The notes: generated from the letters alone by a model not told the origin. A DNA stretch of 64,000 bases from Candidatus Marinacidobacterales bacterium (GCA_965224085.1 CBDCYI010000011.1:544001-608000); one strand, 5' to 3'; counted from the stretch's first letter, positions 1 through 64,000 are shown. Program-made: numbers and translations.

Positions 1-170
1 GGAGTCTATGTACTCCTTTACCATCTCGTCCGTTATGCTTCCTGAACTCACCGCCAGATATCCTCGGGCCCAGAAGTGCCGGCCCCAAAACTTCTTCCTC
101 AGGTGAGCAAACTCCTGAAGGAGTACTCGGGAGCTTATTCCTTTTAGCCACTGCACGATCGTACTCAGGT
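1..170 (-). mobile_element. tnpA: Partial IS200/IS605-family tnpA, identical to part of the copy at 22986-23426; 5' half missing
   Basis: Bases 1-170 are the exact reverse complement of 23203-23372. Identity stops abruptly at 170. Confidence 0.9.
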
Positions 171-410
171 TCGACGAGAAGTACGGGTTCAGGCAAGGAG
201 AGATAATCGACGACATCGAAAAAGTGTCGGGTAAAATCGACGGGCTGTCGTCAAAGCTCGACGCGATGGGTCACCGGTTCAGCACCCTTGAGCACAATTT
301 TGGAGTATTCGGTCAGAAGCTAGACCTCATTGGGCCGTAGGACCGAGAAGATGGATAAGCGGCTCGAACGCGTAGAGGACCGGGTCGGTAACATCAAGGT
401 GAAGCTATGA
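170..410 (+). pseudogene. 3' part of a small coiled-coil protein (possible IS1595 passenger gene), 5'-truncated and frameshifted
   Basis: Reads FDEKYGFRQGEIIDDIEKVSGKIDGLSSKLDAMGHRFSTLEHNFGVFGQKLDLI, then after a 1-nt shift in GGG (~333) RTEKMDKRLERVEDRVGNIKVKL*. Heptad-like pattern; the stop overlaps the next ATG. Confidence 0.45.
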
Positions 411-598
411 GACCACCGATGATCATCCCCGAGCGCGACCTGGCCGGCGCCACGCCGGAGAGATTGGCCCGCGCGTTGCTGAGTCCCTTACGACCTCGCC
501 ATCGAACTGAGCCCGTTCTTGGCGACGAGGTCACGGTAGAGAAGTCGGTGTCCGACAAGCCGAGCGACGGTGTCGAGCATTTGGTCGAGAGTTCCTAG
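407..598 (+). CDS. Small hypothetical protein whose 3' end overlaps the IS1595 transposase on the opposite strand
   Basis: 63-aa ORF whose ATG is coupled (ATGA) to the upstream stop. 111-nt convergent overlap with the transposase. Confidence 0.4.
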   Translation: MRPPMIIPERDLAGATPERLARALLSPLRPRHRTEPVLGDEVTVEKSVSDKPSDGVEHLVESS

Positions 599-1468
599 GT
601 CGCGGATGTTGTGCTTCTCAGCGAACTCATTAACGTAGCGTTGTAAGTGCTTGGGGCTCATCTTGTGGAACGCCCCCTTGTGCGCCCGCTTGAGCATCGA
701 CCAGAAGCTCTCAATCCCGTTGGTGTGCACCATTCCGTTGACGTACTCTTTGACGCTGTGCTTCACCGTCTCGTGATTGGGTAGACCGACATAGCCTCTG
801 TGGTCGTCGGTGTAGAGCTTCGCGCTAGGATCGACATTCTTCGCGACGAAGCCTTGGAGCGTCGGTTGGTCGGTGTTGCCGATGACCTCGGCGCTGACAC
901 GGTTCGTCCGGCGGTCCTTCGCGCCGATGACGGCCGTCTTCCCTGCGGATCCTCGGCCCTTAATAGCCTGCTCGCGCTTGTGGGCGTGCTGCATGTTGCG
1001 AGCCTTCCCGCCGAAGAAGGTTTCGTCTACCTCGACAGGCCCGGCGAACGATTTGCCGTTAGGACCGCTCCACGCTTCTCGAATCCGATGGAGCATGAAC
1101 CAAGCCGCGGCCTGTGAGACGCCGATGTCTCGGTGGAGCTTCATGCTCGAGACGCCTTTGAGACTAGTCAAGCAGAGGTAGATGGCGATAACCCATTTGC
1201 GGAGCGCGATCTTAGAATGGGCAATAGGGGTGCCCGTGCGAACGCTGAAGTAGCTCCGGCAGGTGGAGCACCAGTAGGGCATCGGCTTTTCGTTCGGGAC
1301 TTCGCTGGTGCTGAGGCTACCGCAATGTCCGCAGCACCGAGTGCCATGCCAGATTGCAGCCTCGAACCATTTGGTTGCCGCTTCATCGGTCGGGAACATG
1401 TCCATGAGCTGAACAACGGTTATGCCTTCCCGGTGCCCTCGCCCTGGGGAGTTGTATCGCGTCATCAT
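488..1468 (-). mobile_element. IS1595-family DDE transposase (ISXO2-like domain with N-terminal Zn ribbon)
   Basis: CxxC...CxxC ribbon, VSSMKLHRDIGVSQAAAWFMLHRIRE HTH, VEVDETFFGG, LYTDD, VHTNGIESFWSMLKR and HLQRYVNEF motifs. Start placed at ATG 1468 from the promoter position. Confidence 0.93.
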
Positions 1469-1503
1469 GATCGTAGAATACACGATCACGGGTGCCTTGT
1501 CAA
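1468..1503 (-). promoter_or_regulatory. Sigma70 promoter of the IS1595 transposase, with an inverted repeat around the -10 box
   Basis: TTGACA (1503-1498), 17-nt spacer, TATTCT (1480-1475). TGATCGT/ACGATCA arms at 1468-1474 and 1482-1488. Confidence 0.75.
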
Positions 1504-1525
1504 GCGTTTCTTATAATTCCTAAAA

Positions 1526-1685
1526 TTAGGGTATGTAGAGTTCTTTTCCCCGGACGAGCTCGGAGACCCCGGTCACATGCCCGACCATTGCGCGAGGCCA
1601 TCTTGACGGTGCGGACAACCCATTCCTCATCGCGGATGACTACGCGAGCTCCCGGCGCCAAGGTGCGAGCAGCGGAACGAGGCAA
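1526..1685 (-). pseudogene. N-terminal remnant of an SNF2-type (DISARM DrmD-like) helicase, ending at the IS1595 boundary
   Basis: LAPGARVVIRDEEWVVR, then after a frameshift HVTGVSELVRGKE. This resembles the N-terminus of that helicase family from memory; not searched. Confidence 0.5.
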
Positions 1686-2143
1686 GGTGGCGCGGGCGGT
1701 TGAGTCGCCATCGTTAGGACGCCTATCTCATCGCGCGGTGCTGTTAGAGAATGGAGAGTGGTGGGTGCTCCCGCGTAGCGGGAATCGGATGAGCCGCCCC
1801 TGCTCGGGGGGACGGAAGGACCTTGGCTTGGCTGAGGTGTTTGCCAACTTGTCCGTCAGCGGGTCGAGGACGGGTGCTTGCTCCATCTACGGTTGCTGAT
1901 CCGCCCTATCCCCTTGAGAACGTGTTTCTTATGACCTTTTTTCCGTGACCTGAAGTTAACGGTGCCAAAATCGGCCGTAATCAATTGCGTCAGAGAGACT
2001 TGACTGCGTTTTGCAACACTAGATGACGGAAGCACCCGGCCGCCCGCATCTTGAATGTCTTTGACGACTTTCCCGAGGCGCGCGAGTCGCTCCTCACGCT
2101 CGGCGAGGTTTTGACGGTTGCACTCGACGGCAGCTTTCGTCCT

Positions 2144-2288
2144 TGCGATCGTTTGACCGTCGGGCGAGAGCGCGAGCGCCATGTTTGTGCCCTCGCGGAG
2201 CGTGACCTCGATGACGTCCTGCGCGGCACCAAGCTCGGGCGCGAGCGGGCAGCACGGCCAACAGAAAGAAAGATCCGAGCCTTTTCAT
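2144..2288 (-). pseudogene. 5' stub of a TolB/PD40 propeller(-amidohydrolase) gene
   Basis: Signal peptide MKRLGSFFLLAVL, then after a 1-nt shift AQDVIEVTLREGTNMALALSPDGQTIA. Similar to TDEGTWISLDISPDGSTIV of 38646 and the equivalent motif of 54192. Confidence 0.65.
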
Positions 2289-2296
2289 GGTCAGCC

Positions 2297-4306
2297 TTAC
2301 GGGCGCCCGTTGAAATGTGTCTGATACCAATCGATGCTGCGCTCGACGACGTCCACTTGGTGCGCGAGCTCACGGATGCCGTGGCCTTCTCGTGGGTAGC
2401 GCACCATGACTGTTTCGACGCCGACATCGTGGAGCGCAACATAGAACTGCTCCGCCTCTGCGATGGGCACATCGTTGTCGTTCTCGCCATGCAGAAACAT
2501 GACAGGCGTGCGCACGCGGCCGACATGTTTCAACGGTGAGCGCTCCCACAGACGATCCATGAGATCGTCTTGATGCGGGAAGGCGCCGTATTCGACCGCA
2601 AGATAGTCGTGGTAATAGGCCATGTAGTTGAAGCTAATGAGATTGGAGATGCCCGAGCGTGGAATGGCCGCCTTGAACATGTCTGTCTGCGTAATGATCC
2701 AATTGGTCAGCTGCCCCCCGTAGCTTCCGCCTTCGAGACCGAGACGCTCGCGGTCAACGAACGCGTAGCGGCGGAGCACCGCCTGCACGGCGTAAATCAC
2801 GTCCTTTGCTTCTCCGCCGTTCTGGTCAGAAAAGATCGCGTCCGCGAACGCTTGGCCATAGCCCGTCGAGCCGCGATAGTTCACTTGAAGTGTGGCCCAC
2901 CCTTTCGCGGCAAAGACCTGCGCTTTGTGGTTGAGGTGCGGTCCGCTCTGGCTGTGAGGTCCGCCTTTCAACACCGTCACGAGAGGATGCCGACTACCCG
3001 GCTTTCGATTCAAAGGCAGCGTGAGAAAACCCTCGACGGCCATCCCGTCGAAGCTCTGATATTGGAGCGAGACGGTCTCGGCGAGCTCGCGCTCCGCCAA
3101 CAGAGCTCGGTTGGAATCGCTGAGTTTGTCCGAGCCGAGATAGAGCTGAGGGAGGTCGTCCTCCCCGTGAAAAACATAGGCGACTTCACCATCAGGGCCG
3201 ATCGAGAATCCTCGGACGCGGCCCCGCTTTTGGATGACGGGCTCGCCTTCGCCACCCGACGATTTCAGTGGCACGCGATAGAGCGCCACGCTCCCTCGCT
3301 CCTGCACGGTGAAATAGACAGTCGTCCCATCGGGCGACCATTGCGGCGCGCCTTGACGGTTGTCGATCGTTGCGAGCTCGTGCCGGTTGCTGCCATCCGC
3401 GTCCATGACCCAGATATGCGTGTCCTCCATCGTCGTCTCGGAGCTCGTGAGACCGCGCGTCGTCCCTTGATAGGCGATCTTGGTCCCGTCCGGAGACCAT
3501 CGTGGCCGGTATTCCGCATTTTCCGTGCGGGTCAGTCTTCGAGTCTCGCCGTCGCCGCCGATGCCGACCGTGAAGATGTCGTAGTTGAAGAAACGATCGG
3601 GATCGGCCTCGCGGTTCGAAATGAACAGCACTTCGTCACCCTTGGGCGAGAAGCTGAGCGAGTGCTCGTAGAAGTGGCCTTCGGTGAGCTTCTGTACCGA
3701 GCCACCTAAAGCGCTCACGAAGAAGATATGGGTACGGCGATTGTCGTTGAAGCGCGTGTCCCCGGTCGACGCCGTCGGCTTGTAGAGATAACGGCGGATC
3801 ACGACAGGGTCACCCGTCTCATCAGCGCTCTCGGGACCGGGCTCGGACGACATGAAGGCAATGGAGCTTGAGTCCGGCGACCACGCGAGTCGCTCTCCCG
3901 AAGATGGCAACGGATGATTCGTTCCCGAGACGGGCGCGAGAAAGCGCTCGCTCCCTCCGGAAGCGTCAGTGACGATCAGCCCGAAACGTCCGCCGTCCAC
4001 ACCGAGAAGCGCGACTTTCGATCCGTCTGGAGACCAGCGAGCATGGATTCCGCCTTCTCCGGATTGGCGAAAAACCCGCGAGCGCTTCGACGCCAGATCG
4101 TAGAGCATGAGATTCGAAGTCGCCCGGTAAGGGCCGCTCGGGTCCGTCTCGGTATAGAGGATGGCCTTCCCATCGGCACGAAGAGCGACGTCACCGACGG
4201 AGCGAAGCGCGTGAAGATCTTCAGGCATCATCCCCGTCCTCTGCGCGAAAGCCGTGGAAACTGCCAACAAGGAAACGAGCAAGAGTCGTATCAATACTCT
4301 AATCAC
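2297..4306 (-). CDS. S9 family peptidase (acylaminoacyl/dipeptidyl aminopeptidase-like), exported
   Basis: Signal peptide, WSPDG/PD40 repeats, KGGPH, NYRGSTGYG, GGSYGG nucleophile, HGENDNDVP (Asp), REGHG (His). Confidence 0.93.
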   Translation of the reverse strand: MIRVLIRLLLVSLLAVSTAFAQRTGMMPEDLHALRSVGDVALRADGKAILYTETDPSGPYRATSNLMLYDLASKRSRVFRQSGEGGIHARWSPDGSKVALLGVDGGRFGLIVTDASGGSERFLAPVSGTNHPLPSSGERLAWSPDSSSIAFMSSEPGPESADETGDPVVIRRYLYKPTASTGDTRFNDNRRTHIFFVSALGGSVQKLTEGHFYEHSLSFSPKGDEVLFISNREADPDRFFNYDIFTVGIGGDGETRRLTRTENAEYRPRWSPDGTKIAYQGTTRGLTSSETTMEDTHIWVMDADGSNRHELATIDNRQGAPQWSPDGTTVYFTVQERGSVALYRVPLKSSGGEGEPVIQKRGRVRGFSIGPDGEVAYVFHGEDDLPQLYLGSDKLSDSNRALLAERELAETVSLQYQSFDGMAVEGFLTLPLNRKPGSRHPLVTVLKGGPHSQSGPHLNHKAQVFAAKGWATLQVNYRGSTGYGQAFADAIFSDQNGGEAKDVIYAVQAVLRRYAFVDRERLGLEGGSYGGQLTNWIITQTDMFKAAIPRSGISNLISFNYMAYYHDYLAVEYGAFPHQDDLMDRLWERSPLKHVGRVRTPVMFLHGENDNDVPIAEAEQFYVALHDVGVETVMVRYPREGHGIRELAHQVDVVERSIDWYQTHFNGRP

Positions 4307-4477
4307 TTTCAGACCTTTATCGATTTCAGATAAAACAGCAGAAGGGGCGAAAGCTCCGGAACGATATCATCCAAATCGACCAAAGTCTTCTTTCGGCCGA
4401 CCAAAAGAGTTGCATCAAGGACCACGGATGGAAGATCATGCGTCTTTCCGAGGGCACCCTACAGGTGGAGTTCAGAG

Positions 4478-4696
4478 ATGCGAAAACAGTTTCCGAGCGC
4501 GATGATTCGCGATCGCGGCCGTCGTCTCTTTTTACTCGTTCGCGACAACCCGAGGAGCCGTTCAGGAAGCGGGTTACCGGGCGCCACGGACGGCGGACGG
4601 TAAACCCGACCTGAACGGGATCTGGCAAGCTATCGGCTCGGCCCATTGGGACGTCGAACCGCATGCCGCGCGCATGGGACCCGTCGTCGAGCTTCG
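4478..4696 (+). pseudogene. 5' stub of an Acidobacteria-type secreted protein (PRTADGKPDLNGIW family)
   Basis: RBS and ATG at 4478, a frameshift, then GYRAPRTADGKPDLNGIWQAIGSAHWDVEPHAARMGPVVEL; truncated. Confidence 0.65.
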
Positions 4697-4801
4697 CTAC
4701 TTCGTACTATCGACCTCAAAACGCGCCGAGTCCAGATCGCGGGTACCAGCCATCATCCCTACGATGAACGGATGAGGCAGATGGCGTGAAACTTGGCGGA
4801 T
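4697..4801 (+). pseudogene. Fragment of an integrase-core (rve-type) transposase
   Basis: IDLKTRRVQIAGTSHHPYDERMRQMA*NLAD resembles the TRRVxIAG...PxxxWMxQxARNL segment of integrase-core transposases; internal stop. Confidence 0.5.
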
Positions 4802-4872
4802 GTCCAACGTCGAACTTCGCACGGTTACACTCAGAGCAATTTTGCTTAAACTTAAAAGTAGCGGCAATCGGG

Positions 4873-6309
4873 TCAGGGACTCTCTGTCAACGTGCTGATA
4901 ATAGGGCTAAGCGGCAGAGAATCCAGGTTTACCGGCTTGCCGTCCTTTATCACCATATTGATACTACGGTAGTTCTCTGCGTTTTCGAGTGGGTTGTTAT
5001 CAAGAATGACCAGATCGGCAATCTTGCCCTTCTCGAGTGTGCCGATATCGGCCTCTTTCTTGTAGGCCTTGGCAACGTTGCTGGTGGCCGACTTCAATAT
5101 CTCCATCGGCATCATGCCCATCTCCTGCAATGCTTTCAGTGCATTGAAATGGCCCTCTCCCAGCGATGTGCGCGGATCTACCTTGACAGCGCGCCTTCCT
5201 TCTGCCTCAGCGGCCAAAACAGGGTTTCTAATGCCGGCGTCGGTGGACATCAGCAAGACAACCCCCCCCTTGATCATGTTGCGGTGATTCACGTTCATGA
5301 TCTTTTGGAATTTGACAAAATAGTGATCCGGGTCCTTTTCAAGAAGCGCATCGAGACGCCGCTGTGTTATCGGCAAAATCGAACAGGGAATCTGGTGGTC
5401 GGCCATCTTCTTTATAGTCTCTTCCGGGATAGGTGTCGTCATTCCTGACACACCGCAGTGTGTCAAAATATCGATCCCGGCTTCAATGGCCATATCCAGG
5501 CTTTCCACTGATGAGGTATGGGTCTGTGCGGTGATTCCTGCTTTGTGGGCTTCCTCGATAATCACCTTCTGCACCCGCGGAGAGAAGGAAATAAAGCGCA
5601 TTTGGAGGCCGGCGTGACCACTGGCTCCATATTTCAGAAGATCTATATCCATCTTGACGTAATCGCGGATCTCCTTGCGGACCTCCTCCGGCCCCATAAA
5701 CAGCAGATCCTGGCCGGTATTCTCTTCCCATATGGCATTGATCCGCTTGGCAAAAGCCTTACTCACAAATTCGGCTGACTCCCCTCTGAAGTCCGAGGAC
5801 AGAGGACCGCCATAACCAACAATGTTGCCGGCCAAGTAGATGCGGCTGCCTGGAACCTCACCTTTGTTGATCATTTCACGGGCTTTGACTAGGGGTCCGC
5901 GAGGCCCCCAAGTGTCGAAAACCGTAGTTTGGCCCGTTTTGAGAGCAATTTGTGCGGCTTCGACAATAATTTCATCATAGCGTCCCTCATATTTGATGAG
6001 GGTTTCCAGGTCGCCGTTAAGATACAGGTGGAGATTGGCATCCATCAGGCCGGGTATCACGTATTTGCCTTGCGCATCGATTCTCCTCGCCGCGCTCGGC
6101 ATATCAACATCTGTGGATTTGCCAACCGCAGTGATCCGGCCGTCGGCAAAAAGAACAGTGCCGTTTTCAATGGGATCGCTGCCAGTACCGTCAATGATGG
6201 TAGCTCCGGTAATGGCAATGGTTTCCGCTTGCGCCAAAGAGGACCGGGCCAGAGCGATATGGATGAAAGTAAATCCCAAGAATACTGTTATGCGCTTGAA
6301 GCTTGACAT
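4873..6309 (-). CDS. Exported amidohydrolase, NxH variant, subfamily A (AH1)
   Basis: Signal peptide, GATIIDGTG, PGLMDANLH, KYGASGH, AQTH, LTH, STDAG, GKIADLVILDNNP. Visibly more AT-rich than neighbours. Confidence 0.93.
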   Translation of the reverse strand: MSSFKRITVFLGFTFIHIALARSSLAQAETIAITGATIIDGTGSDPIENGTVLFADGRITAVGKSTDVDMPSAARRIDAQGKYVIPGLMDANLHLYLNGDLETLIKYEGRYDEIIVEAAQIALKTGQTTVFDTWGPRGPLVKAREMINKGEVPGSRIYLAGNIVGYGGPLSSDFRGESAEFVSKAFAKRINAIWEENTGQDLLFMGPEEVRKEIRDYVKMDIDLLKYGASGHAGLQMRFISFSPRVQKVIIEEAHKAGITAQTHTSSVESLDMAIEAGIDILTHCGVSGMTTPIPEETIKKMADHQIPCSILPITQRRLDALLEKDPDHYFVKFQKIMNVNHRNMIKGGVVLLMSTDAGIRNPVLAAEAEGRRAVKVDPRTSLGEGHFNALKALQEMGMMPMEILKSATSNVAKAYKKEADIGTLEKGKIADLVILDNNPLENAENYRSINMVIKDGKPVNLDSLPLSPIISTLTESP

Positions 6310-6744
6310 TTCATCTCCCAGTAGTCAGTGTGATCGCGAAGTATAAATCAGACTTTCTCTGAAAGCCACACGCCTGCGGAACCCTGATAAATTGGTGATT
6401 GCGGCATCGCACGTGAAGATGGACAACCAGCCGAACGAAGACCTGAAGGACGGAGGCTTTCCTCCAATCCCGCTGGAACGGACGACGAAGAAGGGGCTTC
6501 GCACGAGGACATTTCCATGGCCGGTAGCGAGCCCGACAGCGCGGCCTCTTAATTGGCAGCTGCTCGATCCCTGGCGATCAGACCCACGGGCTATTTCCGC
6601 CGGCTTCAGCGGCTCGTTCGTTCAGTAGGGCCACGGAGCTTCCGGGTCGAAGCGCTGGACACGAATCGTGGGAAGGGCCTCGCGGTCGCTGACCCGCGTC
6701 TGAGTAACCCCGTTCACGGGTTTCACCGTTCATATTAATTTCAT

Positions 6745-6813
6745 ATGAATAATGATGAACCACAACCTACCTGGTCGAACGACGGACGCTGGATCTATTT
6801 TGGCTCCGCCCGA
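6745..6813 (+). pseudogene. Isolated PD40/TolB-like repeat remnant
   Basis: PQPTWSNDGRWIYFGSAR is one propeller-blade motif with no continuation. Confidence 0.4.
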
Positions 6814-6845
6814 TTCCTTCAACGTTGGTCAGGCCCGGAAAGATA

Positions 6846-7133
6846 TCAGCGCCGGGGCCGAAACATCGTGGCAGGTTCTGCCCATTGCGGTACCTCCTGC
6901 GCTCGGACCGCCCGTAGATTCTCGAGAGAGCGTTCGAGAGCCTCTCTGACCTCGGAGATCTGTTCCTCGTCGAACTTCTGGTCAGTAAAGGCGAGGAAAG
7001 CCTTCACGGACTCCTCCGAAAGCGCCCCCTCTTGCTCTACCTCCGCGCACATCGCGTTCAGGAGAGCGGTTCCTGCCACGCCAGCACCGCTGACGATCTT
7101 GGTGAACTGCCTTCGGCTGATCAGTTCGGTCAT
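6846..7133 (-). CDS. Small Tat-signal protein downstream of the amidase (GatC/AtzG-like accessory subunit candidate)
   Basis: GGAGG RBS, MTELISRRQFTK twin-arginine motif with a hydrophobic stretch, C-terminal LRAVRAQEVPQWAEPATMFRP. Confidence 0.75.
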   Translation of the reverse strand: MTELISRRQFTKIVSGAGVAGTALLNAMCAEVEQEGALSEESVKAFLAFTDQKFDEEQISEVREALERSLENLRAVRAQEVPQWAEPATMFRPRR

Positions 7134-7163
7134 GAGCGTTCCTCCAAACGATTCGTTCAAGGA

Positions 7164-8579
7164 TTAGTTCAAGGACGGGTGCCGTTGGTGCCATTTGGTG
7201 GCCTGTTCGTAAGCATGCGCGAGCTGAAGGATTCCACCCTCGTCGAACACGGCACCGACAAACTGGATTCCCACGGGCAGCCCTGCTGTTGTGAAGCCAC
7301 AAGGAACGGAGATGGACGGGGCGCCCACGAGGTTCGAGAAAGGACTGATCCTGGGCCGCGGCCTACCGCTTGGATCCTCTGGGTCGCCGCCTCGCGTGCG
7401 ATAGATCGTTTCGGGGGTCTCCGGTGCATCCGCCTCCCATGCTGTTGCCATCCAACTGGGCGCCACGAGCGCAGCATACTGCTGGAACAGCTCGCTGGCG
7501 TAGCGCATCATCTCGCCGCGAATCCTCTGCATCTTCAGATAATCGGTTGCAGGGATCATACGCGCGGCAGCCCATCGGGCGACCCGGTCCTTTCTGAGCA
7601 ACTCGTTGACTTTCGGAGAGTCGATGAGCGGCTCCCAAAAGCTGGCACCTTCGATACTGCCCAAACGTGAAACCTCCCGATAAGGAAGATCTGCCAGCTC
7701 CACATCTTCGAGAATGAGGTCGAGGTTTTCGAGCATCTCCAAGGACGCATTGAGAATTCCCCTCATCTCTGGATCTTCTGGCATGTCGAACTCGTCGCGG
7801 AGCACTGCAATCTTCTTTCCTTCGACGGGCGCTTTCGGTCGAAACTCAAACGGAGCGTCCACTGCTGTCGGATCGAGAGCGTCGGCTCCCATCACGTGCC
7901 CCAGCACAGTGGCGCAGTCTTCGACGTACCGACACATTGGCCCGGGCTTGTCCAGCGTCCAGCTGGCCACCATTATCCCGTGTCGACTTATGCGCCCGTA
8001 AGTGGGGCGCAGTCCAACGATTCCATTGACACTGGCTGGGGAGATGATCGAGCCTCCGGTTTCCGTCCCCAGGGAGAAGGCAGCCATGCCCGCGGCTATC
8101 GCCGCGCCAGGCCCGGCCGAGGAGCCGCTGCTGGAACGGCTGGTATCCCAGGGGCACCGGGTCGTGCCGCCGAACCACTTTGCACCTCCGGCTAACTCAC
8201 CTGTGGAAAGCTTCGCTATGAGGACGGCCCCAGCATCGTGAAGTGTCCGCACCACGGTAGCGTCATAGTCGAAGACCTGGCCCCGAAAGGCGGGCGAGCC
8301 CCATTGGGTAGGTATGCCGTCGGTGGCAAACAGGTCCTTGACTCCCCACGGGATCCCGTGGAGCGGTCCTCTGTAGTCGCCCTTCATGATCTCCGCTTCG
8401 GCAGCGCGGGCCTGCTCCATGGCCAAGTCTTCGGTGAACGTAACAACCGCGAAGAGCTGTGGCTCGAGCTTCTTTGCCCGCTCGATATAGGCGCGGGTCA
8501 GCTCAACCGGAGAGATCTCCCGCGCACGAATCATCGCGCCCAATTCGCCGATCGACTTAAAAAGGATGTCCTCGTTCAT
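7164..8579 (-). CDS. Amidase-signature family enzyme (GatA-like), no signal peptide
   Basis: GPLHGIPWGVKD (Lys), SSGSSAG (cis-Ser), GTETGGSI (nucleophile), GLPVGIQFVG. GGAGAGG RBS before ATG 8579. Confidence 0.93.
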   Translation of the reverse strand: MNEDILFKSIGELGAMIRAREISPVELTRAYIERAKKLEPQLFAVVTFTEDLAMEQARAAEAEIMKGDYRGPLHGIPWGVKDLFATDGIPTQWGSPAFRGQVFDYDATVVRTLHDAGAVLIAKLSTGELAGGAKWFGGTTRCPWDTSRSSSGSSAGPGAAIAAGMAAFSLGTETGGSIISPASVNGIVGLRPTYGRISRHGIMVASWTLDKPGPMCRYVEDCATVLGHVMGADALDPTAVDAPFEFRPKAPVEGKKIAVLRDEFDMPEDPEMRGILNASLEMLENLDLILEDVELADLPYREVSRLGSIEGASFWEPLIDSPKVNELLRKDRVARWAAARMIPATDYLKMQRIRGEMMRYASELFQQYAALVAPSWMATAWEADAPETPETIYRTRGGDPEDPSGRPRPRISPFSNLVGAPSISVPCGFTTAGLPVGIQFVGAVFDEGGILQLAHAYEQATKWHQRHPSLN

Positions 8580-8650
8580 GAACCTCTCCGTTTCAGCGGA
8601 GACCATAGAGGCCTCGATGGCACTTCGCCCGTCCCGTTTGGCGCAGTTTC

Positions 8651-8680
8651 GCAATACCGCAGTAACGAAGTACTTGTCAA
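8651..8680 (-). promoter_or_regulatory. Putative sigma70 promoter of the amidase operon
   Basis: TTGACA (8680-8675), 18-nt spacer, TATTGC (8656-8651). Confidence 0.4.
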
Positions 8681-8696
8681 ATGCGACCCTGTTCAG

Positions 8697-8840
8697 TTAG
8701 TCGGAAATGGCCGGCGCACCCGTGGCGGTAATCACCGTCCCGCCAACGATTGCAGTGAAATTTGCCTGTTCCTGTGCTTGGTTCCCACTCGGCGTGACAA
8801 GAGCGCCCAGGAAGCAAGTTGCTGCTATACGTCGGTTCAT
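8697..8840 (-). pseudogene. 5' stub of an exported amidohydrolase
   Basis: GGAGG RBS, then MNRRIAATCFLGALV...FTAIVGGTVITATGAPAISD*, which matches the TAIVGATVIDG start of the paralogs. Confidence 0.7.
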
Positions 8841-8996
8841 CTCATGTCCTCCTCTGTCCAAATTCGATTTGGGGTAGGGATTGCATCCGCGCTCGATTTG
8901 CGATAAGACCTTGCGAGTGTCCTGCACGTCCGTGACCCCAACCAGGCGACTAGCGGTGGACTCTGCTAAGCGCCTTTTTGCTTTGGAGAGAATGTC

Positions 8997-10529
8997 ATGA
9001 ATGGCAAAGGAGCCCGGTACCGTTTTCTTAACATGTTCCTGGTGCTGCTTCTCGGCGTCGCATTCCAGGCGCAGGCCGAGCAAGCATCCGACCAGGCCAC
9101 GGCGATCGTCGGAGCTACCGTAATAGATGGCAACGGCGGACCGCCCATGGCGGACGCGACCGTCGTCGTGGTCGGCAAACGCATCACCGCCGTCGGCCCG
9201 CGGGCCTCGGTCGACGTCCCGGCGGGCGCCAGAACCATCGACGGCGCAGGAAAGTTCGTCACCCCCGGCTTCGTGGATACCAACGTGCATATCTCCCTCT
9301 ATGGAGGTGGGCGCAAAGAACGGAAGGAAACTTCGGTCTACTACAGAGAGGCCAGTGCCGATCTGACGCTGGAAAGCGCCCAGATGCAGTTGAAATATGG
9401 GATCACCACCTTGCGCGACAGCTACGGGGCATTACTTCCACTGATAGAGGTCCGGGACGCCATTGCTCGCGGGGATGAGATCGGTCCCCGCATGCTGGTG
9501 GCCGGGAATATCGTCGGTTGGGGCGGCCCCTATTCGATTACCTTTGCCCTGATTCGCGAAAATAACTTGTCGCTTTATGAGGAGCAATTCACTGACTTCA
9601 TCGCTCAAGGGTCGGGCGAAGAGCTCATGGACATGTATCCGGAGGAGCTCCGTCGAGCAATCAACAAATACCTCGACAAGGGTCCAGACTTCATCAAGTA
9701 TGGTGGGACCAGCCATTGGGCCATTCCGACACTCATCGGGTTTTCGCCCGCTGCTCAACAGGTGATCGTGGAGGAAACGCACAAGCGAGGGTTGGTGGCC
9801 GAGACCCACGCAACCAACCCGGAAGGACTCCGACTATCGATAGAGGCAGGAATCGATCTCATTCAGCATCCTGAGGTCCTCGCAAATCGGGAGCTTTCCG
9901 ACGACCTTGTCCGTGAGATCCGTGAGCGGAAGATCATCTGCTCGATGCTGGTCAACTCTTTTACCGGCGCGGCGTGGAAGAAACATCTGAAGGAGAAGGA
10001 CGCGGCGAAGAAGAGACTGGCCGAGGCTGAGGAGGAGGCGGCGCAGGAGGGGCTGAAGAGATCTATCAAGAGGAAAAAGACGTCCGCCGAGCGACGCCGC
10101 GAGCAGCGTGAGCTCGGGCTTGGCACCGAGATGCGCCGCCGTAACGCCACGAAGTTGATCGAGGGCGGCTGCATCGTGACCCTCGGTACCGATAATTTCG
10201 CAGGCTCAGCGCCTGAGTTCGCTCGGACACCGAAGCGCATATCGTCGGAGCCGGGCATCGGAACCATCATCGCCATCGAGGGTTTGGTCGAGCTTGGCAT
10301 GACCCCCTCCGAGGCGATCGTTGCAGCGACGAAGAACGGCGCTATGGCCTGCAAGGCTCTCGATGAGTTCGGCACCGTGGAGGCGGGCAAGATCGCCGAC
10401 CTGCTGGTCCTGGATGCCGATCCCCTTGCCAGCATCTCCAACATCCGCAAGCTCGGCACTTTGATGCGGGAAGGCCAGATCATCGACCGCCACAAGCTGC
10501 CAACGAAACCGATTTTCTACAAGCGCTAG
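8997..10529 (+). CDS. Exported amidohydrolase, NxH variant, subfamily C (AH3)
   Basis: Signal peptide, PGFVDTNVH, FIKYGGTSH, AETH, IQHP, GTDN, GKIADLLVLDADP. Confidence 0.93.
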   Translation: MNGKGARYRFLNMFLVLLLGVAFQAQAEQASDQATAIVGATVIDGNGGPPMADATVVVVGKRITAVGPRASVDVPAGARTIDGAGKFVTPGFVDTNVHISLYGGGRKERKETSVYYREASADLTLESAQMQLKYGITTLRDSYGALLPLIEVRDAIARGDEIGPRMLVAGNIVGWGGPYSITFALIRENNLSLYEEQFTDFIAQGSGEELMDMYPEELRRAINKYLDKGPDFIKYGGTSHWAIPTLIGFSPAAQQVIVEETHKRGLVAETHATNPEGLRLSIEAGIDLIQHPEVLANRELSDDLVREIRERKIICSMLVNSFTGAAWKKHLKEKDAAKKRLAEAEEEAAQEGLKRSIKRKKTSAERRREQRELGLGTEMRRRNATKLIEGGCIVTLGTDNFAGSAPEFARTPKRISSEPGIGTIIAIEGLVELGMTPSEAIVAATKNGAMACKALDEFGTVEAGKIADLLVLDADPLASISNIRKLGTLMREGQIIDRHKLPTKPIFYKR

Positions 10530-10583
10530 GCGAATCTGGATCGTCGATCCTGGCTTTTTGTCCAGGGAAAACAGGAGGAATCA

Positions 10584-12041
10584 GTGATAGTGATGAGGAG
10601 TAGAGTCTCTCTTTTCGTGCTCTTCCTTTGTTGTTTTCTTGTGCCGAATCCCATTGTCTCGGCGCAAGACACCCTTGCCATCGTCGGCGCCACGCTCATC
10701 GATGGCACCGGTGCTGAGCCGGTCCCTGATAGCGCCCTCCTCATCGAGGGCAGCCGAATCGTTGCAGTCGGGCCCCGCTCCGAGGTGACGATCCCGGCGG
10801 CCACTCGCGTCGTGGACGCCGCCGGCCAGTACATCACCCCGGGCCTGATCGACGTCAACATCCACCTGATTCTTTTCATCGTCCCGGAGTTTTACGTCAA
10901 GTACGAGGAGCAGCTGGAGGAGATCATCATCCAGTCGGCCCAGATCGCCCTCAAGTACGGGGTCACCACGGTGCGGGACTCCTGGGGTCCAATAGAGCCG
11001 CTGCTGCGGGCCAGGGATCGGGTCAACCGGGGCGAGCGGGTGGGAGCCCGCATGCTGGTGGCGGGCAACATCGTCGGTCTGGGGGGACCGTTCAGCGAAT
11101 ACTTCCTGGGCGAGCGGGGGGCGGCGATCTCGCCCCTGGTGCAGGAGCGGATCAACGCCATCTGGGAGGAGAACGTCGGTCCCGAGCTGGCGGGGATGCG
11201 TCCTGAGGAGGTGCGTCAGGAGATGCGCACGTACCTGGCCCGGGGGGTGGATTTCGTGAAGGTGGCGATCTCGGCCCACGGGGTCCGTGGGGAGCCGCTG
11301 ATGTTCTCTCCCGAGGTGCTGAAGGTGATCGCCGATGAGGTGCACGCCGCGGGAAAGATCTACGAGACCCACACCGCCACCCCCGAGAGCCTGAGGCTGG
11401 CGGTGGAGTCCGGTGTCGACCTCCTCCAGCACCCGGAGGTCCTGGGTGACCAGGTGATCTCGGACGAGCTGATCGAGCTGATCAAGGAGAAGAACATCTT
11501 CTGCGGGATTCTGACCCGGTTCAGCTTCCCGGAGAGAGCCGAAGAAGAGCGCTCGAAATACCCGGAATGGTACGCGAGCACCAGCTTCTACAGGCGGGAT
11601 CAGTTCGAGGCGCGGGTGAAGAATGTTCGCAAGATGATCGCCGCCGGGGTCCGGCTGGCCATGGCCACCGACATGGGCCCTCAGTCCTGGGATCTGGCCT
11701 ACCGACCCATGTCGCCGATGCTCGGGACGATGCAGTTCGAGACGATGGAAGATTACCAGACTGCAGGGGCAAGCCCGATGGACATCCTGGTTGCCTCGAC
11801 AAAGACTGGAGCCGAGGCGTCCCAGATGGAGGAGGATCTCGGCACGCTTGCGGTCGGCAAGATCGCCGACCTGCTGGTGGTGAATGCCAACCCGCTGGAG
11901 GACATCTCCAACATGCGAAAGATCGATGAAGTCATGAAAGACGGAAAATTCATCGATCGCGACGCGCTGCCCGAGAAGGAAATCATGAAGTTCGACCCCG
12001 CGATGAAGTTCGGCGATTACCTGAAAAAAACCAAGAGATGA
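10584..12041 (+). CDS. Exported amidohydrolase, NxH variant, subfamily B (AH4)
   Basis: Signal peptide, PGLIDVNIH, VKVAISAHG, YETH, LQHP, ATDMG. Confidence 0.93.
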   Translation: MIVMRSRVSLFVLFLCCFLVPNPIVSAQDTLAIVGATLIDGTGAEPVPDSALLIEGSRIVAVGPRSEVTIPAATRVVDAAGQYITPGLIDVNIHLILFIVPEFYVKYEEQLEEIIIQSAQIALKYGVTTVRDSWGPIEPLLRARDRVNRGERVGARMLVAGNIVGLGGPFSEYFLGERGAAISPLVQERINAIWEENVGPELAGMRPEEVRQEMRTYLARGVDFVKVAISAHGVRGEPLMFSPEVLKVIADEVHAAGKIYETHTATPESLRLAVESGVDLLQHPEVLGDQVISDELIELIKEKNIFCGILTRFSFPERAEEERSKYPEWYASTSFYRRDQFEARVKNVRKMIAAGVRLAMATDMGPQSWDLAYRPMSPMLGTMQFETMEDYQTAGASPMDILVASTKTGAEASQMEEDLGTLAVGKIADLLVVNANPLEDISNMRKIDEVMKDGKFIDRDALPEKEIMKFDPAMKFGDYLKKTKR

Positions 12042-12064
12042 GAGCTCTGAAGAAAGGAAGCGGG

Positions 12065-13007
12065 ATGATCGTACAGGGTTTGCGCAACCGTAGCCTAACT
12101 ATCTCTCCCGCCATCCTGCTTGCGGTGCTGCTGATTCTTGTCGCGTCCTCCGCCAACGCGGCTCAGGTGATCGCGGTCGTGGGGGCCACCGTGATCGATG
12201 GGAACGGCGGGCCACCCATGGCAGAGGCCACCGTCGTCGTGGTGGACAAACGCATTTCCGCCGTCGGCCCGCGGGCTTTGGTGGAAGTTCCTGCAGGCGC
12301 CAGAATCATCGATGGTACCGGGAAGTTCGTCACCCCAGGATTCGTGGACACCAACGTCCACATTTCCCTCTACGGGGGAGGGAGGAAGGAGCGCAAGGAA
12401 ACTTCGATCAAGTACCGCGGCCGTGCGGCAGAACTGACGCTGGAAAGCGCCCAGATGCATCTGAAGTACGGGGTAACCACTGTGCGCGACAGTTACGGGG
12501 CCCTCATTCCGTTGATGGAGGTTCGGGACGCCATCGCTCGGGGGGATGAGATCGGTCGAGCGCCGTCGAGAGCTCACGGCCCTTGGAAGAGGCGGGCTCG
12601 GCCTCGAAATGCGCCGCCGCAACGCCGAGAAGCTGATCGAGGGCGGCTGTATCACGACCCTGGGTACCGACAACTCCGCAGGCTCAGCGCCCGAGTTCGC
12701 CCGGCGCCCGAAGTCCATATCGCAGGAGCCGGGGGTCGGAACCATCATTGCGATTGAGGGGTTGGTCGAGCTCGGAATGACCCCATCCGAGGCGATCGTT
12801 TCCGCCACGAAGAACGGCGCTACGGCATGCAAGGCCCTCGATGAGTTCGGCACCGTGGAGGCAGGCAAAATCGCCGACCTTCTGGTCTTGGATGCCGACC
12901 CGCTGGCCGACATCTCGAACATCCGCAGGCTCGGAGTTGTCATGCGGGAGGGGCAAATCATTGATCACGACACGCTGCCGACAAATCCTATCTTCTACAA
13001 ACGCTAA
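12065..13007 (+). pseudogene. Subfamily C amidohydrolase (AH5) with a ~600-nt internal deletion and frameshift at ~12556
   Basis: The N-half (DTNVH...GDEIG) is joined out of frame to ERRRE...GTDN...IFYKR. The segment equivalent to ~9487-10087 of AH3 is absent. Confidence 0.85.
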
Positions 13008-13055
13008 GAAGGTTCAAAAGTTAGAAAGCTGGAAACTCTGAAGAAAGGAAGCGCC

Positions 13056-14591
13056 ATGATCGTACAGGGTGTACGCAACCGTATCCTGACTTTCTCTCCC
13101 GCCATCCTGCTTGGTGTGCTGCTGATTCTTATCGCGTCCTCCGCAAACGCGGGTCAGGCGGAGCAGGTAATCGCGATCGCCGGGGCCACTGTGATCGATG
13201 GGAACGGCGGGCCCCCCGTCGCGGACCGGACGATCCTGGTGAGGGGCAATCGCATCGCAGAGATGGGCCCTCGGGATTCGATACAGGTCCCGGCGGGTGC
13301 CCGGGTCATCGACGGCAACGGCAAGTTCGTGACACCCGGGTTCATCGACACCAACGTCCACATGTCCCTGGCCTTCGGCCGTCGATGGAACGACAGCAAC
13401 GCCCGCTACTGGGACCGGCACTCCGACCTGGTCCTCGAGGGGGTACAGCTCCACCTGAAGCATGGGGTCACCACGATTCGGGACAGCTACGGCGCCCTGC
13501 TTCCCATGATCGAGGTGCGTGATGCGATCGCCCGGGGCGACGAGGTGGGCCCCCGCATGTACGTGGCCGGCAACATCGTGGGCTGGGGAGGCCCCTACTC
13601 CGAGACCTTCTCCCGCCTCTCCGAATCGGAGCTCACTCTCTTCGAGGAGCAGATCAACGACGCCATCACGCAGGGAAGCGGAGAAGAGTGGACTCACATG
13701 GCGCCGGACGAGCTCCGGGTGGCGATCAACGACTACCTCGACAAGGATCCAGACTTCATCAAGTACGGCGGTACATCTCACTCTCTCTATCCGGGCCTGA
13801 TTGGGTTCTCCCCGCGGGCACAGAAAGTTATTGTGGAGGAGACACAAAAGCGGGGCCTGGTGGCAGAAACGCACTCCACGACCCTGGAAGGGCTTCGACT
13901 TTCCGTTCTCGCCGGCCTCGATCTGATTCAGCATCCCGAAGCGGTCGGGCGCAGGGAGATCACCGACGAGCTCATCAACCTCATCGTGGAGCGGCAGGTC
14001 ATCTGCTCGATCATCTCGAATGCGTACAGCGGGGAGGCATGGAAGTGGCACCGAAAGCAGAGGGAGAAGGCGTTGCAAGAGCAGGCGGAGGCGAGTCAAG
14101 AACCCGAGCGCCGGGCGCCGAAGACGTCGGCCGAGATCCGGCGTGAAAAGGAGGCGGCGGGGATCGGGATGGAGCTACGCCGGCGAAACGCAGAGAAACT
14201 CATCAGCGCCGGGTGCATTGTCACGGTGGGCACCGACAACCTTCTGTTCGGCTACCGTGGAGTCGCGCCCGAATTCCTTCGGGAGAAACACGCGATATCT
14301 GAACATCAGGAACCCGGGATTGGGACCATCCTTGGAATCGAGGGGCTGGTCGAGCTCGGCATGACGCCCTCGGAGGCGATTGTGGCCGCAACGAAGAATG
14401 GGGCCCTTGCCTGCAAGGCCCTGGATGAGTTCGGCACGGTGGAGAAAGGCAAGATCGCCGACCTTCTTTTGCTGGATGCCAATCCTCTGGCCGACATCTC
14501 GAACATCCGCAAGCTCGGGGTCGTCATGCGGGGGGGGCAAATCATTGATCGTGACAAACTGGCGACGAAATCCGTCTTACACAAGCGATAG
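13056..14591 (+). CDS. Exported amidohydrolase, NxH variant, subfamily C (AH6)
   Basis: DTNVH, KYGGTSH, AETH, IQHP, GTDN; signal peptide. Confidence 0.93.
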   Translation: MIVQGVRNRILTFSPAILLGVLLILIASSANAGQAEQVIAIAGATVIDGNGGPPVADRTILVRGNRIAEMGPRDSIQVPAGARVIDGNGKFVTPGFIDTNVHMSLAFGRRWNDSNARYWDRHSDLVLEGVQLHLKHGVTTIRDSYGALLPMIEVRDAIARGDEVGPRMYVAGNIVGWGGPYSETFSRLSESELTLFEEQINDAITQGSGEEWTHMAPDELRVAINDYLDKDPDFIKYGGTSHSLYPGLIGFSPRAQKVIVEETQKRGLVAETHSTTLEGLRLSVLAGLDLIQHPEAVGRREITDELINLIVERQVICSIISNAYSGEAWKWHRKQREKALQEQAEASQEPERRAPKTSAEIRREKEAAGIGMELRRRNAEKLISAGCIVTVGTDNLLFGYRGVAPEFLREKHAISEHQEPGIGTILGIEGLVELGMTPSEAIVAATKNGALACKALDEFGTVEKGKIADLLLLDANPLADISNIRKLGVVMRGGQIIDRDKLATKSVLHKR

Positions 14592-14651
14592 GCCAAGCCG
14601 TTCGCCGCGCGCCGCGTCATCATCTCGTCCGACGCGCTCGAGGCGATCCAA

Positions 14652-15135
14652 ATGGCCAAAAACCGCGGGATTCAACTCGAGAGGCTCCCTGCTTCTTGGC
14701 GCAACGTTGCTGATCGTCCTGTCCGGTACGGGGGCTGACAGCGCCCCGATAGAACAGGACGATGCTGGTATCCTTCAGAAGCTTCTCGAGGAGCGCACGG
14801 CTGCCGTGGTGGCGAGAGATCTCGCTGGAGTGGAGCGACTCTACGCCAATGATGAAACGCTCACCGTCTTTCGACCCGGCGCGGCTTTCCGAGGCTGGAC
14901 AGCCTACAAGGCGTACTGGGCGGAGGCATTACCCGGCGTACCCGACGGCTTTCAGATCGACTGGCACGACGATGTGGTCGTTCATGTGAGCGGAGATCAG
15001 ATCGTCGGAAGCCTGACCTGGAGTACGGCCGGAGGCGGCAGCACGCCCCAGGAAGGGCGTATCACGATCGTCGTCGAGAAAAGAGGCGAACGCTACGTCA
15101 TCATCCACGAGCATCTGTCGACCACGCAAAGGTAG
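14652..15135 (+). CDS. Exported NTF2/SnoaL-like (DUF4440-type) protein; apparent +1 frameshift in an A5 run just after the start
   Basis: AAVVARDLAGVERLYA, RGWTAYKAYW and GRITIVVEKRGERYVIIHEHLS fit the NTF2 pattern. Removing one A joins ATG 14652 to a signal peptide (MAKTAGFNSRGSLLLGATLLIVLS). Confidence 0.75.
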
Positions 15136-15188
15136 CTCGTAAAACTCTGATGCTGCACGCGGTCGCGATTCCGGCCTGGGGGAGAACG

Positions 15189-17435
15189 ATGTTTGCAAAT
15201 CGTGCATTCCAAAAAACCTTTATCGTGGCTCTTGGCGCGGTGCTCCTTGTTCTGCACCTGTGGCGGCCAGCCATCCCGGCAGCCGTAGCGCAATCCCGGC
15301 TGTCCCTGGAGAACCTCTGGACGCTACGCGGCCTGTCGAAACCACATTGGTCGCCCGACGGAACGTGGATCGCTTTCACCTTGAGTGAGCCCGCGTTCAA
15401 CTCGAGCATCATCATGGTCACCGACCTGGAGGGAAACGTTCGCCGGCTAACGGACCCGACGGTACGTGCAGACGCCGAAGCTAATTGGCAGTTCGGATTC
15501 TCGGCGGGGCTTTTACCGGAGCCGTGGACGCCGGACGGTCGCAGGCTGCTCTACCTGAGCCGAGGAAATATCTACGCCGTTGAAGTACAGAGCGGGAAGA
15601 TCGAGCCCGTCGTGCAATTCGGCGGTGCGGCGATGGGTTACACACCACAGGTCTACGACAACGGGCCGGATCCGGTTCTCTCTCCCGATGGGACGCGGCT
15701 AGCCTACGTTCGAGAAAGCGAGTTGTGGGTACTGGACACGAAACAGGGCCGGTTGACCCAACTCACTTCTTCCCATCCTGAAGGTTGGCATAACCTGCAA
15801 CCCCGCTGGTCACCCGAAGGTACCCACGTCCTGTATACCAGCCAGGCAACGGAGGAGCAGCGGCCTTTCCCCTTTCCTGACTTCTCGGGCACCGTCATCC
15901 AAATGAAGACCGGGTTGATCGGGCTGGGACGGGTGCGCGTCGGAGTTGCTCCAGCGGAGGGCGGCAAGACAACCTGGCTGGGGTCGCCCGAGGGAACGAG
16001 ATACTCGCTGCGAGGTGGGAGCCAGGCCTCATGGTCTCCCGATGGAAAGCGCATTGCCATCAACCGGATCTCGCTGGACCACACGGCACGAGAGATCATC
16101 ATCGCATCACCGGAAACCGGCGCGACCGACACCATCTGGAAGGAGGAGGTCGAGCACTGGATCTCGCCAATGACTATTTGGCTTCGCTGGTCGCCGGACG
16201 CAAGCCAGCTGCTCTTCACCTCCGAGCAGGACGGTTGGAACCACGTATACGTCATTTCGGCGAGCGGCGGCCAGCCCCGGCAGCTTACCCAGGGCAGCTT
16301 CACGGTGACCAGCCAGCGTGTCTATGACAACTACGAGACGACACCGGCCTGGTCGCCGGATGGTGCGACCATCCACTTCCCGTCGAACCAGGCCGGAACG
16401 CCGGAGCGTCATCTATATTCGCTGCCCGCAACGGGCGGCGCGTGGCAGAAGGTCACGCCCCTGCCTGGGGTCAACCTGTCCTCCACCCTTTCGCCCGATG
16501 GGACGCACGTCGCCTATCTCCACAGCGATCCGTCCAATCTGCCTGAGCTGTACGTACAGGAGATCGGCGCCGGCAGCCCAAAAAAGCTCACTAACCTGGC
16601 GGTGCCCGAGTCGCTGAACGGCTACCGCTGGAACACGCCTGAAATCGTGACGTACCCGAACACCAACGACGGGGCGCAGATCCGTGCCCGCCTCCATGTG
16701 CCCCAGGGTCTTGACCGTTCCCGCAAGCATCCTGCCGTGATCTTCGTTCACGGCGCTGGCTATTCCCAGAGTGTATTCCGCGGTTGGGTCAGCCTGGCTC
16801 GCAATGCCTTCAACCACTTTCTGGCCCAGGAAGGCTACGTGGTGCTCGATGTCGACTTCCGCGGCAGCGCGGGCTATGGCCGCAAGTTCCGGTTGGACGT
16901 GTTCGACCGGCTCGGCGACATCGACCGTGACGACGCGGTGAGTGGCGTCGAGTATCTGAAGAATCTCGGCTACGTCGATCCGGACAGGATCGGCATTTGG
17001 GGGCATAGCTACGGTGGATTCATGGTCTCGAGCGCGATGTTCCGATCACCCGAGACATTCGCAGCGGGTGCCGCCGGCGCTCCGGTGACCGACTGGGAAA
17101 GGTTTTTTTACCTGGCTCCCGGATACAACGAAGAACATCTGGGCTTCCCCTGGGAAAATCCAGAAGGCACTCGCCGTGCTTCGCCGCTCACCTACGCGGA
17201 GAACCTGGAGCGTCCTTTCCTTGTTCTGAGTGGCATGCAGGACTCCATGCACCTTGATTCCGCTGCGCTGGTCAACAAACTCCTCGAGCACCGCAAATCC
17301 TTCGAGTGGCTCTTCTACCCCAACGAACCGCACGGCATGCGGCAACCGCAGGCACGCGAAGATTACTATCGGCGCATTTTTGCGTTCTTTGGACGCCACT
17401 TGAAGCACCCGGTGCAGCCAACGTCTGAGAACTGA
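15189..17435 (+). CDS. S9 family peptidase (DPP IV-like), exported
   Basis: Signal peptide, PD40 blades, HGAGY, DFRGSAGYG, WGHSYGG, EPHG. Confidence 0.92.
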   Translation: MFANRAFQKTFIVALGAVLLVLHLWRPAIPAAVAQSRLSLENLWTLRGLSKPHWSPDGTWIAFTLSEPAFNSSIIMVTDLEGNVRRLTDPTVRADAEANWQFGFSAGLLPEPWTPDGRRLLYLSRGNIYAVEVQSGKIEPVVQFGGAAMGYTPQVYDNGPDPVLSPDGTRLAYVRESELWVLDTKQGRLTQLTSSHPEGWHNLQPRWSPEGTHVLYTSQATEEQRPFPFPDFSGTVIQMKTGLIGLGRVRVGVAPAEGGKTTWLGSPEGTRYSLRGGSQASWSPDGKRIAINRISLDHTAREIIIASPETGATDTIWKEEVEHWISPMTIWLRWSPDASQLLFTSEQDGWNHVYVISASGGQPRQLTQGSFTVTSQRVYDNYETTPAWSPDGATIHFPSNQAGTPERHLYSLPATGGAWQKVTPLPGVNLSSTLSPDGTHVAYLHSDPSNLPELYVQEIGAGSPKKLTNLAVPESLNGYRWNTPEIVTYPNTNDGAQIRARLHVPQGLDRSRKHPAVIFVHGAGYSQSVFRGWVSLARNAFNHFLAQEGYVVLDVDFRGSAGYGRKFRLDVFDRLGDIDRDDAVSGVEYLKNLGYVDPDRIGIWGHSYGGFMVSSAMFRSPETFAAGAAGAPVTDWERFFYLAPGYNEEHLGFPWENPEGTRRASPLTYAENLERPFLVLSGMQDSMHLDSAALVNKLLEHRKSFEWLFYPNEPHGMRQPQAREDYYRRIFAFFGRHLKHPVQPTSEN

Positions 17436-17448
17436 CGGTCGAGCCCCG

Positions 17449-18840
17449 ATGCTCTCGGCTGTAGCCTTCCTCTTTTCGGTGCTCCTCTGCCCCCTGGTTG
17501 GGGTCGGTGCACAGCCACAGCTCCGGCTGGAAGAGAACCGGAATGAGGCACGGCGGCGTTGGGAGAGGATGAGTCAGATCCGTCGCGACAAATTCGATCA
17601 CGTCCTCCCCGAGGCGATGCGAGACAACGGTATCGACATGTGGATCACCGTCATGAAGGAGGGCTACAGCGATCCCCTCTACGAGGACCTGGGCAGAGGC
17701 TCCGCCGGCTACCTCGGCCTTTTCGGCTACTACGTCTTCACCGACCGGGGCGAGGATCGCATCGAGCGGGCAACCCTCGGCATCGGCGGCAAGCTGCTGG
17801 CACGAAGCGGCGCCTACGATCTCATGGAAGCGGACTTCGACCTCAGGGCGTTCGTCGCCGAGCGTGACCCACAGCGTATCGGCGTGAACATGTCGAAGTC
17901 GATCGGCGCCGCCGACGGGCTGTCGTACACCGCTTACCAGCACCTGGTCTCGACGCTGGGCGAGCCGTACGCCTCGCGATTGGTTTCCGCAGAGAAGCTG
18001 ATTTCTGATTTTCGCTCGCGCCGAGTCGCCACCGAGATCGTCGCCTTCGGTGAAGCGGGAGAGCTCTCCCGCCACATCGTTGAGAGGGCTCTTTCCAACG
18101 AAATCATCACACCGGGGGTAACCACGCTCGAGGATGTTGCCTGGTGGATGCAAGAGCAGTTGTTGGCGCGCGGCCTCGAGTCATCCTTTGGTCTGCCTTC
18201 GGTCTACATCATCGGACCCGAAGGGATTGAGGCGATGTCTACCGACCGCGTCATCCTGGGTGGCGACCTCCTGACGATCGATTTCGGCGTCGGCTTGATG
18301 AACTTTCGCACCGACATCAAACGCATTGCATACGTACTCGAAGAAGGCGAAACGACGGTGCCACCGGGCATCCAGAACGCCTTCGACCAGGCCCTGAAGG
18401 CGCGCGAGATCCTCCGACGCCATATCTCCGTAGCCCGAAGCGGCGGCGCGACGCTGGAGCTCTTGAATCGCAAGCTCGAGGAGGCCGGATTCATCGCTAT
18501 CGAGGGAAGAGAAGCCCAGCTCGCCTTACTGAGAACCTTCCACCTGCAGGACGACAATGACGAGACCGAGGTCCTCATCGTGTCTCATTCCATCGGTAAC
18601 CTTGGCCACGGTGTCGGCCCGTCGATCGCCTCGTTTAATCCGCGGCGCCTGCAGTTCGAGATCCAACCCACCAACCTCTTCTCCATCGAGCTGTTTGCCT
18701 GGACACCCGCGCCCGAATGGGACCGGAAGAAGGTGCATATCCATCTCGAGGACTCCGCTGTCGTAACCGAGCGGGGCATCGAGTGGCTCTATCCGGTCAA
18801 CAAGCGGATCCTGCTCATCACTTCTTCACGGAACCCCTGA
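17449..18840 (+). CDS. M24 family metallopeptidase (Xaa-Pro aminopeptidase-like), exported
   Basis: IDFG...RTDIKR, HSIGNLGHG, FSIE and HLED pita-bread ligands; signal peptide. Confidence 0.87.
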   Translation: MLSAVAFLFSVLLCPLVGVGAQPQLRLEENRNEARRRWERMSQIRRDKFDHVLPEAMRDNGIDMWITVMKEGYSDPLYEDLGRGSAGYLGLFGYYVFTDRGEDRIERATLGIGGKLLARSGAYDLMEADFDLRAFVAERDPQRIGVNMSKSIGAADGLSYTAYQHLVSTLGEPYASRLVSAEKLISDFRSRRVATEIVAFGEAGELSRHIVERALSNEIITPGVTTLEDVAWWMQEQLLARGLESSFGLPSVYIIGPEGIEAMSTDRVILGGDLLTIDFGVGLMNFRTDIKRIAYVLEEGETTVPPGIQNAFDQALKAREILRRHISVARSGGATLELLNRKLEEAGFIAIEGREAQLALLRTFHLQDDNDETEVLIVSHSIGNLGHGVGPSIASFNPRRLQFEIQPTNLFSIELFAWTPAPEWDRKKVHIHLEDSAVVTERGIEWLYPVNKRILLITSSRNP

Positions 18841-18888
18841 ACCCGACTTCAGGTCGAACTGATTGATGGAGGTCTCAGGAAGCTTGTC

Positions 18889-18925
18889 GCGTCGAGATTG
18901 AGATGGACGCGAGCGGTTGCCTCAT
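18889..18925 (-). pseudogene. 37-nt stub of the 5' end of an AH11-type gene
   Basis: ATGAGGCAACCGCTCGCGTCCATCTCAATCTCGACGC versus the AH11 start ATGAGGCAAGCGATCGCGTCCATCTCAATCTCGACGC. ATGA-coupled to the AH7 stop. Confidence 0.75.
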
Positions 18926-20379
18926 GGTTTCTGTTGCTCGTTCGACGGCGGGCTGGGGGTGCCGCGTGGGACGCTCAGGACCTTCTTGAGCGGCAGGACC
19001 TCGCGATCCACCACCTGGCCATCCTTCATGATGAGCGAGATCTTGCGGATGTTGCTGACATCCTTAAGCGGATCAGCCTCCAGGATGACCAGATCCGCCA
19101 GCTTCCCTTTCTCGAGTGTTCCAAGATCGTCCAACAGGTGGTAGGCGGCGGCGATGTTGCGGGTGGCTGCCAGGATCGCGTCCATGGGCGCCATCCCCTT
19201 TTCCGCCATCGCCTCGAACCACAGGAAATGTCCCTCCCCGAGCTCCGTCGGCCGCTCGACGAGGAGCTTGGGGTCCGTCCCTTCCATCCGGTCGGGATCC
19301 CTCATGCCCGCATCCGTTGCGAGCAACAGGGGTGCGCCCGCCTCAATCAGCCGCACCTCGTTCTCGTGCCAGACCTGCAATCGTTCTTTACGGCGACTGC
19401 TGGGACGCGGATCCTCCTCGGCCCGCTCCAGCTCGATCTCGAGCCGCTTTGCCGTGCGTGGCTGCACCGCACAGTAGACATTCCTGTCGATCATCATCTG
19501 GATGGTGGAGTCCGGAATCGGCGTCGGCCCGGTCACCGAGCCGTGCTGGAGCATGTCGATGCCCGCTTCGATCGCCAGGCGGAGACTCTCCACCGACGTC
19601 GTGTGGGTCTGGGCAATGATGCCTGCCCGATGGCACTCCTCGATCATCGCCCTCTGGGCCTCGGGCGAGAACATGAGGAAGTTCTCCTCGCGATGGCCAC
19701 TGGCGCCGTACTTGAGGAAATCGATGCCGCGGGCGATGTACGTGCGGATCTCGGCTCGCACCTGCTCCGGCGTCATCCACAGCAGGTCCGGGCCGGTGTT
19801 CTCCTCCCAGGTCCAGTTGATCCGCTTCACCAGCGCCTTCGTCGCCGTGGTCTCCGCCGCGGCATTGAAGTCACGGCCCAGCGGGCCGCTGAAACCCACG
19901 ATGTTGCCGGCCACGAACATCCGGGCGCCCACGGTCTCCCCGCGGTTGATCCGATCCCGCACGTTCATCAATGGCTGCAAAGGACCCCACGAGTCGAACA
20001 CCGTGGTCAGCCCGTTTTTGAGGCTCACCTGAGCTGCCTCCTCGATCGGGTCCTCGTATCGCCCCTCGTAGCGCACCACGAACTCGATGGAGGAGTTCAG
20101 CACCAGATGGACGTTGGCGTCCATCAACCCCGGGATGACGTAGCGGCCTGTGGCGTCGATCTGGCGTGCCCCATCGGGCACCTGTATCTCGTCCCTACGA
20201 CCCACCGCGGCGATCCTTCTGCCTTCGATGACGATCACGGCGTCGTCGACCGGTGGCCCTCCGGTGCCGTCGATGAGCGTAGCTCCCACGATCGCGGTGG
20301 TGTCTTGAGTGGAAGCGCTGGGAACAAAAACAAGCGGCAAAGCAAAAAAGAACACTGGGACAAAATGTCTTGCGTTCAT
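18922..20379 (-). CDS. Exported amidohydrolase, NxH variant, subfamily A (AH7)
   Basis: GGAGG RBS, signal peptide, PGLMDANVH, KYGASGH, AQTH, LQH, ATDAG, LGEGHF. Confidence 0.93.
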   Translation of the reverse strand: MNARHFVPVFFFALPLVFVPSASTQDTTAIVGATLIDGTGGPPVDDAVIVIEGRRIAAVGRRDEIQVPDGARQIDATGRYVIPGLMDANVHLVLNSSIEFVVRYEGRYEDPIEEAAQVSLKNGLTTVFDSWGPLQPLMNVRDRINRGETVGARMFVAGNIVGFSGPLGRDFNAAAETTATKALVKRINWTWEENTGPDLLWMTPEQVRAEIRTYIARGIDFLKYGASGHREENFLMFSPEAQRAMIEECHRAGIIAQTHTTSVESLRLAIEAGIDMLQHGSVTGPTPIPDSTIQMMIDRNVYCAVQPRTAKRLEIELERAEEDPRPSSRRKERLQVWHENEVRLIEAGAPLLLATDAGMRDPDRMEGTDPKLLVERPTELGEGHFLWFEAMAEKGMAPMDAILAATRNIAAAYHLLDDLGTLEKGKLADLVILEADPLKDVSNIRKISLIMKDGQVVDREVLPLKKVLSVPRGTPSPPSNEQQKP

Positions 20380-20478
20380 CGTTCCTCCAAGAGCCTGTGA
20401 CGTGAGGGAGTGAGCCATTTCTCTTCCTCGGTGACTTGCCTTCTGCCGTTGCCGAGGGCGATAGTACTGTCCCGAAGC

Positions 20479-22836
20479 TCATTGCGGCGGAGTAAAAGCG
20501 TCTTCCGGCTTCTTGATCTCGTAGTCGGCTGGCGGCTCCACGTGGAGGAGGTGCTCGACGAAGTAATCCCACAGCAGCCGAATGAAGTACGGATCCTGGG
20601 TGAAGCTGTGCGCCCGGTCCGGCATGATCATGAAGTCGAACTTCTTGTTCGCTTTGATCAGCGCGTCGATTACCTGCAGCGTCATGGCGGGATGCACGTT
20701 ATCGTCCATGTCTCCATGCACGAGCAACAACTTCCCCTTCAGGTTGTCTGCGAGAAGATAGTTGACCTGATTCTCGTAGTTGTCCTTGCCCGTCGCTTCG
20801 TCCTTCTCGAGCAGCCCCTGATACTTCTCGGCCCAGGTGTTTCGGTAGCTGCGATTGTCGTGATTGCCCGCCGAGGAAACCGCTACTTTGAAGAAATTCG
20901 GGTACCGGAGGATCGCGTCGGTAGAGGCGAACCCGCCTCCCGAGTGCCCGTAAATCCCGACCCTGTCCAGGTCGATGAAGGAATGTCTCGCCCCCAGTTG
21001 CTTGAGCGCTGCGATATGGTCGGGTATCCCGTTGTCGCCCATGTTCCCGTACCAGGTGTCGTGGAACGCCTTGGAGCGGAAATTCGTGCCCATCGCTTCG
21101 ATGTGCACCACGATGAATCCGAGCTCTGCGAGGGCATGCACCTGGCGGGCCCTGGCCTCGCCGTTGCTCGGGGAGAAGTTTCTCTGCCTGACAATGGTCT
21201 GAGGGCCAGGATAAATATTATCGATGATCGGGTACTTCTTGGCGGGATCGAAGTCTGACGGCTTGTACATGACTCCGTAGAGGTCGGTGGTGCCATCGCG
21301 GGCCTTCACCGTGAACGGCTCCGGCATGCGCCAACTGGTGGCCAACAGCCCGGAAATATCCGCCTCCTCGAGTTTCCGGATCACCTTGCCGTCAACCGGA
21401 GACCGCAGCACGGTCACGGGTGGCTTGTCCACGCTGGAATAGGTGTCCACGACGTAATTGCCGCTCGGAGAGAACGCGACGTTGTGGTTCGCCTCTTCCT
21501 GCGTCAATAGTTGCAGACGCGATCCCTCGAGGTCCGTGCTGTACAGGTGAGCCCAGTACGGATCCCTACCGGGTTCTCTGCCCCGTGCCGTGAAGTAGAT
21601 CTGGCCAGCGGCCTCATCAACGTGGAGGAGATTCCCTACCGTCGAGGCGCCGGACGTGATCTGATTCTTGAGATTGTCCTTCGCGTCGTAGCGATAGAGA
21701 TGGGCCCACCCGTCTCGCTCGGAGAACCAGATGACGTCGTCTCCGTTGTTGGCCACCGTCCAGTTGGGTGGTCCCCTCGAAAGCATCAACTCCACGTACG
21801 TCGCGCTCGATTCTTCCACCAGGCGCCGCACCGTGCCGGTCGAGGCGTCTGCCTCCATGAGCCGGACGCGCTTGGGCCCACGGTTGATGTGGGTGAAGTA
21901 GAGCTTGTCCGACGACTTACTCCATTTCACTGTCACCCACTGGTCCTCTCGTACGCCCGAAAGACTCGAGACCGATGGCTGCGGGTCGGACTGCACCTTG
22001 ATGTTTGCCTTCGAGCCAACGTCGATGATGTGTATGTCGAACCGCGGAACGTTGGCGTCGCCCGGCAGTGCGTAAGGATAGGAATAGTGCATGGGGCGCT
22101 GATGTGTCGACGAGTACAGGTGCATGTGCTCTACGTTCCGCTCGTCCATGCGTTGCACCACAATCTTTCTCGAGTCCGGAGACCATTCGAGGACCGGCCG
22201 CACCTTTGTCTTTTTGATGATCTGGCTCGGGGTGGGGTCCGTGACGCCATACGCCCAGTAACGAACGCCGTCAGTGGTGAGCTGGATTGCTTCGCCACCG
22301 CTGGCCGGCCGGACATGGAGGTTGTACTCGTCGATGAACGCCTCCCGGTCACCGTCTGGGGACAAGACGTGCGTCGGTGGGCGAAGCTCTCCTTTCCTGA
22401 TGGAGCAGTGGTACGCGGTGATGTCGCAGCGGAAGAGCTTCTCGTCGCCGGCTTCGAACTCGATCCCCTGCTCGCCATCCACGAACTCGAAGGTCCTGAA
22501 CGGCAACTTGCCGGGTTCGTAGTGCTTTTCGTTGTTAGCCAGCGACATAGCGGCGGCCAGTTTCACGTTATCGAACAACGGGCGCTCGGTGTCACGCACT
22601 GGATCCACCAGGATGAATTGGGGGCCGTTGCTCGTCGGGACCCGGTACCAAAAACGGTTACCATCCTTCATCCATTCGGGATCGGCAACGTCCCCCGTGA
22701 TGAGCGGCGCGAGGTTCCAGCTCAGCATCTGCTCCGCGCGCCGATAGTCGACCTGTGCCGAGAGTGGCGGCACAGACATCACCAACGCGAGGGATACGGT
22801 CAAGAGCCCGGGTAGAGCCGTCGAAAGGTGTGACAT
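20479..22836 (-). CDS. S9B dipeptidyl-peptidase IV-like protein, exported
   Basis: DPP IV N-terminal propeller, IYPGP, YGHSGGG, HGDMDDNVH, DRAH. Confidence 0.92.
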   Translation of the reverse strand: MSHLSTALPGLLTVSLALVMSVPPLSAQVDYRRAEQMLSWNLAPLITGDVADPEWMKDGNRFWYRVPTSNGPQFILVDPVRDTERPLFDNVKLAAAMSLANNEKHYEPGKLPFRTFEFVDGEQGIEFEAGDEKLFRCDITAYHCSIRKGELRPPTHVLSPDGDREAFIDEYNLHVRPASGGEAIQLTTDGVRYWAYGVTDPTPSQIIKKTKVRPVLEWSPDSRKIVVQRMDERNVEHMHLYSSTHQRPMHYSYPYALPGDANVPRFDIHIIDVGSKANIKVQSDPQPSVSSLSGVREDQWVTVKWSKSSDKLYFTHINRGPKRVRLMEADASTGTVRRLVEESSATYVELMLSRGPPNWTVANNGDDVIWFSERDGWAHLYRYDAKDNLKNQITSGASTVGNLLHVDEAAGQIYFTARGREPGRDPYWAHLYSTDLEGSRLQLLTQEEANHNVAFSPSGNYVVDTYSSVDKPPVTVLRSPVDGKVIRKLEEADISGLLATSWRMPEPFTVKARDGTTDLYGVMYKPSDFDPAKKYPIIDNIYPGPQTIVRQRNFSPSNGEARARQVHALAELGFIVVHIEAMGTNFRSKAFHDTWYGNMGDNGIPDHIAALKQLGARHSFIDLDRVGIYGHSGGGFASTDAILRYPNFFKVAVSSAGNHDNRSYRNTWAEKYQGLLEKDEATGKDNYENQVNYLLADNLKGKLLLVHGDMDDNVHPAMTLQVIDALIKANKKFDFMIMPDRAHSFTQDPYFIRLLWDYFVEHLLHVEPPADYEIKKPEDAFTPPQ

Positions 22837-22871
22837 CTCAGCACTCTCTCATGCTTCGAAAAGCAACCTCC

Positions 22872-22900
22872 GCTATACTCCCCCCAACAAGCGTTGTCAA
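22872..22900 (-). promoter_or_regulatory. Sigma70 promoter of the DPP IV gene
   Basis: TTGACA (22900-22895), 17-nt spacer, TATAGC (22877-22872). Confidence 0.6.
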
Positions 22901-22933
22901 CAGAGGCTGCCGCTTAGTGTCTCTTCCGGGGAT

Positions 22934-23457
22934 GGTCGAAACCCCTCGCCTTTAGGCGAAGAGAAGATCGTGGTATTGTGGTCGCGTGCGTCACTACAGG
23001 CACGGAGCGCACACGAAAACGGACCTAAAAGCGCACATCGTTTGGATACCGAAATATCGTAAAAAGGTTTTGATCGGTCCAGTAGCGGTTCGTGTGCGCG
23101 ATCTGATTCGTCAGATCGCGATGGAACATGAGCTGCACATAATCTCGGGTAAGGTTGCACGCGACCACGTCCACGTGTTCGTATCCTACCGACCACACCA
23201 GGACCTGAGTACGATCGTGCAGTGGCTAAAAGGAATAAGCTCCCGAGTACTCCTTCAGGAGTTTGCTCACCTGAGGAAGAAGTTTTGGGGCCGGCACTTC
23301 TGGGCCCGAGGATATCTGGCGGTGAGTTCAGGAAGCATAACGGACGAGATGGTAAAGGAGTACATAGACTCCCAGGATGGCGAGCCTCTTCACGACGACA
23401 GTCAATTTCCAATTGACAGCCCTTGAAGCCACCGCCTTCTAGGCGGTGGTTGTTCAC
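22934..23457 (+). mobile_element. Complete IS200-type element (tnpA only, no tnpB)
   Basis: Left hairpin TCGCCT-TT-AGGCGA (22946-22959), right hairpin CCACCGCCT-TCT-AGGCGGTGG (23429-23449), ends in TTCAC. Left boundary approximate. Confidence 0.85.
22986..23426 (+). CDS. tnpA: IS200/IS605 HUH (Y1) transposase
   Basis: HIVWIPKYRKKVL, DHVHVF (HUH), LKGISSR, FWARGY, VKEYI (Tyr). Confidence 0.95.
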   Translation: MRHYRHGAHTKTDLKAHIVWIPKYRKKVLIGPVAVRVRDLIRQIAMEHELHIISGKVARDHVHVFVSYRPHQDLSTIVQWLKGISSRVLLQEFAHLRKKFWGRHFWARGYLAVSSGSITDEMVKEYIDSQDGEPLHDDSQFPIDSP

Positions 23458-23503
23458 TTGAATCGGGGAACTACGGATCGAGGAACTACGTTAGGAGGAT
23501 GCC

Positions 23504-25051
23504 ATGATTCTTAAAGGTCTCCGTACCTATGTTCTCCTTGGCTTTCTCATGGCAGGGCTCTTGCTCGCCGTTGCGTCCGCTGCCGGAGCGGTCCAGGCGC
23601 TCGACGCCGTCACGGCCATCGTGGGAGCCACTATCATCGACGGAAACGGGGGGCCGCCTGTCCCCGACGCGACGATCGTGGTCCAGGGGAAGCGGATCGC
23701 CGAGGTCGGCTTCCAGGCCTCAGTGCGCGTGCCGCCAAATGCCAGGGTCATCGACGGCACCGGGAAGTACGTGACCCCCGGTTTTATCGACACGAACGTC
23801 CACATGTCCCCCATCAGTGGCGAGCTCAACTACGCCCGCTACTGGGACCGTCTGGAGGACCTGGTCCTTTCGGGAGTGCAGCTTCAGCTCAAGTACGGGG
23901 TCACTACGGTTCGCGACAGCTTTGGCCCCCTGCTCCCCCTGATCGAGGTGCGGGATGCGATCGCCAGGGGAGAGGTGGTGGGCCCCCGCATGTACGTGGC
24001 CGGAAATATCGTGGGATGGGGAGGCTCGTACTCCCTGACGATGAGGGGCATCCGCGAATCGGAGATCGACTTCTTTCAGGAGCAGATCAACGACTTCTTC
24101 ACTCTGGGAAGCGGAGAAGAGCTGATCCTCATGACTCCCGACGAGCTCAAGGTCGCCATCAACGCCTACCTCGACAAGGGGCCGGACTTCATCAAATACG
24201 GGGGCTCCACGGAAGTTGGCCCCCCTTACCTGATTCTCTTTTCCCCCCGCGCCCAGCGGGTGATCGTGGAGGAGACGCACAAGCGGGGCCTGGTGGCGGA
24301 GACCCACGCAAAGGGCCTGGAAGCGCTTCGACTCTCCATCCTGGCGGGAATCGACCTCATTCAGCATCCCGAAGCAGTCGGGCTCCGGGAGCTCACTGAT
24401 GAGCTCGAGGAGCTCATCGTGGAGCGAGACATCATCTGCTCGCTACTCCCGAACAAGTACACCGGCCGGATTTGGAGGAGGCATCTCGACGAGCGGGAGA
24501 AGACGCGGAGCGAACGGGAGGAGGCGAACCGGCTGCGTTCGCGCCAGATGCCCAAGACCTCGGCCGAGGTACGACGCGACGTGAGGGAGACGGGGCTCCC
24601 CAACCCAGGCACCGTGCTGAAGGGAAACTTGGAGATGCGGCAACGCAACGGGAGGAAGCTCATCCGTGCCGGGTGCATCATCTCGGTGGGGGCCGACAAC
24701 CTTCTCTTCGGTCGGCCCGGAGTCTCGCCCGAGTTTCTTCGCGAGGACCACCCCGTGCCGGAACACTTGGAGCCGGGGATCGGGACGATCATCGCGATAG
24801 AGGGGCTCGTGGAGCTCGGGATGACGCCCTCCGAGGCCATCGTGGCCGCAACCAAAAACGGCGCCATGGCTTGCAAGGCGTTGGACGAGTTCGGTACCCT
24901 GGAGGTCGGGAAGCTGGCCGATCTCTTGATCCTGGGGGCGGATCCGCTGGCCGATATCTCAAACATCCGCAGGCTCGAAACCGTGATCAAGGAGGGTCAG
25001 ATCATCGACCCCAAGAGCCTCGCTACCAAGCGTGCTTACCCAAAGTGGTGA
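23504..25051 (+). CDS. Exported amidohydrolase, NxH variant, subfamily C (AH8)
   Basis: AGGAGG RBS, DTNVH, KYGGSTE, AETH, IQHP, GADN. Confidence 0.93.
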   Translation: MILKGLRTYVLLGFLMAGLLLAVASAAGAVQALDAVTAIVGATIIDGNGGPPVPDATIVVQGKRIAEVGFQASVRVPPNARVIDGTGKYVTPGFIDTNVHMSPISGELNYARYWDRLEDLVLSGVQLQLKYGVTTVRDSFGPLLPLIEVRDAIARGEVVGPRMYVAGNIVGWGGSYSLTMRGIRESEIDFFQEQINDFFTLGSGEELILMTPDELKVAINAYLDKGPDFIKYGGSTEVGPPYLILFSPRAQRVIVEETHKRGLVAETHAKGLEALRLSILAGIDLIQHPEAVGLRELTDELEELIVERDIICSLLPNKYTGRIWRRHLDEREKTRSEREEANRLRSRQMPKTSAEVRRDVRETGLPNPGTVLKGNLEMRQRNGRKLIRAGCIISVGADNLLFGRPGVSPEFLREDHPVPEHLEPGIGTIIAIEGLVELGMTPSEAIVAATKNGAMACKALDEFGTLEVGKLADLLILGADPLADISNIRRLETVIKEGQIIDPKSLATKRAYPKW

Positions 25052-25080
25052 CTGGAATTCCCAATCGTTAGGAGGATGCC

Positions 25081-26601
25081 ATGATTCTCAAGGATCTACG
25101 TACCTTTGTTCTCCCGGGCTTTCTCATGACCGGGCTTTTGCTCGTCGTTCCGTCCGCCGCCGGAGCGGTCCAGGCGCCCGACGCCATCACGGCCATCGTG
25201 GGAGCCACCATCATCGACGGAAACGGGGGCTCTCCCCTCCCAGACGGGACGATCGTCGTCCGGGGCACGCGGATCACAGCTCTCGGGCCGCGGATCTCGG
25301 TCCAGGTTCCCCGCGGGGCCAGGCTCATCGACGGGATCGGGAAGTACGTGACCCCGGGGCTCATCGATACCAACGTGCACATGTCCCCTTTGAGTGGCCA
25401 GACGACGTTTGCCCGGTATTGGGACCGACTCGACGATGTGATCCTTCAGGGGGTACAGCTCCAGCTGAAGCACGGGGTCACCACGGTCCGCGACAGCTAC
25501 GGCACCCTTCTTCCCATGATCAAGGTGCGGGATGCGATTGCGCGCGGCGAGCTGGTCGGCCCCCGCATGTTCGTAGCAGGAAACATCGTCGGCTGGGGTG
25601 GTCCCTATTCCGAGACTTTCTCCCACACCGACGAATCGAATCTCACCCTCTTCGAGGAGCAGATGAACGACTTCTTCACTCAGGGGAGCGGTGAGGAGCT
25701 GGTCCATATGAGCCTGGACGAGCTTCGGGTGGCGATGAACGAGTATCTCGACAAGGGACCCGACTTCATCAAGTACGGCGGCTCCTCGCACCCGAACTAT
25801 CCGTCTCTCATCGAGTTCTCCCTTGATGCCCAGAAGGTGATCGTCGAGGAAACGCAGAAGCGGGGGCTCGTTGCGGAGATCCACACCAAGGGCTTCGAGG
25901 GGCTGAAGCTCTCCATCCTGGCCGGCATCGATCTGATCCAACACCCCGATGCCGTCGGCTACAGGGAGATCCCGGACGAGCTCGTTGAGATGATCGCCGA
26001 GCGAGGCATCATCTGTTCCCTGCTTCCCAACAAGTACACAGGGAAAGTCTGGCAGAAGTACTTGAAGGAGCGGGAAGACGCACGGAAGGAGTGGGAGAAG
26101 ACCCGGAAGCGGAAGGCGCCTCTCACCACTGCAGAAATCCGCAGGATGGTCCAGGAGACCGGATGGGAGCACCCAGGGACGGTTTTCGGGCAGAATCTGG
26201 AGATGAGGCGAGTCAACGGGAAGAAGCTCATCGAGGGAGGGTGCATCATCTCGGTTGGACCCGACAACACCGTCGGAAGAGCGCCCGAATTCCGTCGCAC
26301 GAAGAAGTCGGAGCATCTGGAGCCGGGGATCGGAACCATCATTGCAATCGAGGGCCTCGTGGAGCTCGGCATGGCCCCCTCGGAGGCGCTCGTGGCGGCC
26401 ACGAAGAACGGGGCCCTCGCCTGCAAGGCGCTCGACGAGTACGGAACGCTTACGGTGGGGAAGCTGGCAGACATCCTCGTCCTGGATGGGGACCCCCTGG
26501 CCGACATCTCGAACATCAGGAAGCTGGAGATGGTGATGAAGGAGGGTACGATCATCGACGTGGAGAGCCTCCCGACGAAACGCGTGTACCGCGAGTGGTA
26601 G
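25081..26601 (+). CDS. Exported amidohydrolase, NxH variant, subfamily C (AH9)
   Basis: AGGAGG RBS, DTNVH, KYGGSSH, AEIH, IQHP, GPDN. Confidence 0.93.
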   Translation: MILKDLRTFVLPGFLMTGLLLVVPSAAGAVQAPDAITAIVGATIIDGNGGSPLPDGTIVVRGTRITALGPRISVQVPRGARLIDGIGKYVTPGLIDTNVHMSPLSGQTTFARYWDRLDDVILQGVQLQLKHGVTTVRDSYGTLLPMIKVRDAIARGELVGPRMFVAGNIVGWGGPYSETFSHTDESNLTLFEEQMNDFFTQGSGEELVHMSLDELRVAMNEYLDKGPDFIKYGGSSHPNYPSLIEFSLDAQKVIVEETQKRGLVAEIHTKGFEGLKLSILAGIDLIQHPDAVGYREIPDELVEMIAERGIICSLLPNKYTGKVWQKYLKEREDARKEWEKTRKRKAPLTTAEIRRMVQETGWEHPGTVFGQNLEMRRVNGKKLIEGGCIISVGPDNTVGRAPEFRRTKKSEHLEPGIGTIIAIEGLVELGMAPSEALVAATKNGALACKALDEYGTLTVGKLADILVLDGDPLADISNIRKLEMVMKEGTIIDVESLPTKRVYREW

Positions 26602-26626
26602 GCCAGTCAGGGTCTCGAGATCGGGG

Positions 26627-28174
26627 TTAACGCCTGTAGAAAATTGGGTTCGTCGGCAGCTTTCGGTGGTCGATGATCTGGCCCTCCTTCATGACGACAC
26701 CGAGCTTGCGGATGTTCGAGATGTCGGCAAGGGGATCGGCATCCAATACCAGGAGGTCGGCAAGCTTGCCCGTTTCCAGCGTCCCGAACTCATCGAGGGC
26801 TTTGCAGGCCAACGCCCCGTTCTTGGTCGCTGCAACGATCGCCTCCGAAGCGGTCATGCCGAGCTCGACCAGACCTTCGATGGCCATGATCGTACCGATG
26901 CCCGACTCCTGCCATATGCGTTTCGGGGCTCGTAGATATTCAGGCCCTGTGCCGGGAGCATTATCCGTACCCAGGGTGACGATACAGCCGCCGTCGATCA
27001 GCTTCTTGGCGTTAACTCGGCGCATCTCGGTGCCGTGCCCGAGCTCACGGAGCTCCCGTCGCCGCTCGGCCGACGTCTTTTTCCGGTTGATTTGCTTTTT
27101 CAGCCCGACCCGGGCAGCCTCTTCTCGCTCCTCGGCTAGTTTCTTTTTGGCCGCCTCCTTGTCCTTGAGGTGCTTCTGCCATGCCACCCCAGTGTAAGTG
27201 TTGATCAGCATCGAGCAAATGGTTCGTCGCTCACGAATCTCGCGGACGAGCTCGTCGGATATCTCCCTTCCCGCCAGAACCGCGGGATGTTGAATGAGAT
27301 CGATTCCCGCTTCTACGGTGAGCCGGAGTCCTTCTGGGTTGGTTGCGTGGGTCTCGGCCACCAGCCCTCGCTTTTGGGTTTCCTCGACGATCACGCGCTG
27401 CGCTTCGGGCGAAAACCCGATGAGGGTCGGAAAGAACCAGTGGCTGGTTCCTCCGTACTTGATGAAGTCCGGACCCTTGTCGAGGTACTTGTTGATGGCG
27501 ACCCGGAGCTCCTCCGGATACATGTCCATGAGGTCCTCGCCGGAGCCTTGCGTGATGAAATCGTTGAACTGCTCTTCCCAGAGCGAGAGCCCCTGCTCCC
27601 GGACCACAGAGAACGTCACCGAGTGGGGGCCACCCCAGCCGACGATGTTCCCGGCAACGAGCAGGCGCGGCCCGATCTCCTTTCCCTTGGCGATGGCTTC
27701 TCTAACCTCGATCATCGGAAGCAGAGCCCCGTAACTGTCACGAAGAGTGGTGACCCCGTACTTCAGATGCATCTGGGCGCCTTCCAGGGTCAGCTCGGCG
27801 TTCCGGTGCTGGTAGTAGACGGCGCTTTCCTTGCCAGGACCTCTACGAGCGAAGGTCACGGAGATATGCACGTTCGTGTCGATGAATCCCGGGGTGACAA
27901 ACTTTCCCGTACCGTCGATGACGCGCGCACCCGACGGAACATCGACTGAGGCCCGTGGGCCCACCGCTTGGATACGCTCCCCGACCACAACCACTGTCGC
28001 GTCCTTGACCGGTGGTCCGCCATTGCCGTCGATCACCGTCGCTCCGACAATGGCCGTGGCACTCCGGGAAGCCTGAGTGGCATGCGCCGGGAGCCCGAGG
28101 GCGGCAAGCAGCATGAACAACAGCATGAGGGACAATCCTATGGAGATGGGGTTCCACGCTCTCTTGGAATGCAT
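26627..28174 (-). CDS. Exported amidohydrolase, NxH variant, subfamily C (AH10)
   Basis: GGAGG RBS before ATG 28174, signal peptide, DTNVH, KYGGTSH, AETH, IQHP, GTDN. Confidence 0.93.
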   Translation of the reverse strand: MHSKRAWNPISIGLSLMLLFMLLAALGLPAHATQASRSATAIVGATVIDGNGGPPVKDATVVVVGERIQAVGPRASVDVPSGARVIDGTGKFVTPGFIDTNVHISVTFARRGPGKESAVYYQHRNAELTLEGAQMHLKYGVTTLRDSYGALLPMIEVREAIAKGKEIGPRLLVAGNIVGWGGPHSVTFSVVREQGLSLWEEQFNDFITQGSGEDLMDMYPEELRVAINKYLDKGPDFIKYGGTSHWFFPTLIGFSPEAQRVIVEETQKRGLVAETHATNPEGLRLTVEAGIDLIQHPAVLAGREISDELVREIRERRTICSMLINTYTGVAWQKHLKDKEAAKKKLAEEREEAARVGLKKQINRKKTSAERRRELRELGHGTEMRRVNAKKLIDGGCIVTLGTDNAPGTGPEYLRAPKRIWQESGIGTIMAIEGLVELGMTASEAIVAATKNGALACKALDEFGTLETGKLADLLVLDADPLADISNIRKLGVVMKEGQIIDHRKLPTNPIFYRR

Positions 28175-28297
28175 CGTTACCTCCGAGGCCAGAATAGCGG
28201 CGCCTGCCTTTCCGTCTGGCAGAAAGAGGCCGGCGGCGCGCCGTTCCCCGAAACGGGCAGCGTCGGCCGTGAACAACCTTTCGGGCGAGCCTATCGG

Positions 28298-29812
28298 TTA
28301 TCGCCGGAACATAAGAGGTTTCGTGGGCAATTTCCGGTGGTCGATGATCTGACCCTCCTTCATGACGACACCGAGCTTGCGGATGTTCGAGATGTCGGCA
28401 AGGGGGTCGGCATCCAATACCAGGAGGTCCGCAAGCTTGCCCGCCGTGAGCGTCCCGTACTCGTCCAAGGCCTTGCACGCCATCGCCCCGTTCTTGGTCG
28501 CTGCAACAATCGCCTGAGCGGGGGTCATGCCAAGCTCCACCAACCCCTCGATCGCGGCGATCGTGCCGTTGCCCGGCTCCTGCCACAAGCGCTTGGGTTC
28601 GCGGGAATACTCGGGCGCCCTGCCCAGGTAGTTATCCGTACCGAGGGTCACGATACAGCCGCCGTCGATGAGCTTCTTGGCGTTGCGGCGGCGCATCTCG
28701 ACGCCAAGCCCGAGCTCACGCTGTTCTCGGCGTCGCTCGGCGGACGTCTTTCCCTTTTTCACGTGTCTTCTCAGGCCGGGTTCGGCAGCTTCTTTCTTGT
28801 CCTTCGCCAATTTCTTCTCCGCCGCCTCCTTGTCTTCGAGGTGTTTCTTCCAGGCCTCACCGGTGAAGGTGTTCACCAACATCGAGCAAATGGTCCTCCG
28901 CTCACGGATCTCACGGACAAGGTCGTCGGAGAACTCCCGATTTGCGAGGACTTCTGGGTGTTGGATCACATCGATGCCTGCCTCGACGGCGAGGCGGAGT
29001 CCCTCGGGGTTTGTGGCGTGGGTCTCGGCCACCAGCCCTCGCTTTTGGGTTTCCTCGACGATCACTCGCTGCGCTTCAGGCGAGAACCCGATGAGCGTCG
29101 GAATGGCCCAGTGACTGGTTCCCCCGTACTTGATGAAATCGACACCCTTGTCCAGGTATTTGTTGATCGCGACGCGGAGCTCTTCGGGATACATGTCCAT
29201 GAACTCTTCGCCGGAACCTTGGGTGATGGTGTCGTTGTACTGCTCCTCCCAAAGGGAGAGGCCTTGCTCACGAACGACGGAGAAGGTAATGGAGTAGGGA
29301 CCGCCCCAACCGACGATATTTCCGGCGAACAACAAGCGCGGCCCAATCGCTTTACCACGCGCGATCCCATCCCGAACCTCTTTCAGTGCAGGGAGTGTCC
29401 CGTAACTGTCGCGAATCGTCGTTACTCCGTACTTTAGATGCATCTGCGCCATTTCGAGCGTCAGTTCATCGTTACGGTTCCAGTACGCGACGGCCGTTTC
29501 TTTACCGGCCCCCCCCCGGCCCCCTCCGTAGAGCGAAATATGCACGTTTGTGTCAATGAAACCTGGAGTGACGAACTTCCCCGTGCCATCGATGATTGTG
29601 GCGCCTGCCGGGACTTCTGCCGAGGCCCGCGGGCCGACGGCCTCGATGCGTTCGCCGACGATAACGACGGTGGCGTCGACGAGGGGCGGTCCGCCGTTGC
29701 CGTCAATCACGGTAGCTCCGACAATCGCCGTATCAGCTGATACCGTCGCAGTACAGACGACCAGGAGCCAGAAGAGCGTCGAGATTGAGATGGACGCGAT
29801 CGCTTGCCTCAT
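28298..29812 (-). CDS. Exported amidohydrolase, NxH variant, subfamily C (AH11)
   Basis: AGGAGG RBS before ATG 29812 (MRQAIASIS... signal peptide), DTNVH, KYGGTSH, AETH, IQHP, GTDN. Confidence 0.93.
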   Translation of the reverse strand: MRQAIASISISTLFWLLVVCTATVSADTAIVGATVIDGNGGPPLVDATVVIVGERIEAVGPRASAEVPAGATIIDGTGKFVTPGFIDTNVHISLYGGGRGGAGKETAVAYWNRNDELTLEMAQMHLKYGVTTIRDSYGTLPALKEVRDGIARGKAIGPRLLFAGNIVGWGGPYSITFSVVREQGLSLWEEQYNDTITQGSGEEFMDMYPEELRVAINKYLDKGVDFIKYGGTSHWAIPTLIGFSPEAQRVIVEETQKRGLVAETHATNPEGLRLAVEAGIDVIQHPEVLANREFSDDLVREIRERRTICSMLVNTFTGEAWKKHLEDKEAAEKKLAKDKKEAAEPGLRRHVKKGKTSAERRREQRELGLGVEMRRRNAKKLIDGGCIVTLGTDNYLGRAPEYSREPKRLWQEPGNGTIAAIEGLVELGMTPAQAIVAATKNGAMACKALDEYGTLTAGKLADLLVLDADPLADISNIRKLGVVMKEGQIIDHRKLPTKPLMFRR

Positions 29813-30070
29813 TGTTTCTCCTCCTTGTTCGACGACGTGCTGGGGTGCCGCGCGGGCCGCTCGAGACTTCTCGAGCGGCAGGACCCCGCCATCCACCACC
29901 TGGCCATCCTTCATGACGAGCGAGATTTTCCGGGTGTTCCAAGATCGTCCAGCACTTGGTGGACGGCCGCGAGGTTGCCAGGATCGGATGTGCGCCATCC
30001 CTTTCTCCGCCATGGAATCGAGCCACAGGAAACGTCCCTCCCCGAGTTCCGTCCGTCGCTCAAGGAGGAG
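29813..30070 (-). pseudogene. Decayed 3' end of an AH7-type (subfamily A) amidohydrolase
   Basis: TELGEGRFLWLDSMAEKGMA and RKISLVMKDGQVVD align to the AH7 C-terminus, with several internal deletions. Confidence 0.8.
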
Positions 30071-30264
30071 GGTGGGATTATATCCGCCTTCGATTTGCGA
30101 CGCAACGTCCGTGGAGAACCGTGCCAAACAGACCCCAATGCCGATGTCCGAGGTATAGGAGCGCACGTCGGGGCTGGTTTGAGCGTCTGCTTCCGTCTTC
30201 CTCGTGTCGTGATAAGGTGTTGTCTTCTAGTGTCCTTCGGGGACGCTAGCTTAGGGGGTTTGCT

Positions 30265-32316
30265 ATGACGACGTTGTGGCGAGTGCAATTGCCGATCTTT
30301 GCCTGCTTGGCGCTTGTGAGTGGTGTCGCCGCCTTGGCTGGACCGGGCGAAGAGCCCGGCGAGGCTGCAAGAATCGTGATAGGACCGAATCTCCGGGCCT
30401 CAGCGAACGCGACGGAGGGCGAACGCAACGAGTGCTGGATTACCGCTAGCCCGACGAACCCCAAGTTACTCATCGCTGCCTCGCATGCCAGCCAGGGCAG
30501 AGGGGCCGGCACCTCAGGGCCCCGCCGCTGCGCGACGATGATTTCCAGGAACGGCGGCCAAACCTGGCGTGACATTAATCTTCCCAAGGAGGATGAAGGC
30601 TGCTTTGATCCGATGACCGCAGCGGCTGCGGATGGCCGCATGTATGTTCTTCACACAATGAGCGGCCGCAACTTTGGTGAGGCGCTTGGTAGGTCGAGCC
30701 CGCGTCGCGAGGGAACCATTCGAATTTATTCTACCGAGGACCAGGGGAGGAGCTGGAATGATCCAGTGGAGCTCGATTGCCCGCTGGCCCCGGACCATCC
30801 GAGGATGGTGGTGGATAACAGCGGTGGTCCGCATCACGGCCGGCTCTACGTTGTCTGGAACGAGGTTTCGGATACATTCCTCAAGCAAAAGTACCACCTC
30901 TTTATGCACTACTCCGGCGATGGAGGCAAGACTTTCAGTGATCCCATCCTGCTGCACGACGAAGAGGGGGGAAAGCTAGTTGCTACCGAGCCGGTAGTCC
31001 TCTCAGACGGCACACTGCTGGTAACGTACTACCAATATTACTGGCCGCTCAGCGACAAAAAGAACGACCGCCAGCCGTTTTACATCCTGCGTTCCAGTGA
31101 CGGTGGTGAAACCTTTGGAAAGCCCGAAAAGGTGATTGAGGTGGGCTCGTCGGCTTGGCGGCACTTGCGAGGGGACTTCGGGCGTGCTTTCACCCTCCCC
31201 ATCGTTGTCGCCGATACCTCGGAGTCAAGTCCTTACCGCGACCGCATGTATATGGTTTGGGACGATGTCAGCAAGGATGAGTCGAACATCTGGCTCACTT
31301 GGTCCGCGGATATGGGTAGAACCTGGTCGGAGCCGCTCAGGCTGAACGACAACCTCCACACCCCGGGCGGCCCGCCCGATTTCCGGATGACGCCTGTCGT
31401 GGCCGTCAATCAAGAAGGGGTGGTGGGAGTAGCTTGGTACGACCGCCGTAACGATCCCACCCGCCGCTGCTGGGAGCAATACTTTGGCGCCTCGCTGGAC
31501 GGCGGCGAAACGTTCCTGCCCAACGTCGCCGTCTCGACCGCGCCATCCTGTCCGGAGAAAGATCTGCCGCCGAGCGTTCACGTCTGGAACGTGAGCCCGT
31601 ACTTCGACGATACGTTACCTTCTGAGGAGGAGCTCTCGAAGGCGCCTGAGCGCGAGCGCCGCCGCATGGAGGAAGTCGTTGGTATCGAGCGAGCGTTCAG
31701 GGAAGCAAGCAAGGACATCCAAGCTGCGCGAATCCGCGTCTCGTTCGACCCCGGCCGAAACATATGGCCTGGCCACTATACGGGTTTGACTCACGATGCG
31801 GAGGGGGTGTTCCATGCTTTGTGGGCGGATCGGCGCAACGAGCTCCAGCAGCTTTTCACGGCGCGGATTCAGGTACTCACCTCTCCCGAACCGTCTCCAC
31901 CGCCGACTCACACGGCCATGGTGACCGAACTCGTCCGCCTCGTCGGGGGACCCGCGAAGTACGAGGAGGCCAAAGGCACCGCCACCTTCGAGCTGCAGGT
32001 AAGGAACGTATCCGAACAGGCAATCTATGCTCCGCTAAAGGTGCGTGTCACCAAGGTCGCCTCTAGCTCCTCGGGGCCCACGGCAATCTTTCTCGATCCG
32101 GACGAGGGCGGAAAGGGAGCCGGTGCGAGCTGGGACTTCTCAGAGCTGCTCGGCTCTCGCAAGCGCCTGGAGCCTTTGATGATCAGTGAGGCCAAGAAAA
32201 TCACTGTTCAGACTCAACGGGAGACTGGACTCGACGGCGTTTTCGATTTCGAGGTCATTGGCCATGTGACGCGCGCGGGACAGACCAGTGCTGGTGAGTC
32301 GGGGAAGAAGAACTAG
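30265..32316 (+). CDS. Exported BNR/Asp-box beta-propeller (sialidase-fold) protein
   Basis: Signal peptide and six Asp-boxes: SRNGGQTW, TEDQGRSW, SGDGGKTF, SSDGGETF, SADMGRTW, SLDGGETF. Confidence 0.85.
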   Translation: MTTLWRVQLPIFACLALVSGVAALAGPGEEPGEAARIVIGPNLRASANATEGERNECWITASPTNPKLLIAASHASQGRGAGTSGPRRCATMISRNGGQTWRDINLPKEDEGCFDPMTAAAADGRMYVLHTMSGRNFGEALGRSSPRREGTIRIYSTEDQGRSWNDPVELDCPLAPDHPRMVVDNSGGPHHGRLYVVWNEVSDTFLKQKYHLFMHYSGDGGKTFSDPILLHDEEGGKLVATEPVVLSDGTLLVTYYQYYWPLSDKKNDRQPFYILRSSDGGETFGKPEKVIEVGSSAWRHLRGDFGRAFTLPIVVADTSESSPYRDRMYMVWDDVSKDESNIWLTWSADMGRTWSEPLRLNDNLHTPGGPPDFRMTPVVAVNQEGVVGVAWYDRRNDPTRRCWEQYFGASLDGGETFLPNVAVSTAPSCPEKDLPPSVHVWNVSPYFDDTLPSEEELSKAPERERRRMEEVVGIERAFREASKDIQAARIRVSFDPGRNIWPGHYTGLTHDAEGVFHALWADRRNELQQLFTARIQVLTSPEPSPPPTHTAMVTELVRLVGGPAKYEEAKGTATFELQVRNVSEQAIYAPLKVRVTKVASSSSGPTAIFLDPDEGGKGAGASWDFSELLGSRKRLEPLMISEAKKITVQTQRETGLDGVFDFEVIGHVTRAGQTSAGESGKKN

Positions 32317-32380
32317 CAGCCTGCCGAGCGGCAGCCAACCCGTCTGCCGCGAGGAGTGAGCGCGCGATGATGCACTAGAC

Positions 32381-32408
32381 TTGACTAGTACTAGTACTAG
32401 TTTAGACG
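32381..32408. promoter_or_regulatory. (ACTAGT)3 palindrome overlapping a possible sigma70 promoter; operator-like
   Basis: Perfect 18-bp palindrome at 32384-32401, overlapping TTGACT and followed by TAGACG (16-nt spacing). Confidence 0.35.
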
Positions 32409-32677
32409 TGAGCCGTCCACCGAGACGGTGAGAAAGTTTCCGTCCGTCCGTGCGAGGTCGTCCCCGCGAAGCGTGCGTCGAAGTCACCGCTGCAAACCGC
32501 GGAGCTTCATCGATTTGGATTCTACCTCACGGACCCGAGGGGAAAGCTGTTGTTCCAGAACATGCTTCTGGGCTTCCTTAGGTTTTGGGGCGCGAAGGGC
32601 GGCCTTTCGTGTCAAGCAGATTTTTGGAGGGTCAATCCAAAATTTTGCATTCGCGTCCTATGCTATAAGCTGATAGA

Positions 32678-32690
32678 TATCAACAGTTTG
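32678..32690 (+). promoter_or_regulatory. IHF consensus site
   Basis: TATCAACAGTTTG matches WATCAANNNNTTR, in an AT-rich context. Confidence 0.45.
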
Positions 32691-32842
32691 ATTCCGTTGT
32701 GGGGCTGGCCGTTCCAGTACCCGAACGGAAAATTGGATCATAGCGGCATGGGCTAGGTCCAAGAACGTAGTCGTGTCGAAAGTATGTCCTTATTTTTGTT
32801 GCAATTACAGCAGGCCTTCTATCACGGACCGGAAAGCTATTG

Positions 32843-32859
32843 CCGGCACAGATTCTGCA
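32843..32859 (+). promoter_or_regulatory. Sigma54 (-24/-12) promoter candidate for the TonB-dependent receptor
   Basis: CCGGCACAGATTCTGCA has GG-N10-GC spacing with a GGCAC core. Confidence 0.5.
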
Positions 32860-33022
32860 GACGACGCAGACATATGATAGGGTACGCCCATGTCTCTCAA
32901 CGCTGCGCGCAAGGCCCTCTTGAAGGAGCGAGGGTCTTCAAATTGTCTCACGTACGAGCCCAAGCTTGCTCCTTCCGAACGTACACGTTCCTGATCATTT
33001 TCCCTTAATAAAGGAGGGGTGT

Positions 33023-35923
33023 ATGAAAACCGTGAGTATGAAAACACTGGCAATTGCGGCCTTGCTGCTGGCCTTTGCGGCGGCCGAGACGTTCGGGCAG
33101 GGAGGGTCCGTCCGCGGCTACATCCGCGACGAGCAAGGCGGTGTGATGCCGGGCGTGACTGTCACGGGGACGAGCGCGACGGTTCCCCTTCCCCACACGG
33201 TCGTCTCGGGTCAGGACGGCAACTACCGCCTGCTCGACCTCCCGCCCGGTGAATACACCATATCGGCGGAACTGGCAGGCTTCGCACCGTTCAGGCGCGA
33301 GAACATCCTCGTACGAGTAGGGCTAAACCTGCCGCTCGACATCGTCCTGACACTTGGCACTCTGGAAGAAACGGTGACGGTGACCGGCGAAACGCCGATG
33401 ATCGAAACCAAACAGTCCTCGGTGGCGGTGAACGTCAGCGGCGAGTTGCAGCGATCGGTCCCGCTGGAAGCCCGCAGACATTGGTCCGAGTTTATGCGGT
33501 TCACGCCCGGGGTGGTGTCGAGGGACTCGACGAACAATATCGCGCCCGTCTTCTACATCCGCGGCGCGGGGATCGTGTCGTATTCGACCATGGTCGATGG
33601 CGCCGAAATAACCTCGGCCGTCAACCCCTGGTGGGGGTACGCCAACATGGCGGTCTCGTCGATCGAAGACGTGCAGATCCAGACGGGCGGCATGGATGCC
33701 TCCCAGCAACTGGGCATGGGTGCCGCCGCAAACGTGGTGATGAAGTCCGGGACGAATGATTTCCACGGTGCTGCCATATTCGCCTGGACGCCGAAGTCGT
33801 GGATCGGCAACAACACACCCGACGCAACCAGCCAGACCATCTCGGTCACGCAGCCGGAGTTCTCGCTCGGTGGTCCGGTCGTGCAGGACAAGTTGTGGTT
33901 CTTTGGGTCGTACCGGCGCTGGCAGGGTACCACCGGCGTAAGCCGGACGCCGGAGCAGATCGCGGACGCGGCCGCGATTGACCCGTCGGCCGAACCACTT
34001 GGCGACACGGGCAATCATGCCAATATCGTGTTCGTCAAACTGACCGGGCAGCTCAACCCGAACCACCAGGTTTCAGGCTTCTTCAACCGCGACCTGACAA
34101 CGTACGAAAGGGCTGGGCCGATCGCGATTACGCGATCCGCAGATACCCTTATCGGAGGCAACGCCTTCTCGACGCGCCTCACGTCGGTCTGGAGCGACTC
34201 GGTGACGAGCAAGGTCGCATTCTCCTGGAACGACAAGACCTTCAAGGCCACACATCAATTTACGGGTGAACCCGCCAGTTCGATTTTTCAGAACGTGTTT
34301 TCTCAGAGCGGCCGGCTAAGCGGGCAGACGGAACTGGCCAACTACTACGGCGGCGCCAGCCGCACGGGGAGCGCGACCACCGGGGGCGCGAGCTTCGCGC
34401 CGGCCACGAAGTGGACCATCACGGGAAATGTGACGAAGTACCTCTCGGGGTTTGCTGGCTCGCACGAGCTCCAGGTCGGTGTCTTCTTGCAGCCGAGTAT
34501 GACTCGACTCCCCATGGTCGACTACCTGAACGGCGGCTTCTCCATTGAAAATGAGGTGTTGCTCGATCCGAACAACACTGCCGGCGGGACCATTCCGTTC
34601 CATCGGAGGTTCTACGACACCGATGGCGGTGTTACGGGAGACCTGAAGTTCTCGGACAACGCGTTCTACGTCCAGGACGCATGGTCGCCGACGCCGCGTC
34701 TCACGTTGAATTTGGGCCTCCGTGTCGACCACATCAGTCGCAGCGACCAACTGTTCAGCGTGGACCTCCAGAGCAGCTACGAGGTCGGCCCGCGCGTGGG
34801 GATGAACTACATGCTCACCGAGGACGCGCGCAACGGCGTGCGCGCCTCCTTCATGCGCCTTCACGATGCCGCGAACATCAACTCGCTGAGCGCCGGCAGC
34901 GCAACGTTTGGGTGGCGCGACGAGTATGACTTGGATCTGGATGGGAGCTTCGAGACCCTCTTCATCACACCGGGCACCTCACAGGTGGGCACAAACCGCA
35001 TCGTCGATCCGGACTATCATCAGCCGTTCGTCGACGAGTGGGCGGTCGGCTTTCGCCACCAGTTCCCGGGCCAGGCGAGTGTGGACATTGGGTTCATCCA
35101 CCGCGACTACCGGGATAGGACGGCGCTCGTCGAGACGAACGCCATCTACGACGGGAACGTGTTCCAAGGGTATCGCGACGAGACTCAGAACAACATCGAC
35201 CTACTGACCTCCAACCGCTGGAACCATCCGGTGTGGAACGCGTTCGAGATCATCGGCTCGAAGAAGACCGATCGGATCGAGATCCTGGGGAATTACACGC
35301 GGGCGTGGTCCCACCTGGCCGGCACGTGGCAGCCGAGGGACCCGGCCTCCTTCATCCAGCCCGATGCGTTTGAAATCAACCGAGGACTGCGTAATAACGA
35401 CAACAGGAGCCCCAGCGCCAACAACGCCTATTGCACGAGGCGCTGTTCCTCGCACGAGTGGATGGAGCACATCGCCCGCGTCGCGGTGGTCTACTACGCC
35501 CCGTGGGACGTCATCGTCTCGACCAGCTACTCGCTGCAATTCGGCCGGTACACCGGTGTGGTCCTGGACCGTATCGATGAGCCCGACCCGCAGTTTGGCC
35601 CGCCAACGGTGACGCTGTCGAACGGGCGAACCGTGTCGAATCCGCTGGCGACAACCAATCGATTCGCGTTCCCCACGCGGGGCGAGGGTCAGCCTCGGTT
35701 GGGGGCCGAGCACTATTGGAACATGCGGTTCGGGCGTCGCTTCCAATTCGGGGACGACGCGTTTTTCGAGGTGGACCTCGACATCCTCAACATTACAAAC
35801 AACGACAGTTTTCAAGCTTGGCAGAATGGGGCGAACCTAGTTTACAACACGAGAAACTTCGGGGAGGGCTCCACCATACAAATGCCGCGAACCTTCCAGT
35901 TGGGTCTGCAATTCATTTTCTGA
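33023..35923 (+). CDS. TonB-dependent receptor with an N-terminal carboxypeptidase-regulatory-like domain (Oar-like)
   Basis: AAGGAGG RBS, signal peptide, GYIRDEQGGVMPGVTVT...LPPGEYTISAELAGF, KSGTNDFHG, FYVQDAW...LTLNLGLRVD, C-terminal Phe. Confidence 0.93.
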   Translation: MKTVSMKTLAIAALLLAFAAAETFGQGGSVRGYIRDEQGGVMPGVTVTGTSATVPLPHTVVSGQDGNYRLLDLPPGEYTISAELAGFAPFRRENILVRVGLNLPLDIVLTLGTLEETVTVTGETPMIETKQSSVAVNVSGELQRSVPLEARRHWSEFMRFTPGVVSRDSTNNIAPVFYIRGAGIVSYSTMVDGAEITSAVNPWWGYANMAVSSIEDVQIQTGGMDASQQLGMGAAANVVMKSGTNDFHGAAIFAWTPKSWIGNNTPDATSQTISVTQPEFSLGGPVVQDKLWFFGSYRRWQGTTGVSRTPEQIADAAAIDPSAEPLGDTGNHANIVFVKLTGQLNPNHQVSGFFNRDLTTYERAGPIAITRSADTLIGGNAFSTRLTSVWSDSVTSKVAFSWNDKTFKATHQFTGEPASSIFQNVFSQSGRLSGQTELANYYGGASRTGSATTGGASFAPATKWTITGNVTKYLSGFAGSHELQVGVFLQPSMTRLPMVDYLNGGFSIENEVLLDPNNTAGGTIPFHRRFYDTDGGVTGDLKFSDNAFYVQDAWSPTPRLTLNLGLRVDHISRSDQLFSVDLQSSYEVGPRVGMNYMLTEDARNGVRASFMRLHDAANINSLSAGSATFGWRDEYDLDLDGSFETLFITPGTSQVGTNRIVDPDYHQPFVDEWAVGFRHQFPGQASVDIGFIHRDYRDRTALVETNAIYDGNVFQGYRDETQNNIDLLTSNRWNHPVWNAFEIIGSKKTDRIEILGNYTRAWSHLAGTWQPRDPASFIQPDAFEINRGLRNNDNRSPSANNAYCTRRCSSHEWMEHIARVAVVYYAPWDVIVSTSYSLQFGRYTGVVLDRIDEPDPQFGPPTVTLSNGRTVSNPLATTNRFAFPTRGEGQPRLGAEHYWNMRFGRRFQFGDDAFFEVDLDILNITNNDSFQAWQNGANLVYNTRNFGEGSTIQMPRTFQLGLQFIF

Positions 35924-35984
35924 TCTCCGGCAACTCCGCCTTCGCGCCGCAACAGGCGCGCCGGAAAGTCACAGAGGCCGAATC

Positions 35985-36020
35985 AGGGGCGGTGCCAAGA
36001 GGCACCGCCCCTCTTACTTT
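35985..36020 (+). terminator. Rho-independent terminator after the receptor gene
   Basis: 12-bp stem AGGGGCGGTGCC-AAGA-GGCACCGCCCCT followed by CTTACTTT. Confidence 0.75.
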
Positions 36021-36049
36021 AGATACGGCCCCTCTTGTCATTGACTAGT

Positions 36050-36309
36050 GTCGACAACGACCGTGTTCGAGTCGTTCGGATGACCTATCCGGCCGGCGTC
36101 AATCCCGTGCTCACGATCACCTGCCGGGCGTCAACGTGATGCTGACGGATTACACGGGGAAGAGCGCGCCGGAAGGTGAACAAGCCGAGGAGACGGAAGG
36201 GAAGTCCGGTGATATTTCTTCGGCCGACGCGAGGCCGCTGCACGTGTCGGAGAATACCGGCGGAGAAGAGCTTTCTATCATTCGTGTCGAGGTAAAGGGC
36301 GCGCGGTAG
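36050..36309 (+). pseudogene. Start-less, frameshifted cupin-domain remnant
   Basis: DNDRVRVVRMTYPAG.../HDHLPGVNVMLTD...KSGDIS...HVSENTGGEELSIIRVEVK* fits the cupin motifs. Confidence 0.6.
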
Positions 36310-36349
36310 ATTTCGACGATCGTATTTTCCAAACGCTGGTGAATGCCAC

Positions 36350-38449
36350 TCAAGGCTCGCCACGGCGTCTAAGGGCGGCGAGGCGGTTCTTGACGGCTTC
36401 CTGAGCCGGATCCAGCTCCAGAGATTGCTCGAAGGCTTCACTAGCCGCCTCGTTGTTCCCGAGCCGCTGGTGGCTGTCGCCGAGGGCGTTGAGAAGCACG
36501 GTGTCCGTTGTTCGAATCTGCCGCGCTCTCGTCAAATAATCGGCTGCCTTGTCGTACGCCTCCTTGGCATAGTGGGCGAAGCCTAGACCGGCCACCACAT
36601 CGAACTGCGTTGGGAATGCTTGCTCCAGAGGAGCGAGGAGCTCCAAGGCTCGGTCGGGTTGCCTTTCCCTGAGATAGGCGCTGGCGAGCTTCCACCGGGC
36701 AGGGGGAAGCTCCGGATTCTCCGCCACGGACCGCGCCCACTCGTTCCGGGCCTCCTCGAAATGACCGAGGTTCCAATACTGCTCGCCGCGAACGAAATTC
36801 AGAAGCCCGGGCGCGTTCGTGTCGAAACCAGGGTGATAGACGCCGAACGCCGGGCGCTTGGCCGTCGAGCGCGGCGAGATCGTGATCGGCGTCCTCTTTT
36901 CGGCCGCCACCTCGCCGGTCGAAGCGACGACGCGCGTCCTGATCTCGTAGTTGCCAGCGACCACCCCATCCAACTTCATGTACTCGAGGATCGTATCGCT
37001 CTCTCCCACTTGCGTTTCGGCCGACAGCAGAACCTCCTCACCGTCCACCAGCTCGAGCTTTACGGTCTCACCCGGCGAGGCACCGTAGGCCTGTGTGAGC
37101 ATATGGACGGTGTCTCCGATGACGAAGAGGTGGCCCGCCGCCGGCTCGACCCGGTTGGGGCCGATTTGATACGTGCGGACCTCACCTTCGGGCACGTTTC
37201 CATCGACTATCTGGCTGGTGAATGCGAGCACCACGTCAGGGATGGCCACGCCGGAGGAGAAGTTGGGGATGGAAAGCTCCGTTTCTGCGACCGTGAACTG
37301 CTTGATGACCCGATTGCGCAGGACGACCGCCACCGTGTAAACACCGGGCACCAGCGGAAAATCGTCTTGATAGGCGAACGGATACGACGCTATCGGCTGC
37401 ATCTGGCTCGGGCTCAGCTCCAGATAGATCCCCTCCTTGTCGTCGGCCATCACCAGCACACCCTCGGAGGTGCGGACCTCGACGGTGACGTCCAGGGTCG
37501 TATAGAACTTCAGCTGATCCTCGTCCGTCTCCAGGGTGAAATTCTCCCAGTCAATCTCGATGCTGTAGTGAACCAACGGTGTGGCGTCCTTGCCCACCAG
37601 GATCGAAAACGTGTTACGAGAGGGCACGAAGTTGAAAGAGTAGTCGGCGGATACACGGTTCTTGTACCTGAGGTAGGCATCGGCGTAATCGGTGCGAATC
37701 GCCCGCTTCGGAGAATCCTCGATGCGGCGCATCAGGACCGCAGTACTTATGGAGGGCTGACCGGTGACGAAGTTCAACGGCTCAGCGGTGTCGAACGAGA
37801 GTGAGGCGGAGGCGAGCTCGGGGGAGATTTCTCCAAGTGCCTGAACGGCAAGCCCGTTGTTGGTTCCGGAACGAAACCTGCCACCGCGCACCAGCGCCCG
37901 CGGCCCGTCCATCAAGGGGTTATAGAGTCGATACTCGCCGATGTCACCTCTCTTGAAAAAGAGAAGGTAGAAGAACGAGGTGATCCCAAGAGCAGGATCT
38001 CCTTGATAGAACCAAAGCTCCGAGGATACGAGCTCGAGGTGGCCGTCAAAGCGCTGAACCTCACGAGGCTGGCCGAGGATGATGTGGTAGCGACCTCGGT
38101 CGGTTCGCCATCCTTCTCGGGAGGTCTCCCTTCCCAGGAACGTGTTCGCGTGGTCGAGCCGCCGGTAGTGCTCGTCCTTGAACTCGTTCACCGGCGTGAC
38201 GCGGTTGGGATCCCTTTTGGACCAGAAGACCTCGATGAAACGCTCCCGCTCCTCGATGGACTCGAGCGAGAGAAAGACATCGCGCTCCCGGTCGGTAATG
38301 ATGTAAACGACCTCCTCCTCGAGCCACGATCGATGCGGCTCCGAGAGTTTCTTCACCCGATCGTCGCTCGAGGCCGTGACCGCGGCGGCACCGACGAGCT
38401 GCGCTGCGAAGACGAGAGGGATCGCTAACAGGAAAGGCCGATTTTTCAT
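36350..38449 (-). CDS. GWxTD-domain protein with C-terminal TPRs, exported
   Basis: WLEEEVVYIIT, FWSKRDP...NEFKDEHYRR, EGWRTDRGR, TPR helices. Start ATG 38449 gives a signal peptide. Confidence 0.9.
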   Translation of the reverse strand: MKNRPFLLAIPLVFAAQLVGAAAVTASSDDRVKKLSEPHRSWLEEEVVYIITDRERDVFLSLESIEERERFIEVFWSKRDPNRVTPVNEFKDEHYRRLDHANTFLGRETSREGWRTDRGRYHIILGQPREVQRFDGHLELVSSELWFYQGDPALGITSFFYLLFFKRGDIGEYRLYNPLMDGPRALVRGGRFRSGTNNGLAVQALGEISPELASASLSFDTAEPLNFVTGQPSISTAVLMRRIEDSPKRAIRTDYADAYLRYKNRVSADYSFNFVPSRNTFSILVGKDATPLVHYSIEIDWENFTLETDEDQLKFYTTLDVTVEVRTSEGVLVMADDKEGIYLELSPSQMQPIASYPFAYQDDFPLVPGVYTVAVVLRNRVIKQFTVAETELSIPNFSSGVAIPDVVLAFTSQIVDGNVPEGEVRTYQIGPNRVEPAAGHLFVIGDTVHMLTQAYGASPGETVKLELVDGEEVLLSAETQVGESDTILEYMKLDGVVAGNYEIRTRVVASTGEVAAEKRTPITISPRSTAKRPAFGVYHPGFDTNAPGLLNFVRGEQYWNLGHFEEARNEWARSVAENPELPPARWKLASAYLRERQPDRALELLAPLEQAFPTQFDVVAGLGFAHYAKEAYDKAADYLTRARQIRTTDTVLLNALGDSHQRLGNNEAASEAFEQSLELDPAQEAVKNRLAALRRRGEP

Positions 38450-38645
38450 TTTGATCACACTAGCGATTGGCAGAGGCTTCTTTCCTCTCCACCGAAGGAC
38501 AGGAAAAATCATAACATCATTCCAGGCGATCGACAGGAAATGTAGTCAGGAAGTCGCAATCGGCCGTATATTAGCGCCGTATGCTGGAGCGTGATGCCTT
38601 ATTCGGCAACAATGGACAGAACACAGGAATGATCAAGAAAGGACG

Positions 38646-41600
38646 ATGCCAATGCCAGGTAAGACTTCGTACTTTGTCGTAGCCCTCCTCGCCTGCGCTG
38701 CGGTCGCCTCCTCGGGCGTCGCCCAGCAGGCCGATTCAGAGGAGCCGCTGCCTCTTCAGCCGACCCGTACCATCCGCTTCACCACCGACGAGGGAACCTG
38801 GATCTCCCTGGACATCTCCCCCGATGGAAGCACCATCGTTTTCGACCTGCTGGGCGACCTCTACGTCCTCCCGATCGCCGGCGGCACCGCCACGCGCATC
38901 ACGAGCGGGATGGCCTTCGACGCCCAGCCGCGCTACTCGCCCGATGGCCAGACGATCGTCTTCGTGAGCGACCGCTCCGGGTCCCACAACGTCTGGCTCG
39001 CCGACGCCGATGGGCAAAACCCCCGCCCCGTCACCCGCGAGGTAGACATTCAGTTCGTCTCCCCGGAGTGGACCCCGGACGGCCGCGGCATCGTCGTTTC
39101 CAAGGGAAAGGGGGTCACGGAGGTCATGTACGGCCTCCATCAGTACCTGCTGGGAGGGGGCACCGGCGTCGCGCTAGCCGGCGGCAAGGGCAACGAACCT
39201 TACGACAACTACGTCGGTGCGGCGTTCGGCCCCGACCCAAGCTACCTCTACACCGCTGTGGCAACCGGAGGGTGGTCGACGATCTGGCAGGTTGCGACCT
39301 TCGACCGGGAGAGCGGGCACACCGACGTGCTGACGAACGAGCTGCGGAGCGCGATGCGGCCGGCCATCAGCCCCGATGGGAAGTATCTCCTCTTCGCCAC
39401 CCGTCACGACGCGGTCACCGCGCTCAAGCTGCGCGAGCTCGGGACCGGAGACGAGCGGTGGCTCGCACAGGAAGTGCAGTTCGACCTGCAGGACTCGCGC
39501 CCGACCCGCGACGTGATGCCAGGAATGTCCTTCACTCCTGATGGCAGGGCGCTCGTCGCGTCCTACGACGGGAAGATCTGGCGGATCGAGGTGCCGTCCG
39601 GTACGGCCATGCCGATCCCGTTCACGGCGGACGTCGAGCAACAGCTCGGCCCGCTGGTCAAGTTCGATTATCCGTTCGACGACTCGAGGCTGACGCTCCG
39701 ACGCATCCAGGACCCCCGGCCCTCCCCCGACGGGCAGCGCCTCGCCTTCTCCGCACTCGATCGGCTGTGGGTGATGGAACTGCCAGGCGGTGCACCTCGC
39801 CGATTGACGAACCGAGAGACGGGAGAGTTCAAGCCCGCTTGGTCGCCCGACGGCCGGTACATCGCCTATGTCACCTGGAACGATACGGATGGTGGCGACG
39901 TCTACCGCGCTCGCGCGGATGGCTCCGTAGCGCCGGAGCGCCTGACACGGGAGAGCGCCTACTACAAGGGGGTGACCTACACGCCCGAGGGCAGCCGGCT
40001 CATGCTGCTCCGCGCCCCGCGCCGGGCGCGGACGCTCCAGGTCGGGCCGTCCCGTCTGCAGCTCGCCTGGATGTCCGCCGACGGCGGCGATCTGACCGAG
40101 ATCCATCGCCCCGGCCAGTATGGCTCGCCGCACTTCACCTCGGAGGGCGACCGCGTTCACGTCTACGATCGCGCCGAGGGGTTGATCTCGATGCGCTGGG
40201 ACGGCACCGACGTCAAGTCGATCCTCGAGGTCACCGGCAGCATCACTCCCAGCAGGCCGGAGGTCGAACCGCCCGCTCAGGAGATCCTCCTCTCGCCGCG
40301 CGGCGATCGGGCGCTCGCGCTGGTGGGCAACGATCTTTATCTGGTGACGTTGCCGATGCCGGGTTCTGCCGTAACGCTGTCGATCGTGAACCCTTCCGAG
40401 GCGCCGCTACCCGTGAGGCGGCTCACGAACATCACGGCGGAGTTCCCCGGATGGAGTCCCGACGGCGGAACCGTCCACTACTCGCTGGGCCGGACATTCT
40501 TCATCCACGACGTGGCGACGGCTGAGAACCCGGAGACGACTGTGGTCACGATAACGGTCCCGCGCGACCGGCCATCCGGCACGCTCGTCCTCCGCGGTGC
40601 CCGCATCGTGACGATGCGGGGGGACGAGGTGCTCAAAAACGGCGACCTGGTGGTCACTGACAACCGCATCACTGCGGTCGGTGCGCGCGGGCAGGTCGAC
40701 GCCCCCGCCGACGCGCGTGTGATCGACGTCTCCGGCAAGACGATCCTTCCGGGTTACGTCGATATCCACGCCCACATGCGTCCCGCCGCCGAGGTGCACC
40801 GCCCCCAGCCGTGGATGTACTTGGTGAACCTCGCCTACGGGGTCACCACCAGCCGGGACCCATCGGCCTCACCCGACGTCTTCTCGTACGCCGACCTCGT
40901 CGAGACCGGGGCGCTGCTGGGCCCGCGGATCTTCTCGACCGGCCCTTCGCTCTCCGAGAACGTGCCTCTCGAGAGCCTCGACGACGCCCGAAACATCCTC
41001 CGTCCATTCGCAGAGTATCTCGGCACCGAGACCGTGAAGCAGTACACGATCGGGAGCCGCAGGGCCCGCCAGTGGTTCAACATCGCTGCCCGGGAGAGCG
41101 GGCTCACGCCGACGGTCGAGACGTACGCGGACTTCCAGAAGAACCTGACCGAGGTGATCGACGGCTACGCCGGCCTCGAGCACAAGCTCCACATCTTCCC
41201 GATGGCGCAGGACGTTATCCAGCTGCTCGTGCAGGCTGGAGTCACCAACACGCCGACGTTTTTCGTCAGCAACACGACGGTGGGCGCCGGCGAGTGGTTC
41301 TACTCCATCGAAGGATTCGACCTCCACGACGACCCGAAGTTCAGGCGTTTCACCCCGCATCCCGTCCTCGACCGCAACCTCCTGCAACATCGCGTCATGC
41401 AGTGGCAGCCCCCATACGAGTACGTCTATCAGCGCCAGGCGGCCGAGCTACGCAAGCTCGTCGAGGCGGGCGGACGCGTCGCTCTCGGCTCCCACGGCGA
41501 CCTTCAGGGGCTGGGCGCCCACGTCGAGTTGTGGGCGATCGCCAGCGGCGGGATGCGGCCGCACGACGTATTGCGGGCCGGCACGATCTTCGGAGCCGAG

Positions 41601-41825
41601 GCCATCGGGCACGGGGCGCACGTCGGCTCCCTGGAGCCGGGAAAGCTCGCGGACCTTCAGGTATTGGACGCGAATCCCTTGGAGGACATCCGCAAAACCA
41701 ACACGATTCGCTACGTGATGAAGAACGGCCGGCTCTACGAGGCAGACACGCTCAACGAGATCTGGCCCCGGGAGAGGGAGCTGCCGGAGCAGTGGTGGTG
41801 GAGAATCGATCCGAAGGAGGAGTGA
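38646..41825 (+). CDS. TolB/PD40 beta-propeller-amidohydrolase fusion, exported
   Basis: TDEGTWISLDISPDG, many SPDG blades, PGYVDIHAH, VKQY, GLEH, LGSHG, GKLADL. Confidence 0.92.
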   Translation: MPMPGKTSYFVVALLACAAVASSGVAQQADSEEPLPLQPTRTIRFTTDEGTWISLDISPDGSTIVFDLLGDLYVLPIAGGTATRITSGMAFDAQPRYSPDGQTIVFVSDRSGSHNVWLADADGQNPRPVTREVDIQFVSPEWTPDGRGIVVSKGKGVTEVMYGLHQYLLGGGTGVALAGGKGNEPYDNYVGAAFGPDPSYLYTAVATGGWSTIWQVATFDRESGHTDVLTNELRSAMRPAISPDGKYLLFATRHDAVTALKLRELGTGDERWLAQEVQFDLQDSRPTRDVMPGMSFTPDGRALVASYDGKIWRIEVPSGTAMPIPFTADVEQQLGPLVKFDYPFDDSRLTLRRIQDPRPSPDGQRLAFSALDRLWVMELPGGAPRRLTNRETGEFKPAWSPDGRYIAYVTWNDTDGGDVYRARADGSVAPERLTRESAYYKGVTYTPEGSRLMLLRAPRRARTLQVGPSRLQLAWMSADGGDLTEIHRPGQYGSPHFTSEGDRVHVYDRAEGLISMRWDGTDVKSILEVTGSITPSRPEVEPPAQEILLSPRGDRALALVGNDLYLVTLPMPGSAVTLSIVNPSEAPLPVRRLTNITAEFPGWSPDGGTVHYSLGRTFFIHDVATAENPETTVVTITVPRDRPSGTLVLRGARIVTMRGDEVLKNGDLVVTDNRITAVGARGQVDAPADARVIDVSGKTILPGYVDIHAHMRPAAEVHRPQPWMYLVNLAYGVTTSRDPSASPDVFSYADLVETGALLGPRIFSTGPSLSENVPLESLDDARNILRPFAEYLGTETVKQYTIGSRRARQWFNIAARESGLTPTVETYADFQKNLTEVIDGYAGLEHKLHIFPMAQDVIQLLVQAGVTNTPTFFVSNTTVGAGEWFYSIEGFDLHDDPKFRRFTPHPVLDRNLLQHRVMQWQPPYEYVYQRQAAELRKLVEAGGRVALGSHGDLQGLGAHVELWAIASGGMRPHDVLRAGTIFGAEAIGHGAHVGSLEPGKLADLQVLDANPLEDIRKTNTIRYVMKNGRLYEADTLNEIWPRERELPEQWWWRIDPKEE

Positions 41826-41877
41826 CGGTTGTTTTCCTGTATAGTAGCGAAGCTCAGGCCCTTTTAGGGGGGGAACG

Positions 41878-43394
41878 ATGGAAGATAGATACGTACCTTT
41901 GGCGTTGTTACTTTGTTTCGTCCTGGCGGTTCCTCTTGTCTCGGCGCAAGACACGACCGCCATCGTAGGCGCGACTCTCATCGATGGTACCGGTCGTGAG
42001 CCAGTTACCGACGGCGCCATCGTCATCGAGGGCAGCCGGATCGCGGCGGTCGGGCCCCGCTCCCAGGTGATGATCCCGGCGGGAGCCCGGGTGGTGGACG
42101 CCAGCGGAAAGTTCATCACACCAGGCCTCATCGACGTCAATGTGCATCTGATCTTGACGATTATCCCCGATTTTTATGTCAAGTACGAGGATCGACTCGA
42201 GCAGATCGTGATTGAGTCGGCGCAGATCGCCCTCAAGTATGGTGTCACCACGGTGCGTGACTCCTGGGGTCCTCTCGAGCCACTGCTGCGAGCCCGGGAT
42301 CGGATCAATGCGGGTGAGAAGGTCGCAAGCCGCATGCTGGTGGCGGGAAACATCGTCGGCCTTGACGGTCCATTCAGTCAGTTCTTCCTGGGTGCGCGGG
42401 GCGCCGGAGTCTCCCCCCTTGTTCAGGAGAGGATCAACGCCACCTGGGAGGAAAACGTCGGCACTAACCTTCTCGCGATGCGTCCCGAGGAGGTGCGCCA
42501 GGAGATGCGCAAGTACCTAGCCCGTGGGGTCGATTTCGTGAAGGTAGCGATCTCAGCCCACGGCGTACGGGGGGAGCCGCTGATGTTCTCGCCCGAGGTG
42601 CTAAGGGTCATCGCCGAGGAAGTGCATGCGGCGGGAAAGATTTACGAGACCCACACCGCCACTGCCGAGAGCCTCAGGGTGGCCATAGAGTCGGGAGCCG
42701 ACCTCCTTCAGCATCCCGAGGTCTTGCGCGATGGCGAGGGTAATAACCTGGAGATTCCCGACGACCTGATCGCGCTGATCAAGGAAAAGAACATATTTTG
42801 CGGGATTATGACCAGGTTTAGCTACCCCGACATGCTCGAAGAGCAAGGCTCCAAATACCCCGAATGGTTCGCAAAGATGAGCCCGAGTCGGTATGAAAGG
42901 GAGGCTTTTGAGCCACGGGCCAATAATGCCCGAAAGCTCATCGCGGCTGGTGTCCGCGTCGCTTTGGCCACTGATATGGGACCGCAGGTCTGGGAACTGG
43001 CCTATCGACCGTTTTCACCGATGCTAGGGAGAATGCACTTCGAGACCATGGAGGATTACCAATCAGCGGGGCTGAGCCCGATGCAAGTTCTGGTTGCATC
43101 AACCAAGACCGGAGCCGAGGCGTCCCAGATGGAGGAGCATCTCGGTACGCTTGAAGTCGGCAAGATCGCATCCTGATTGTCTCATCCCGATGAGTCCGAT
43201 TCTGTCGGCGCGAGGACCCGCTGGAGGACATCTCCAACATGCGGAAGATCGATCAAGTGATCAAGGAAGGGAAGTTCATCGACCGTGACAAACTTCCGGA
43301 GACCTCGATCCTGCAGTTCGACCCTGAAGGGGAGTTCGGCGATTACATGAAGAAGAGGAAGAATTCGAGGGGCAACCAATCCAGAAGGAGGTAA
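41878..43394 (+). pseudogene. Subfamily B NxH amidohydrolase (AH13) interrupted near the 3' end by a templated 36-nt segment
   Basis: DVNVH, KVAISAH, YETH, LQHP, ATDMG. Stop at 43176; the C-terminus resumes out of frame at 43212 (EDPLEDISN...RRR*). Confidence 0.8.
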
Positions 43395-43403
43395 CTCGGT
43401 GTC

Positions 43404-44943
43404 GTGATGAGATACAAATACTTGCTCAGCGCGCTCCTACTTTATTGTCTCATCCCGATGAGTCCGATTCTGTCGGCGCAAGACACTACCGCCATCGTCG
43501 GTGCGACGCTCATCGACGGCACCGGGCGTGAGCCGGTTCCCGACAGCGCCATCGTCATCGAGGGCACCCGCATCACCGCCGTCGGGCCCCGCTCCCAGGT
43601 GATGATCCCGGCGGGAGCCCGAGTTGTAGACGCTACGGGCAAGTACGTGACCCCCGGCCTCATCGACGTCAACGTGCACCTGATCCTGACGATTTTCCCC
43701 GACTTTTACGTCAAGTACGAGGACCAACTAGAGGAGATCATCATTGAGGGGGCGCAGATCGCCCTCAAGTACGGTGTCACTACGGTGCGGGACTCCTGGG
43801 GTCCCCTGGAGCCGCTGCTGCGAGCCCGGGATCGGATCAATGCGGGTGAGAAGGTTGGTAGCCGTCTGCTGGTGGCGGGAAACATCGTCGGCCTTGGAGG
43901 GCCTTTCAGTGAGTACTTCATATTCCGGCGAGATTCTGGTGAATCTGCTGGGATCGGCGCCTGGGTCTCACCGCTCGTTCAGGAGAGGATCAACGCCATC
44001 TGGGAGGAGAACGTCGGGCCGGGCCTTCTCACGATGCGTCCCGAGGAGGTGCGCCAGGAGATGCGCAAGTACCTGGCGCGGGGTGTGGACTTCGTGAAGG
44101 TAGCGGTTTCAGCCCACGGCGTGGTGGGGCAGCCGCTGATGTTCACGCCCGAGGTGCTGAAGGTGATCGCCGAGGAGGTGCACGCGGCCGGATCGAGTCG
44201 GGAGTCGACCTCCTTGCTCAGCGCGCTCCTACTTTATTGTCTCAAAGATCTACGAGACCCACACCGTTACCCCCGAGAGCCTCAGGCTAGCGATCGAGTC
44301 GGGAGTCGACCTCCTCCAGCACCCCGAGGTCCTGGAAAATCGAGAGATCCCCAACGACCTGGTCGCGCTGATCAAGGAGAAGAACATATTTTGTGGGATT
44401 TTAACCAGGTTCAGTAACCCGAAGAGGATCGTAGAAGAGCGATCGAAATACCCATACTGGTACCGAGGCATGGACCCGAGCTCGTACGAGCAATGGCACA
44501 AGAATGTCTACAAGCTGATCGCGGCTGGCGTCCGAGTGGCGATGGCCACCGATATGGGCCCACAGGCCTGGGAGTTAGCCTATCGAGGCACGTCGCCGAT
44601 CCTTGGGAGAATGCACTTCGAGACCATGGAAGACTACCAAACTGCAGGGATGAGCCCGATGCAAGTTCTGGTTGCATCAACCAAGACCGGAGCCGAGGCG
44701 TCCCAGATGGAAGAGGATCTCGGCATCCTCGAGGTGGGTAAGATCGCCGACCTGCTCGTTGTGAATGAGGACCCGCTGGAGGACATCTCCAACATGCGAA
44801 AGATCGATCAAGTGATGAAGGAAGGGAAGCTCATCGACCGCGACAAACTTCCTGAGACCTCGATCATGCAGTTTGATCCTGAAGGGGAATTCGGCGATTA
44901 CATGAAGAAGAGGTCAACGAGCAACAAACCCTTGAGGAGGTAA
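43404..44943 (+). pseudogene. Subfamily B NxH amidohydrolase (AH14) frameshifted by a 52-nt composite insertion (44192-44243)
   Basis: Removing 44192-44243 restores HAAGKIYETH and a continuous AH4/AH13-like frame. Confidence 0.82.
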
Positions 44944-44946
44944 CGA

Positions 44947-47172
44947 TTGAATCCCGCGACGAATTTCCGCGCCGGTGCGCTGGCCGGCATGTTGATGCTC
45001 TGCCCTTTGCCGGCGGCGGCTCAGCAGCAGCGGCCCACACTGGAGCAATTCCTCAGCGCCCCCTTCGCGACGGAGCTGATCGCCGCGCCGGTCGGCGGCA
45101 AGGTGGCCTGGGTCGAGAACGTGCTCGGCGCTCGGAACATCTGGATTGCGGAGCCGCCGGACTACCAGGGACGGCAAGTTACCCGCTATTCCGGTGATGA
45201 TGGCAAGTATCTCGTGCAGCTCGCGTTCACACCGGACGGCAACACTATTGCCTTCGTGCGCGGTGGCGCCCACATGGGAACGCGCCTGCCCGAGCCCCCT
45301 GATCCGACGCTGGATCCGGCAGGTGGCAAGGAAGAAGTCTGGATGGTTTCGACGTCCGGCGGCGAGCCGTCGCGCATAGACGACGGCTTCTGGCCTGCCG
45401 TTTCGCCGAGCGGGAAGCTGGTCGCATACTTCAAGCGAGGTCAGATCTGGGCGGCGCCACTTACCAAGACCGCGAACGGCATGACGGCTGGCGCACCGCG
45501 TCTATTGATCCGCGACCGTGGGACCGCGGTGCCGGCAGGGGTCTTCGGCAATGCGACGTCGCTACGCTGGTCGCCCACCAGCGATCGTCTCGCGTTCGTG
45601 AGCTCCCGCGATCAGCACAGTTTCATCGGCGTCTACGACGACGACGCCCACTCGCTTGCGTTCCTCGATCCATCCACCGATCACGATCAGGAGGTGATCT
45701 GGTCACCCGACGGAGCGCGCGTCGCGTTCATTCGCGTGCCGTCGTCACCCGGTGAGCTTACGGGGCCGCAGCGCGAAGCACTCCCATGGTCGGTTCGGGT
45801 GGCGGATGCGAAGACCGGCAAGGGCCGGGAGGTGTGGCGCTCCACGAGGGGCGTGGGGAGCCGTTTTTGGGGTTTCATGAACAACGAGCGTCAGCTCTTC
45901 TGGGGCGAGGGTGATCGTATCGCGTTCCCCTGGGAGCGTAGCGGTTGGGTCCACCTCTACTCCGTGCCGGCGGCAGGCGGCGACGCGATTGAATTGACAC
46001 CGGGTGAGTTCGAGGTGGAGCACGTCGCCATTTCGCCCAATGGGCGGGAGCTCATCTTCTCGTCGAATCAAGGCGACATCGATCGCCGGCACCTCTGGCG
46101 CGTGGCGATCACGGGGGGTCCGCTGCAGGCGGTCACCTCCGGAACGGGAATCGAGTACTGGCCCGTGATCACTGCGGATTCTGCCGCGCTCGCGTTTCTC
46201 GCGTCCGGCGGCAAGGTTCCGCCGCGGGCCGAGCTGGTGCGCCTCCCGGCGCGGAATGGCGCAGGGGCGAGAGTGGCCGGACGAAAGCTACTCGCGCAAG
46301 GCATTGCGCCGCCGCAGTTCCCCGCGGCCGCGCTGGTGGAACCGCAACAGGTAATCTTCCCCTCCGCCGATGGGTTCGAGATCCACGGGCAGCTCTTCCT
46401 CCCGCCGGACTACCGGCCTGACCAGACGTACCCGGCCGTGCTGTACCTCCACGGCGGCTCCCGTTCCCAAATGCTGCTCGGCTACCACTACCACCGCTTC
46501 GATTACTACCAGAAGGTGTACGGGCTGAATCAGTACCTCGCCAGCCAGGGCTACATCGTCGTCTCAATCAACTACAGGAGCGGCACCGGCTATGGAATGA
46601 AGTTCCGCGAAGCGGAGAACTACGGGGTGCGTGGCGCCTCGGAGGTACGCGACGTGATCGCCGGCGGACATTACCTGCGCAGCCGGAAGGACGTTGATCC
46701 CAATCGGATCGGGCTCTGGGGCGGCTCCTACGGTGGCTATCTCACCGGCATGGGCCTGGCTCGCGCGTCGCACATCTTCGCGGCCGGCTTTGATCTGCAC
46801 GGCGTGCACTCCTGGGATGCGCGAGTGCAGTTCTCTCCCTTCAGCCAGCTCACCGCGTCAGAGCGGGAGCAGGTGAGGGAGGTGGCCCGTCAGTCGTCGC
46901 CGCTCGGCAACGTGGACACCTGGCGCTCGCCGGCGCTCTTCGTGAGCGGCGACGACGACCGCAACGTCCAGTTCAACCAGATGGTCGCCCTGGTGGCTGC
47001 CCTCCGCAAGCGTGGCGTGGAAGTGGAGGAGCTGGTCTTCCCCAACGAGGTCCACTCGTTCCTGTTGCATTCCAGCTGGCTGCGCGCGTTCCGGGCTGCG
47101 GCGGATTTCTTTGATCGGAAGCTCAAGCACCGCACGACCCTGAGCGGGCAGGAGGATCGACGATTTCGGTGA
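44947..47172 (+). CDS. S9 family peptidase, exported
   Basis: Signal peptide, LHGG, NYRSGTGYG, WGGSYGG, GDDDRNV, NEVH. Confidence 0.92.
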   Translation: MNPATNFRAGALAGMLMLCPLPAAAQQQRPTLEQFLSAPFATELIAAPVGGKVAWVENVLGARNIWIAEPPDYQGRQVTRYSGDDGKYLVQLAFTPDGNTIAFVRGGAHMGTRLPEPPDPTLDPAGGKEEVWMVSTSGGEPSRIDDGFWPAVSPSGKLVAYFKRGQIWAAPLTKTANGMTAGAPRLLIRDRGTAVPAGVFGNATSLRWSPTSDRLAFVSSRDQHSFIGVYDDDAHSLAFLDPSTDHDQEVIWSPDGARVAFIRVPSSPGELTGPQREALPWSVRVADAKTGKGREVWRSTRGVGSRFWGFMNNERQLFWGEGDRIAFPWERSGWVHLYSVPAAGGDAIELTPGEFEVEHVAISPNGRELIFSSNQGDIDRRHLWRVAITGGPLQAVTSGTGIEYWPVITADSAALAFLASGGKVPPRAELVRLPARNGAGARVAGRKLLAQGIAPPQFPAAALVEPQQVIFPSADGFEIHGQLFLPPDYRPDQTYPAVLYLHGGSRSQMLLGYHYHRFDYYQKVYGLNQYLASQGYIVVSINYRSGTGYGMKFREAENYGVRGASEVRDVIAGGHYLRSRKDVDPNRIGLWGGSYGGYLTGMGLARASHIFAAGFDLHGVHSWDARVQFSPFSQLTASEREQVREVARQSSPLGNVDTWRSPALFVSGDDDRNVQFNQMVALVAALRKRGVEVEELVFPNEVHSFLLHSSWLRAFRAAADFFDRKLKHRTTLSGQEDRRFR

Positions 47173-47185
47173 AACCGTAGTCCCT

Positions 47186-48442
47186 ATGAGTTTCGCTCGA
47201 GCCCTTCGTTGTCTCGACTGCGAGGCCACCTTTCCCTCGACGCTCTTTCGATACCGTTGCGAGCGGTGCGAGGGCTTCCTCGGCGTGCGTTACGATTACG
47301 AGGAAATAAAGTCGGCCATTTCGTTGACCGACATCACCTCCTGCGGAACGGCGACGCCGATCGAGCGGTGGCGGCCGTTTCTTCCCATCGAGCGGCCCGA
47401 GCTCGTCGACGTGGTGACGCTCGGAGAAAGAGAGACGCCCTTGCTCTCCTGCGGGCGGCTTGGCGAGCGCCTCGGACTGGACGAGCTCTGGATCAAGAAC
47501 GAGTCGGCGTTTCCGACCGGCTCTCTCAAGGATCGGTCGATGCCGCTGATGACGCTCAAGGCCCTGGAGTATGGCCGAAGCACGGTGGCGATCGTCTCTT
47601 CTGGTAACGCCGCGGCTTCGCTCGCCGCCTATGCAGCGGGAGCAGGGCTCAAAGCGGTGGTCTTCGTTCGTGCCGAAGCTTCCCCTTCGAAGCTGGCGAA
47701 GATCGCCATCTACGATCCGATCTTCGTGCGGGTGCGCTCCCACCTCGCCGACATCGGCCGGCTCTTCGATGAGCTCGTCGACGAGCTCGGTTGGTTCGAC
47801 TGCGACGGCATGGTCAATCCGTTCCGCTGCGAGGGAAAGAAGACCTGCGCCTTCGAGATCGCCCTCCAGCTCGGCTGGCGGGCGCCCGACGTCGTTCTGA
47901 TCCCGACGTCCTCGGGCAACGGCATGGTTGCCGCGCACCTGGGCTTCAAGGAGCTTCTCACGCTCGGTCTCATCGAGAAGATGCCGCGCCTGGTTGGCGT
48001 GCAGTTCGAAGCTTGCTCGCCGATCGCACAAGCGTTCGAGGCGGGAGCTGACAAAGTCGAGGCCATCGTGCCGAGTCCCAGCGTCTCGGACACGCTGCTC
48101 AACGGGAGTCCCGACGCCGGGGCGATGGTACTACGCGCCGCGCGCGAGACGGCAGGCACGGTGGTCACCGTCTCGGATGATGAGATGCTTCGCGCTCAGA
48201 GCGATCTTGCTCGCCGTGCCGGTATCTTTGCCGAGCCCGCGGGAGCGGTGGCTCTCGGGGCGGCCCGGAGGTTGGCCAAAACGGGAATGATTCGGAGCCC
48301 GGACACGGTCGTGTGCCTGGTAACCGGCCACGGACTCAACCAGCCCGACGTGGTGGAAGCGAATGTTGAGCCGCCGGAAGCTCTCGACCCCGACCTCGGC
48401 AGCATCCGCGGCTTCCTTTCGCGAACGTTGGACACCAGATAG
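47186..48442 (+). CDS. thrC: Threonine synthase-like PLP enzyme (fold type II); may be a catabolic paralog
   Basis: N-terminal CxxC...CxxC, PTGSLKDR (PLP Lys), SSGNAAASLAAYAA, NPFRCEGKKT, FAEPAG, VTGHG. Confidence 0.8.
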   Translation: MSFARALRCLDCEATFPSTLFRYRCERCEGFLGVRYDYEEIKSAISLTDITSCGTATPIERWRPFLPIERPELVDVVTLGERETPLLSCGRLGERLGLDELWIKNESAFPTGSLKDRSMPLMTLKALEYGRSTVAIVSSGNAAASLAAYAAGAGLKAVVFVRAEASPSKLAKIAIYDPIFVRVRSHLADIGRLFDELVDELGWFDCDGMVNPFRCEGKKTCAFEIALQLGWRAPDVVLIPTSSGNGMVAAHLGFKELLTLGLIEKMPRLVGVQFEACSPIAQAFEAGADKVEAIVPSPSVSDTLLNGSPDAGAMVLRAARETAGTVVTVSDDEMLRAQSDLARRAGIFAEPAGAVALGAARRLAKTGMIRSPDTVVCLVTGHGLNQPDVVEANVEPPEALDPDLGSIRGFLSRTLDTR

Positions 48443-48445
48443 ACG

Positions 48446-49621
48446 ATGGGTCTCACCACCAAAGTCTTTCTCGGGATGGTCGGCGGCGTCGTCTTCGGAC
48501 TCCTCGCCCCGAATGCGGCCGTCGCCATCGACGTCGTTGGTGACCTCTTCATTCGGGCCATCCAGATGGTCGTCGTTCCTCTGATCCTGTTCTCCGTGAC
48601 CCTCGGGGTGGCGGAGATCCGGGACATGAAGACCCTGGGCCGCGCGGGTGTGGCGACGCTGCTCTTCGCAGCGGTGACGAATTCTCTCTCGAGCGTTTCG
48701 GGAGTTTTCGCCGGCGTCCTCGTCGACCCGGCGTCCGGGGTCACCGTTCCCGACGCTGCGCAAATGGTGACGCCCATCATGCCCTCCTGGAAAGACATCC
48801 TGCTGAGCGTCGTACCATCGAACGTCCTGGAAGCGCTCGCCGAAGGCAACGTCCTCGCCATCATCTTCTTCTCGGCGCTCCTGGGTGTTGCTCTCGTGTC
48901 CATCGGCGACAAGGGCAAACCTGTCGTCCAGTTCCTCCGCTCCGGCGCCGAGGTGATCTCTGCCATGATCCGGATAATCCTTCGCTTCGCGCCTTACGGT
49001 GTGTTCGTATTGATGGCGAGCACGATGGCGGAGGTCGGCACCTCGGCTCTCGCCGCCATGGTCAAGCTCCTCGCCGCGATTTGGATCGGTACCATCCTCT
49101 TCGTCGTGGTCTATTCGACCGTCGTGAACCTGGCGATCGTAAAGCGGCGCCCGATCGTTTTTTTCGAAGCCCTCGGCGATGTTTCCATGATGGGCATCGC
49201 CACCTGCAGCAGTATGGCGACCATGCCGCTGAACGTCGAGAGAACCCACGAGAAGCTCTCGGTACCCCGGGAAACCGCCGCCATGGTGATCGGTGCGGGG
49301 ACGTCGATCGTCAACGGCGGAAGCTCTTTCTATAAAGCCATCGGCATCGTCTTCGTCGCTTCGCTCTACGGCGTCGAGCTGAGCCCGCCTCAACTTTTGG
49401 TTGTTGCGGCGATCGCGGCGTTCCTCATCACGGCAGGCGTCCCGGCGGCTGGGACGCTCTCCATTGCGGTGGGCGCGTCCGCCATCGGCATCCCCGTCGA
49501 AGGGATTGCGCTCCTGATGGCGATCGACCGTTTGAGGGACATGGTCTCGACGTGGGGCAACGTCGTGATCCATTCCCTCGGTGCCACGTTCGTCGACGCC
49601 GTGGCGACGAAAAAGCCCTGA
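48446..49621 (+). CDS. Dicarboxylate/amino acid:cation symporter (DAACS/SLC1 family) with atypical motifs
   Basis: LFIRAIQMVVVPLI, PSNVLEAL, FAPYGVF, TCSSMATMP, AGVPAAG, AIDRLRDM. Confidence 0.9.
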   Translation: MGLTTKVFLGMVGGVVFGLLAPNAAVAIDVVGDLFIRAIQMVVVPLILFSVTLGVAEIRDMKTLGRAGVATLLFAAVTNSLSSVSGVFAGVLVDPASGVTVPDAAQMVTPIMPSWKDILLSVVPSNVLEALAEGNVLAIIFFSALLGVALVSIGDKGKPVVQFLRSGAEVISAMIRIILRFAPYGVFVLMASTMAEVGTSALAAMVKLLAAIWIGTILFVVVYSTVVNLAIVKRRPIVFFEALGDVSMMGIATCSSMATMPLNVERTHEKLSVPRETAAMVIGAGTSIVNGGSSFYKAIGIVFVASLYGVELSPPQLLVVAAIAAFLITAGVPAAGTLSIAVGASAIGIPVEGIALLMAIDRLRDMVSTWGNVVIHSLGATFVDAVATKKP

Positions 49622-49777
49622 GCAATTCGCGCTGCAGGAAGCGCTCCCGCTGGCCGTACCCGTTCACGAAGACGATCTCCGTCCCAGGCACCCTTGCCAA
49701 ACAGTTCGACAGGCCACAGAATACGCTGGGATCAAAGCCTCAGTAGAATCGGGGGCTCATATTTAGGAGGGAATGCC

Positions 49778-51283
49778 ATGATCCTCGAGAATTCAGGTAA
49801 CCGTCTGATTGTCATATCCGCCCTGGTTCTGGGTACGCTTTCGATTCCAACCTCACCCTCTGCCGGCGCGGTACAGGTCTCCGAGCAGGTGACGGCGATC
49901 GTAGGGGTTACCTTGATCGACGGAAACGGCGGGCCGCCCGTCCCGGACGCGACGATCCTGATCAGGGAGAACCGGATTGCAGAGATCGGCCCACGAGCTT
50001 CGGTCAAAGTCCCCCAGGGGGCCCGGGCGATCGACGGCAGCGGCAAGTACGCCACGCCGGGGTTCATTGACACGAATGTCCATGTGACCCCTCTAAGTGG
50101 CCAAACGACGTTCGCCCGCTACTGGGACCGGCTCGAGGACATCACCCTCCAGGGGGCGCAGCTTCAGCTGAAGTACGGGGTCACCACGATCCGGGACAGC
50201 TACGGCCCCCTGCCTCCCCAGATCAAGGTCCGGGACGCCATCGCCGGTGGCGAGGAGGTCGGTCCACGGATGTACGTTGCCGGCAACATCGTTGGCTGGG
50301 GAGGTCCTTACTCCGAGACCTTCTCCCGCACGAGCGAATCAGGGCTCACCCTCCTCGAAGAGCAGATGAACGACCTCTTCGCCCAGGGCACCGGGGAAGA
50401 GCTCCTGCACATGACGCCCAAAGAGCTCCGGGTGGCCATCAACGAGTACCTGGACAAGGGGGTGGACTTCATCAAGTACGGGGGGACCGCCCACTCTTCC
50501 TACCCCGCGCTCATCACTTTCTCTCCGCGCGCTCAGAGGGTGATCGTGGAGGAGACCCAGAAGCGTGGCCTGGTGGCGGAGACCCACTCCGCAACCGTGG
50601 AGGGGCTTCGGCTCTCTGTCCTGGCCGGGATCGACCTCATCCAGCATCCCCGAAGCCTCGGGCGGTCTAAGATGACAGACGAGCTGGTTGAGCTCATCGT
50701 GGAGCGGAGGGTCATTTGCTCCGGGCTGCAGAACACGATCACCGGGGAGGTATGGGAAGAACACGTCGAGAAGAGGGAGAAGGCGCTGAAAGAGCAGGAG
50801 GAGGCGGACCGAAAGAGGCGGCAATCGCCGAAGACCTCCGCTGAAGTCCGGCGTGAGCAGGAGGAGGCGGGGATCGTGCTGGAGGTGAAACGGCGGAACG
50901 CGAAGAGGCTCATCGAGGCCGGAGCCATCATCTCGGTTGGGACCGACAACACCGTATCGAGGGCCCCCGAATTCCGCCGGGAAAAGAAGAAGGAGCACCA
51001 GGAGCCGGGGATCGGGACCATCATCGCCATCGAAGGCCTCGTGGAGCTCGGCATGACGCCGTCGGATGCCATCGTGGCCGCAACGAAGAACGGGGCGCTT
51101 GCCTGCAAGGCCCTCGACGAGTTCGGAACGCTGGAGGAAGGCAAGCTGGCCGACATCCTCCTGTTGGGGGCGGACCCCCTGGCCGACATCTCCAATATCC
51201 GCAAGCTAGAGATGCTGATGAAGGAGGGCCAGATCATCGACCCGGAGAGCCTGCCCACCGTACGACCCTACGGGGAGTGGTAG
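49778..51283 (+). CDS. Exported amidohydrolase, NxH variant, subfamily C (AH15)
   Basis: AGGAGG RBS before ATG 49778, DTNVH, KYGGTAH, AETH, IQHP, GTDN. Confidence 0.93.
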   Translation: MILENSGNRLIVISALVLGTLSIPTSPSAGAVQVSEQVTAIVGVTLIDGNGGPPVPDATILIRENRIAEIGPRASVKVPQGARAIDGSGKYATPGFIDTNVHVTPLSGQTTFARYWDRLEDITLQGAQLQLKYGVTTIRDSYGPLPPQIKVRDAIAGGEEVGPRMYVAGNIVGWGGPYSETFSRTSESGLTLLEEQMNDLFAQGTGEELLHMTPKELRVAINEYLDKGVDFIKYGGTAHSSYPALITFSPRAQRVIVEETQKRGLVAETHSATVEGLRLSVLAGIDLIQHPRSLGRSKMTDELVELIVERRVICSGLQNTITGEVWEEHVEKREKALKEQEEADRKRRQSPKTSAEVRREQEEAGIVLEVKRRNAKRLIEAGAIISVGTDNTVSRAPEFRREKKKEHQEPGIGTIIAIEGLVELGMTPSDAIVAATKNGALACKALDEFGTLEEGKLADILLLGADPLADISNIRKLEMLMKEGQIIDPESLPTVRPYGEW

Positions 51284-51353
51284 CGATGATGTGGCGGTCA
51301 ACCGTGGCGAAAGCTAGTGCCCGAACCCGCTAGTACCCTGTAACGAATTAGCC

Positions 51354-53976
51354 CTATCGTTCCACACCGTCATCGGCTTGCCAGCGAGCTTTCCATGCCT
51401 CCGGCTGGTCGCGCAGGTGTTTGTCGAACCACTCCAGGATGATCGTGTCGCTGGTTTGCTGTACCGAGGGCTTCGAGTTGATCCCGTGGTTCTCGCCGTG
51501 GAACCGGACGAGCTCGGCCTCCCTGCCGAGCCCACGTAGCGCCGTGAACATCTGTTCCGACTCGGTGGGCACGACGTTGGTGTCTCTGGTGCCGTGAATG
51601 AGCAGCAGGGGTGTCCGTATGCGATCGGCCTTGAAGAGAGGGGAGCGATCCACGTACACGTCCCGCCGGTTCCAGGGGTAGCAGCCCGGACAGGTCCTAT
51701 CGGTGTAGCTGTAGCCGGTCCAGCCTGCGCCCCAATAGCCCGCAATGTTGCTGATTCCAGCCACCTCGACCGAAGCCGCGAAGAGATCGGTTCGGGTGAG
51801 CAGGTGCATGGTCATGAAACCGCCATACGAGCGTCCGAAGTTGCCGATCCGATCTCCGTCCACGAAGGGATGTGCCTCGACGAACTTGGTAACGCCCTCG
51901 ATGATGTCCGAGCCGGCCGGATAGCCCCAGTCATCGATGTGCAGGTCAGCAAACTTCTGGCCATACCCAGGCGCACCGGCGGGATTGAGCATGTAGACAA
52001 CGTAGCCATTGGCAGCGTACCAGAGGAGCCGTTCCTGGAACGACTTCTTCATGGCAATTGTCCCGCCGTAGTAGAAGACGATCAGCGGATAGGTCCGTGT
52101 CGGATCGAAGTCCGAAGGTGTCCAGTACCATCCCTCGATCTCGAAGCCCACTGAGTCGGTGAAGTTCCATTCCTCCCAGCCAGGCATTGCCACCTGAATC
52201 GAGGGCGCCGGCGGATGGCCGGAACAGTTCCGACGCCTCTCCGTCTGCAACTCGAATGCGGTAGATCACCTGCGGAGTGACTGGTGTCTCGAGCGCTGCT
52301 ACCAGCGTGCCCGCCCGGGCGTCATAGGCTTCCATAACCTCCGCCGGCAGGGGCAGGAGCTCGAGCGTCGTTCCCTCGAGCGACGCGGGCACCCGGTCGG
52401 CGGTCCGCGCAAGCACCGTCCTTGCCCCGTCCCCAGCCGACACATAGATCCGGCCATCGTTCTCACTCCAATGTATCTGCCGACATCCAAGTCCGGCTCC
52501 CACCGTAGGGACGAACCCGTGGCTGAGGTGCTTCAGCTGCGGCTGGTCGATGGAGGTGGCGTAGAGCTCCATCTCGTAGACGCTGAACTGGGGATCCTCC
52601 TTCTCGAGGAGCTCCTTTGCACTGCCACAGAATGCCACCGCGCTGCCGTCGGGGGCCCAGGCGAAGGTTTCGGGACCATTGAACGACTGTTTCCCCAGGT
52701 CCAAAAGCTTGCGCGAGGAACGGGTTCCAAGGTCAAAGATCCAGAGCTCGCTCTGCAGGAAGGGACGCTCGGGGGAACGGACGTTGCGATTGAAGATCAT
52801 TCGTTGGCCGTCGGGTGAAAGGGTCGGACCCTCTATCGAGTAGTCCGGGTCACCGGCGAGCTCGATCTGGGTGCCCTCATCGACGTTCAACGCGAACAGG
52901 TAGGCTCGGTCGCGCCAGAAGCTCCACCGGTGCCAGACCTCGGTGAGGCGCTCGATGCGTCCGGAGTCACCCGGTTCCTCTCGCTCGCCTCCCGTGGCCG
53001 TGAAGTAGAGCCAGTCGCCGTCGGCGGACCACTGGACGTCCTGAAGGCCAGGCTCGTTTCTGAGCAGCCGTACACTACCCCCACCTCCCGGCCGCCACAT
53101 CCAGAGATCGCGCCCATCGCCGTCGTCCACGTCGGTTCGTGTGGCGAAGGCCAGCCGAGTCCCGTCGCGCGACCACCTCGGACTGTACACCTGGTCGGTC
53201 AACCTCAGCTCTTCGACCAGGCGACCGTCGGCCAACTCACGTACCTCGACATGCGAGACCCGCCGATCATTTTCCCGGTCCTCGGCCCGCAGCAGGAAGG
53301 CCGCACGTCGTCCGGTCGGGTCCATCTCGATCTCGGTGACCTGGCGAAGCTTGCCCAGATCCACTAGTGAGAGCGGGCGACGGGGATCCAGGGAAACCTC
53401 GATCCCGGCGCCGGGTGTCAGCCCATCCAGTCGCGCCGAGATCTCCCATTTTTCCGCTGCCTCTTCAAGTGGAGCCGTCTCTACCAGGAGCCAGTGTTTT
53501 CCCGGCACCAGTACCAGCTCCTCGTCGTCACTCACCTTCGACCCGTCTACCCAGATGATTCTGGCTCCTGCGCCGGTTACCGTGAGCTTCGCCTTTTGCC
53601 AACGGTCGATCTCGAGATAGGCTGCCGCGAACGCGACGCCGGGCCTCTCGTCGGACTCGAGGCGGAGAGCGCCATCTACCGTGCCTTGGCGTGCCCATTG
53701 ATAGCTGTCACCAGCCAACCAGCTCACCCGATCGCCTGCGGCCGGCCACTTCGACTCGAAGGAGAGCTCTACGCCAGCCATGGACCCGGCTTTGCCGTCC
53801 GGTCGAGAGGCGGAGCTCGAAACCGGAAGGGGCCCCAGCAACAGCCACTCGTCGATCACCGTTTGCCCCTCGGCGGGACTGGCACCTGTCCACACGCCTG
53901 CCAGGAGCAATGGCAAGAGCACGCCAGCCAAGGTCAACTTGCATCTTCCCCGAAGCTTCAGGCTTTTACTGAACAT
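51354..53976 (-). CDS. S9 family peptidase with an extra N-terminal domain; split by a 1-nt frameshift at ~52198 (error or pseudogene)
   Basis: Propeller in ORF 51946-54021; catalytic domain (YYGG, FGRSYGG, HGTRDTNV, GENHG) in ORF 51354-52250. Deleting one base joins AGALD to QVAMPGWEEW. Confidence 0.82.
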
Positions 53977-54191
53977 CGAAACCCCTCCTCTGTTGCGTCT
54001 TGGTGACGACAAGTGCCTCAAAACGGCTCAAAAGTCAATTCCGCTCTCGACCGCCAGGTGACTGCACCCGATTGCTGCCGACATGGAAATGTCCTATCTT
54101 CTTCCCTTGGACATTGACTAAAACGTCAAAAAAAGCGTGACCGCATTTACCGTAGCGGGTGGGACAAACGCTCGCTGGGAGGAGAGTTTCA

Positions 54192-57100
54192 ATGCTCTCG
54201 TATCGAATGATCGTAATCCGCTCTCTTCTCGCCGTTGGGTTTGTCCTTGCAGTCGGTTCGACGGCCGCCGCACAGGACGAGGAAGGGCTTCCGCTCGAAA
54301 CGACCCGGGTCATTGAGTTCGACACCGACGAGGGGACATGGATGAGTGTGGACGTCTCCCCGGACGGTACTCAACTCGTCTTCGATCTGTTGGGTGACCT
54401 GTATCTGCTGCCTATTGCCGGCGGCACTGCCCAGCGCATCGCGGAAGGCCCAGCATTCGATTTCCAACCTCGTTTTTCTCCCGACGGAACGCAGATCGTG
54501 TTCGTGAGCGACCGCAACGGCACTGAAAGTCTCTGGCTGGCCAATGCCGATGGGAGCGACCCTCGCGTCATCGTGACTGACACGAGCAGCCTCGTCGGAT
54601 CACCAGCCTGGTCGCCGGACGGCGAGTTTCTCGCGGTGCGGAAGGGTGTATCGAGTTTGAATCTCAACGAACTGTGGCTGTACCACAAAGACGGCGGAAG
54701 CGGAATCCAGGTCACCGACGGAGATGCACCCATGCGATCCGTCGCGGGGCCCGAGTTCTCGCCAGACGGCACGTATATCTATTTCTCGAGCAGCGCCCAG
54801 GGACACCGTTACAACGCGGACCTGGGGCATTACCAGGTCAGCCGTTACCATCGTGACAACGGCGACATCGAAACGATTACGGGGAACTACGGCGGTGGCC
54901 TGAGGCCCGTCCTTTCGCCTGACGGTCGCACGCTCGCTTACGTCTCCCGAGACGAAGCCCACTCGACCCTGCGTATCCGCGACCTCGAGACGGGGAGCGA
55001 GCAGCAGCTGGTCTATCCGCTCGACCTCGACGAGCAAGAGGGCTTCGTGTGCCGTGATCTCTATCCGGGTTACAGCTTCACACCGGATGGCCAGGCGATC
55101 GTGATCTCGTTCGGCGGGAAGTTCCACCGAGTCGACGTCTCCTCCGGGGAAGCCACACCGATTCCCTTCACCGCGCAGGTGCGCCAGGAACTCGCGCCGC
55201 TCGTCCACTTCGAGCGAACGATTGAAACTGGACCGGTGAAAGCCCGCCAACTCCGCTGGACGAACCAGTCTCCTGACGGAACGCGACTGACGTTCGGAGC
55301 TGTCGGACAAGCGTGGATCATGGATCTGCCCGACGGTTCACCCCGCCGAGTGACTGAGAGAAGTGAAAGGGAGTACACACCCAGCTTCTCGCCCGACGGC
55401 GACTGGATTGCGTACGTGAGCTGGACTGATGCAGAAGGAGGGCACCTGTGGAAAGTCCCGGCCGTCGGGGGGACTCCAATCCAGCTGACACGGGTGCCGG
55501 CTTTCTATCATCGTCCCACCTGGGCACCCGACGGAAGCAAGATCGCGTTTGTCCAAGGCGCGGCTCGTGCATGGCTCGCTACGGATCCGAGCGACGTGCA
55601 GCAGATCCGCTGGGTCGACGCGCAGGGTGGGCAATCGCACCTCGTCGTAAATTCGCCTCTGCCCCCGGCAATCCGCGGTTCGGTTCAGAGACTCACGTTC
55701 AGCAGCGATGGGCAGCGAATCTACTACCTGGATGCCGAGCCGCCGCCCCCCCCGTCGCTGGCCTACGCTCCCGGGAGGCTGGTCCTTCACTCTGTACGGT
55801 TGGATGGTGCCGATGCGCGGGAGCATGCCAAGCTCGTCGGTGCCGAGGCCGCGGTTCCTTCTCCTGACGGGAAGTGGGTGGCGTACACCGTCCGGGGGGA
55901 CGCCTATCTCGCGCCGCTCCCGCGTGTGGGCGAAGTCGTCACCCTCGACCTCGAGTCGCCCGCAGTGAACATTCGCCGGCTTACGAATGAGGGCGCGGGC
56001 AATCTTCGTTGGGAGAACAGTGGACAGACGCTCACCTGGCGATTTGGCAACCGCTTCTATCGCTCGAGGCGAGAGGACGCCCTCCAGGCAACGGACGCAC
56101 AAGAGCTTGATCCCACCGAGTTCGTTATCGACTTGCAAGTCCCCCGCCCGCGGCCCCAGGGGCAGATCGCCCTGCGCAACGCGCGCATCGTCACCATGCG
56201 CGGTGACGAGGTCATCCCGGTTGGCGACATCGTGGTGGAGGACAAGCGCATCGCCGCGATCGGGGCAAGCGGTTCCGTGGCGATCCCTGACAACGCCCAC
56301 GCGATCGACGTCAGCGGGAAGACAATCGTTCCCGGGTTCATCGACATGCACGACCACCTCCGATTGCCCGGGGAGGTCATTCCGCAAAGGAGCTGGTCGC
56401 TGGCAGCACATCTCGCGTACGGGGTGACCACTGGTTTCGATCCCTCAGCCAACACCAAGGCCGTCTTCGCCAACGCCGAGATGGTCGAGGCCGGACGCCT
56501 GCGCGGGCATCGAATCTACAGCACGGGTATATCGTTGAACCCGCGTAGCGCGAAGATCGAGAGTCTGGAGGACGCGCGCCACATCGCGCGACAGTTCAGC
56601 GAACACGGGGCGATCTTCCTCAAGGAGTATTTGCAGCCGCGTCGCATTCAAAGGCAGTGGCTGGCGATGGCCGCACGCGAGGAGGGCGTCTCGATCACGG
56701 CTGACGGCGGCGGCGATCTCTTCTTTGACATGACGCATATTCTCGATGGTTACACCGGGTACGAGCACAGCATGCCCGCCGTGCCGCTCTACCGCGACGT
56801 GATCGAGCTGCTGGCGCGCAGCCAGACCTACTACAGCCCCACCCTCGGGGTAGAGCTCGTCGGTCCTTGGGGTCAGCACTACTTTCGGCAGCAGAGAAAT
56901 CTGCACGACGATCCCAAACTCCGTCGTTTCACCCCCAAGGAGGTCCTCGACCGAAGGACACATCGTGGGCTGTGGTTTCGGGATGAGGACTTCCGCGTCG
57001 TCCAGGTAGCCGAGCAAGCGGCAAAACTCGTTCACCGTGGTGGCTACGTGGTCCCCGGAGGACACGGCGAGCAGCAGGGCATCGCTACCCACTGGGACAT

Positions 57101-57416
57101 CTGGTTCCTGGCGATGGGTGGATTGAGCCCGCTCGAGGCTTTGCGGGCGGCCACCCTTTCCGGGGCAGAGCGGCTCGGGCTGGACCAGGATCTGGGGTCC
57201 TTGGAGACCGGAAAGATCGCCGATTTCGTCGTTCTGAACGGTAATCCGCTCGATGACATTCAGCGGACCACCGACATCCTCTATGTCATGCACAACGGCG
57301 AGCTTTTCGAGGGAGAGACCCTCGATCAGATCTGGCCCGAGCGGAGGGAATTCGGCGAGTTCTACTGGGAGACGGAAGCCAAGGAGCTCGAAAAACGACG
57401 AGACTCTCACCCATAG
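54192..57416 (+). CDS. TolB/PD40 beta-propeller-amidohydrolase fusion, exported
   Basis: TDEGTWMSVDVSPDG, SPDG blades, PGFIDMHDH, LKEY, GYEH, PGGHG, GKIADF. Confidence 0.92.
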   Translation: MLSYRMIVIRSLLAVGFVLAVGSTAAAQDEEGLPLETTRVIEFDTDEGTWMSVDVSPDGTQLVFDLLGDLYLLPIAGGTAQRIAEGPAFDFQPRFSPDGTQIVFVSDRNGTESLWLANADGSDPRVIVTDTSSLVGSPAWSPDGEFLAVRKGVSSLNLNELWLYHKDGGSGIQVTDGDAPMRSVAGPEFSPDGTYIYFSSSAQGHRYNADLGHYQVSRYHRDNGDIETITGNYGGGLRPVLSPDGRTLAYVSRDEAHSTLRIRDLETGSEQQLVYPLDLDEQEGFVCRDLYPGYSFTPDGQAIVISFGGKFHRVDVSSGEATPIPFTAQVRQELAPLVHFERTIETGPVKARQLRWTNQSPDGTRLTFGAVGQAWIMDLPDGSPRRVTERSEREYTPSFSPDGDWIAYVSWTDAEGGHLWKVPAVGGTPIQLTRVPAFYHRPTWAPDGSKIAFVQGAARAWLATDPSDVQQIRWVDAQGGQSHLVVNSPLPPAIRGSVQRLTFSSDGQRIYYLDAEPPPPPSLAYAPGRLVLHSVRLDGADAREHAKLVGAEAAVPSPDGKWVAYTVRGDAYLAPLPRVGEVVTLDLESPAVNIRRLTNEGAGNLRWENSGQTLTWRFGNRFYRSRREDALQATDAQELDPTEFVIDLQVPRPRPQGQIALRNARIVTMRGDEVIPVGDIVVEDKRIAAIGASGSVAIPDNAHAIDVSGKTIVPGFIDMHDHLRLPGEVIPQRSWSLAAHLAYGVTTGFDPSANTKAVFANAEMVEAGRLRGHRIYSTGISLNPRSAKIESLEDARHIARQFSEHGAIFLKEYLQPRRIQRQWLAMAAREEGVSITADGGGDLFFDMTHILDGYTGYEHSMPAVPLYRDVIELLARSQTYYSPTLGVELVGPWGQHYFRQQRNLHDDPKLRRFTPKEVLDRRTHRGLWFRDEDFRVVQVAEQAAKLVHRGGYVVPGGHGEQQGIATHWDIWFLAMGGLSPLEALRAATLSGAERLGLDQDLGSLETGKIADFVVLNGNPLDDIQRTTDILYVMHNGELFEGETLDQIWPERREFGEFYWETEAKELEKRRDSHP

Positions 57417-57458
57417 CGGTATCGTCCTCGGAGACAACTCGATCCGCGCCGCCGAAAT

Positions 57459-59513
57459 TTAAGGTACTTTTGCCTCCTCAGACTTTCCCCCCGGTGCTTC
57501 TTCCCACGTGTACTCCCTGTCCATCACCCAACGCTCGAACCAGTCCAGCTCCACGTTTGCCTTGAAGAGCTGATGGCGAAGCTCTCGCCAGCCGTGGCCC
57601 TCTCGCGGGGCTACGTACAGGTGGGTCGGCACGCGGTGGTAGCGAAGCGCCTTGAACAGTTCCACAGACTGGGGCAGGGGCACTCGCGGGTCGCCTTCTC
57701 CCACCAGGATGATCGTGGGGGTTGTGACCCGATGTACGTCTTTGAGCGGGGAGTTGCCCCAATACCGATCGATGGGAGCGTCTTGTTCCCAAGGCGTGCC
57801 TCCGAACCAGGGGGTGCGATAGTTCTGTACGTCACTCTGGGCGTACATCGAAATCCAGTTCGCGGCCCCAGCCCCTGATGCGGCGGCTTTGAAGCGGTCC
57901 GTGTAGGTGATGATCTTGTTGGTCATGTGGCCGCCGGCGCTCCAACCCATCTTCGCCATCCGGTTTTCGTCCACCAGGCCACGCTCGATCAGGTAGTCCA
58001 CTCCCGCCATGACGTCCTTGTGCGCCTGGTCGAAGTAGTGGCCGACCATGTTGCGCAGGAACTCGTCTCCGTAGCCCGTGCTCCCGCGGTAGTTGGGTTT
58101 GAACACCATGTAGCCCATGGCGTTGAGTACCGGGACATAGGTGAAGGACCTCGGGAAGGAGAACTTGTCCGACGCGGGGGGACCGCCGTGCGTCTGGACG
58201 ACCAGGGGGTAACGTTCGCTTTCTCGGTAATCGGCGGGGTAGAAGATCAGGCCCTCCACCGTAACCTCGTCCTCTCCCTTCCACTGTACGGCCTCCTGGC
58301 GCGGCAGCTCGAATTCACTCTCCAGGTGGTCGAACACTCGGGTGATGCGGACGGGCTCGGCGCCCGAGGCGTCGTCCAGCGTCCAGACGTCTCCGGCGTT
58401 GGTCCGCGTGCTCATCGTGAAGACGTGGCGCCGGAGCTCGGGCAGGTACTGCCAGGCTCGGATCATGTGGTCCCCGCGGGTAAGTTGCGTCACTGCGCCG
58501 TTTCCCACGCCGGCCTTGAACAGCTGCTGTCGCACGCCTGTGTTACCGAGGAAGAAGATCGATTGCCCGTCGGATGACCAGATGGCCCCGGATGCCTGGT
58601 GTTGCAGGTCGGGAACCAACAGCCGAGGCGTACCACCGGAAGCTGGGACGAGGAAGATCCTGTCGTTGTAGTAGAACTCGAATTCCTCGTTGAAGAAGCC
58701 GGTGAACAGGATCTGACCGTTGTCCGGTGAGAGCTGAGCGACCTTCTCCGGCACCGAATTGTTCGTTATCCTTCGGGCGCCGCGGCCGTCGGCATCGGCC
58801 AACCAGACCTCGCTTGTTCCGTTGTCCCAGACGGGGGCGGGTCGGCGGTGAAAGACGAGCCGGGTGCCGTCCCGAGACAGGTAATAGTTGCTCACCGAGA
58901 AGTCTCCCTCGGTGAGGCGCTCGGCCACGGCGCCGTCGTCGGCCATCCGCCAAACGTGTTCCTGCTGGTAGTCTTCATCGTATCGGAAGACGTCGTCCTC
59001 GGCTTCGTCCCGTTTCTTTTGCGCCTCGGTCTTCTCGTCTGGTGCTACGAAGTAGATCCAACGTCCACCCGGCGACCACTCGATGCGCGAGACGGACGTG
59101 GGATGCTCGGTCAGGGCCCACGCCTCGCCGCCCCGAGTATCGAGCAAGTAGATCTGCGAGTGTTCTTCCTTGCCTCGCTTCGCGAGAAAGGCGACCCGGT
59201 TCCCGTCGGGTGACCAGCGGGGAGACGACTCCCCGTCCTCACCGTTGGTGAGCCTGACGGTACCCGAGCCGTCCGCGTTGACCCTCCAGATGTGAGAGAT
59301 TGCTTTGTTCTTCTCCCAGTCCGCGACCGAGAGGAGGTAAAGGAGCTGACTTCCGTCCGGGGAGAGCCCGGGTTCTGCCAGCGTTGGGATGTCGAGCATG
59401 TCAACGATCGTCATGGGTCGGCGCTGCTGGGAAGAGGCGGCTCGTGCCGTGAAGAGGACGAGGAGGGTCACCGAGACGCATGCACGGGCGTTTAGCAACG
59501 GGCGGTACTTCAT
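57459..59513 (-). CDS. S9 family peptidase, exported
   Basis: Signal peptide, THGGP, NYRGSTGYG, MGWSAGG, GEGDPRV, REGHG. Confidence 0.93.
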   Translation of the reverse strand: MKYRPLLNARACVSVTLLVLFTARAASSQQRRPMTIVDMLDIPTLAEPGLSPDGSQLLYLLSVADWEKNKAISHIWRVNADGSGTVRLTNGEDGESSPRWSPDGNRVAFLAKRGKEEHSQIYLLDTRGGEAWALTEHPTSVSRIEWSPGGRWIYFVAPDEKTEAQKKRDEAEDDVFRYDEDYQQEHVWRMADDGAVAERLTEGDFSVSNYYLSRDGTRLVFHRRPAPVWDNGTSEVWLADADGRGARRITNNSVPEKVAQLSPDNGQILFTGFFNEEFEFYYNDRIFLVPASGGTPRLLVPDLQHQASGAIWSSDGQSIFFLGNTGVRQQLFKAGVGNGAVTQLTRGDHMIRAWQYLPELRRHVFTMSTRTNAGDVWTLDDASGAEPVRITRVFDHLESEFELPRQEAVQWKGEDEVTVEGLIFYPADYRESERYPLVVQTHGGPPASDKFSFPRSFTYVPVLNAMGYMVFKPNYRGSTGYGDEFLRNMVGHYFDQAHKDVMAGVDYLIERGLVDENRMAKMGWSAGGHMTNKIITYTDRFKAAASGAGAANWISMYAQSDVQNYRTPWFGGTPWEQDAPIDRYWGNSPLKDVHRVTTPTIILVGEGDPRVPLPQSVELFKALRYHRVPTHLYVAPREGHGWRELRHQLFKANVELDWFERWVMDREYTWEEAPGGKSEEAKVP

Positions 59514-59517
59514 TGAT

Positions 59518-62500
59518 TCACCTCACTCTCGAGACGACCTTCGGCGTGGCGGGATACAGACCCTTCGTGGCGAGATCGCGGTAGAGCTCCGAGATGCTCG
59601 AGAGGGTTTCGTTGAGCTCCGCAATGACCTCGTCCAGCTCGCCAGAAAGTTTCGCGAGAAGCCTCGTCTGCGCCTCGGTGGGAACCGCTGTCGCGCCGAG
59701 GATGGCTCCTCTCAAACGCGAGATGTTGCCCCGAACGTCTTCGTCCGCCGGGCGGCCGCGTTGACGTCCAAACACACCGAAGCGCCGCCGCAGCACCTCC
59801 AAACGCTCGGAGATCTCTTTCACTTCAGCGAGGTCATGCTTCTCGACGGCCTTCTCGACCGGCGAGAATTGCTCGTTCAGATCGACCACCGTGTTCGCCG
59901 CCTCGTTCGCTCTACGGTTCAGCTCGTAGGCCCGACGCGCGGCCTCGTCGTAGACACGCCGATCCGCGTCGTTCAACGGCACGTCCGGATCCTGAGAAAC
60001 CTCGATCTCCGCGCTCGCTCCGTCCTTGCCGTCGACGACCACGTGAGCGCTATAGATCCCGGGAGAAACGAACGGGCTGTCGTATCGCGCTCCCCAACCC
60101 CGGCGGTCGGGTTGGCTCACCACTTCCGGAAGCGGAGCAAAGCGCAAGTCCCAGCCGACCTGATGGATGCCGGCGGACTTCATCGCTTCGATCTCGGTAA
60201 CGACCGCTCCGTTGGAGTCCCGGATCTCTATCGTAGCTTCTTCGACGTCGGAACCGAGACGGTAGGTGAGCATCCCCGCCTCCGGGTTCTTGCCGAAAAA
60301 CTGGCGGTTCCCCCCGAACTCGGGAATCCGGTTACCGGCCGGGGTTTGCTGGGTCGCGGGCGCGGTCGCAAAAATGTACGCGTCCGTCTCCGCCGCCTTG
60401 GCATAATCCTGAAACGGCGTGAGGTCGTCGAGAATCCAGATACTCCGGCCGTGCGTTGCCAGGATCATGTCATTCTCGCGCGGGTGGAGCGCGATCTCGT
60501 AGATGGGCACCGTGGGAAGATTGGCTTTGACCCGGTGCCACTCACGGCCGCGATCCACGGCGACGTACAGACCCCGCTCGGTCCCCAGGTACAGCACGTC
60601 GGGGTTTTTCAGGTCCTCCATCATCGTGCGCGCGACCTCGCCCGCGGGCAGGTTCGACTCGAGAGAGCGCCAGCTCTTGCCAAGATCGTCGCTCGTGTAC
60701 ACGTAGCTTCCGAAGTCGTTTACCCGATGGGCATCGAACGTCGCGTAGACACGATTCGACTCGAAGCGCGACGGCGCGAGCCGCGAGACGTTGGCGCCAG
60801 CGGCGAGCCCCGGAACGTTCTTCGTCACGTCCGACCAGTTGACGCCTGCGTCGGAGGAGACGTGTACGAGTCCGTCGTCGGAGCCCGCCCAATAGAGTCC
60901 TTCGCGAATCTCCGATTCCGCGAAAGTGACGAGCGTCGGAAAGTGCGCGATGCCGTCGTGTTTGGCTATCGTCACGTCCTTGCCGTAGACGCCCATGAGC
61001 TCGAGCTCATCCCGGTCGACGTTCCTCGTGAGCTCGGGGCTGATTGCGGTCCACAGGTGACCCCGATCGCGCGAACGGAAAACCTTGTTCGCAGCGACGA
61101 AGACGGTGGCGGAGTCGTGGGGCGAGAGCAGCATCGGCGTGTCCCAGTTCCATCGGAGCTTCGGCTCGTCCTCCTCGGGCTCTGGACGGATCGACTGGCG
61201 CTCGTTCGTCACCCGGTCCACGCGGTTCATGCGACCGTTCTGGGACTCGGCGTACATGATCCTTGGGTTGTCGGGGTCGGCAAGGGCGACGAAGCCATCG
61301 CCACCACCGATGATGAACCAATCGTCGTTCGCGATGCCCGCGTAGCTGCGCACCCTGCTCGGCCCACACCACGTGAAGTTGTCCTGTAGACCCCCGCAAA
61401 CGTAGTAGGGTGTGCTCATGTCGTAGCTCACGTGGTAGAACTGCCCGACCGGCATGTTGTTGAGCCAGACGTAGGTCTCGCTTCGGTCGTAGGAAATCCC
61501 CACGCCACCGTCACCTCCAAGCATGAGGTGGCTCGAGTCGTTCGGGTCGATCCACATCGCGTGGAAGTCCACGTGGATGCGCCGGGCGCCGTCGTCCCGG
61601 AATGTCTTACCGCCGTCGTCCGAGACGAGGAGCGGCGTTCCGAGCACGTAAATGCGGGAGTCGTCCGTCGGGTCGACACGGATCTGGCTGAAGTACATCG
61701 GACGCGGGTTCACCGACGAGAACTTCGTCCAACTCGCCCCCGCATCGTCGGAACGGTAAACGCCGCCTTCGTCCTCGTGCTCGATGCGCGCATAGACGAT
61801 GTCCGGGTTCTTGCGGTAGACGTCGAGCCCGATCCGTCCCTTCGGACCCTCCGGAATGCCCTCGGTGAGTTTGGCCCAGCTACGTCCACCGTCGGTCGTC
61901 TTGTAGATTGCGGTCCCAGGCCCGCCTCCGTTGAATCCCCAGGTCCGCCGACGCCTCTGATACATCGCCGCGTAGAGCACCTTGGGATTTCTCGGATCCA
62001 TCACGAGCTCGGTCGCGCCGGTGTCGTCGTCGACGTGGAGGACGCGCTCGAAGCTCTCGCCGCCGTCAGTCGTCTTGTAGACACCGCGTTCGCCTCCCGC
62101 GCCCCAGAGGCTCCCGAGAGCCACGACGTAGACGACGTCCAGGTCGGTCGGATCGATGACGATGCGCGCGATGTGCATCGATTCCCCGAGCCCCATGTTC
62201 TTCCACGTCTTGCCCCCGTCGGTCGACTTGTAGATTCCGTCACCCCAGGAAGAGCTCTGCCGGTTGTTGTTCTCGCCCGTTCCCACCCAGACGAGGTTCG
62301 GATCCTCTCGAGCGACCGCGAGATCGCCGATGGAGGAAGTGGTCTGGTCGTCGAACACCGTCTCGAACGTCGTACCGTTGTTCGTCGTCTTCCAGATACC
62401 ACCGGTGGCGGTCCCCACGTAGAAGACAGCGGGGTTCGACTCCAGCACAGCGAAGTCGTCGATACGGCCCGCGGGGGTAGCAGGCCCGATCTCACGGAAC

Positions 62501-62594
62501 CGGAGCCCGTCGAAGGGCCCGTTCTCTTTGGCAGTCGCAAAACGGCCGTTAGCGTCACAACGACAGTACAGGCGAGTGCGCGTCGCGCGTTCAT
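59518..62594 (-). CDS. VPS10/BNR-repeat (sortilin-like) propeller protein; apparent 1-nt deletion in a T-run near the 5' end
   Basis: FREIGPATPAGRIDD, GDGIYKSTDGGKTW, GGLQDN, GGDGF, ATHGRSIWILD. The RBS, ATG 62594 and signal peptide are in another frame until ~62540. Confidence 0.87.
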
Positions 62595-62700
62595 GGCTCC
62601 TCCTCAGCTAAGAAGAGCGATTCTATCTGAATAACGACAAAAAATCCGCGCCTGAACAGGTTGCGCATCATTTCTCGGGGTCGTCCGGTTGCTCTTGCGC

Positions 62701-62910
62701 TCAGAACCCGATACCGACCGCAATCGAAAAACCAGGACCTCCTCGCCCTACGGTTCCGAGGTGGACTGTTGGCGATACTCGCTCCCACGCTTGTCCAAGA
62801 CTAATGGCCCCAATCGCGGCCCCAATGAGACCACCGAACAGCCCTCTTGACCACGCCCCAAGCGCGACGGCTTCAGCGACGCTCGAGCCGTTTTCGCCAA
62901 CCTGATTGAG
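62701..62910 (-). pseudogene. Start-less 3' remnant of a glycine-zipper membrane protein
   Basis: ...GLFGGLIGAAIGAISLGQAWERVSP...FSIAVGIGF*. Confidence 0.5.
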
Positions 62911-62923
62911 TCCAGAACTATAT

Positions 62924-64000
62924 TCAGGGTTGATGACGTATGACGCTGGGAAAGGAAGTTCCGACGGACCAACCCTGAGTTTTCGTAATTTGCGCGGGCT
63001 GGGTGAGTTTCTGGCCCCCGACTTTCAGGGTGACGAGATACGCGCCAATGGGGACCCATTGATCCGGCGTGTATACGCCTCTGCCACCCGCTCGACGTCC
63101 CCCCGCTGCCCCTTCCACACGCATGTTCCAGACGACGGTGTTGATGCCGGCCGCGGTCTCTCCCTTGAGTCGGGCAACCTCCGTGCCACGGAAATCGGTG
63201 ATGACGATGCTGGCTGAATCGTTCCGCGCGTTTTTCAGATAGTACTGGATCACCATCCCATTCGGCTCGTTCGGAGTCACGATGTACCGCTGGGAAAACA
63301 GCCTATCGTTCGCCCCGAAGGCCCAAATGATCCTCTGAACCGTCGGCTTGATCTCGAAAAGATGGGTATCCTTCACCAGAACCGTGTTGTTCAGCTCCTG
63401 GAGTGGACCGATATTCGTAATAAAAACACTTCGCCCCCACGTTCCGACCACCAGATCGTGCTCTCTCGGATGTACGCATAAATCGAGTACGGGGACATTG
63501 GGGATGTTGTTGTTCATCTTCAGCCACTTTTTCCCACGGTTGATCGAAACGAAGAGACCCCCGCCACTGCCAACGAAGAGAAGATCCGGATTCTTGTTAT
63601 CTTCCCACACGACGTGGATCGGCTCGTCCGGGAGGTTTCCGGAGATCGACGTCCAGGTCGCTCCAAAGTCGTCAGTGCTGTAAAGGAACGGACGGAAATC
63701 GTCCATCTTGTTTCCGCTCTTCGCCACGTAGGCCCGACGCGCCGCGTGGTTGGATGCGAACACCCGACTCACGTAGGCCTCTTTCGTGCCGCCCACGGCG
63801 GCGATGGCCTGCGTCCGGTCCGTCCACGCTCCGCCGCCGTTTTGAGTGATGTGCACCGTCCCGTCGCTCGTTCCGGTCCATATGACTCCCGGGCTCACCG
63901 GGGATTCCGAGATCGTCGATATTGCGAACCAATAGAGGGGTGCTTGAACGCCGGGCTCCGTCGAGGGAAGTAGCTTCGATGGATCGTTCGTGCTCAGGTC
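62924..64000 (-). CDS. VPS10/BNR-repeat protein, C-terminal part (continues beyond the window)
   Basis: ISESPVSPGVIWTGTSDG, STDDFGATW, HPREHDLVVGTWGR, AGINTVVWNMR; homologous to 59518-62594. Confidence 0.87.
   Translation of the reverse strand, partial: DLSTNDPSKLLPSTEPGVQAPLYWFAISTISESPVSPGVIWTGTSDGTVHITQNGGGAWTDRTQAIAAVGGTKEAYVSRVFASNHAARRAYVAKSGNKMDDFRPFLYSTDDFGATWTSISGNLPDEPIHVVWEDNKNPDLLFVGSGGGLFVSINRGKKWLKMNNNIPNVPVLDLCVHPREHDLVVGTWGRSVFITNIGPLQELNNTVLVKDTHLFEIKPTVQRIIWAFGANDRLFSQRYIVTPNEPNGMVIQYYLKNARNDSASIVITDFRGTEVARLKGETAAGINTVVWNMRVEGAAGGRRAGGRGVYTPDQWVPIGAYLVTLKVGGQKLTQPAQITKTQGWSVGTSFPSVIRHQP

Follow-up and report, generated by a model that had tools for sequence, protein, structure and literature searches.

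PuhA and PuhB are actinobacterial enzymes that reportedly act on diuron. Together with MolA of Gulosibacter molinativorax and PipM, the piperine amidohydrolase of Rhodococcus ruber, they belong to a subgroup that the PipM paper names amidohydrolase "subtype VIII", with Asn-X-His…Lys…His…His…Asp as its signature; the literature gives it one metal, at the beta site. According to the published reports, MolA, PuhB and PipM are homotetramers, the metal in the characterised members is Zn or Co, and PipM, which was assigned to subtype VIII and has the same motif, contains Zn and cleaves a natural tertiary amide. In the MolA structure, the Lys is uncarboxylated, the alpha site is empty with an Asn there, and a single metal occupies the beta site. 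The MolA gene is carried on a composite transposon of an actinobacterial plasmid.

The locus described here lies in a stretch of 64,000 nucleotides (the window) from a Candidatus Marinacidobacterales bacterium (GCA_965224085.1 CBDCYI010000011.1:544001-608000). A sequence-only reading had proposed that this DNA encodes an array of 13 exported amidohydrolases, ten intact and three disrupted, in which Asn replaces the first metal-binding His. All 13 reading frames were found between 4873 and 51283, each with D-x-N-x-H after strand beta-1, and copies 12065, 41878 and 43404 are broken in the present assembly. The motif reads DANLH (4873) or DANVH (18922) in subfamily A, DVNIH (10584) or DVNVH (41878 and 43404) in subfamily B, and DTNVH in all eight members of subfamily C (8997, 12065, 13056, 23504, 25081, 26627, 28298 and 49778). 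The copies and their neighbours are as follows, with orthologs taken from G012, a genome of another genus.

4869-59531, no strand: island in inverted collinearity with G012 contig C4 5112-121228, at 89-97% DNA identity
4873-6309, minus strand: subfamily A, intact, 478 aa, DANLH; 41% identical to MolA; G012 ortholog 94% (protein), dN/dS 0.23
8997-10529, plus strand: subfamily C, intact, 510 aa, DTNVH; copy used for the AlphaFold model
10593-12041, plus strand: subfamily B, intact, DVNIH; G012 ortholog 97%, dN/dS 0.15
12065-13007, plus strand: subfamily C, DTNVH, internal deletion of about 610 bp and frame change relative to the G012 ortholog (pieces 12065-12757 and 12546-13007)
13056-14591, plus strand: subfamily C, intact, DTNVH; G012 ortholog 92%, dN/dS 0.25
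15150-18840, plus strand: S9 peptidase (15150-17435) and M24 peptidase (17449-18840) by Pfam; NCBIfam matches all below cut-offs
18922-20379, minus strand: subfamily A, intact, DANVH, signal-peptide-like start at 20379; no other copy is closer to MolA (43% identity); G012 ortholog 97%, dN/dS 0.12
23504-25051, plus strand: subfamily C, intact, DTNVH, Glu for the His six residues after the Lys; best G012 match 74%
25081-26601, plus strand: subfamily C, intact, DTNVH; G012 ortholog 98%, dN/dS 0.15
26627-28174, minus strand: subfamily C, intact, DTNVH; G012 ortholog 97%, dN/dS 0.18
28298-29812, minus strand: subfamily C, intact, DTNVH; G012 ortholog 96%, dN/dS 0.12
32966-35923, plus strand: TonB-dependent receptor with a CarboxypepD_reg domain (Pfam); RNA-library contigs of about 3 kb in X15 and X16
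41878-43176, plus strand: subfamily B, DVNVH, early end at codon 433; G012 ortholog full-length
43407-44943, plus strand: subfamily B, DVNVH, split between two frames (43407-44417 and 44470-44943) by 52 surplus bases, 44192-44243
49778-51283, plus strand: subfamily C, intact, DTNVH; G012 ortholog 94%, dN/dS 0.28

An alignment of the ten intact copies showed the D, N and H of the motif to be invariant, and the beta-4 Lys, beta-5 His, beta-6 His and beta-8 Asp are likewise kept throughout, as the sequence-only reading had it. Pfam Amidohydro_1 matched all ten copies tested. By a simple heuristic (not SignalP), every one of the 13 copies has an N-terminal extension of 27-40 residues with Lys/Arg and a hydrophobic core, which agrees with the signal peptides predicted earlier for the whole array, and the same heuristic gives 80 of 103 evaluable homologs the look of exported proteins.

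MolA is the top match to the window proteins by sequence and by fold. A PDB sequence search with the subfamily B copy at 10593 returned full-length matches to MolA (E 6e-75) and PuhB (E 1e-67), both with N-x-H at the position aligned with the window motif, and the next match was Cc2672 at only 5.5e-27. With the AlphaFold model of copy 8997 (pLDDT 94.5), Foldseek ranks 1-3 were 4wgx and 4ub9 (both MolA) and 4whb (PuhB), with TM-scores of 0.87 by target length for 4wgx and 0.85 for 4whb. The Asn, His, Lys240, His246, His282, His302 and Asp373 of MolA correspond to identical residues in 10 of 11 aligned copies, and the sole exception is copy 23504, with Glu in place of His246. At the protein level the copies share 35-43% identity with MolA, and there are clear differences: MolA begins directly at the conserved core, with neither N-terminal extension nor signal peptide, its motif is NGNVH rather than D-x-N-x-H, and the window copies do not conserve its gate residues Arg187, Phe253 and Phe346. 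Subfamily C is further distinguished from MolA by a modelled extra helical insert of about 50 residues at the entrance (model residues 324-389). PuhA and PuhB share the subgroup and motif of the window copies.

Next closest in fold and sequence are the COG1228 carboxypeptidases/prolidases (Cc2672, 3mtw; Sgx9260, 3feq, 3n2c and 3mkv; and 2qs8) and the ochratoxinases. The COG1228 enzymes, which are binuclear with a carboxylated Lys, provide the best NCBIfam model for the window proteins but score much lower than MolA (E 5.5e-27 versus 6e-75). Assignment to the Caulobacter-type Xaa-Pro dipeptidases (NCBIfam NF051886; COG1228) was considered and rejected, as four of four proteins scored 141.9-149.9 bits against a cut-off of 500 and all 13 copies have N-x-H rather than H-x-H. 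PipM, which serves a catabolic pathway for a plant alkaloid, is likened to the window proteins through its published description.

The phylogenies place MolA among the window proteins. With FastTree, 103 N-x-H rows out of 131 formed a single clade (support 98), and with IQ-TREE, MolA and both subfamily A copies fell within a 13-row group (support 99); both trees were built by fast methods from sets in which MolA, a long branch in each, was the one representative of the four characterised enzymes. Since PuhA, PuhB, MolA and PipM have been characterised with this motif, two of them by crystal structures, and MolA nests with subfamily A, the clade already contains characterised enzymes. The sequence-only reading knew of no characterised N-x-H family and had regarded the array as the window's best candidate for an undescribed system. 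Neither view holds: MolA sits in the same well-supported subclade as subfamily A, the subgroup is named in the literature, and the Asn-for-His motif is not new because it already defines the PuhB, MolA and PipM-type subgroup. The best overall explanation, which we hold with high confidence, is that the 13 genes are members of the described subtype VIII with a predicted MolA-like mechanism, and that they are diverged, selected paralogs on an island that most likely moved recently.

The whole 6.87-Mb genome has 98 amidohydrolase-like ORFs, comprising 19 with N-x-H (one of them a doubtful 28.7-bit match), 48 with H-x-H, 27 without an aligned residue at the motif and 4 others. The 32 top-scoring ORFs consist of 18 with N-x-H interleaved with 10 H-x-H ORFs and 4 fragments that lack the motif residue. 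Because 18 N-x-H ORFs rank among the 32 best-scoring in the genome, the sequence ranking indicates that the motif passes down with its clade, and a chance pattern is rejected. Homologs conserve the Asn, which marks the clade as the earlier reading had anticipated: 117 of the 120 best homologs have it, as do 99 of the 119 top-scoring representative clusters with coverage of the site and 102 of 132 ORFs from the fetched loci. In the fetched loci, the paralog profile gave at least 269 bits for the 102 N-x-H ORFs and at most 240 bits for 25 H-x-H ORFs, and the N-x-H rows that cover the ligand positions read KHHHD or a near variant. At E 1e-30 or better, the representative library yielded 3200 proteins, and the sequence clusters with this active site number several hundred at the least. 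These relatives occur mainly in Gemmatimonadota and Acidobacteriota, and the majority look exported by the heuristic. Two genomes had 19 and 30 matches and the other searched genomes 0 to 3, and the phylum-wide search scored five candidates per genome, so that its figures bound presence and not copy number. A limited literature search found no report on exported or expanded subtype VIII members.

Nine of ten G000-G012 ortholog pairs had dS of 0.06-0.17 and dN/dS of 0.12-0.28; copy 23504 had no close ortholog in G012, where its best match was only 74% identical. Within subfamily C, paralogs are 60-78% identical with dS of about 0.8-1.2. Judged from these comparisons, the paralogs are old and maintained by purifying selection. 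As for the broken copies, 12065 covers only positions 3-154 and 346-497 of the profile. The stop in copy 41878 falls in 36 bp (43176-43211) that are an exact copy of 43444-43479, and the 52 extra bases that shift the frame of copy 43404 include 32 that exactly repeat 43421-43452. Short duplicates of one 60-bp segment disrupt two of the three broken copies, and these breaks may be assembly artefacts. Contigs without the 52 bases of copy 43404 were present in three of four other public runs (X2, X4 and X15), so either the population may carry it unbroken or its break may have arisen in assembly.

The island runs beyond the window to C11:610921. Lateral movement of the island between genera is suggested by sequence comparison, because DNA identity to another genus is 89-97% across the island and only 78% in rpoB (92-95% in rpoB for same-genus genomes), a comparison based on one core gene and on database genus labels. 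Most likely the exchange was recent and involved two genera that belong to one Acidobacteriota family. The island contains, at 22913-23459, a 547-bp repeat that has about 40 copies in this genome and no terminal inverted repeats. An alternative explanation is that the similarity to G012 reflects a chimeric metagenome assembly and not lateral transfer. The island is flanked by repeats and insertion sequences, where assemblers can mis-join, two of the gene breaks resemble mis-joins, and relatives of both genomes may share samples. We nevertheless consider a chimera unlikely given that the island lies within a 1.7-Mb contig with genus-native sequence at its left (2145-4693, 89-94% identical to G001), that the genome-specific 547-bp repeat at 22913-23459 returned no G012 match, that further broken N-x-H copies occur on contigs C4, C5 and C9 of the genome, and that contigs from two other studies reproduce 12.7 kb of the island with zero differences.

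RNA-library contigs from one study overlap parts of five N-x-H genes, including copies 25081 (26300-26586), 26627 (27119-27681 and 27787-28405) and 28298 (28289-29052, 29042-29510 and 29542-30053). These contigs differ from the window by 2-4% and therefore come from a related strain. Cover was missing from three bins (37007-39007) in X15 and from the first two of these in X16 as well; uncovered stretches are not proof of silence, and RNA-library contigs can include DNA. Runs X17-X20, which share few of the searched sequence words, include records labelled sponge and marine metagenome. An Rfam search of the window returned no match. The PALP gene encodes a threonine synthase rather than a catabolic enzyme. 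No conserved operon partner emerged from 52 other homolog loci, where the most frequent family accounts for at most 3 of the 96 flanking genes. A proline-specific peptidase theme was also set aside, since the S9 and M24 matches were all under the NCBIfam cut-offs, with Dpp5 as the nearest model.

By homology to MolA, we infer a catalytic mechanism for the array. Each intact copy would be exported by the Sec route, measure about 470 residues and fold as a (beta/alpha)8 barrel, in which the His-to-Asn change would remove the alpha metal site. A single divalent metal would be held at the beta site by the beta-5 and beta-6 His, and water molecules would be held by the uncarboxylated beta-4 Lys, the His six residues on and the beta-8 Asp. 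Metal-bound hydroxide would then attack the carbonyl of an amide, urea or (thio)carbamate. The remodelled or mononuclear site put forward in the sequence-only reading agrees with the structure of the solved homolog MolA. The sequence taken by itself would also be compatible with an Asn that still binds a second metal. A site that is still binuclear, in which the Asn would be a weak ligand of the alpha metal and the Lys would be carboxylated, would fit the invariance of the Lys and of the second His of the beta-1 motif, and the carboxylation state of a Lys is invisible in sequence. Such a site is quite improbable, however, in view of the uncarboxylated Lys and empty alpha site of MolA, and in view of the water-holding His, which is kept in all aligned copies but 23504 (Glu) and is absent from 24 of the 25 H-x-H rows of the fetched loci and present in one.

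What might the MolA-like enzymes of the array hydrolyse? Positions equivalent to MolA Arg187 and Phe253 differ among the window copies, and the variation of entrance residues between paralogs is what the substrate panel envisaged earlier would require. Because the entrance loops differ and subfamily C has the entrance insert, the paralogs probably take different substrates. One possibility, to which we give rather less than even weight, is that the substrates are small peptide-derived or N-substituted (tertiary) amides freed in the periplasm by the neighbouring peptidases. More tentatively still, the exported subtype VIII proteins might constitute a natural periplasmic hydrolase class for tertiary or N-substituted amides, with the array as a laterally mobile 'substrate panel' island; the candidate bonds may then be those of Xaa-Pro-like peptides and N-alkyl amides, which are refractory to ordinary peptidases. 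That the paralogs are xenobiotic hydrolases cleaving phenylurea or thiocarbamate herbicides, like the characterised relatives, is favoured by homology to PuhB and MolA and is nonetheless very improbable: identity to MolA is low, the gate residues are not kept, the window proteins look exported, and an uncultured bacterium with 13 old paralogs that purifying selection maintains fits poorly with recent adaptation to herbicides. Moreover, PipM, which is closer to PuhB and MolA (64-65% similarity), is reported to be inactive on diuron and molinate.

Non-catalytic periplasmic binding proteins (pseudoenzymes) are scarcely credible, for although some distant clusters in the family have no ligand left, five of 119 site-covering representatives (P0169, P0178, P0187, P0222 and P0236), the metal and water ligands of MolA are all invariant in the intact copies, bar the one position in 23504. 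Equally hard to credit is an undescribed amidohydrolase family defined by N-x-H without a characterised member, which would accord with the NCBIfam search, where no family exceeded its cut-off and the Xaa-Pro dipeptidase model came best with 142-150 bits, and with the generic names in public annotations ('amidohydrolase family protein', 'imidazolonepropionase-like') and in the ESM Atlas, but not with the N-x-H of the top PDB matches, the published subgroup or the nesting of MolA with subfamily A.

As the biochemistry of the motif is already settled, the subtype VIII array opens no new enzyme class. Its unusual features are its size, the export of its products and its apparent lateral transfer, and further aspects that may be new are a subgroup that is mostly exported and uncharacterised, with its centre in Gemmatimonadota and Acidobacteriota, the high match counts in two genomes, and the age and purifying selection of the paralogs. 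Current knowledge of subtype VIII is narrow, covering four cytoplasmic actinobacterial enzymes with herbicide or plant-alkaloid substrates, and at least ten diverged, selected paralogs make a handy starting set for the discovery of natural substrates. The array could also reveal how entrance loops set specificity, which would be useful for bioremediation enzymes. The near-identical island in another genus is a clear example of an entire paralog array that was apparently transferred as a single block. If the exported enzymes do act on tertiary and N-substituted amides, the island would supply its host with ready-made specificities for scavenging organic nitrogen.

Thirteen paralogous amidohydrolase genes lie between positions 4873 and 51283 of the window, as the sequence-only reading had reported, and all 13 encode D-x-N-x-H after strand beta-1. 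The genes, named by their start positions, fall into three subfamilies:

4873 and 18922: subfamily A, 2 copies, DANLH/DANVH
10584, 41878 and 43404: subfamily B, 3 copies, DVNIH/DVNVH
8997, 12065, 13056, 23504, 25081, 26627, 28298 and 49778: subfamily C, 8 copies, DTNVH

The 10 copies searched against Pfam all match Amidohydro_1. When the 10 intact copies are aligned, the Asp, Asn and His of the motif are invariant, as are Lys in beta-4, His in beta-5 and in beta-6 and Asp in beta-8; the His six positions beyond the Lys is nearly invariant. By a simple heuristic, every copy has an N-terminal extension of 27-40 residues with Lys/Arg and a hydrophobic core, and 12 of the 13 have a small-x-small site within it. 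The signal peptides earlier read in all copies are thus borne out, in the sense that all 13 N-termini are signal-like.

The proposal that these proteins form an undescribed family does not stand, since the motif and the site that it implies are already known as amidohydrolase subtype VIII. A PDB sequence search with a B copy returned full-length matches to the molinate hydrolase MolA (E 6e-75; 4ub9, 4wgx) and to PuhB, phenylurea hydrolase B (E 1e-67; 4whb), both with N-x-H at the aligned position, and the next match, Cc2672, reached only 5.5e-27. According to the MolA structure paper, Asn replaces one alpha-site His, the Lys is uncarboxylated, a single metal is bound at the beta site by His282 and His302, and Lys240, His246 and Asp373 hold three waters; Ala substitutions of Lys240, His282 or His302 are inactive. 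The PipM paper groups PuhA, PuhB, MolA and PipM as subtype VIII, with the motif Asn-X-His-X-Lys-X-His-X-His-X-Asp, and describes these enzymes as Zn- or Co-dependent homotetramers. When residues were mapped with the molA sequence from plasmid pARLON1, the seven mapped positions were identical in 10 of the 11 aligned window copies, and protein identity to MolA was 41-43% for A, 39% for B and 35-37% for C. The exception is C_23504 (23504-25051), which has Glu at the His246 equivalent, a position that is His in MolA and all other copies. A model of C_8997 built from 127 input sequences (pLDDT 94.5, pTM 0.92) has 4wgx, 4ub9 and 4whb as its closest folds (TM 0.85-0.87, normalised to target length), ahead of Cc2672, Xaa-Pro dipeptidases and ochratoxinases. 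This N-x-H group is not represented by a model in NCBIfam; the best match there, a Caulobacter Xaa-Pro dipeptidase, scores 142-150 bits, below its cut-off of 500.

The Asn is kept across homologs. Of 8000 candidates scored in a word-indexed protein search, 1050 reached E 1e-20 or better, and tabulating the motif in the best 120, a check proposed with the sequence-only reading, gave 117 with N-x-H, one with S-x-H and two without the region. An exhaustive search of 50%-identity representatives gave 3200 at E 1e-30 or better; the site is covered in 119 of the best 150, with N-x-H in 99, Asn without the second His in 3, H-x-H in 6 and other residues in 11. Five of these 11 are ligand-free (P0169, P0178, P0187, P0222 and P0236): they match the paralog profile at E 1e-81 or better with the Asn/His, Lys, both His and Asp gone, and may be pseudoenzymes. 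Among 132 open reading frames from fetched loci, 102 have N-x-H, 25 have H-x-H and 5 lack the region; all N-x-H rows score at least 269 bits and all H-x-H rows at most 240, and the His after the Lys accompanies N-x-H and occurs in just 1 of the 25 H-x-H rows. Named homolog records come mainly from Gemmatimonadota and Acidobacteriota, with some from Actinomycetota (Jiangella) and Pseudomonadota. A heuristic export call on 103 evaluable homologs found 80 exported-looking, 16 unclear and 7 without an N-terminal extension.

In a FastTree phylogeny of 131 rows, all 103 N-x-H rows form one clade (support 98), within which MolA and both A copies fall in a 24-row group (99). A quick IQ-TREE search of 47 rows recovered a 33-row core (98) that divides into B (100), a 13-row group of MolA and both A copies (99), and C (100); in reading both trees, it should be kept in mind that MolA is a long branch and that PuhA, PuhB and PipM were left out.

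The N-x-H pattern in the array is not chance. The paralog profile matches 98 open reading frames in the whole genome (6.87 Mb, 12 contigs), comprising 48 H-x-H, 19 N-x-H, 27 with no residue aligned at the site and 4 other. One of the 19 is a doubtful match at 28.7 bits; the 18 clear ones all lie within the top 32 scores, intermixed with 10 H-x-H frames and 4 fragments whose sequence does not extend over the motif. Members outside the array and the H-x-H fusions within the window are as follows:

C11:618338-619798: N-x-H gene
C9:52260-55605: two N-x-H genes
C5 and C11: broken N-x-H pieces
C4 and C9: pieces of the N-x-H clade not carrying the motif
window 38646-41825 and 54159-57416: TolB-propeller-amidohydrolase fusions, H-x-H

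The two fusions are about 1060-1085 residues long, with PD40/TolB-like propellers and a C-terminal amidohydrolase domain (DIHAH, DMHDH), and at least five more occur elsewhere in the genome. A second amidohydrolase cluster, of about eight paralogs, lies on C9 at about 415940-438755 and has H-x-H rather than N-x-H.

How did such an array come to be here? Window positions 4869-59531 are collinear, in inverted orientation, with positions 5112-121228 of contig C4 of G012, a genome from another genus of the family, at 89-97% DNA identity, and the match runs past the window as far as C11:610921, at which point the G012 contig stops. In rpoB, a 3.2-kb stretch shares 95, 92 and 92% identity with three genomes of the window's genus versus only 78% with G012, and those three lack this island except for small pieces. 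RpoB protein matches named records from Acidobacteriota at 82% and Vicinamibacterales at 69-72% identity. The best reading of these comparisons is that the island reflects a recent lateral exchange. The main alternative is that the similarity to G012 arose from a chimeric assembly. Against a chimera, the left flank of the island is native to the window's genus, a genome-specific 547-bp repeat for which no G012 match was returned lies within the island, broken N-x-H copies also occur on other contigs, and contigs from other studies are identical to the island over up to 12.7 kb with zero differences.

Several further elements lie in and around the island:

488-1489, minus strand: IS1595-family transposase gene immediately left of the island, with many copies of about 73% identity in the same-genus genomes G002 and G003
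20354-22902: S9 peptidase gene with DPPIV_N, whose DNA identity is 99% to G002 and 96% to G012 (rpoB 95% and 78%)
22913-23459: the 547-bp repeat, with a partial inverted copy at 1-170
C11:611154-614746 (positions 8154-11746 of locus L101): stretch of 3.6 kb directly past the island, 99% identical to G003 (rpoB 92%)

The S9 peptidase gene seems, from these identities, to move independently, and the 99% stretch would be another sign of recent exchange in the region. The repeat occurs in about 40 copies, 98-100% identical, on C4, C5, C9 and C11, with several in G002; it has no convincing open reading frame, terminal inverted repeats or Rfam match.

Matches at E 1e-60 or better are present in 13 of 31 related genomes, with 19 in the window genome, 30 in G012 and 0-3 in each of the others. 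In a phylum sample with five candidates scored per genome, 5 of 301 genomes, the window genome included, match at E 1e-100 or better. Nine of the 10 intact window copies have G012 partners at 92-98% protein identity (dS 0.06-0.17, dN/dS 0.12-0.28). The tenth, C_23504, adjoins the 547-bp repeat and is alone among the intact copies in having no close ortholog in G012, its best match there being 74% identical. Because the C paralogs are 60-78% identical among themselves with dS of about 1, and dN/dS between orthologs is low, the duplications are old and each copy has been under purifying selection.

Three copies are broken:

12065 (C): about 610 bp missing
41878 (B): a stop where 36 bp, 43176-43211, are an exact copy of 43444-43479
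43404 (B): a frameshift by 52 extra bases, 44192-44243, 32 of which are an exact copy of 43421-43452

Both B breaks are made up of exact copies from a single segment, 43421-43479, the signal-peptide coding region of the second B gene. Template switching or gene conversion could account for them, as could an artefact of assembly. Contigs from three of the four public sequencing runs compared (X2, X4 and X15) lack the 52 bases, although in the two DNA runs the shorter arm across the joint measures just 23 letters; both B breaks are therefore uncertain. The contigs suggest that at least 43404 is intact in part of the population.

The window is rich in genes for extracytoplasmic hydrolases and uptake, including five S9 peptidases, one M24 peptidase, one amidase, a TonB-dependent receptor, a dicarboxylate/amino-acid symporter, BNR/sortilin proteins and the two TolB fusions; its PALP gene encodes threonine synthase. 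Every match of the window peptidases to named NCBIfam models fell under the cut-off. At 52 other loci, no family recurred in more than 3 of 96 genes flanking homologs, and peptidases S15, S9, M1 and M28 headed the list. Immediately downstream of the amidase is a small open reading frame:

7164-8654, minus strand: amidase
6846-7160, minus strand: 104-residue frame without a Pfam match, whose N-terminus is twin-arginine-like (SRRQF followed by hydrophobic residues)

This frame may encode a small exported protein that partners the amidase. In one study, RNA-library contigs contain parts of five N-x-H genes and the entire receptor gene, which hints that the array is transcribed; bins without RNA cover are 37007-38340 in both RNA runs (X15 and X16) and 38341-39007 in X15.

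Window paralogs differ from one another at the sites that correspond to Arg187 and Phe253, gate residues of MolA, and in C the loop bearing Phe346 is predicted by the model to be replaced by a specific insert with helices at 324-350, 363-372 and 375-389. Peptide-derived or tertiary amides are our best guess for the substrates, a tentative one that we would sooner expect to be wrong than right. By homology to MolA, we infer that the paralogs are exported mononuclear amidohydrolases with diversified specificity. The window genes are new, uncharacterised, exported members of subtype VIII, gathered in an array that is unusually large and apparently mobile.
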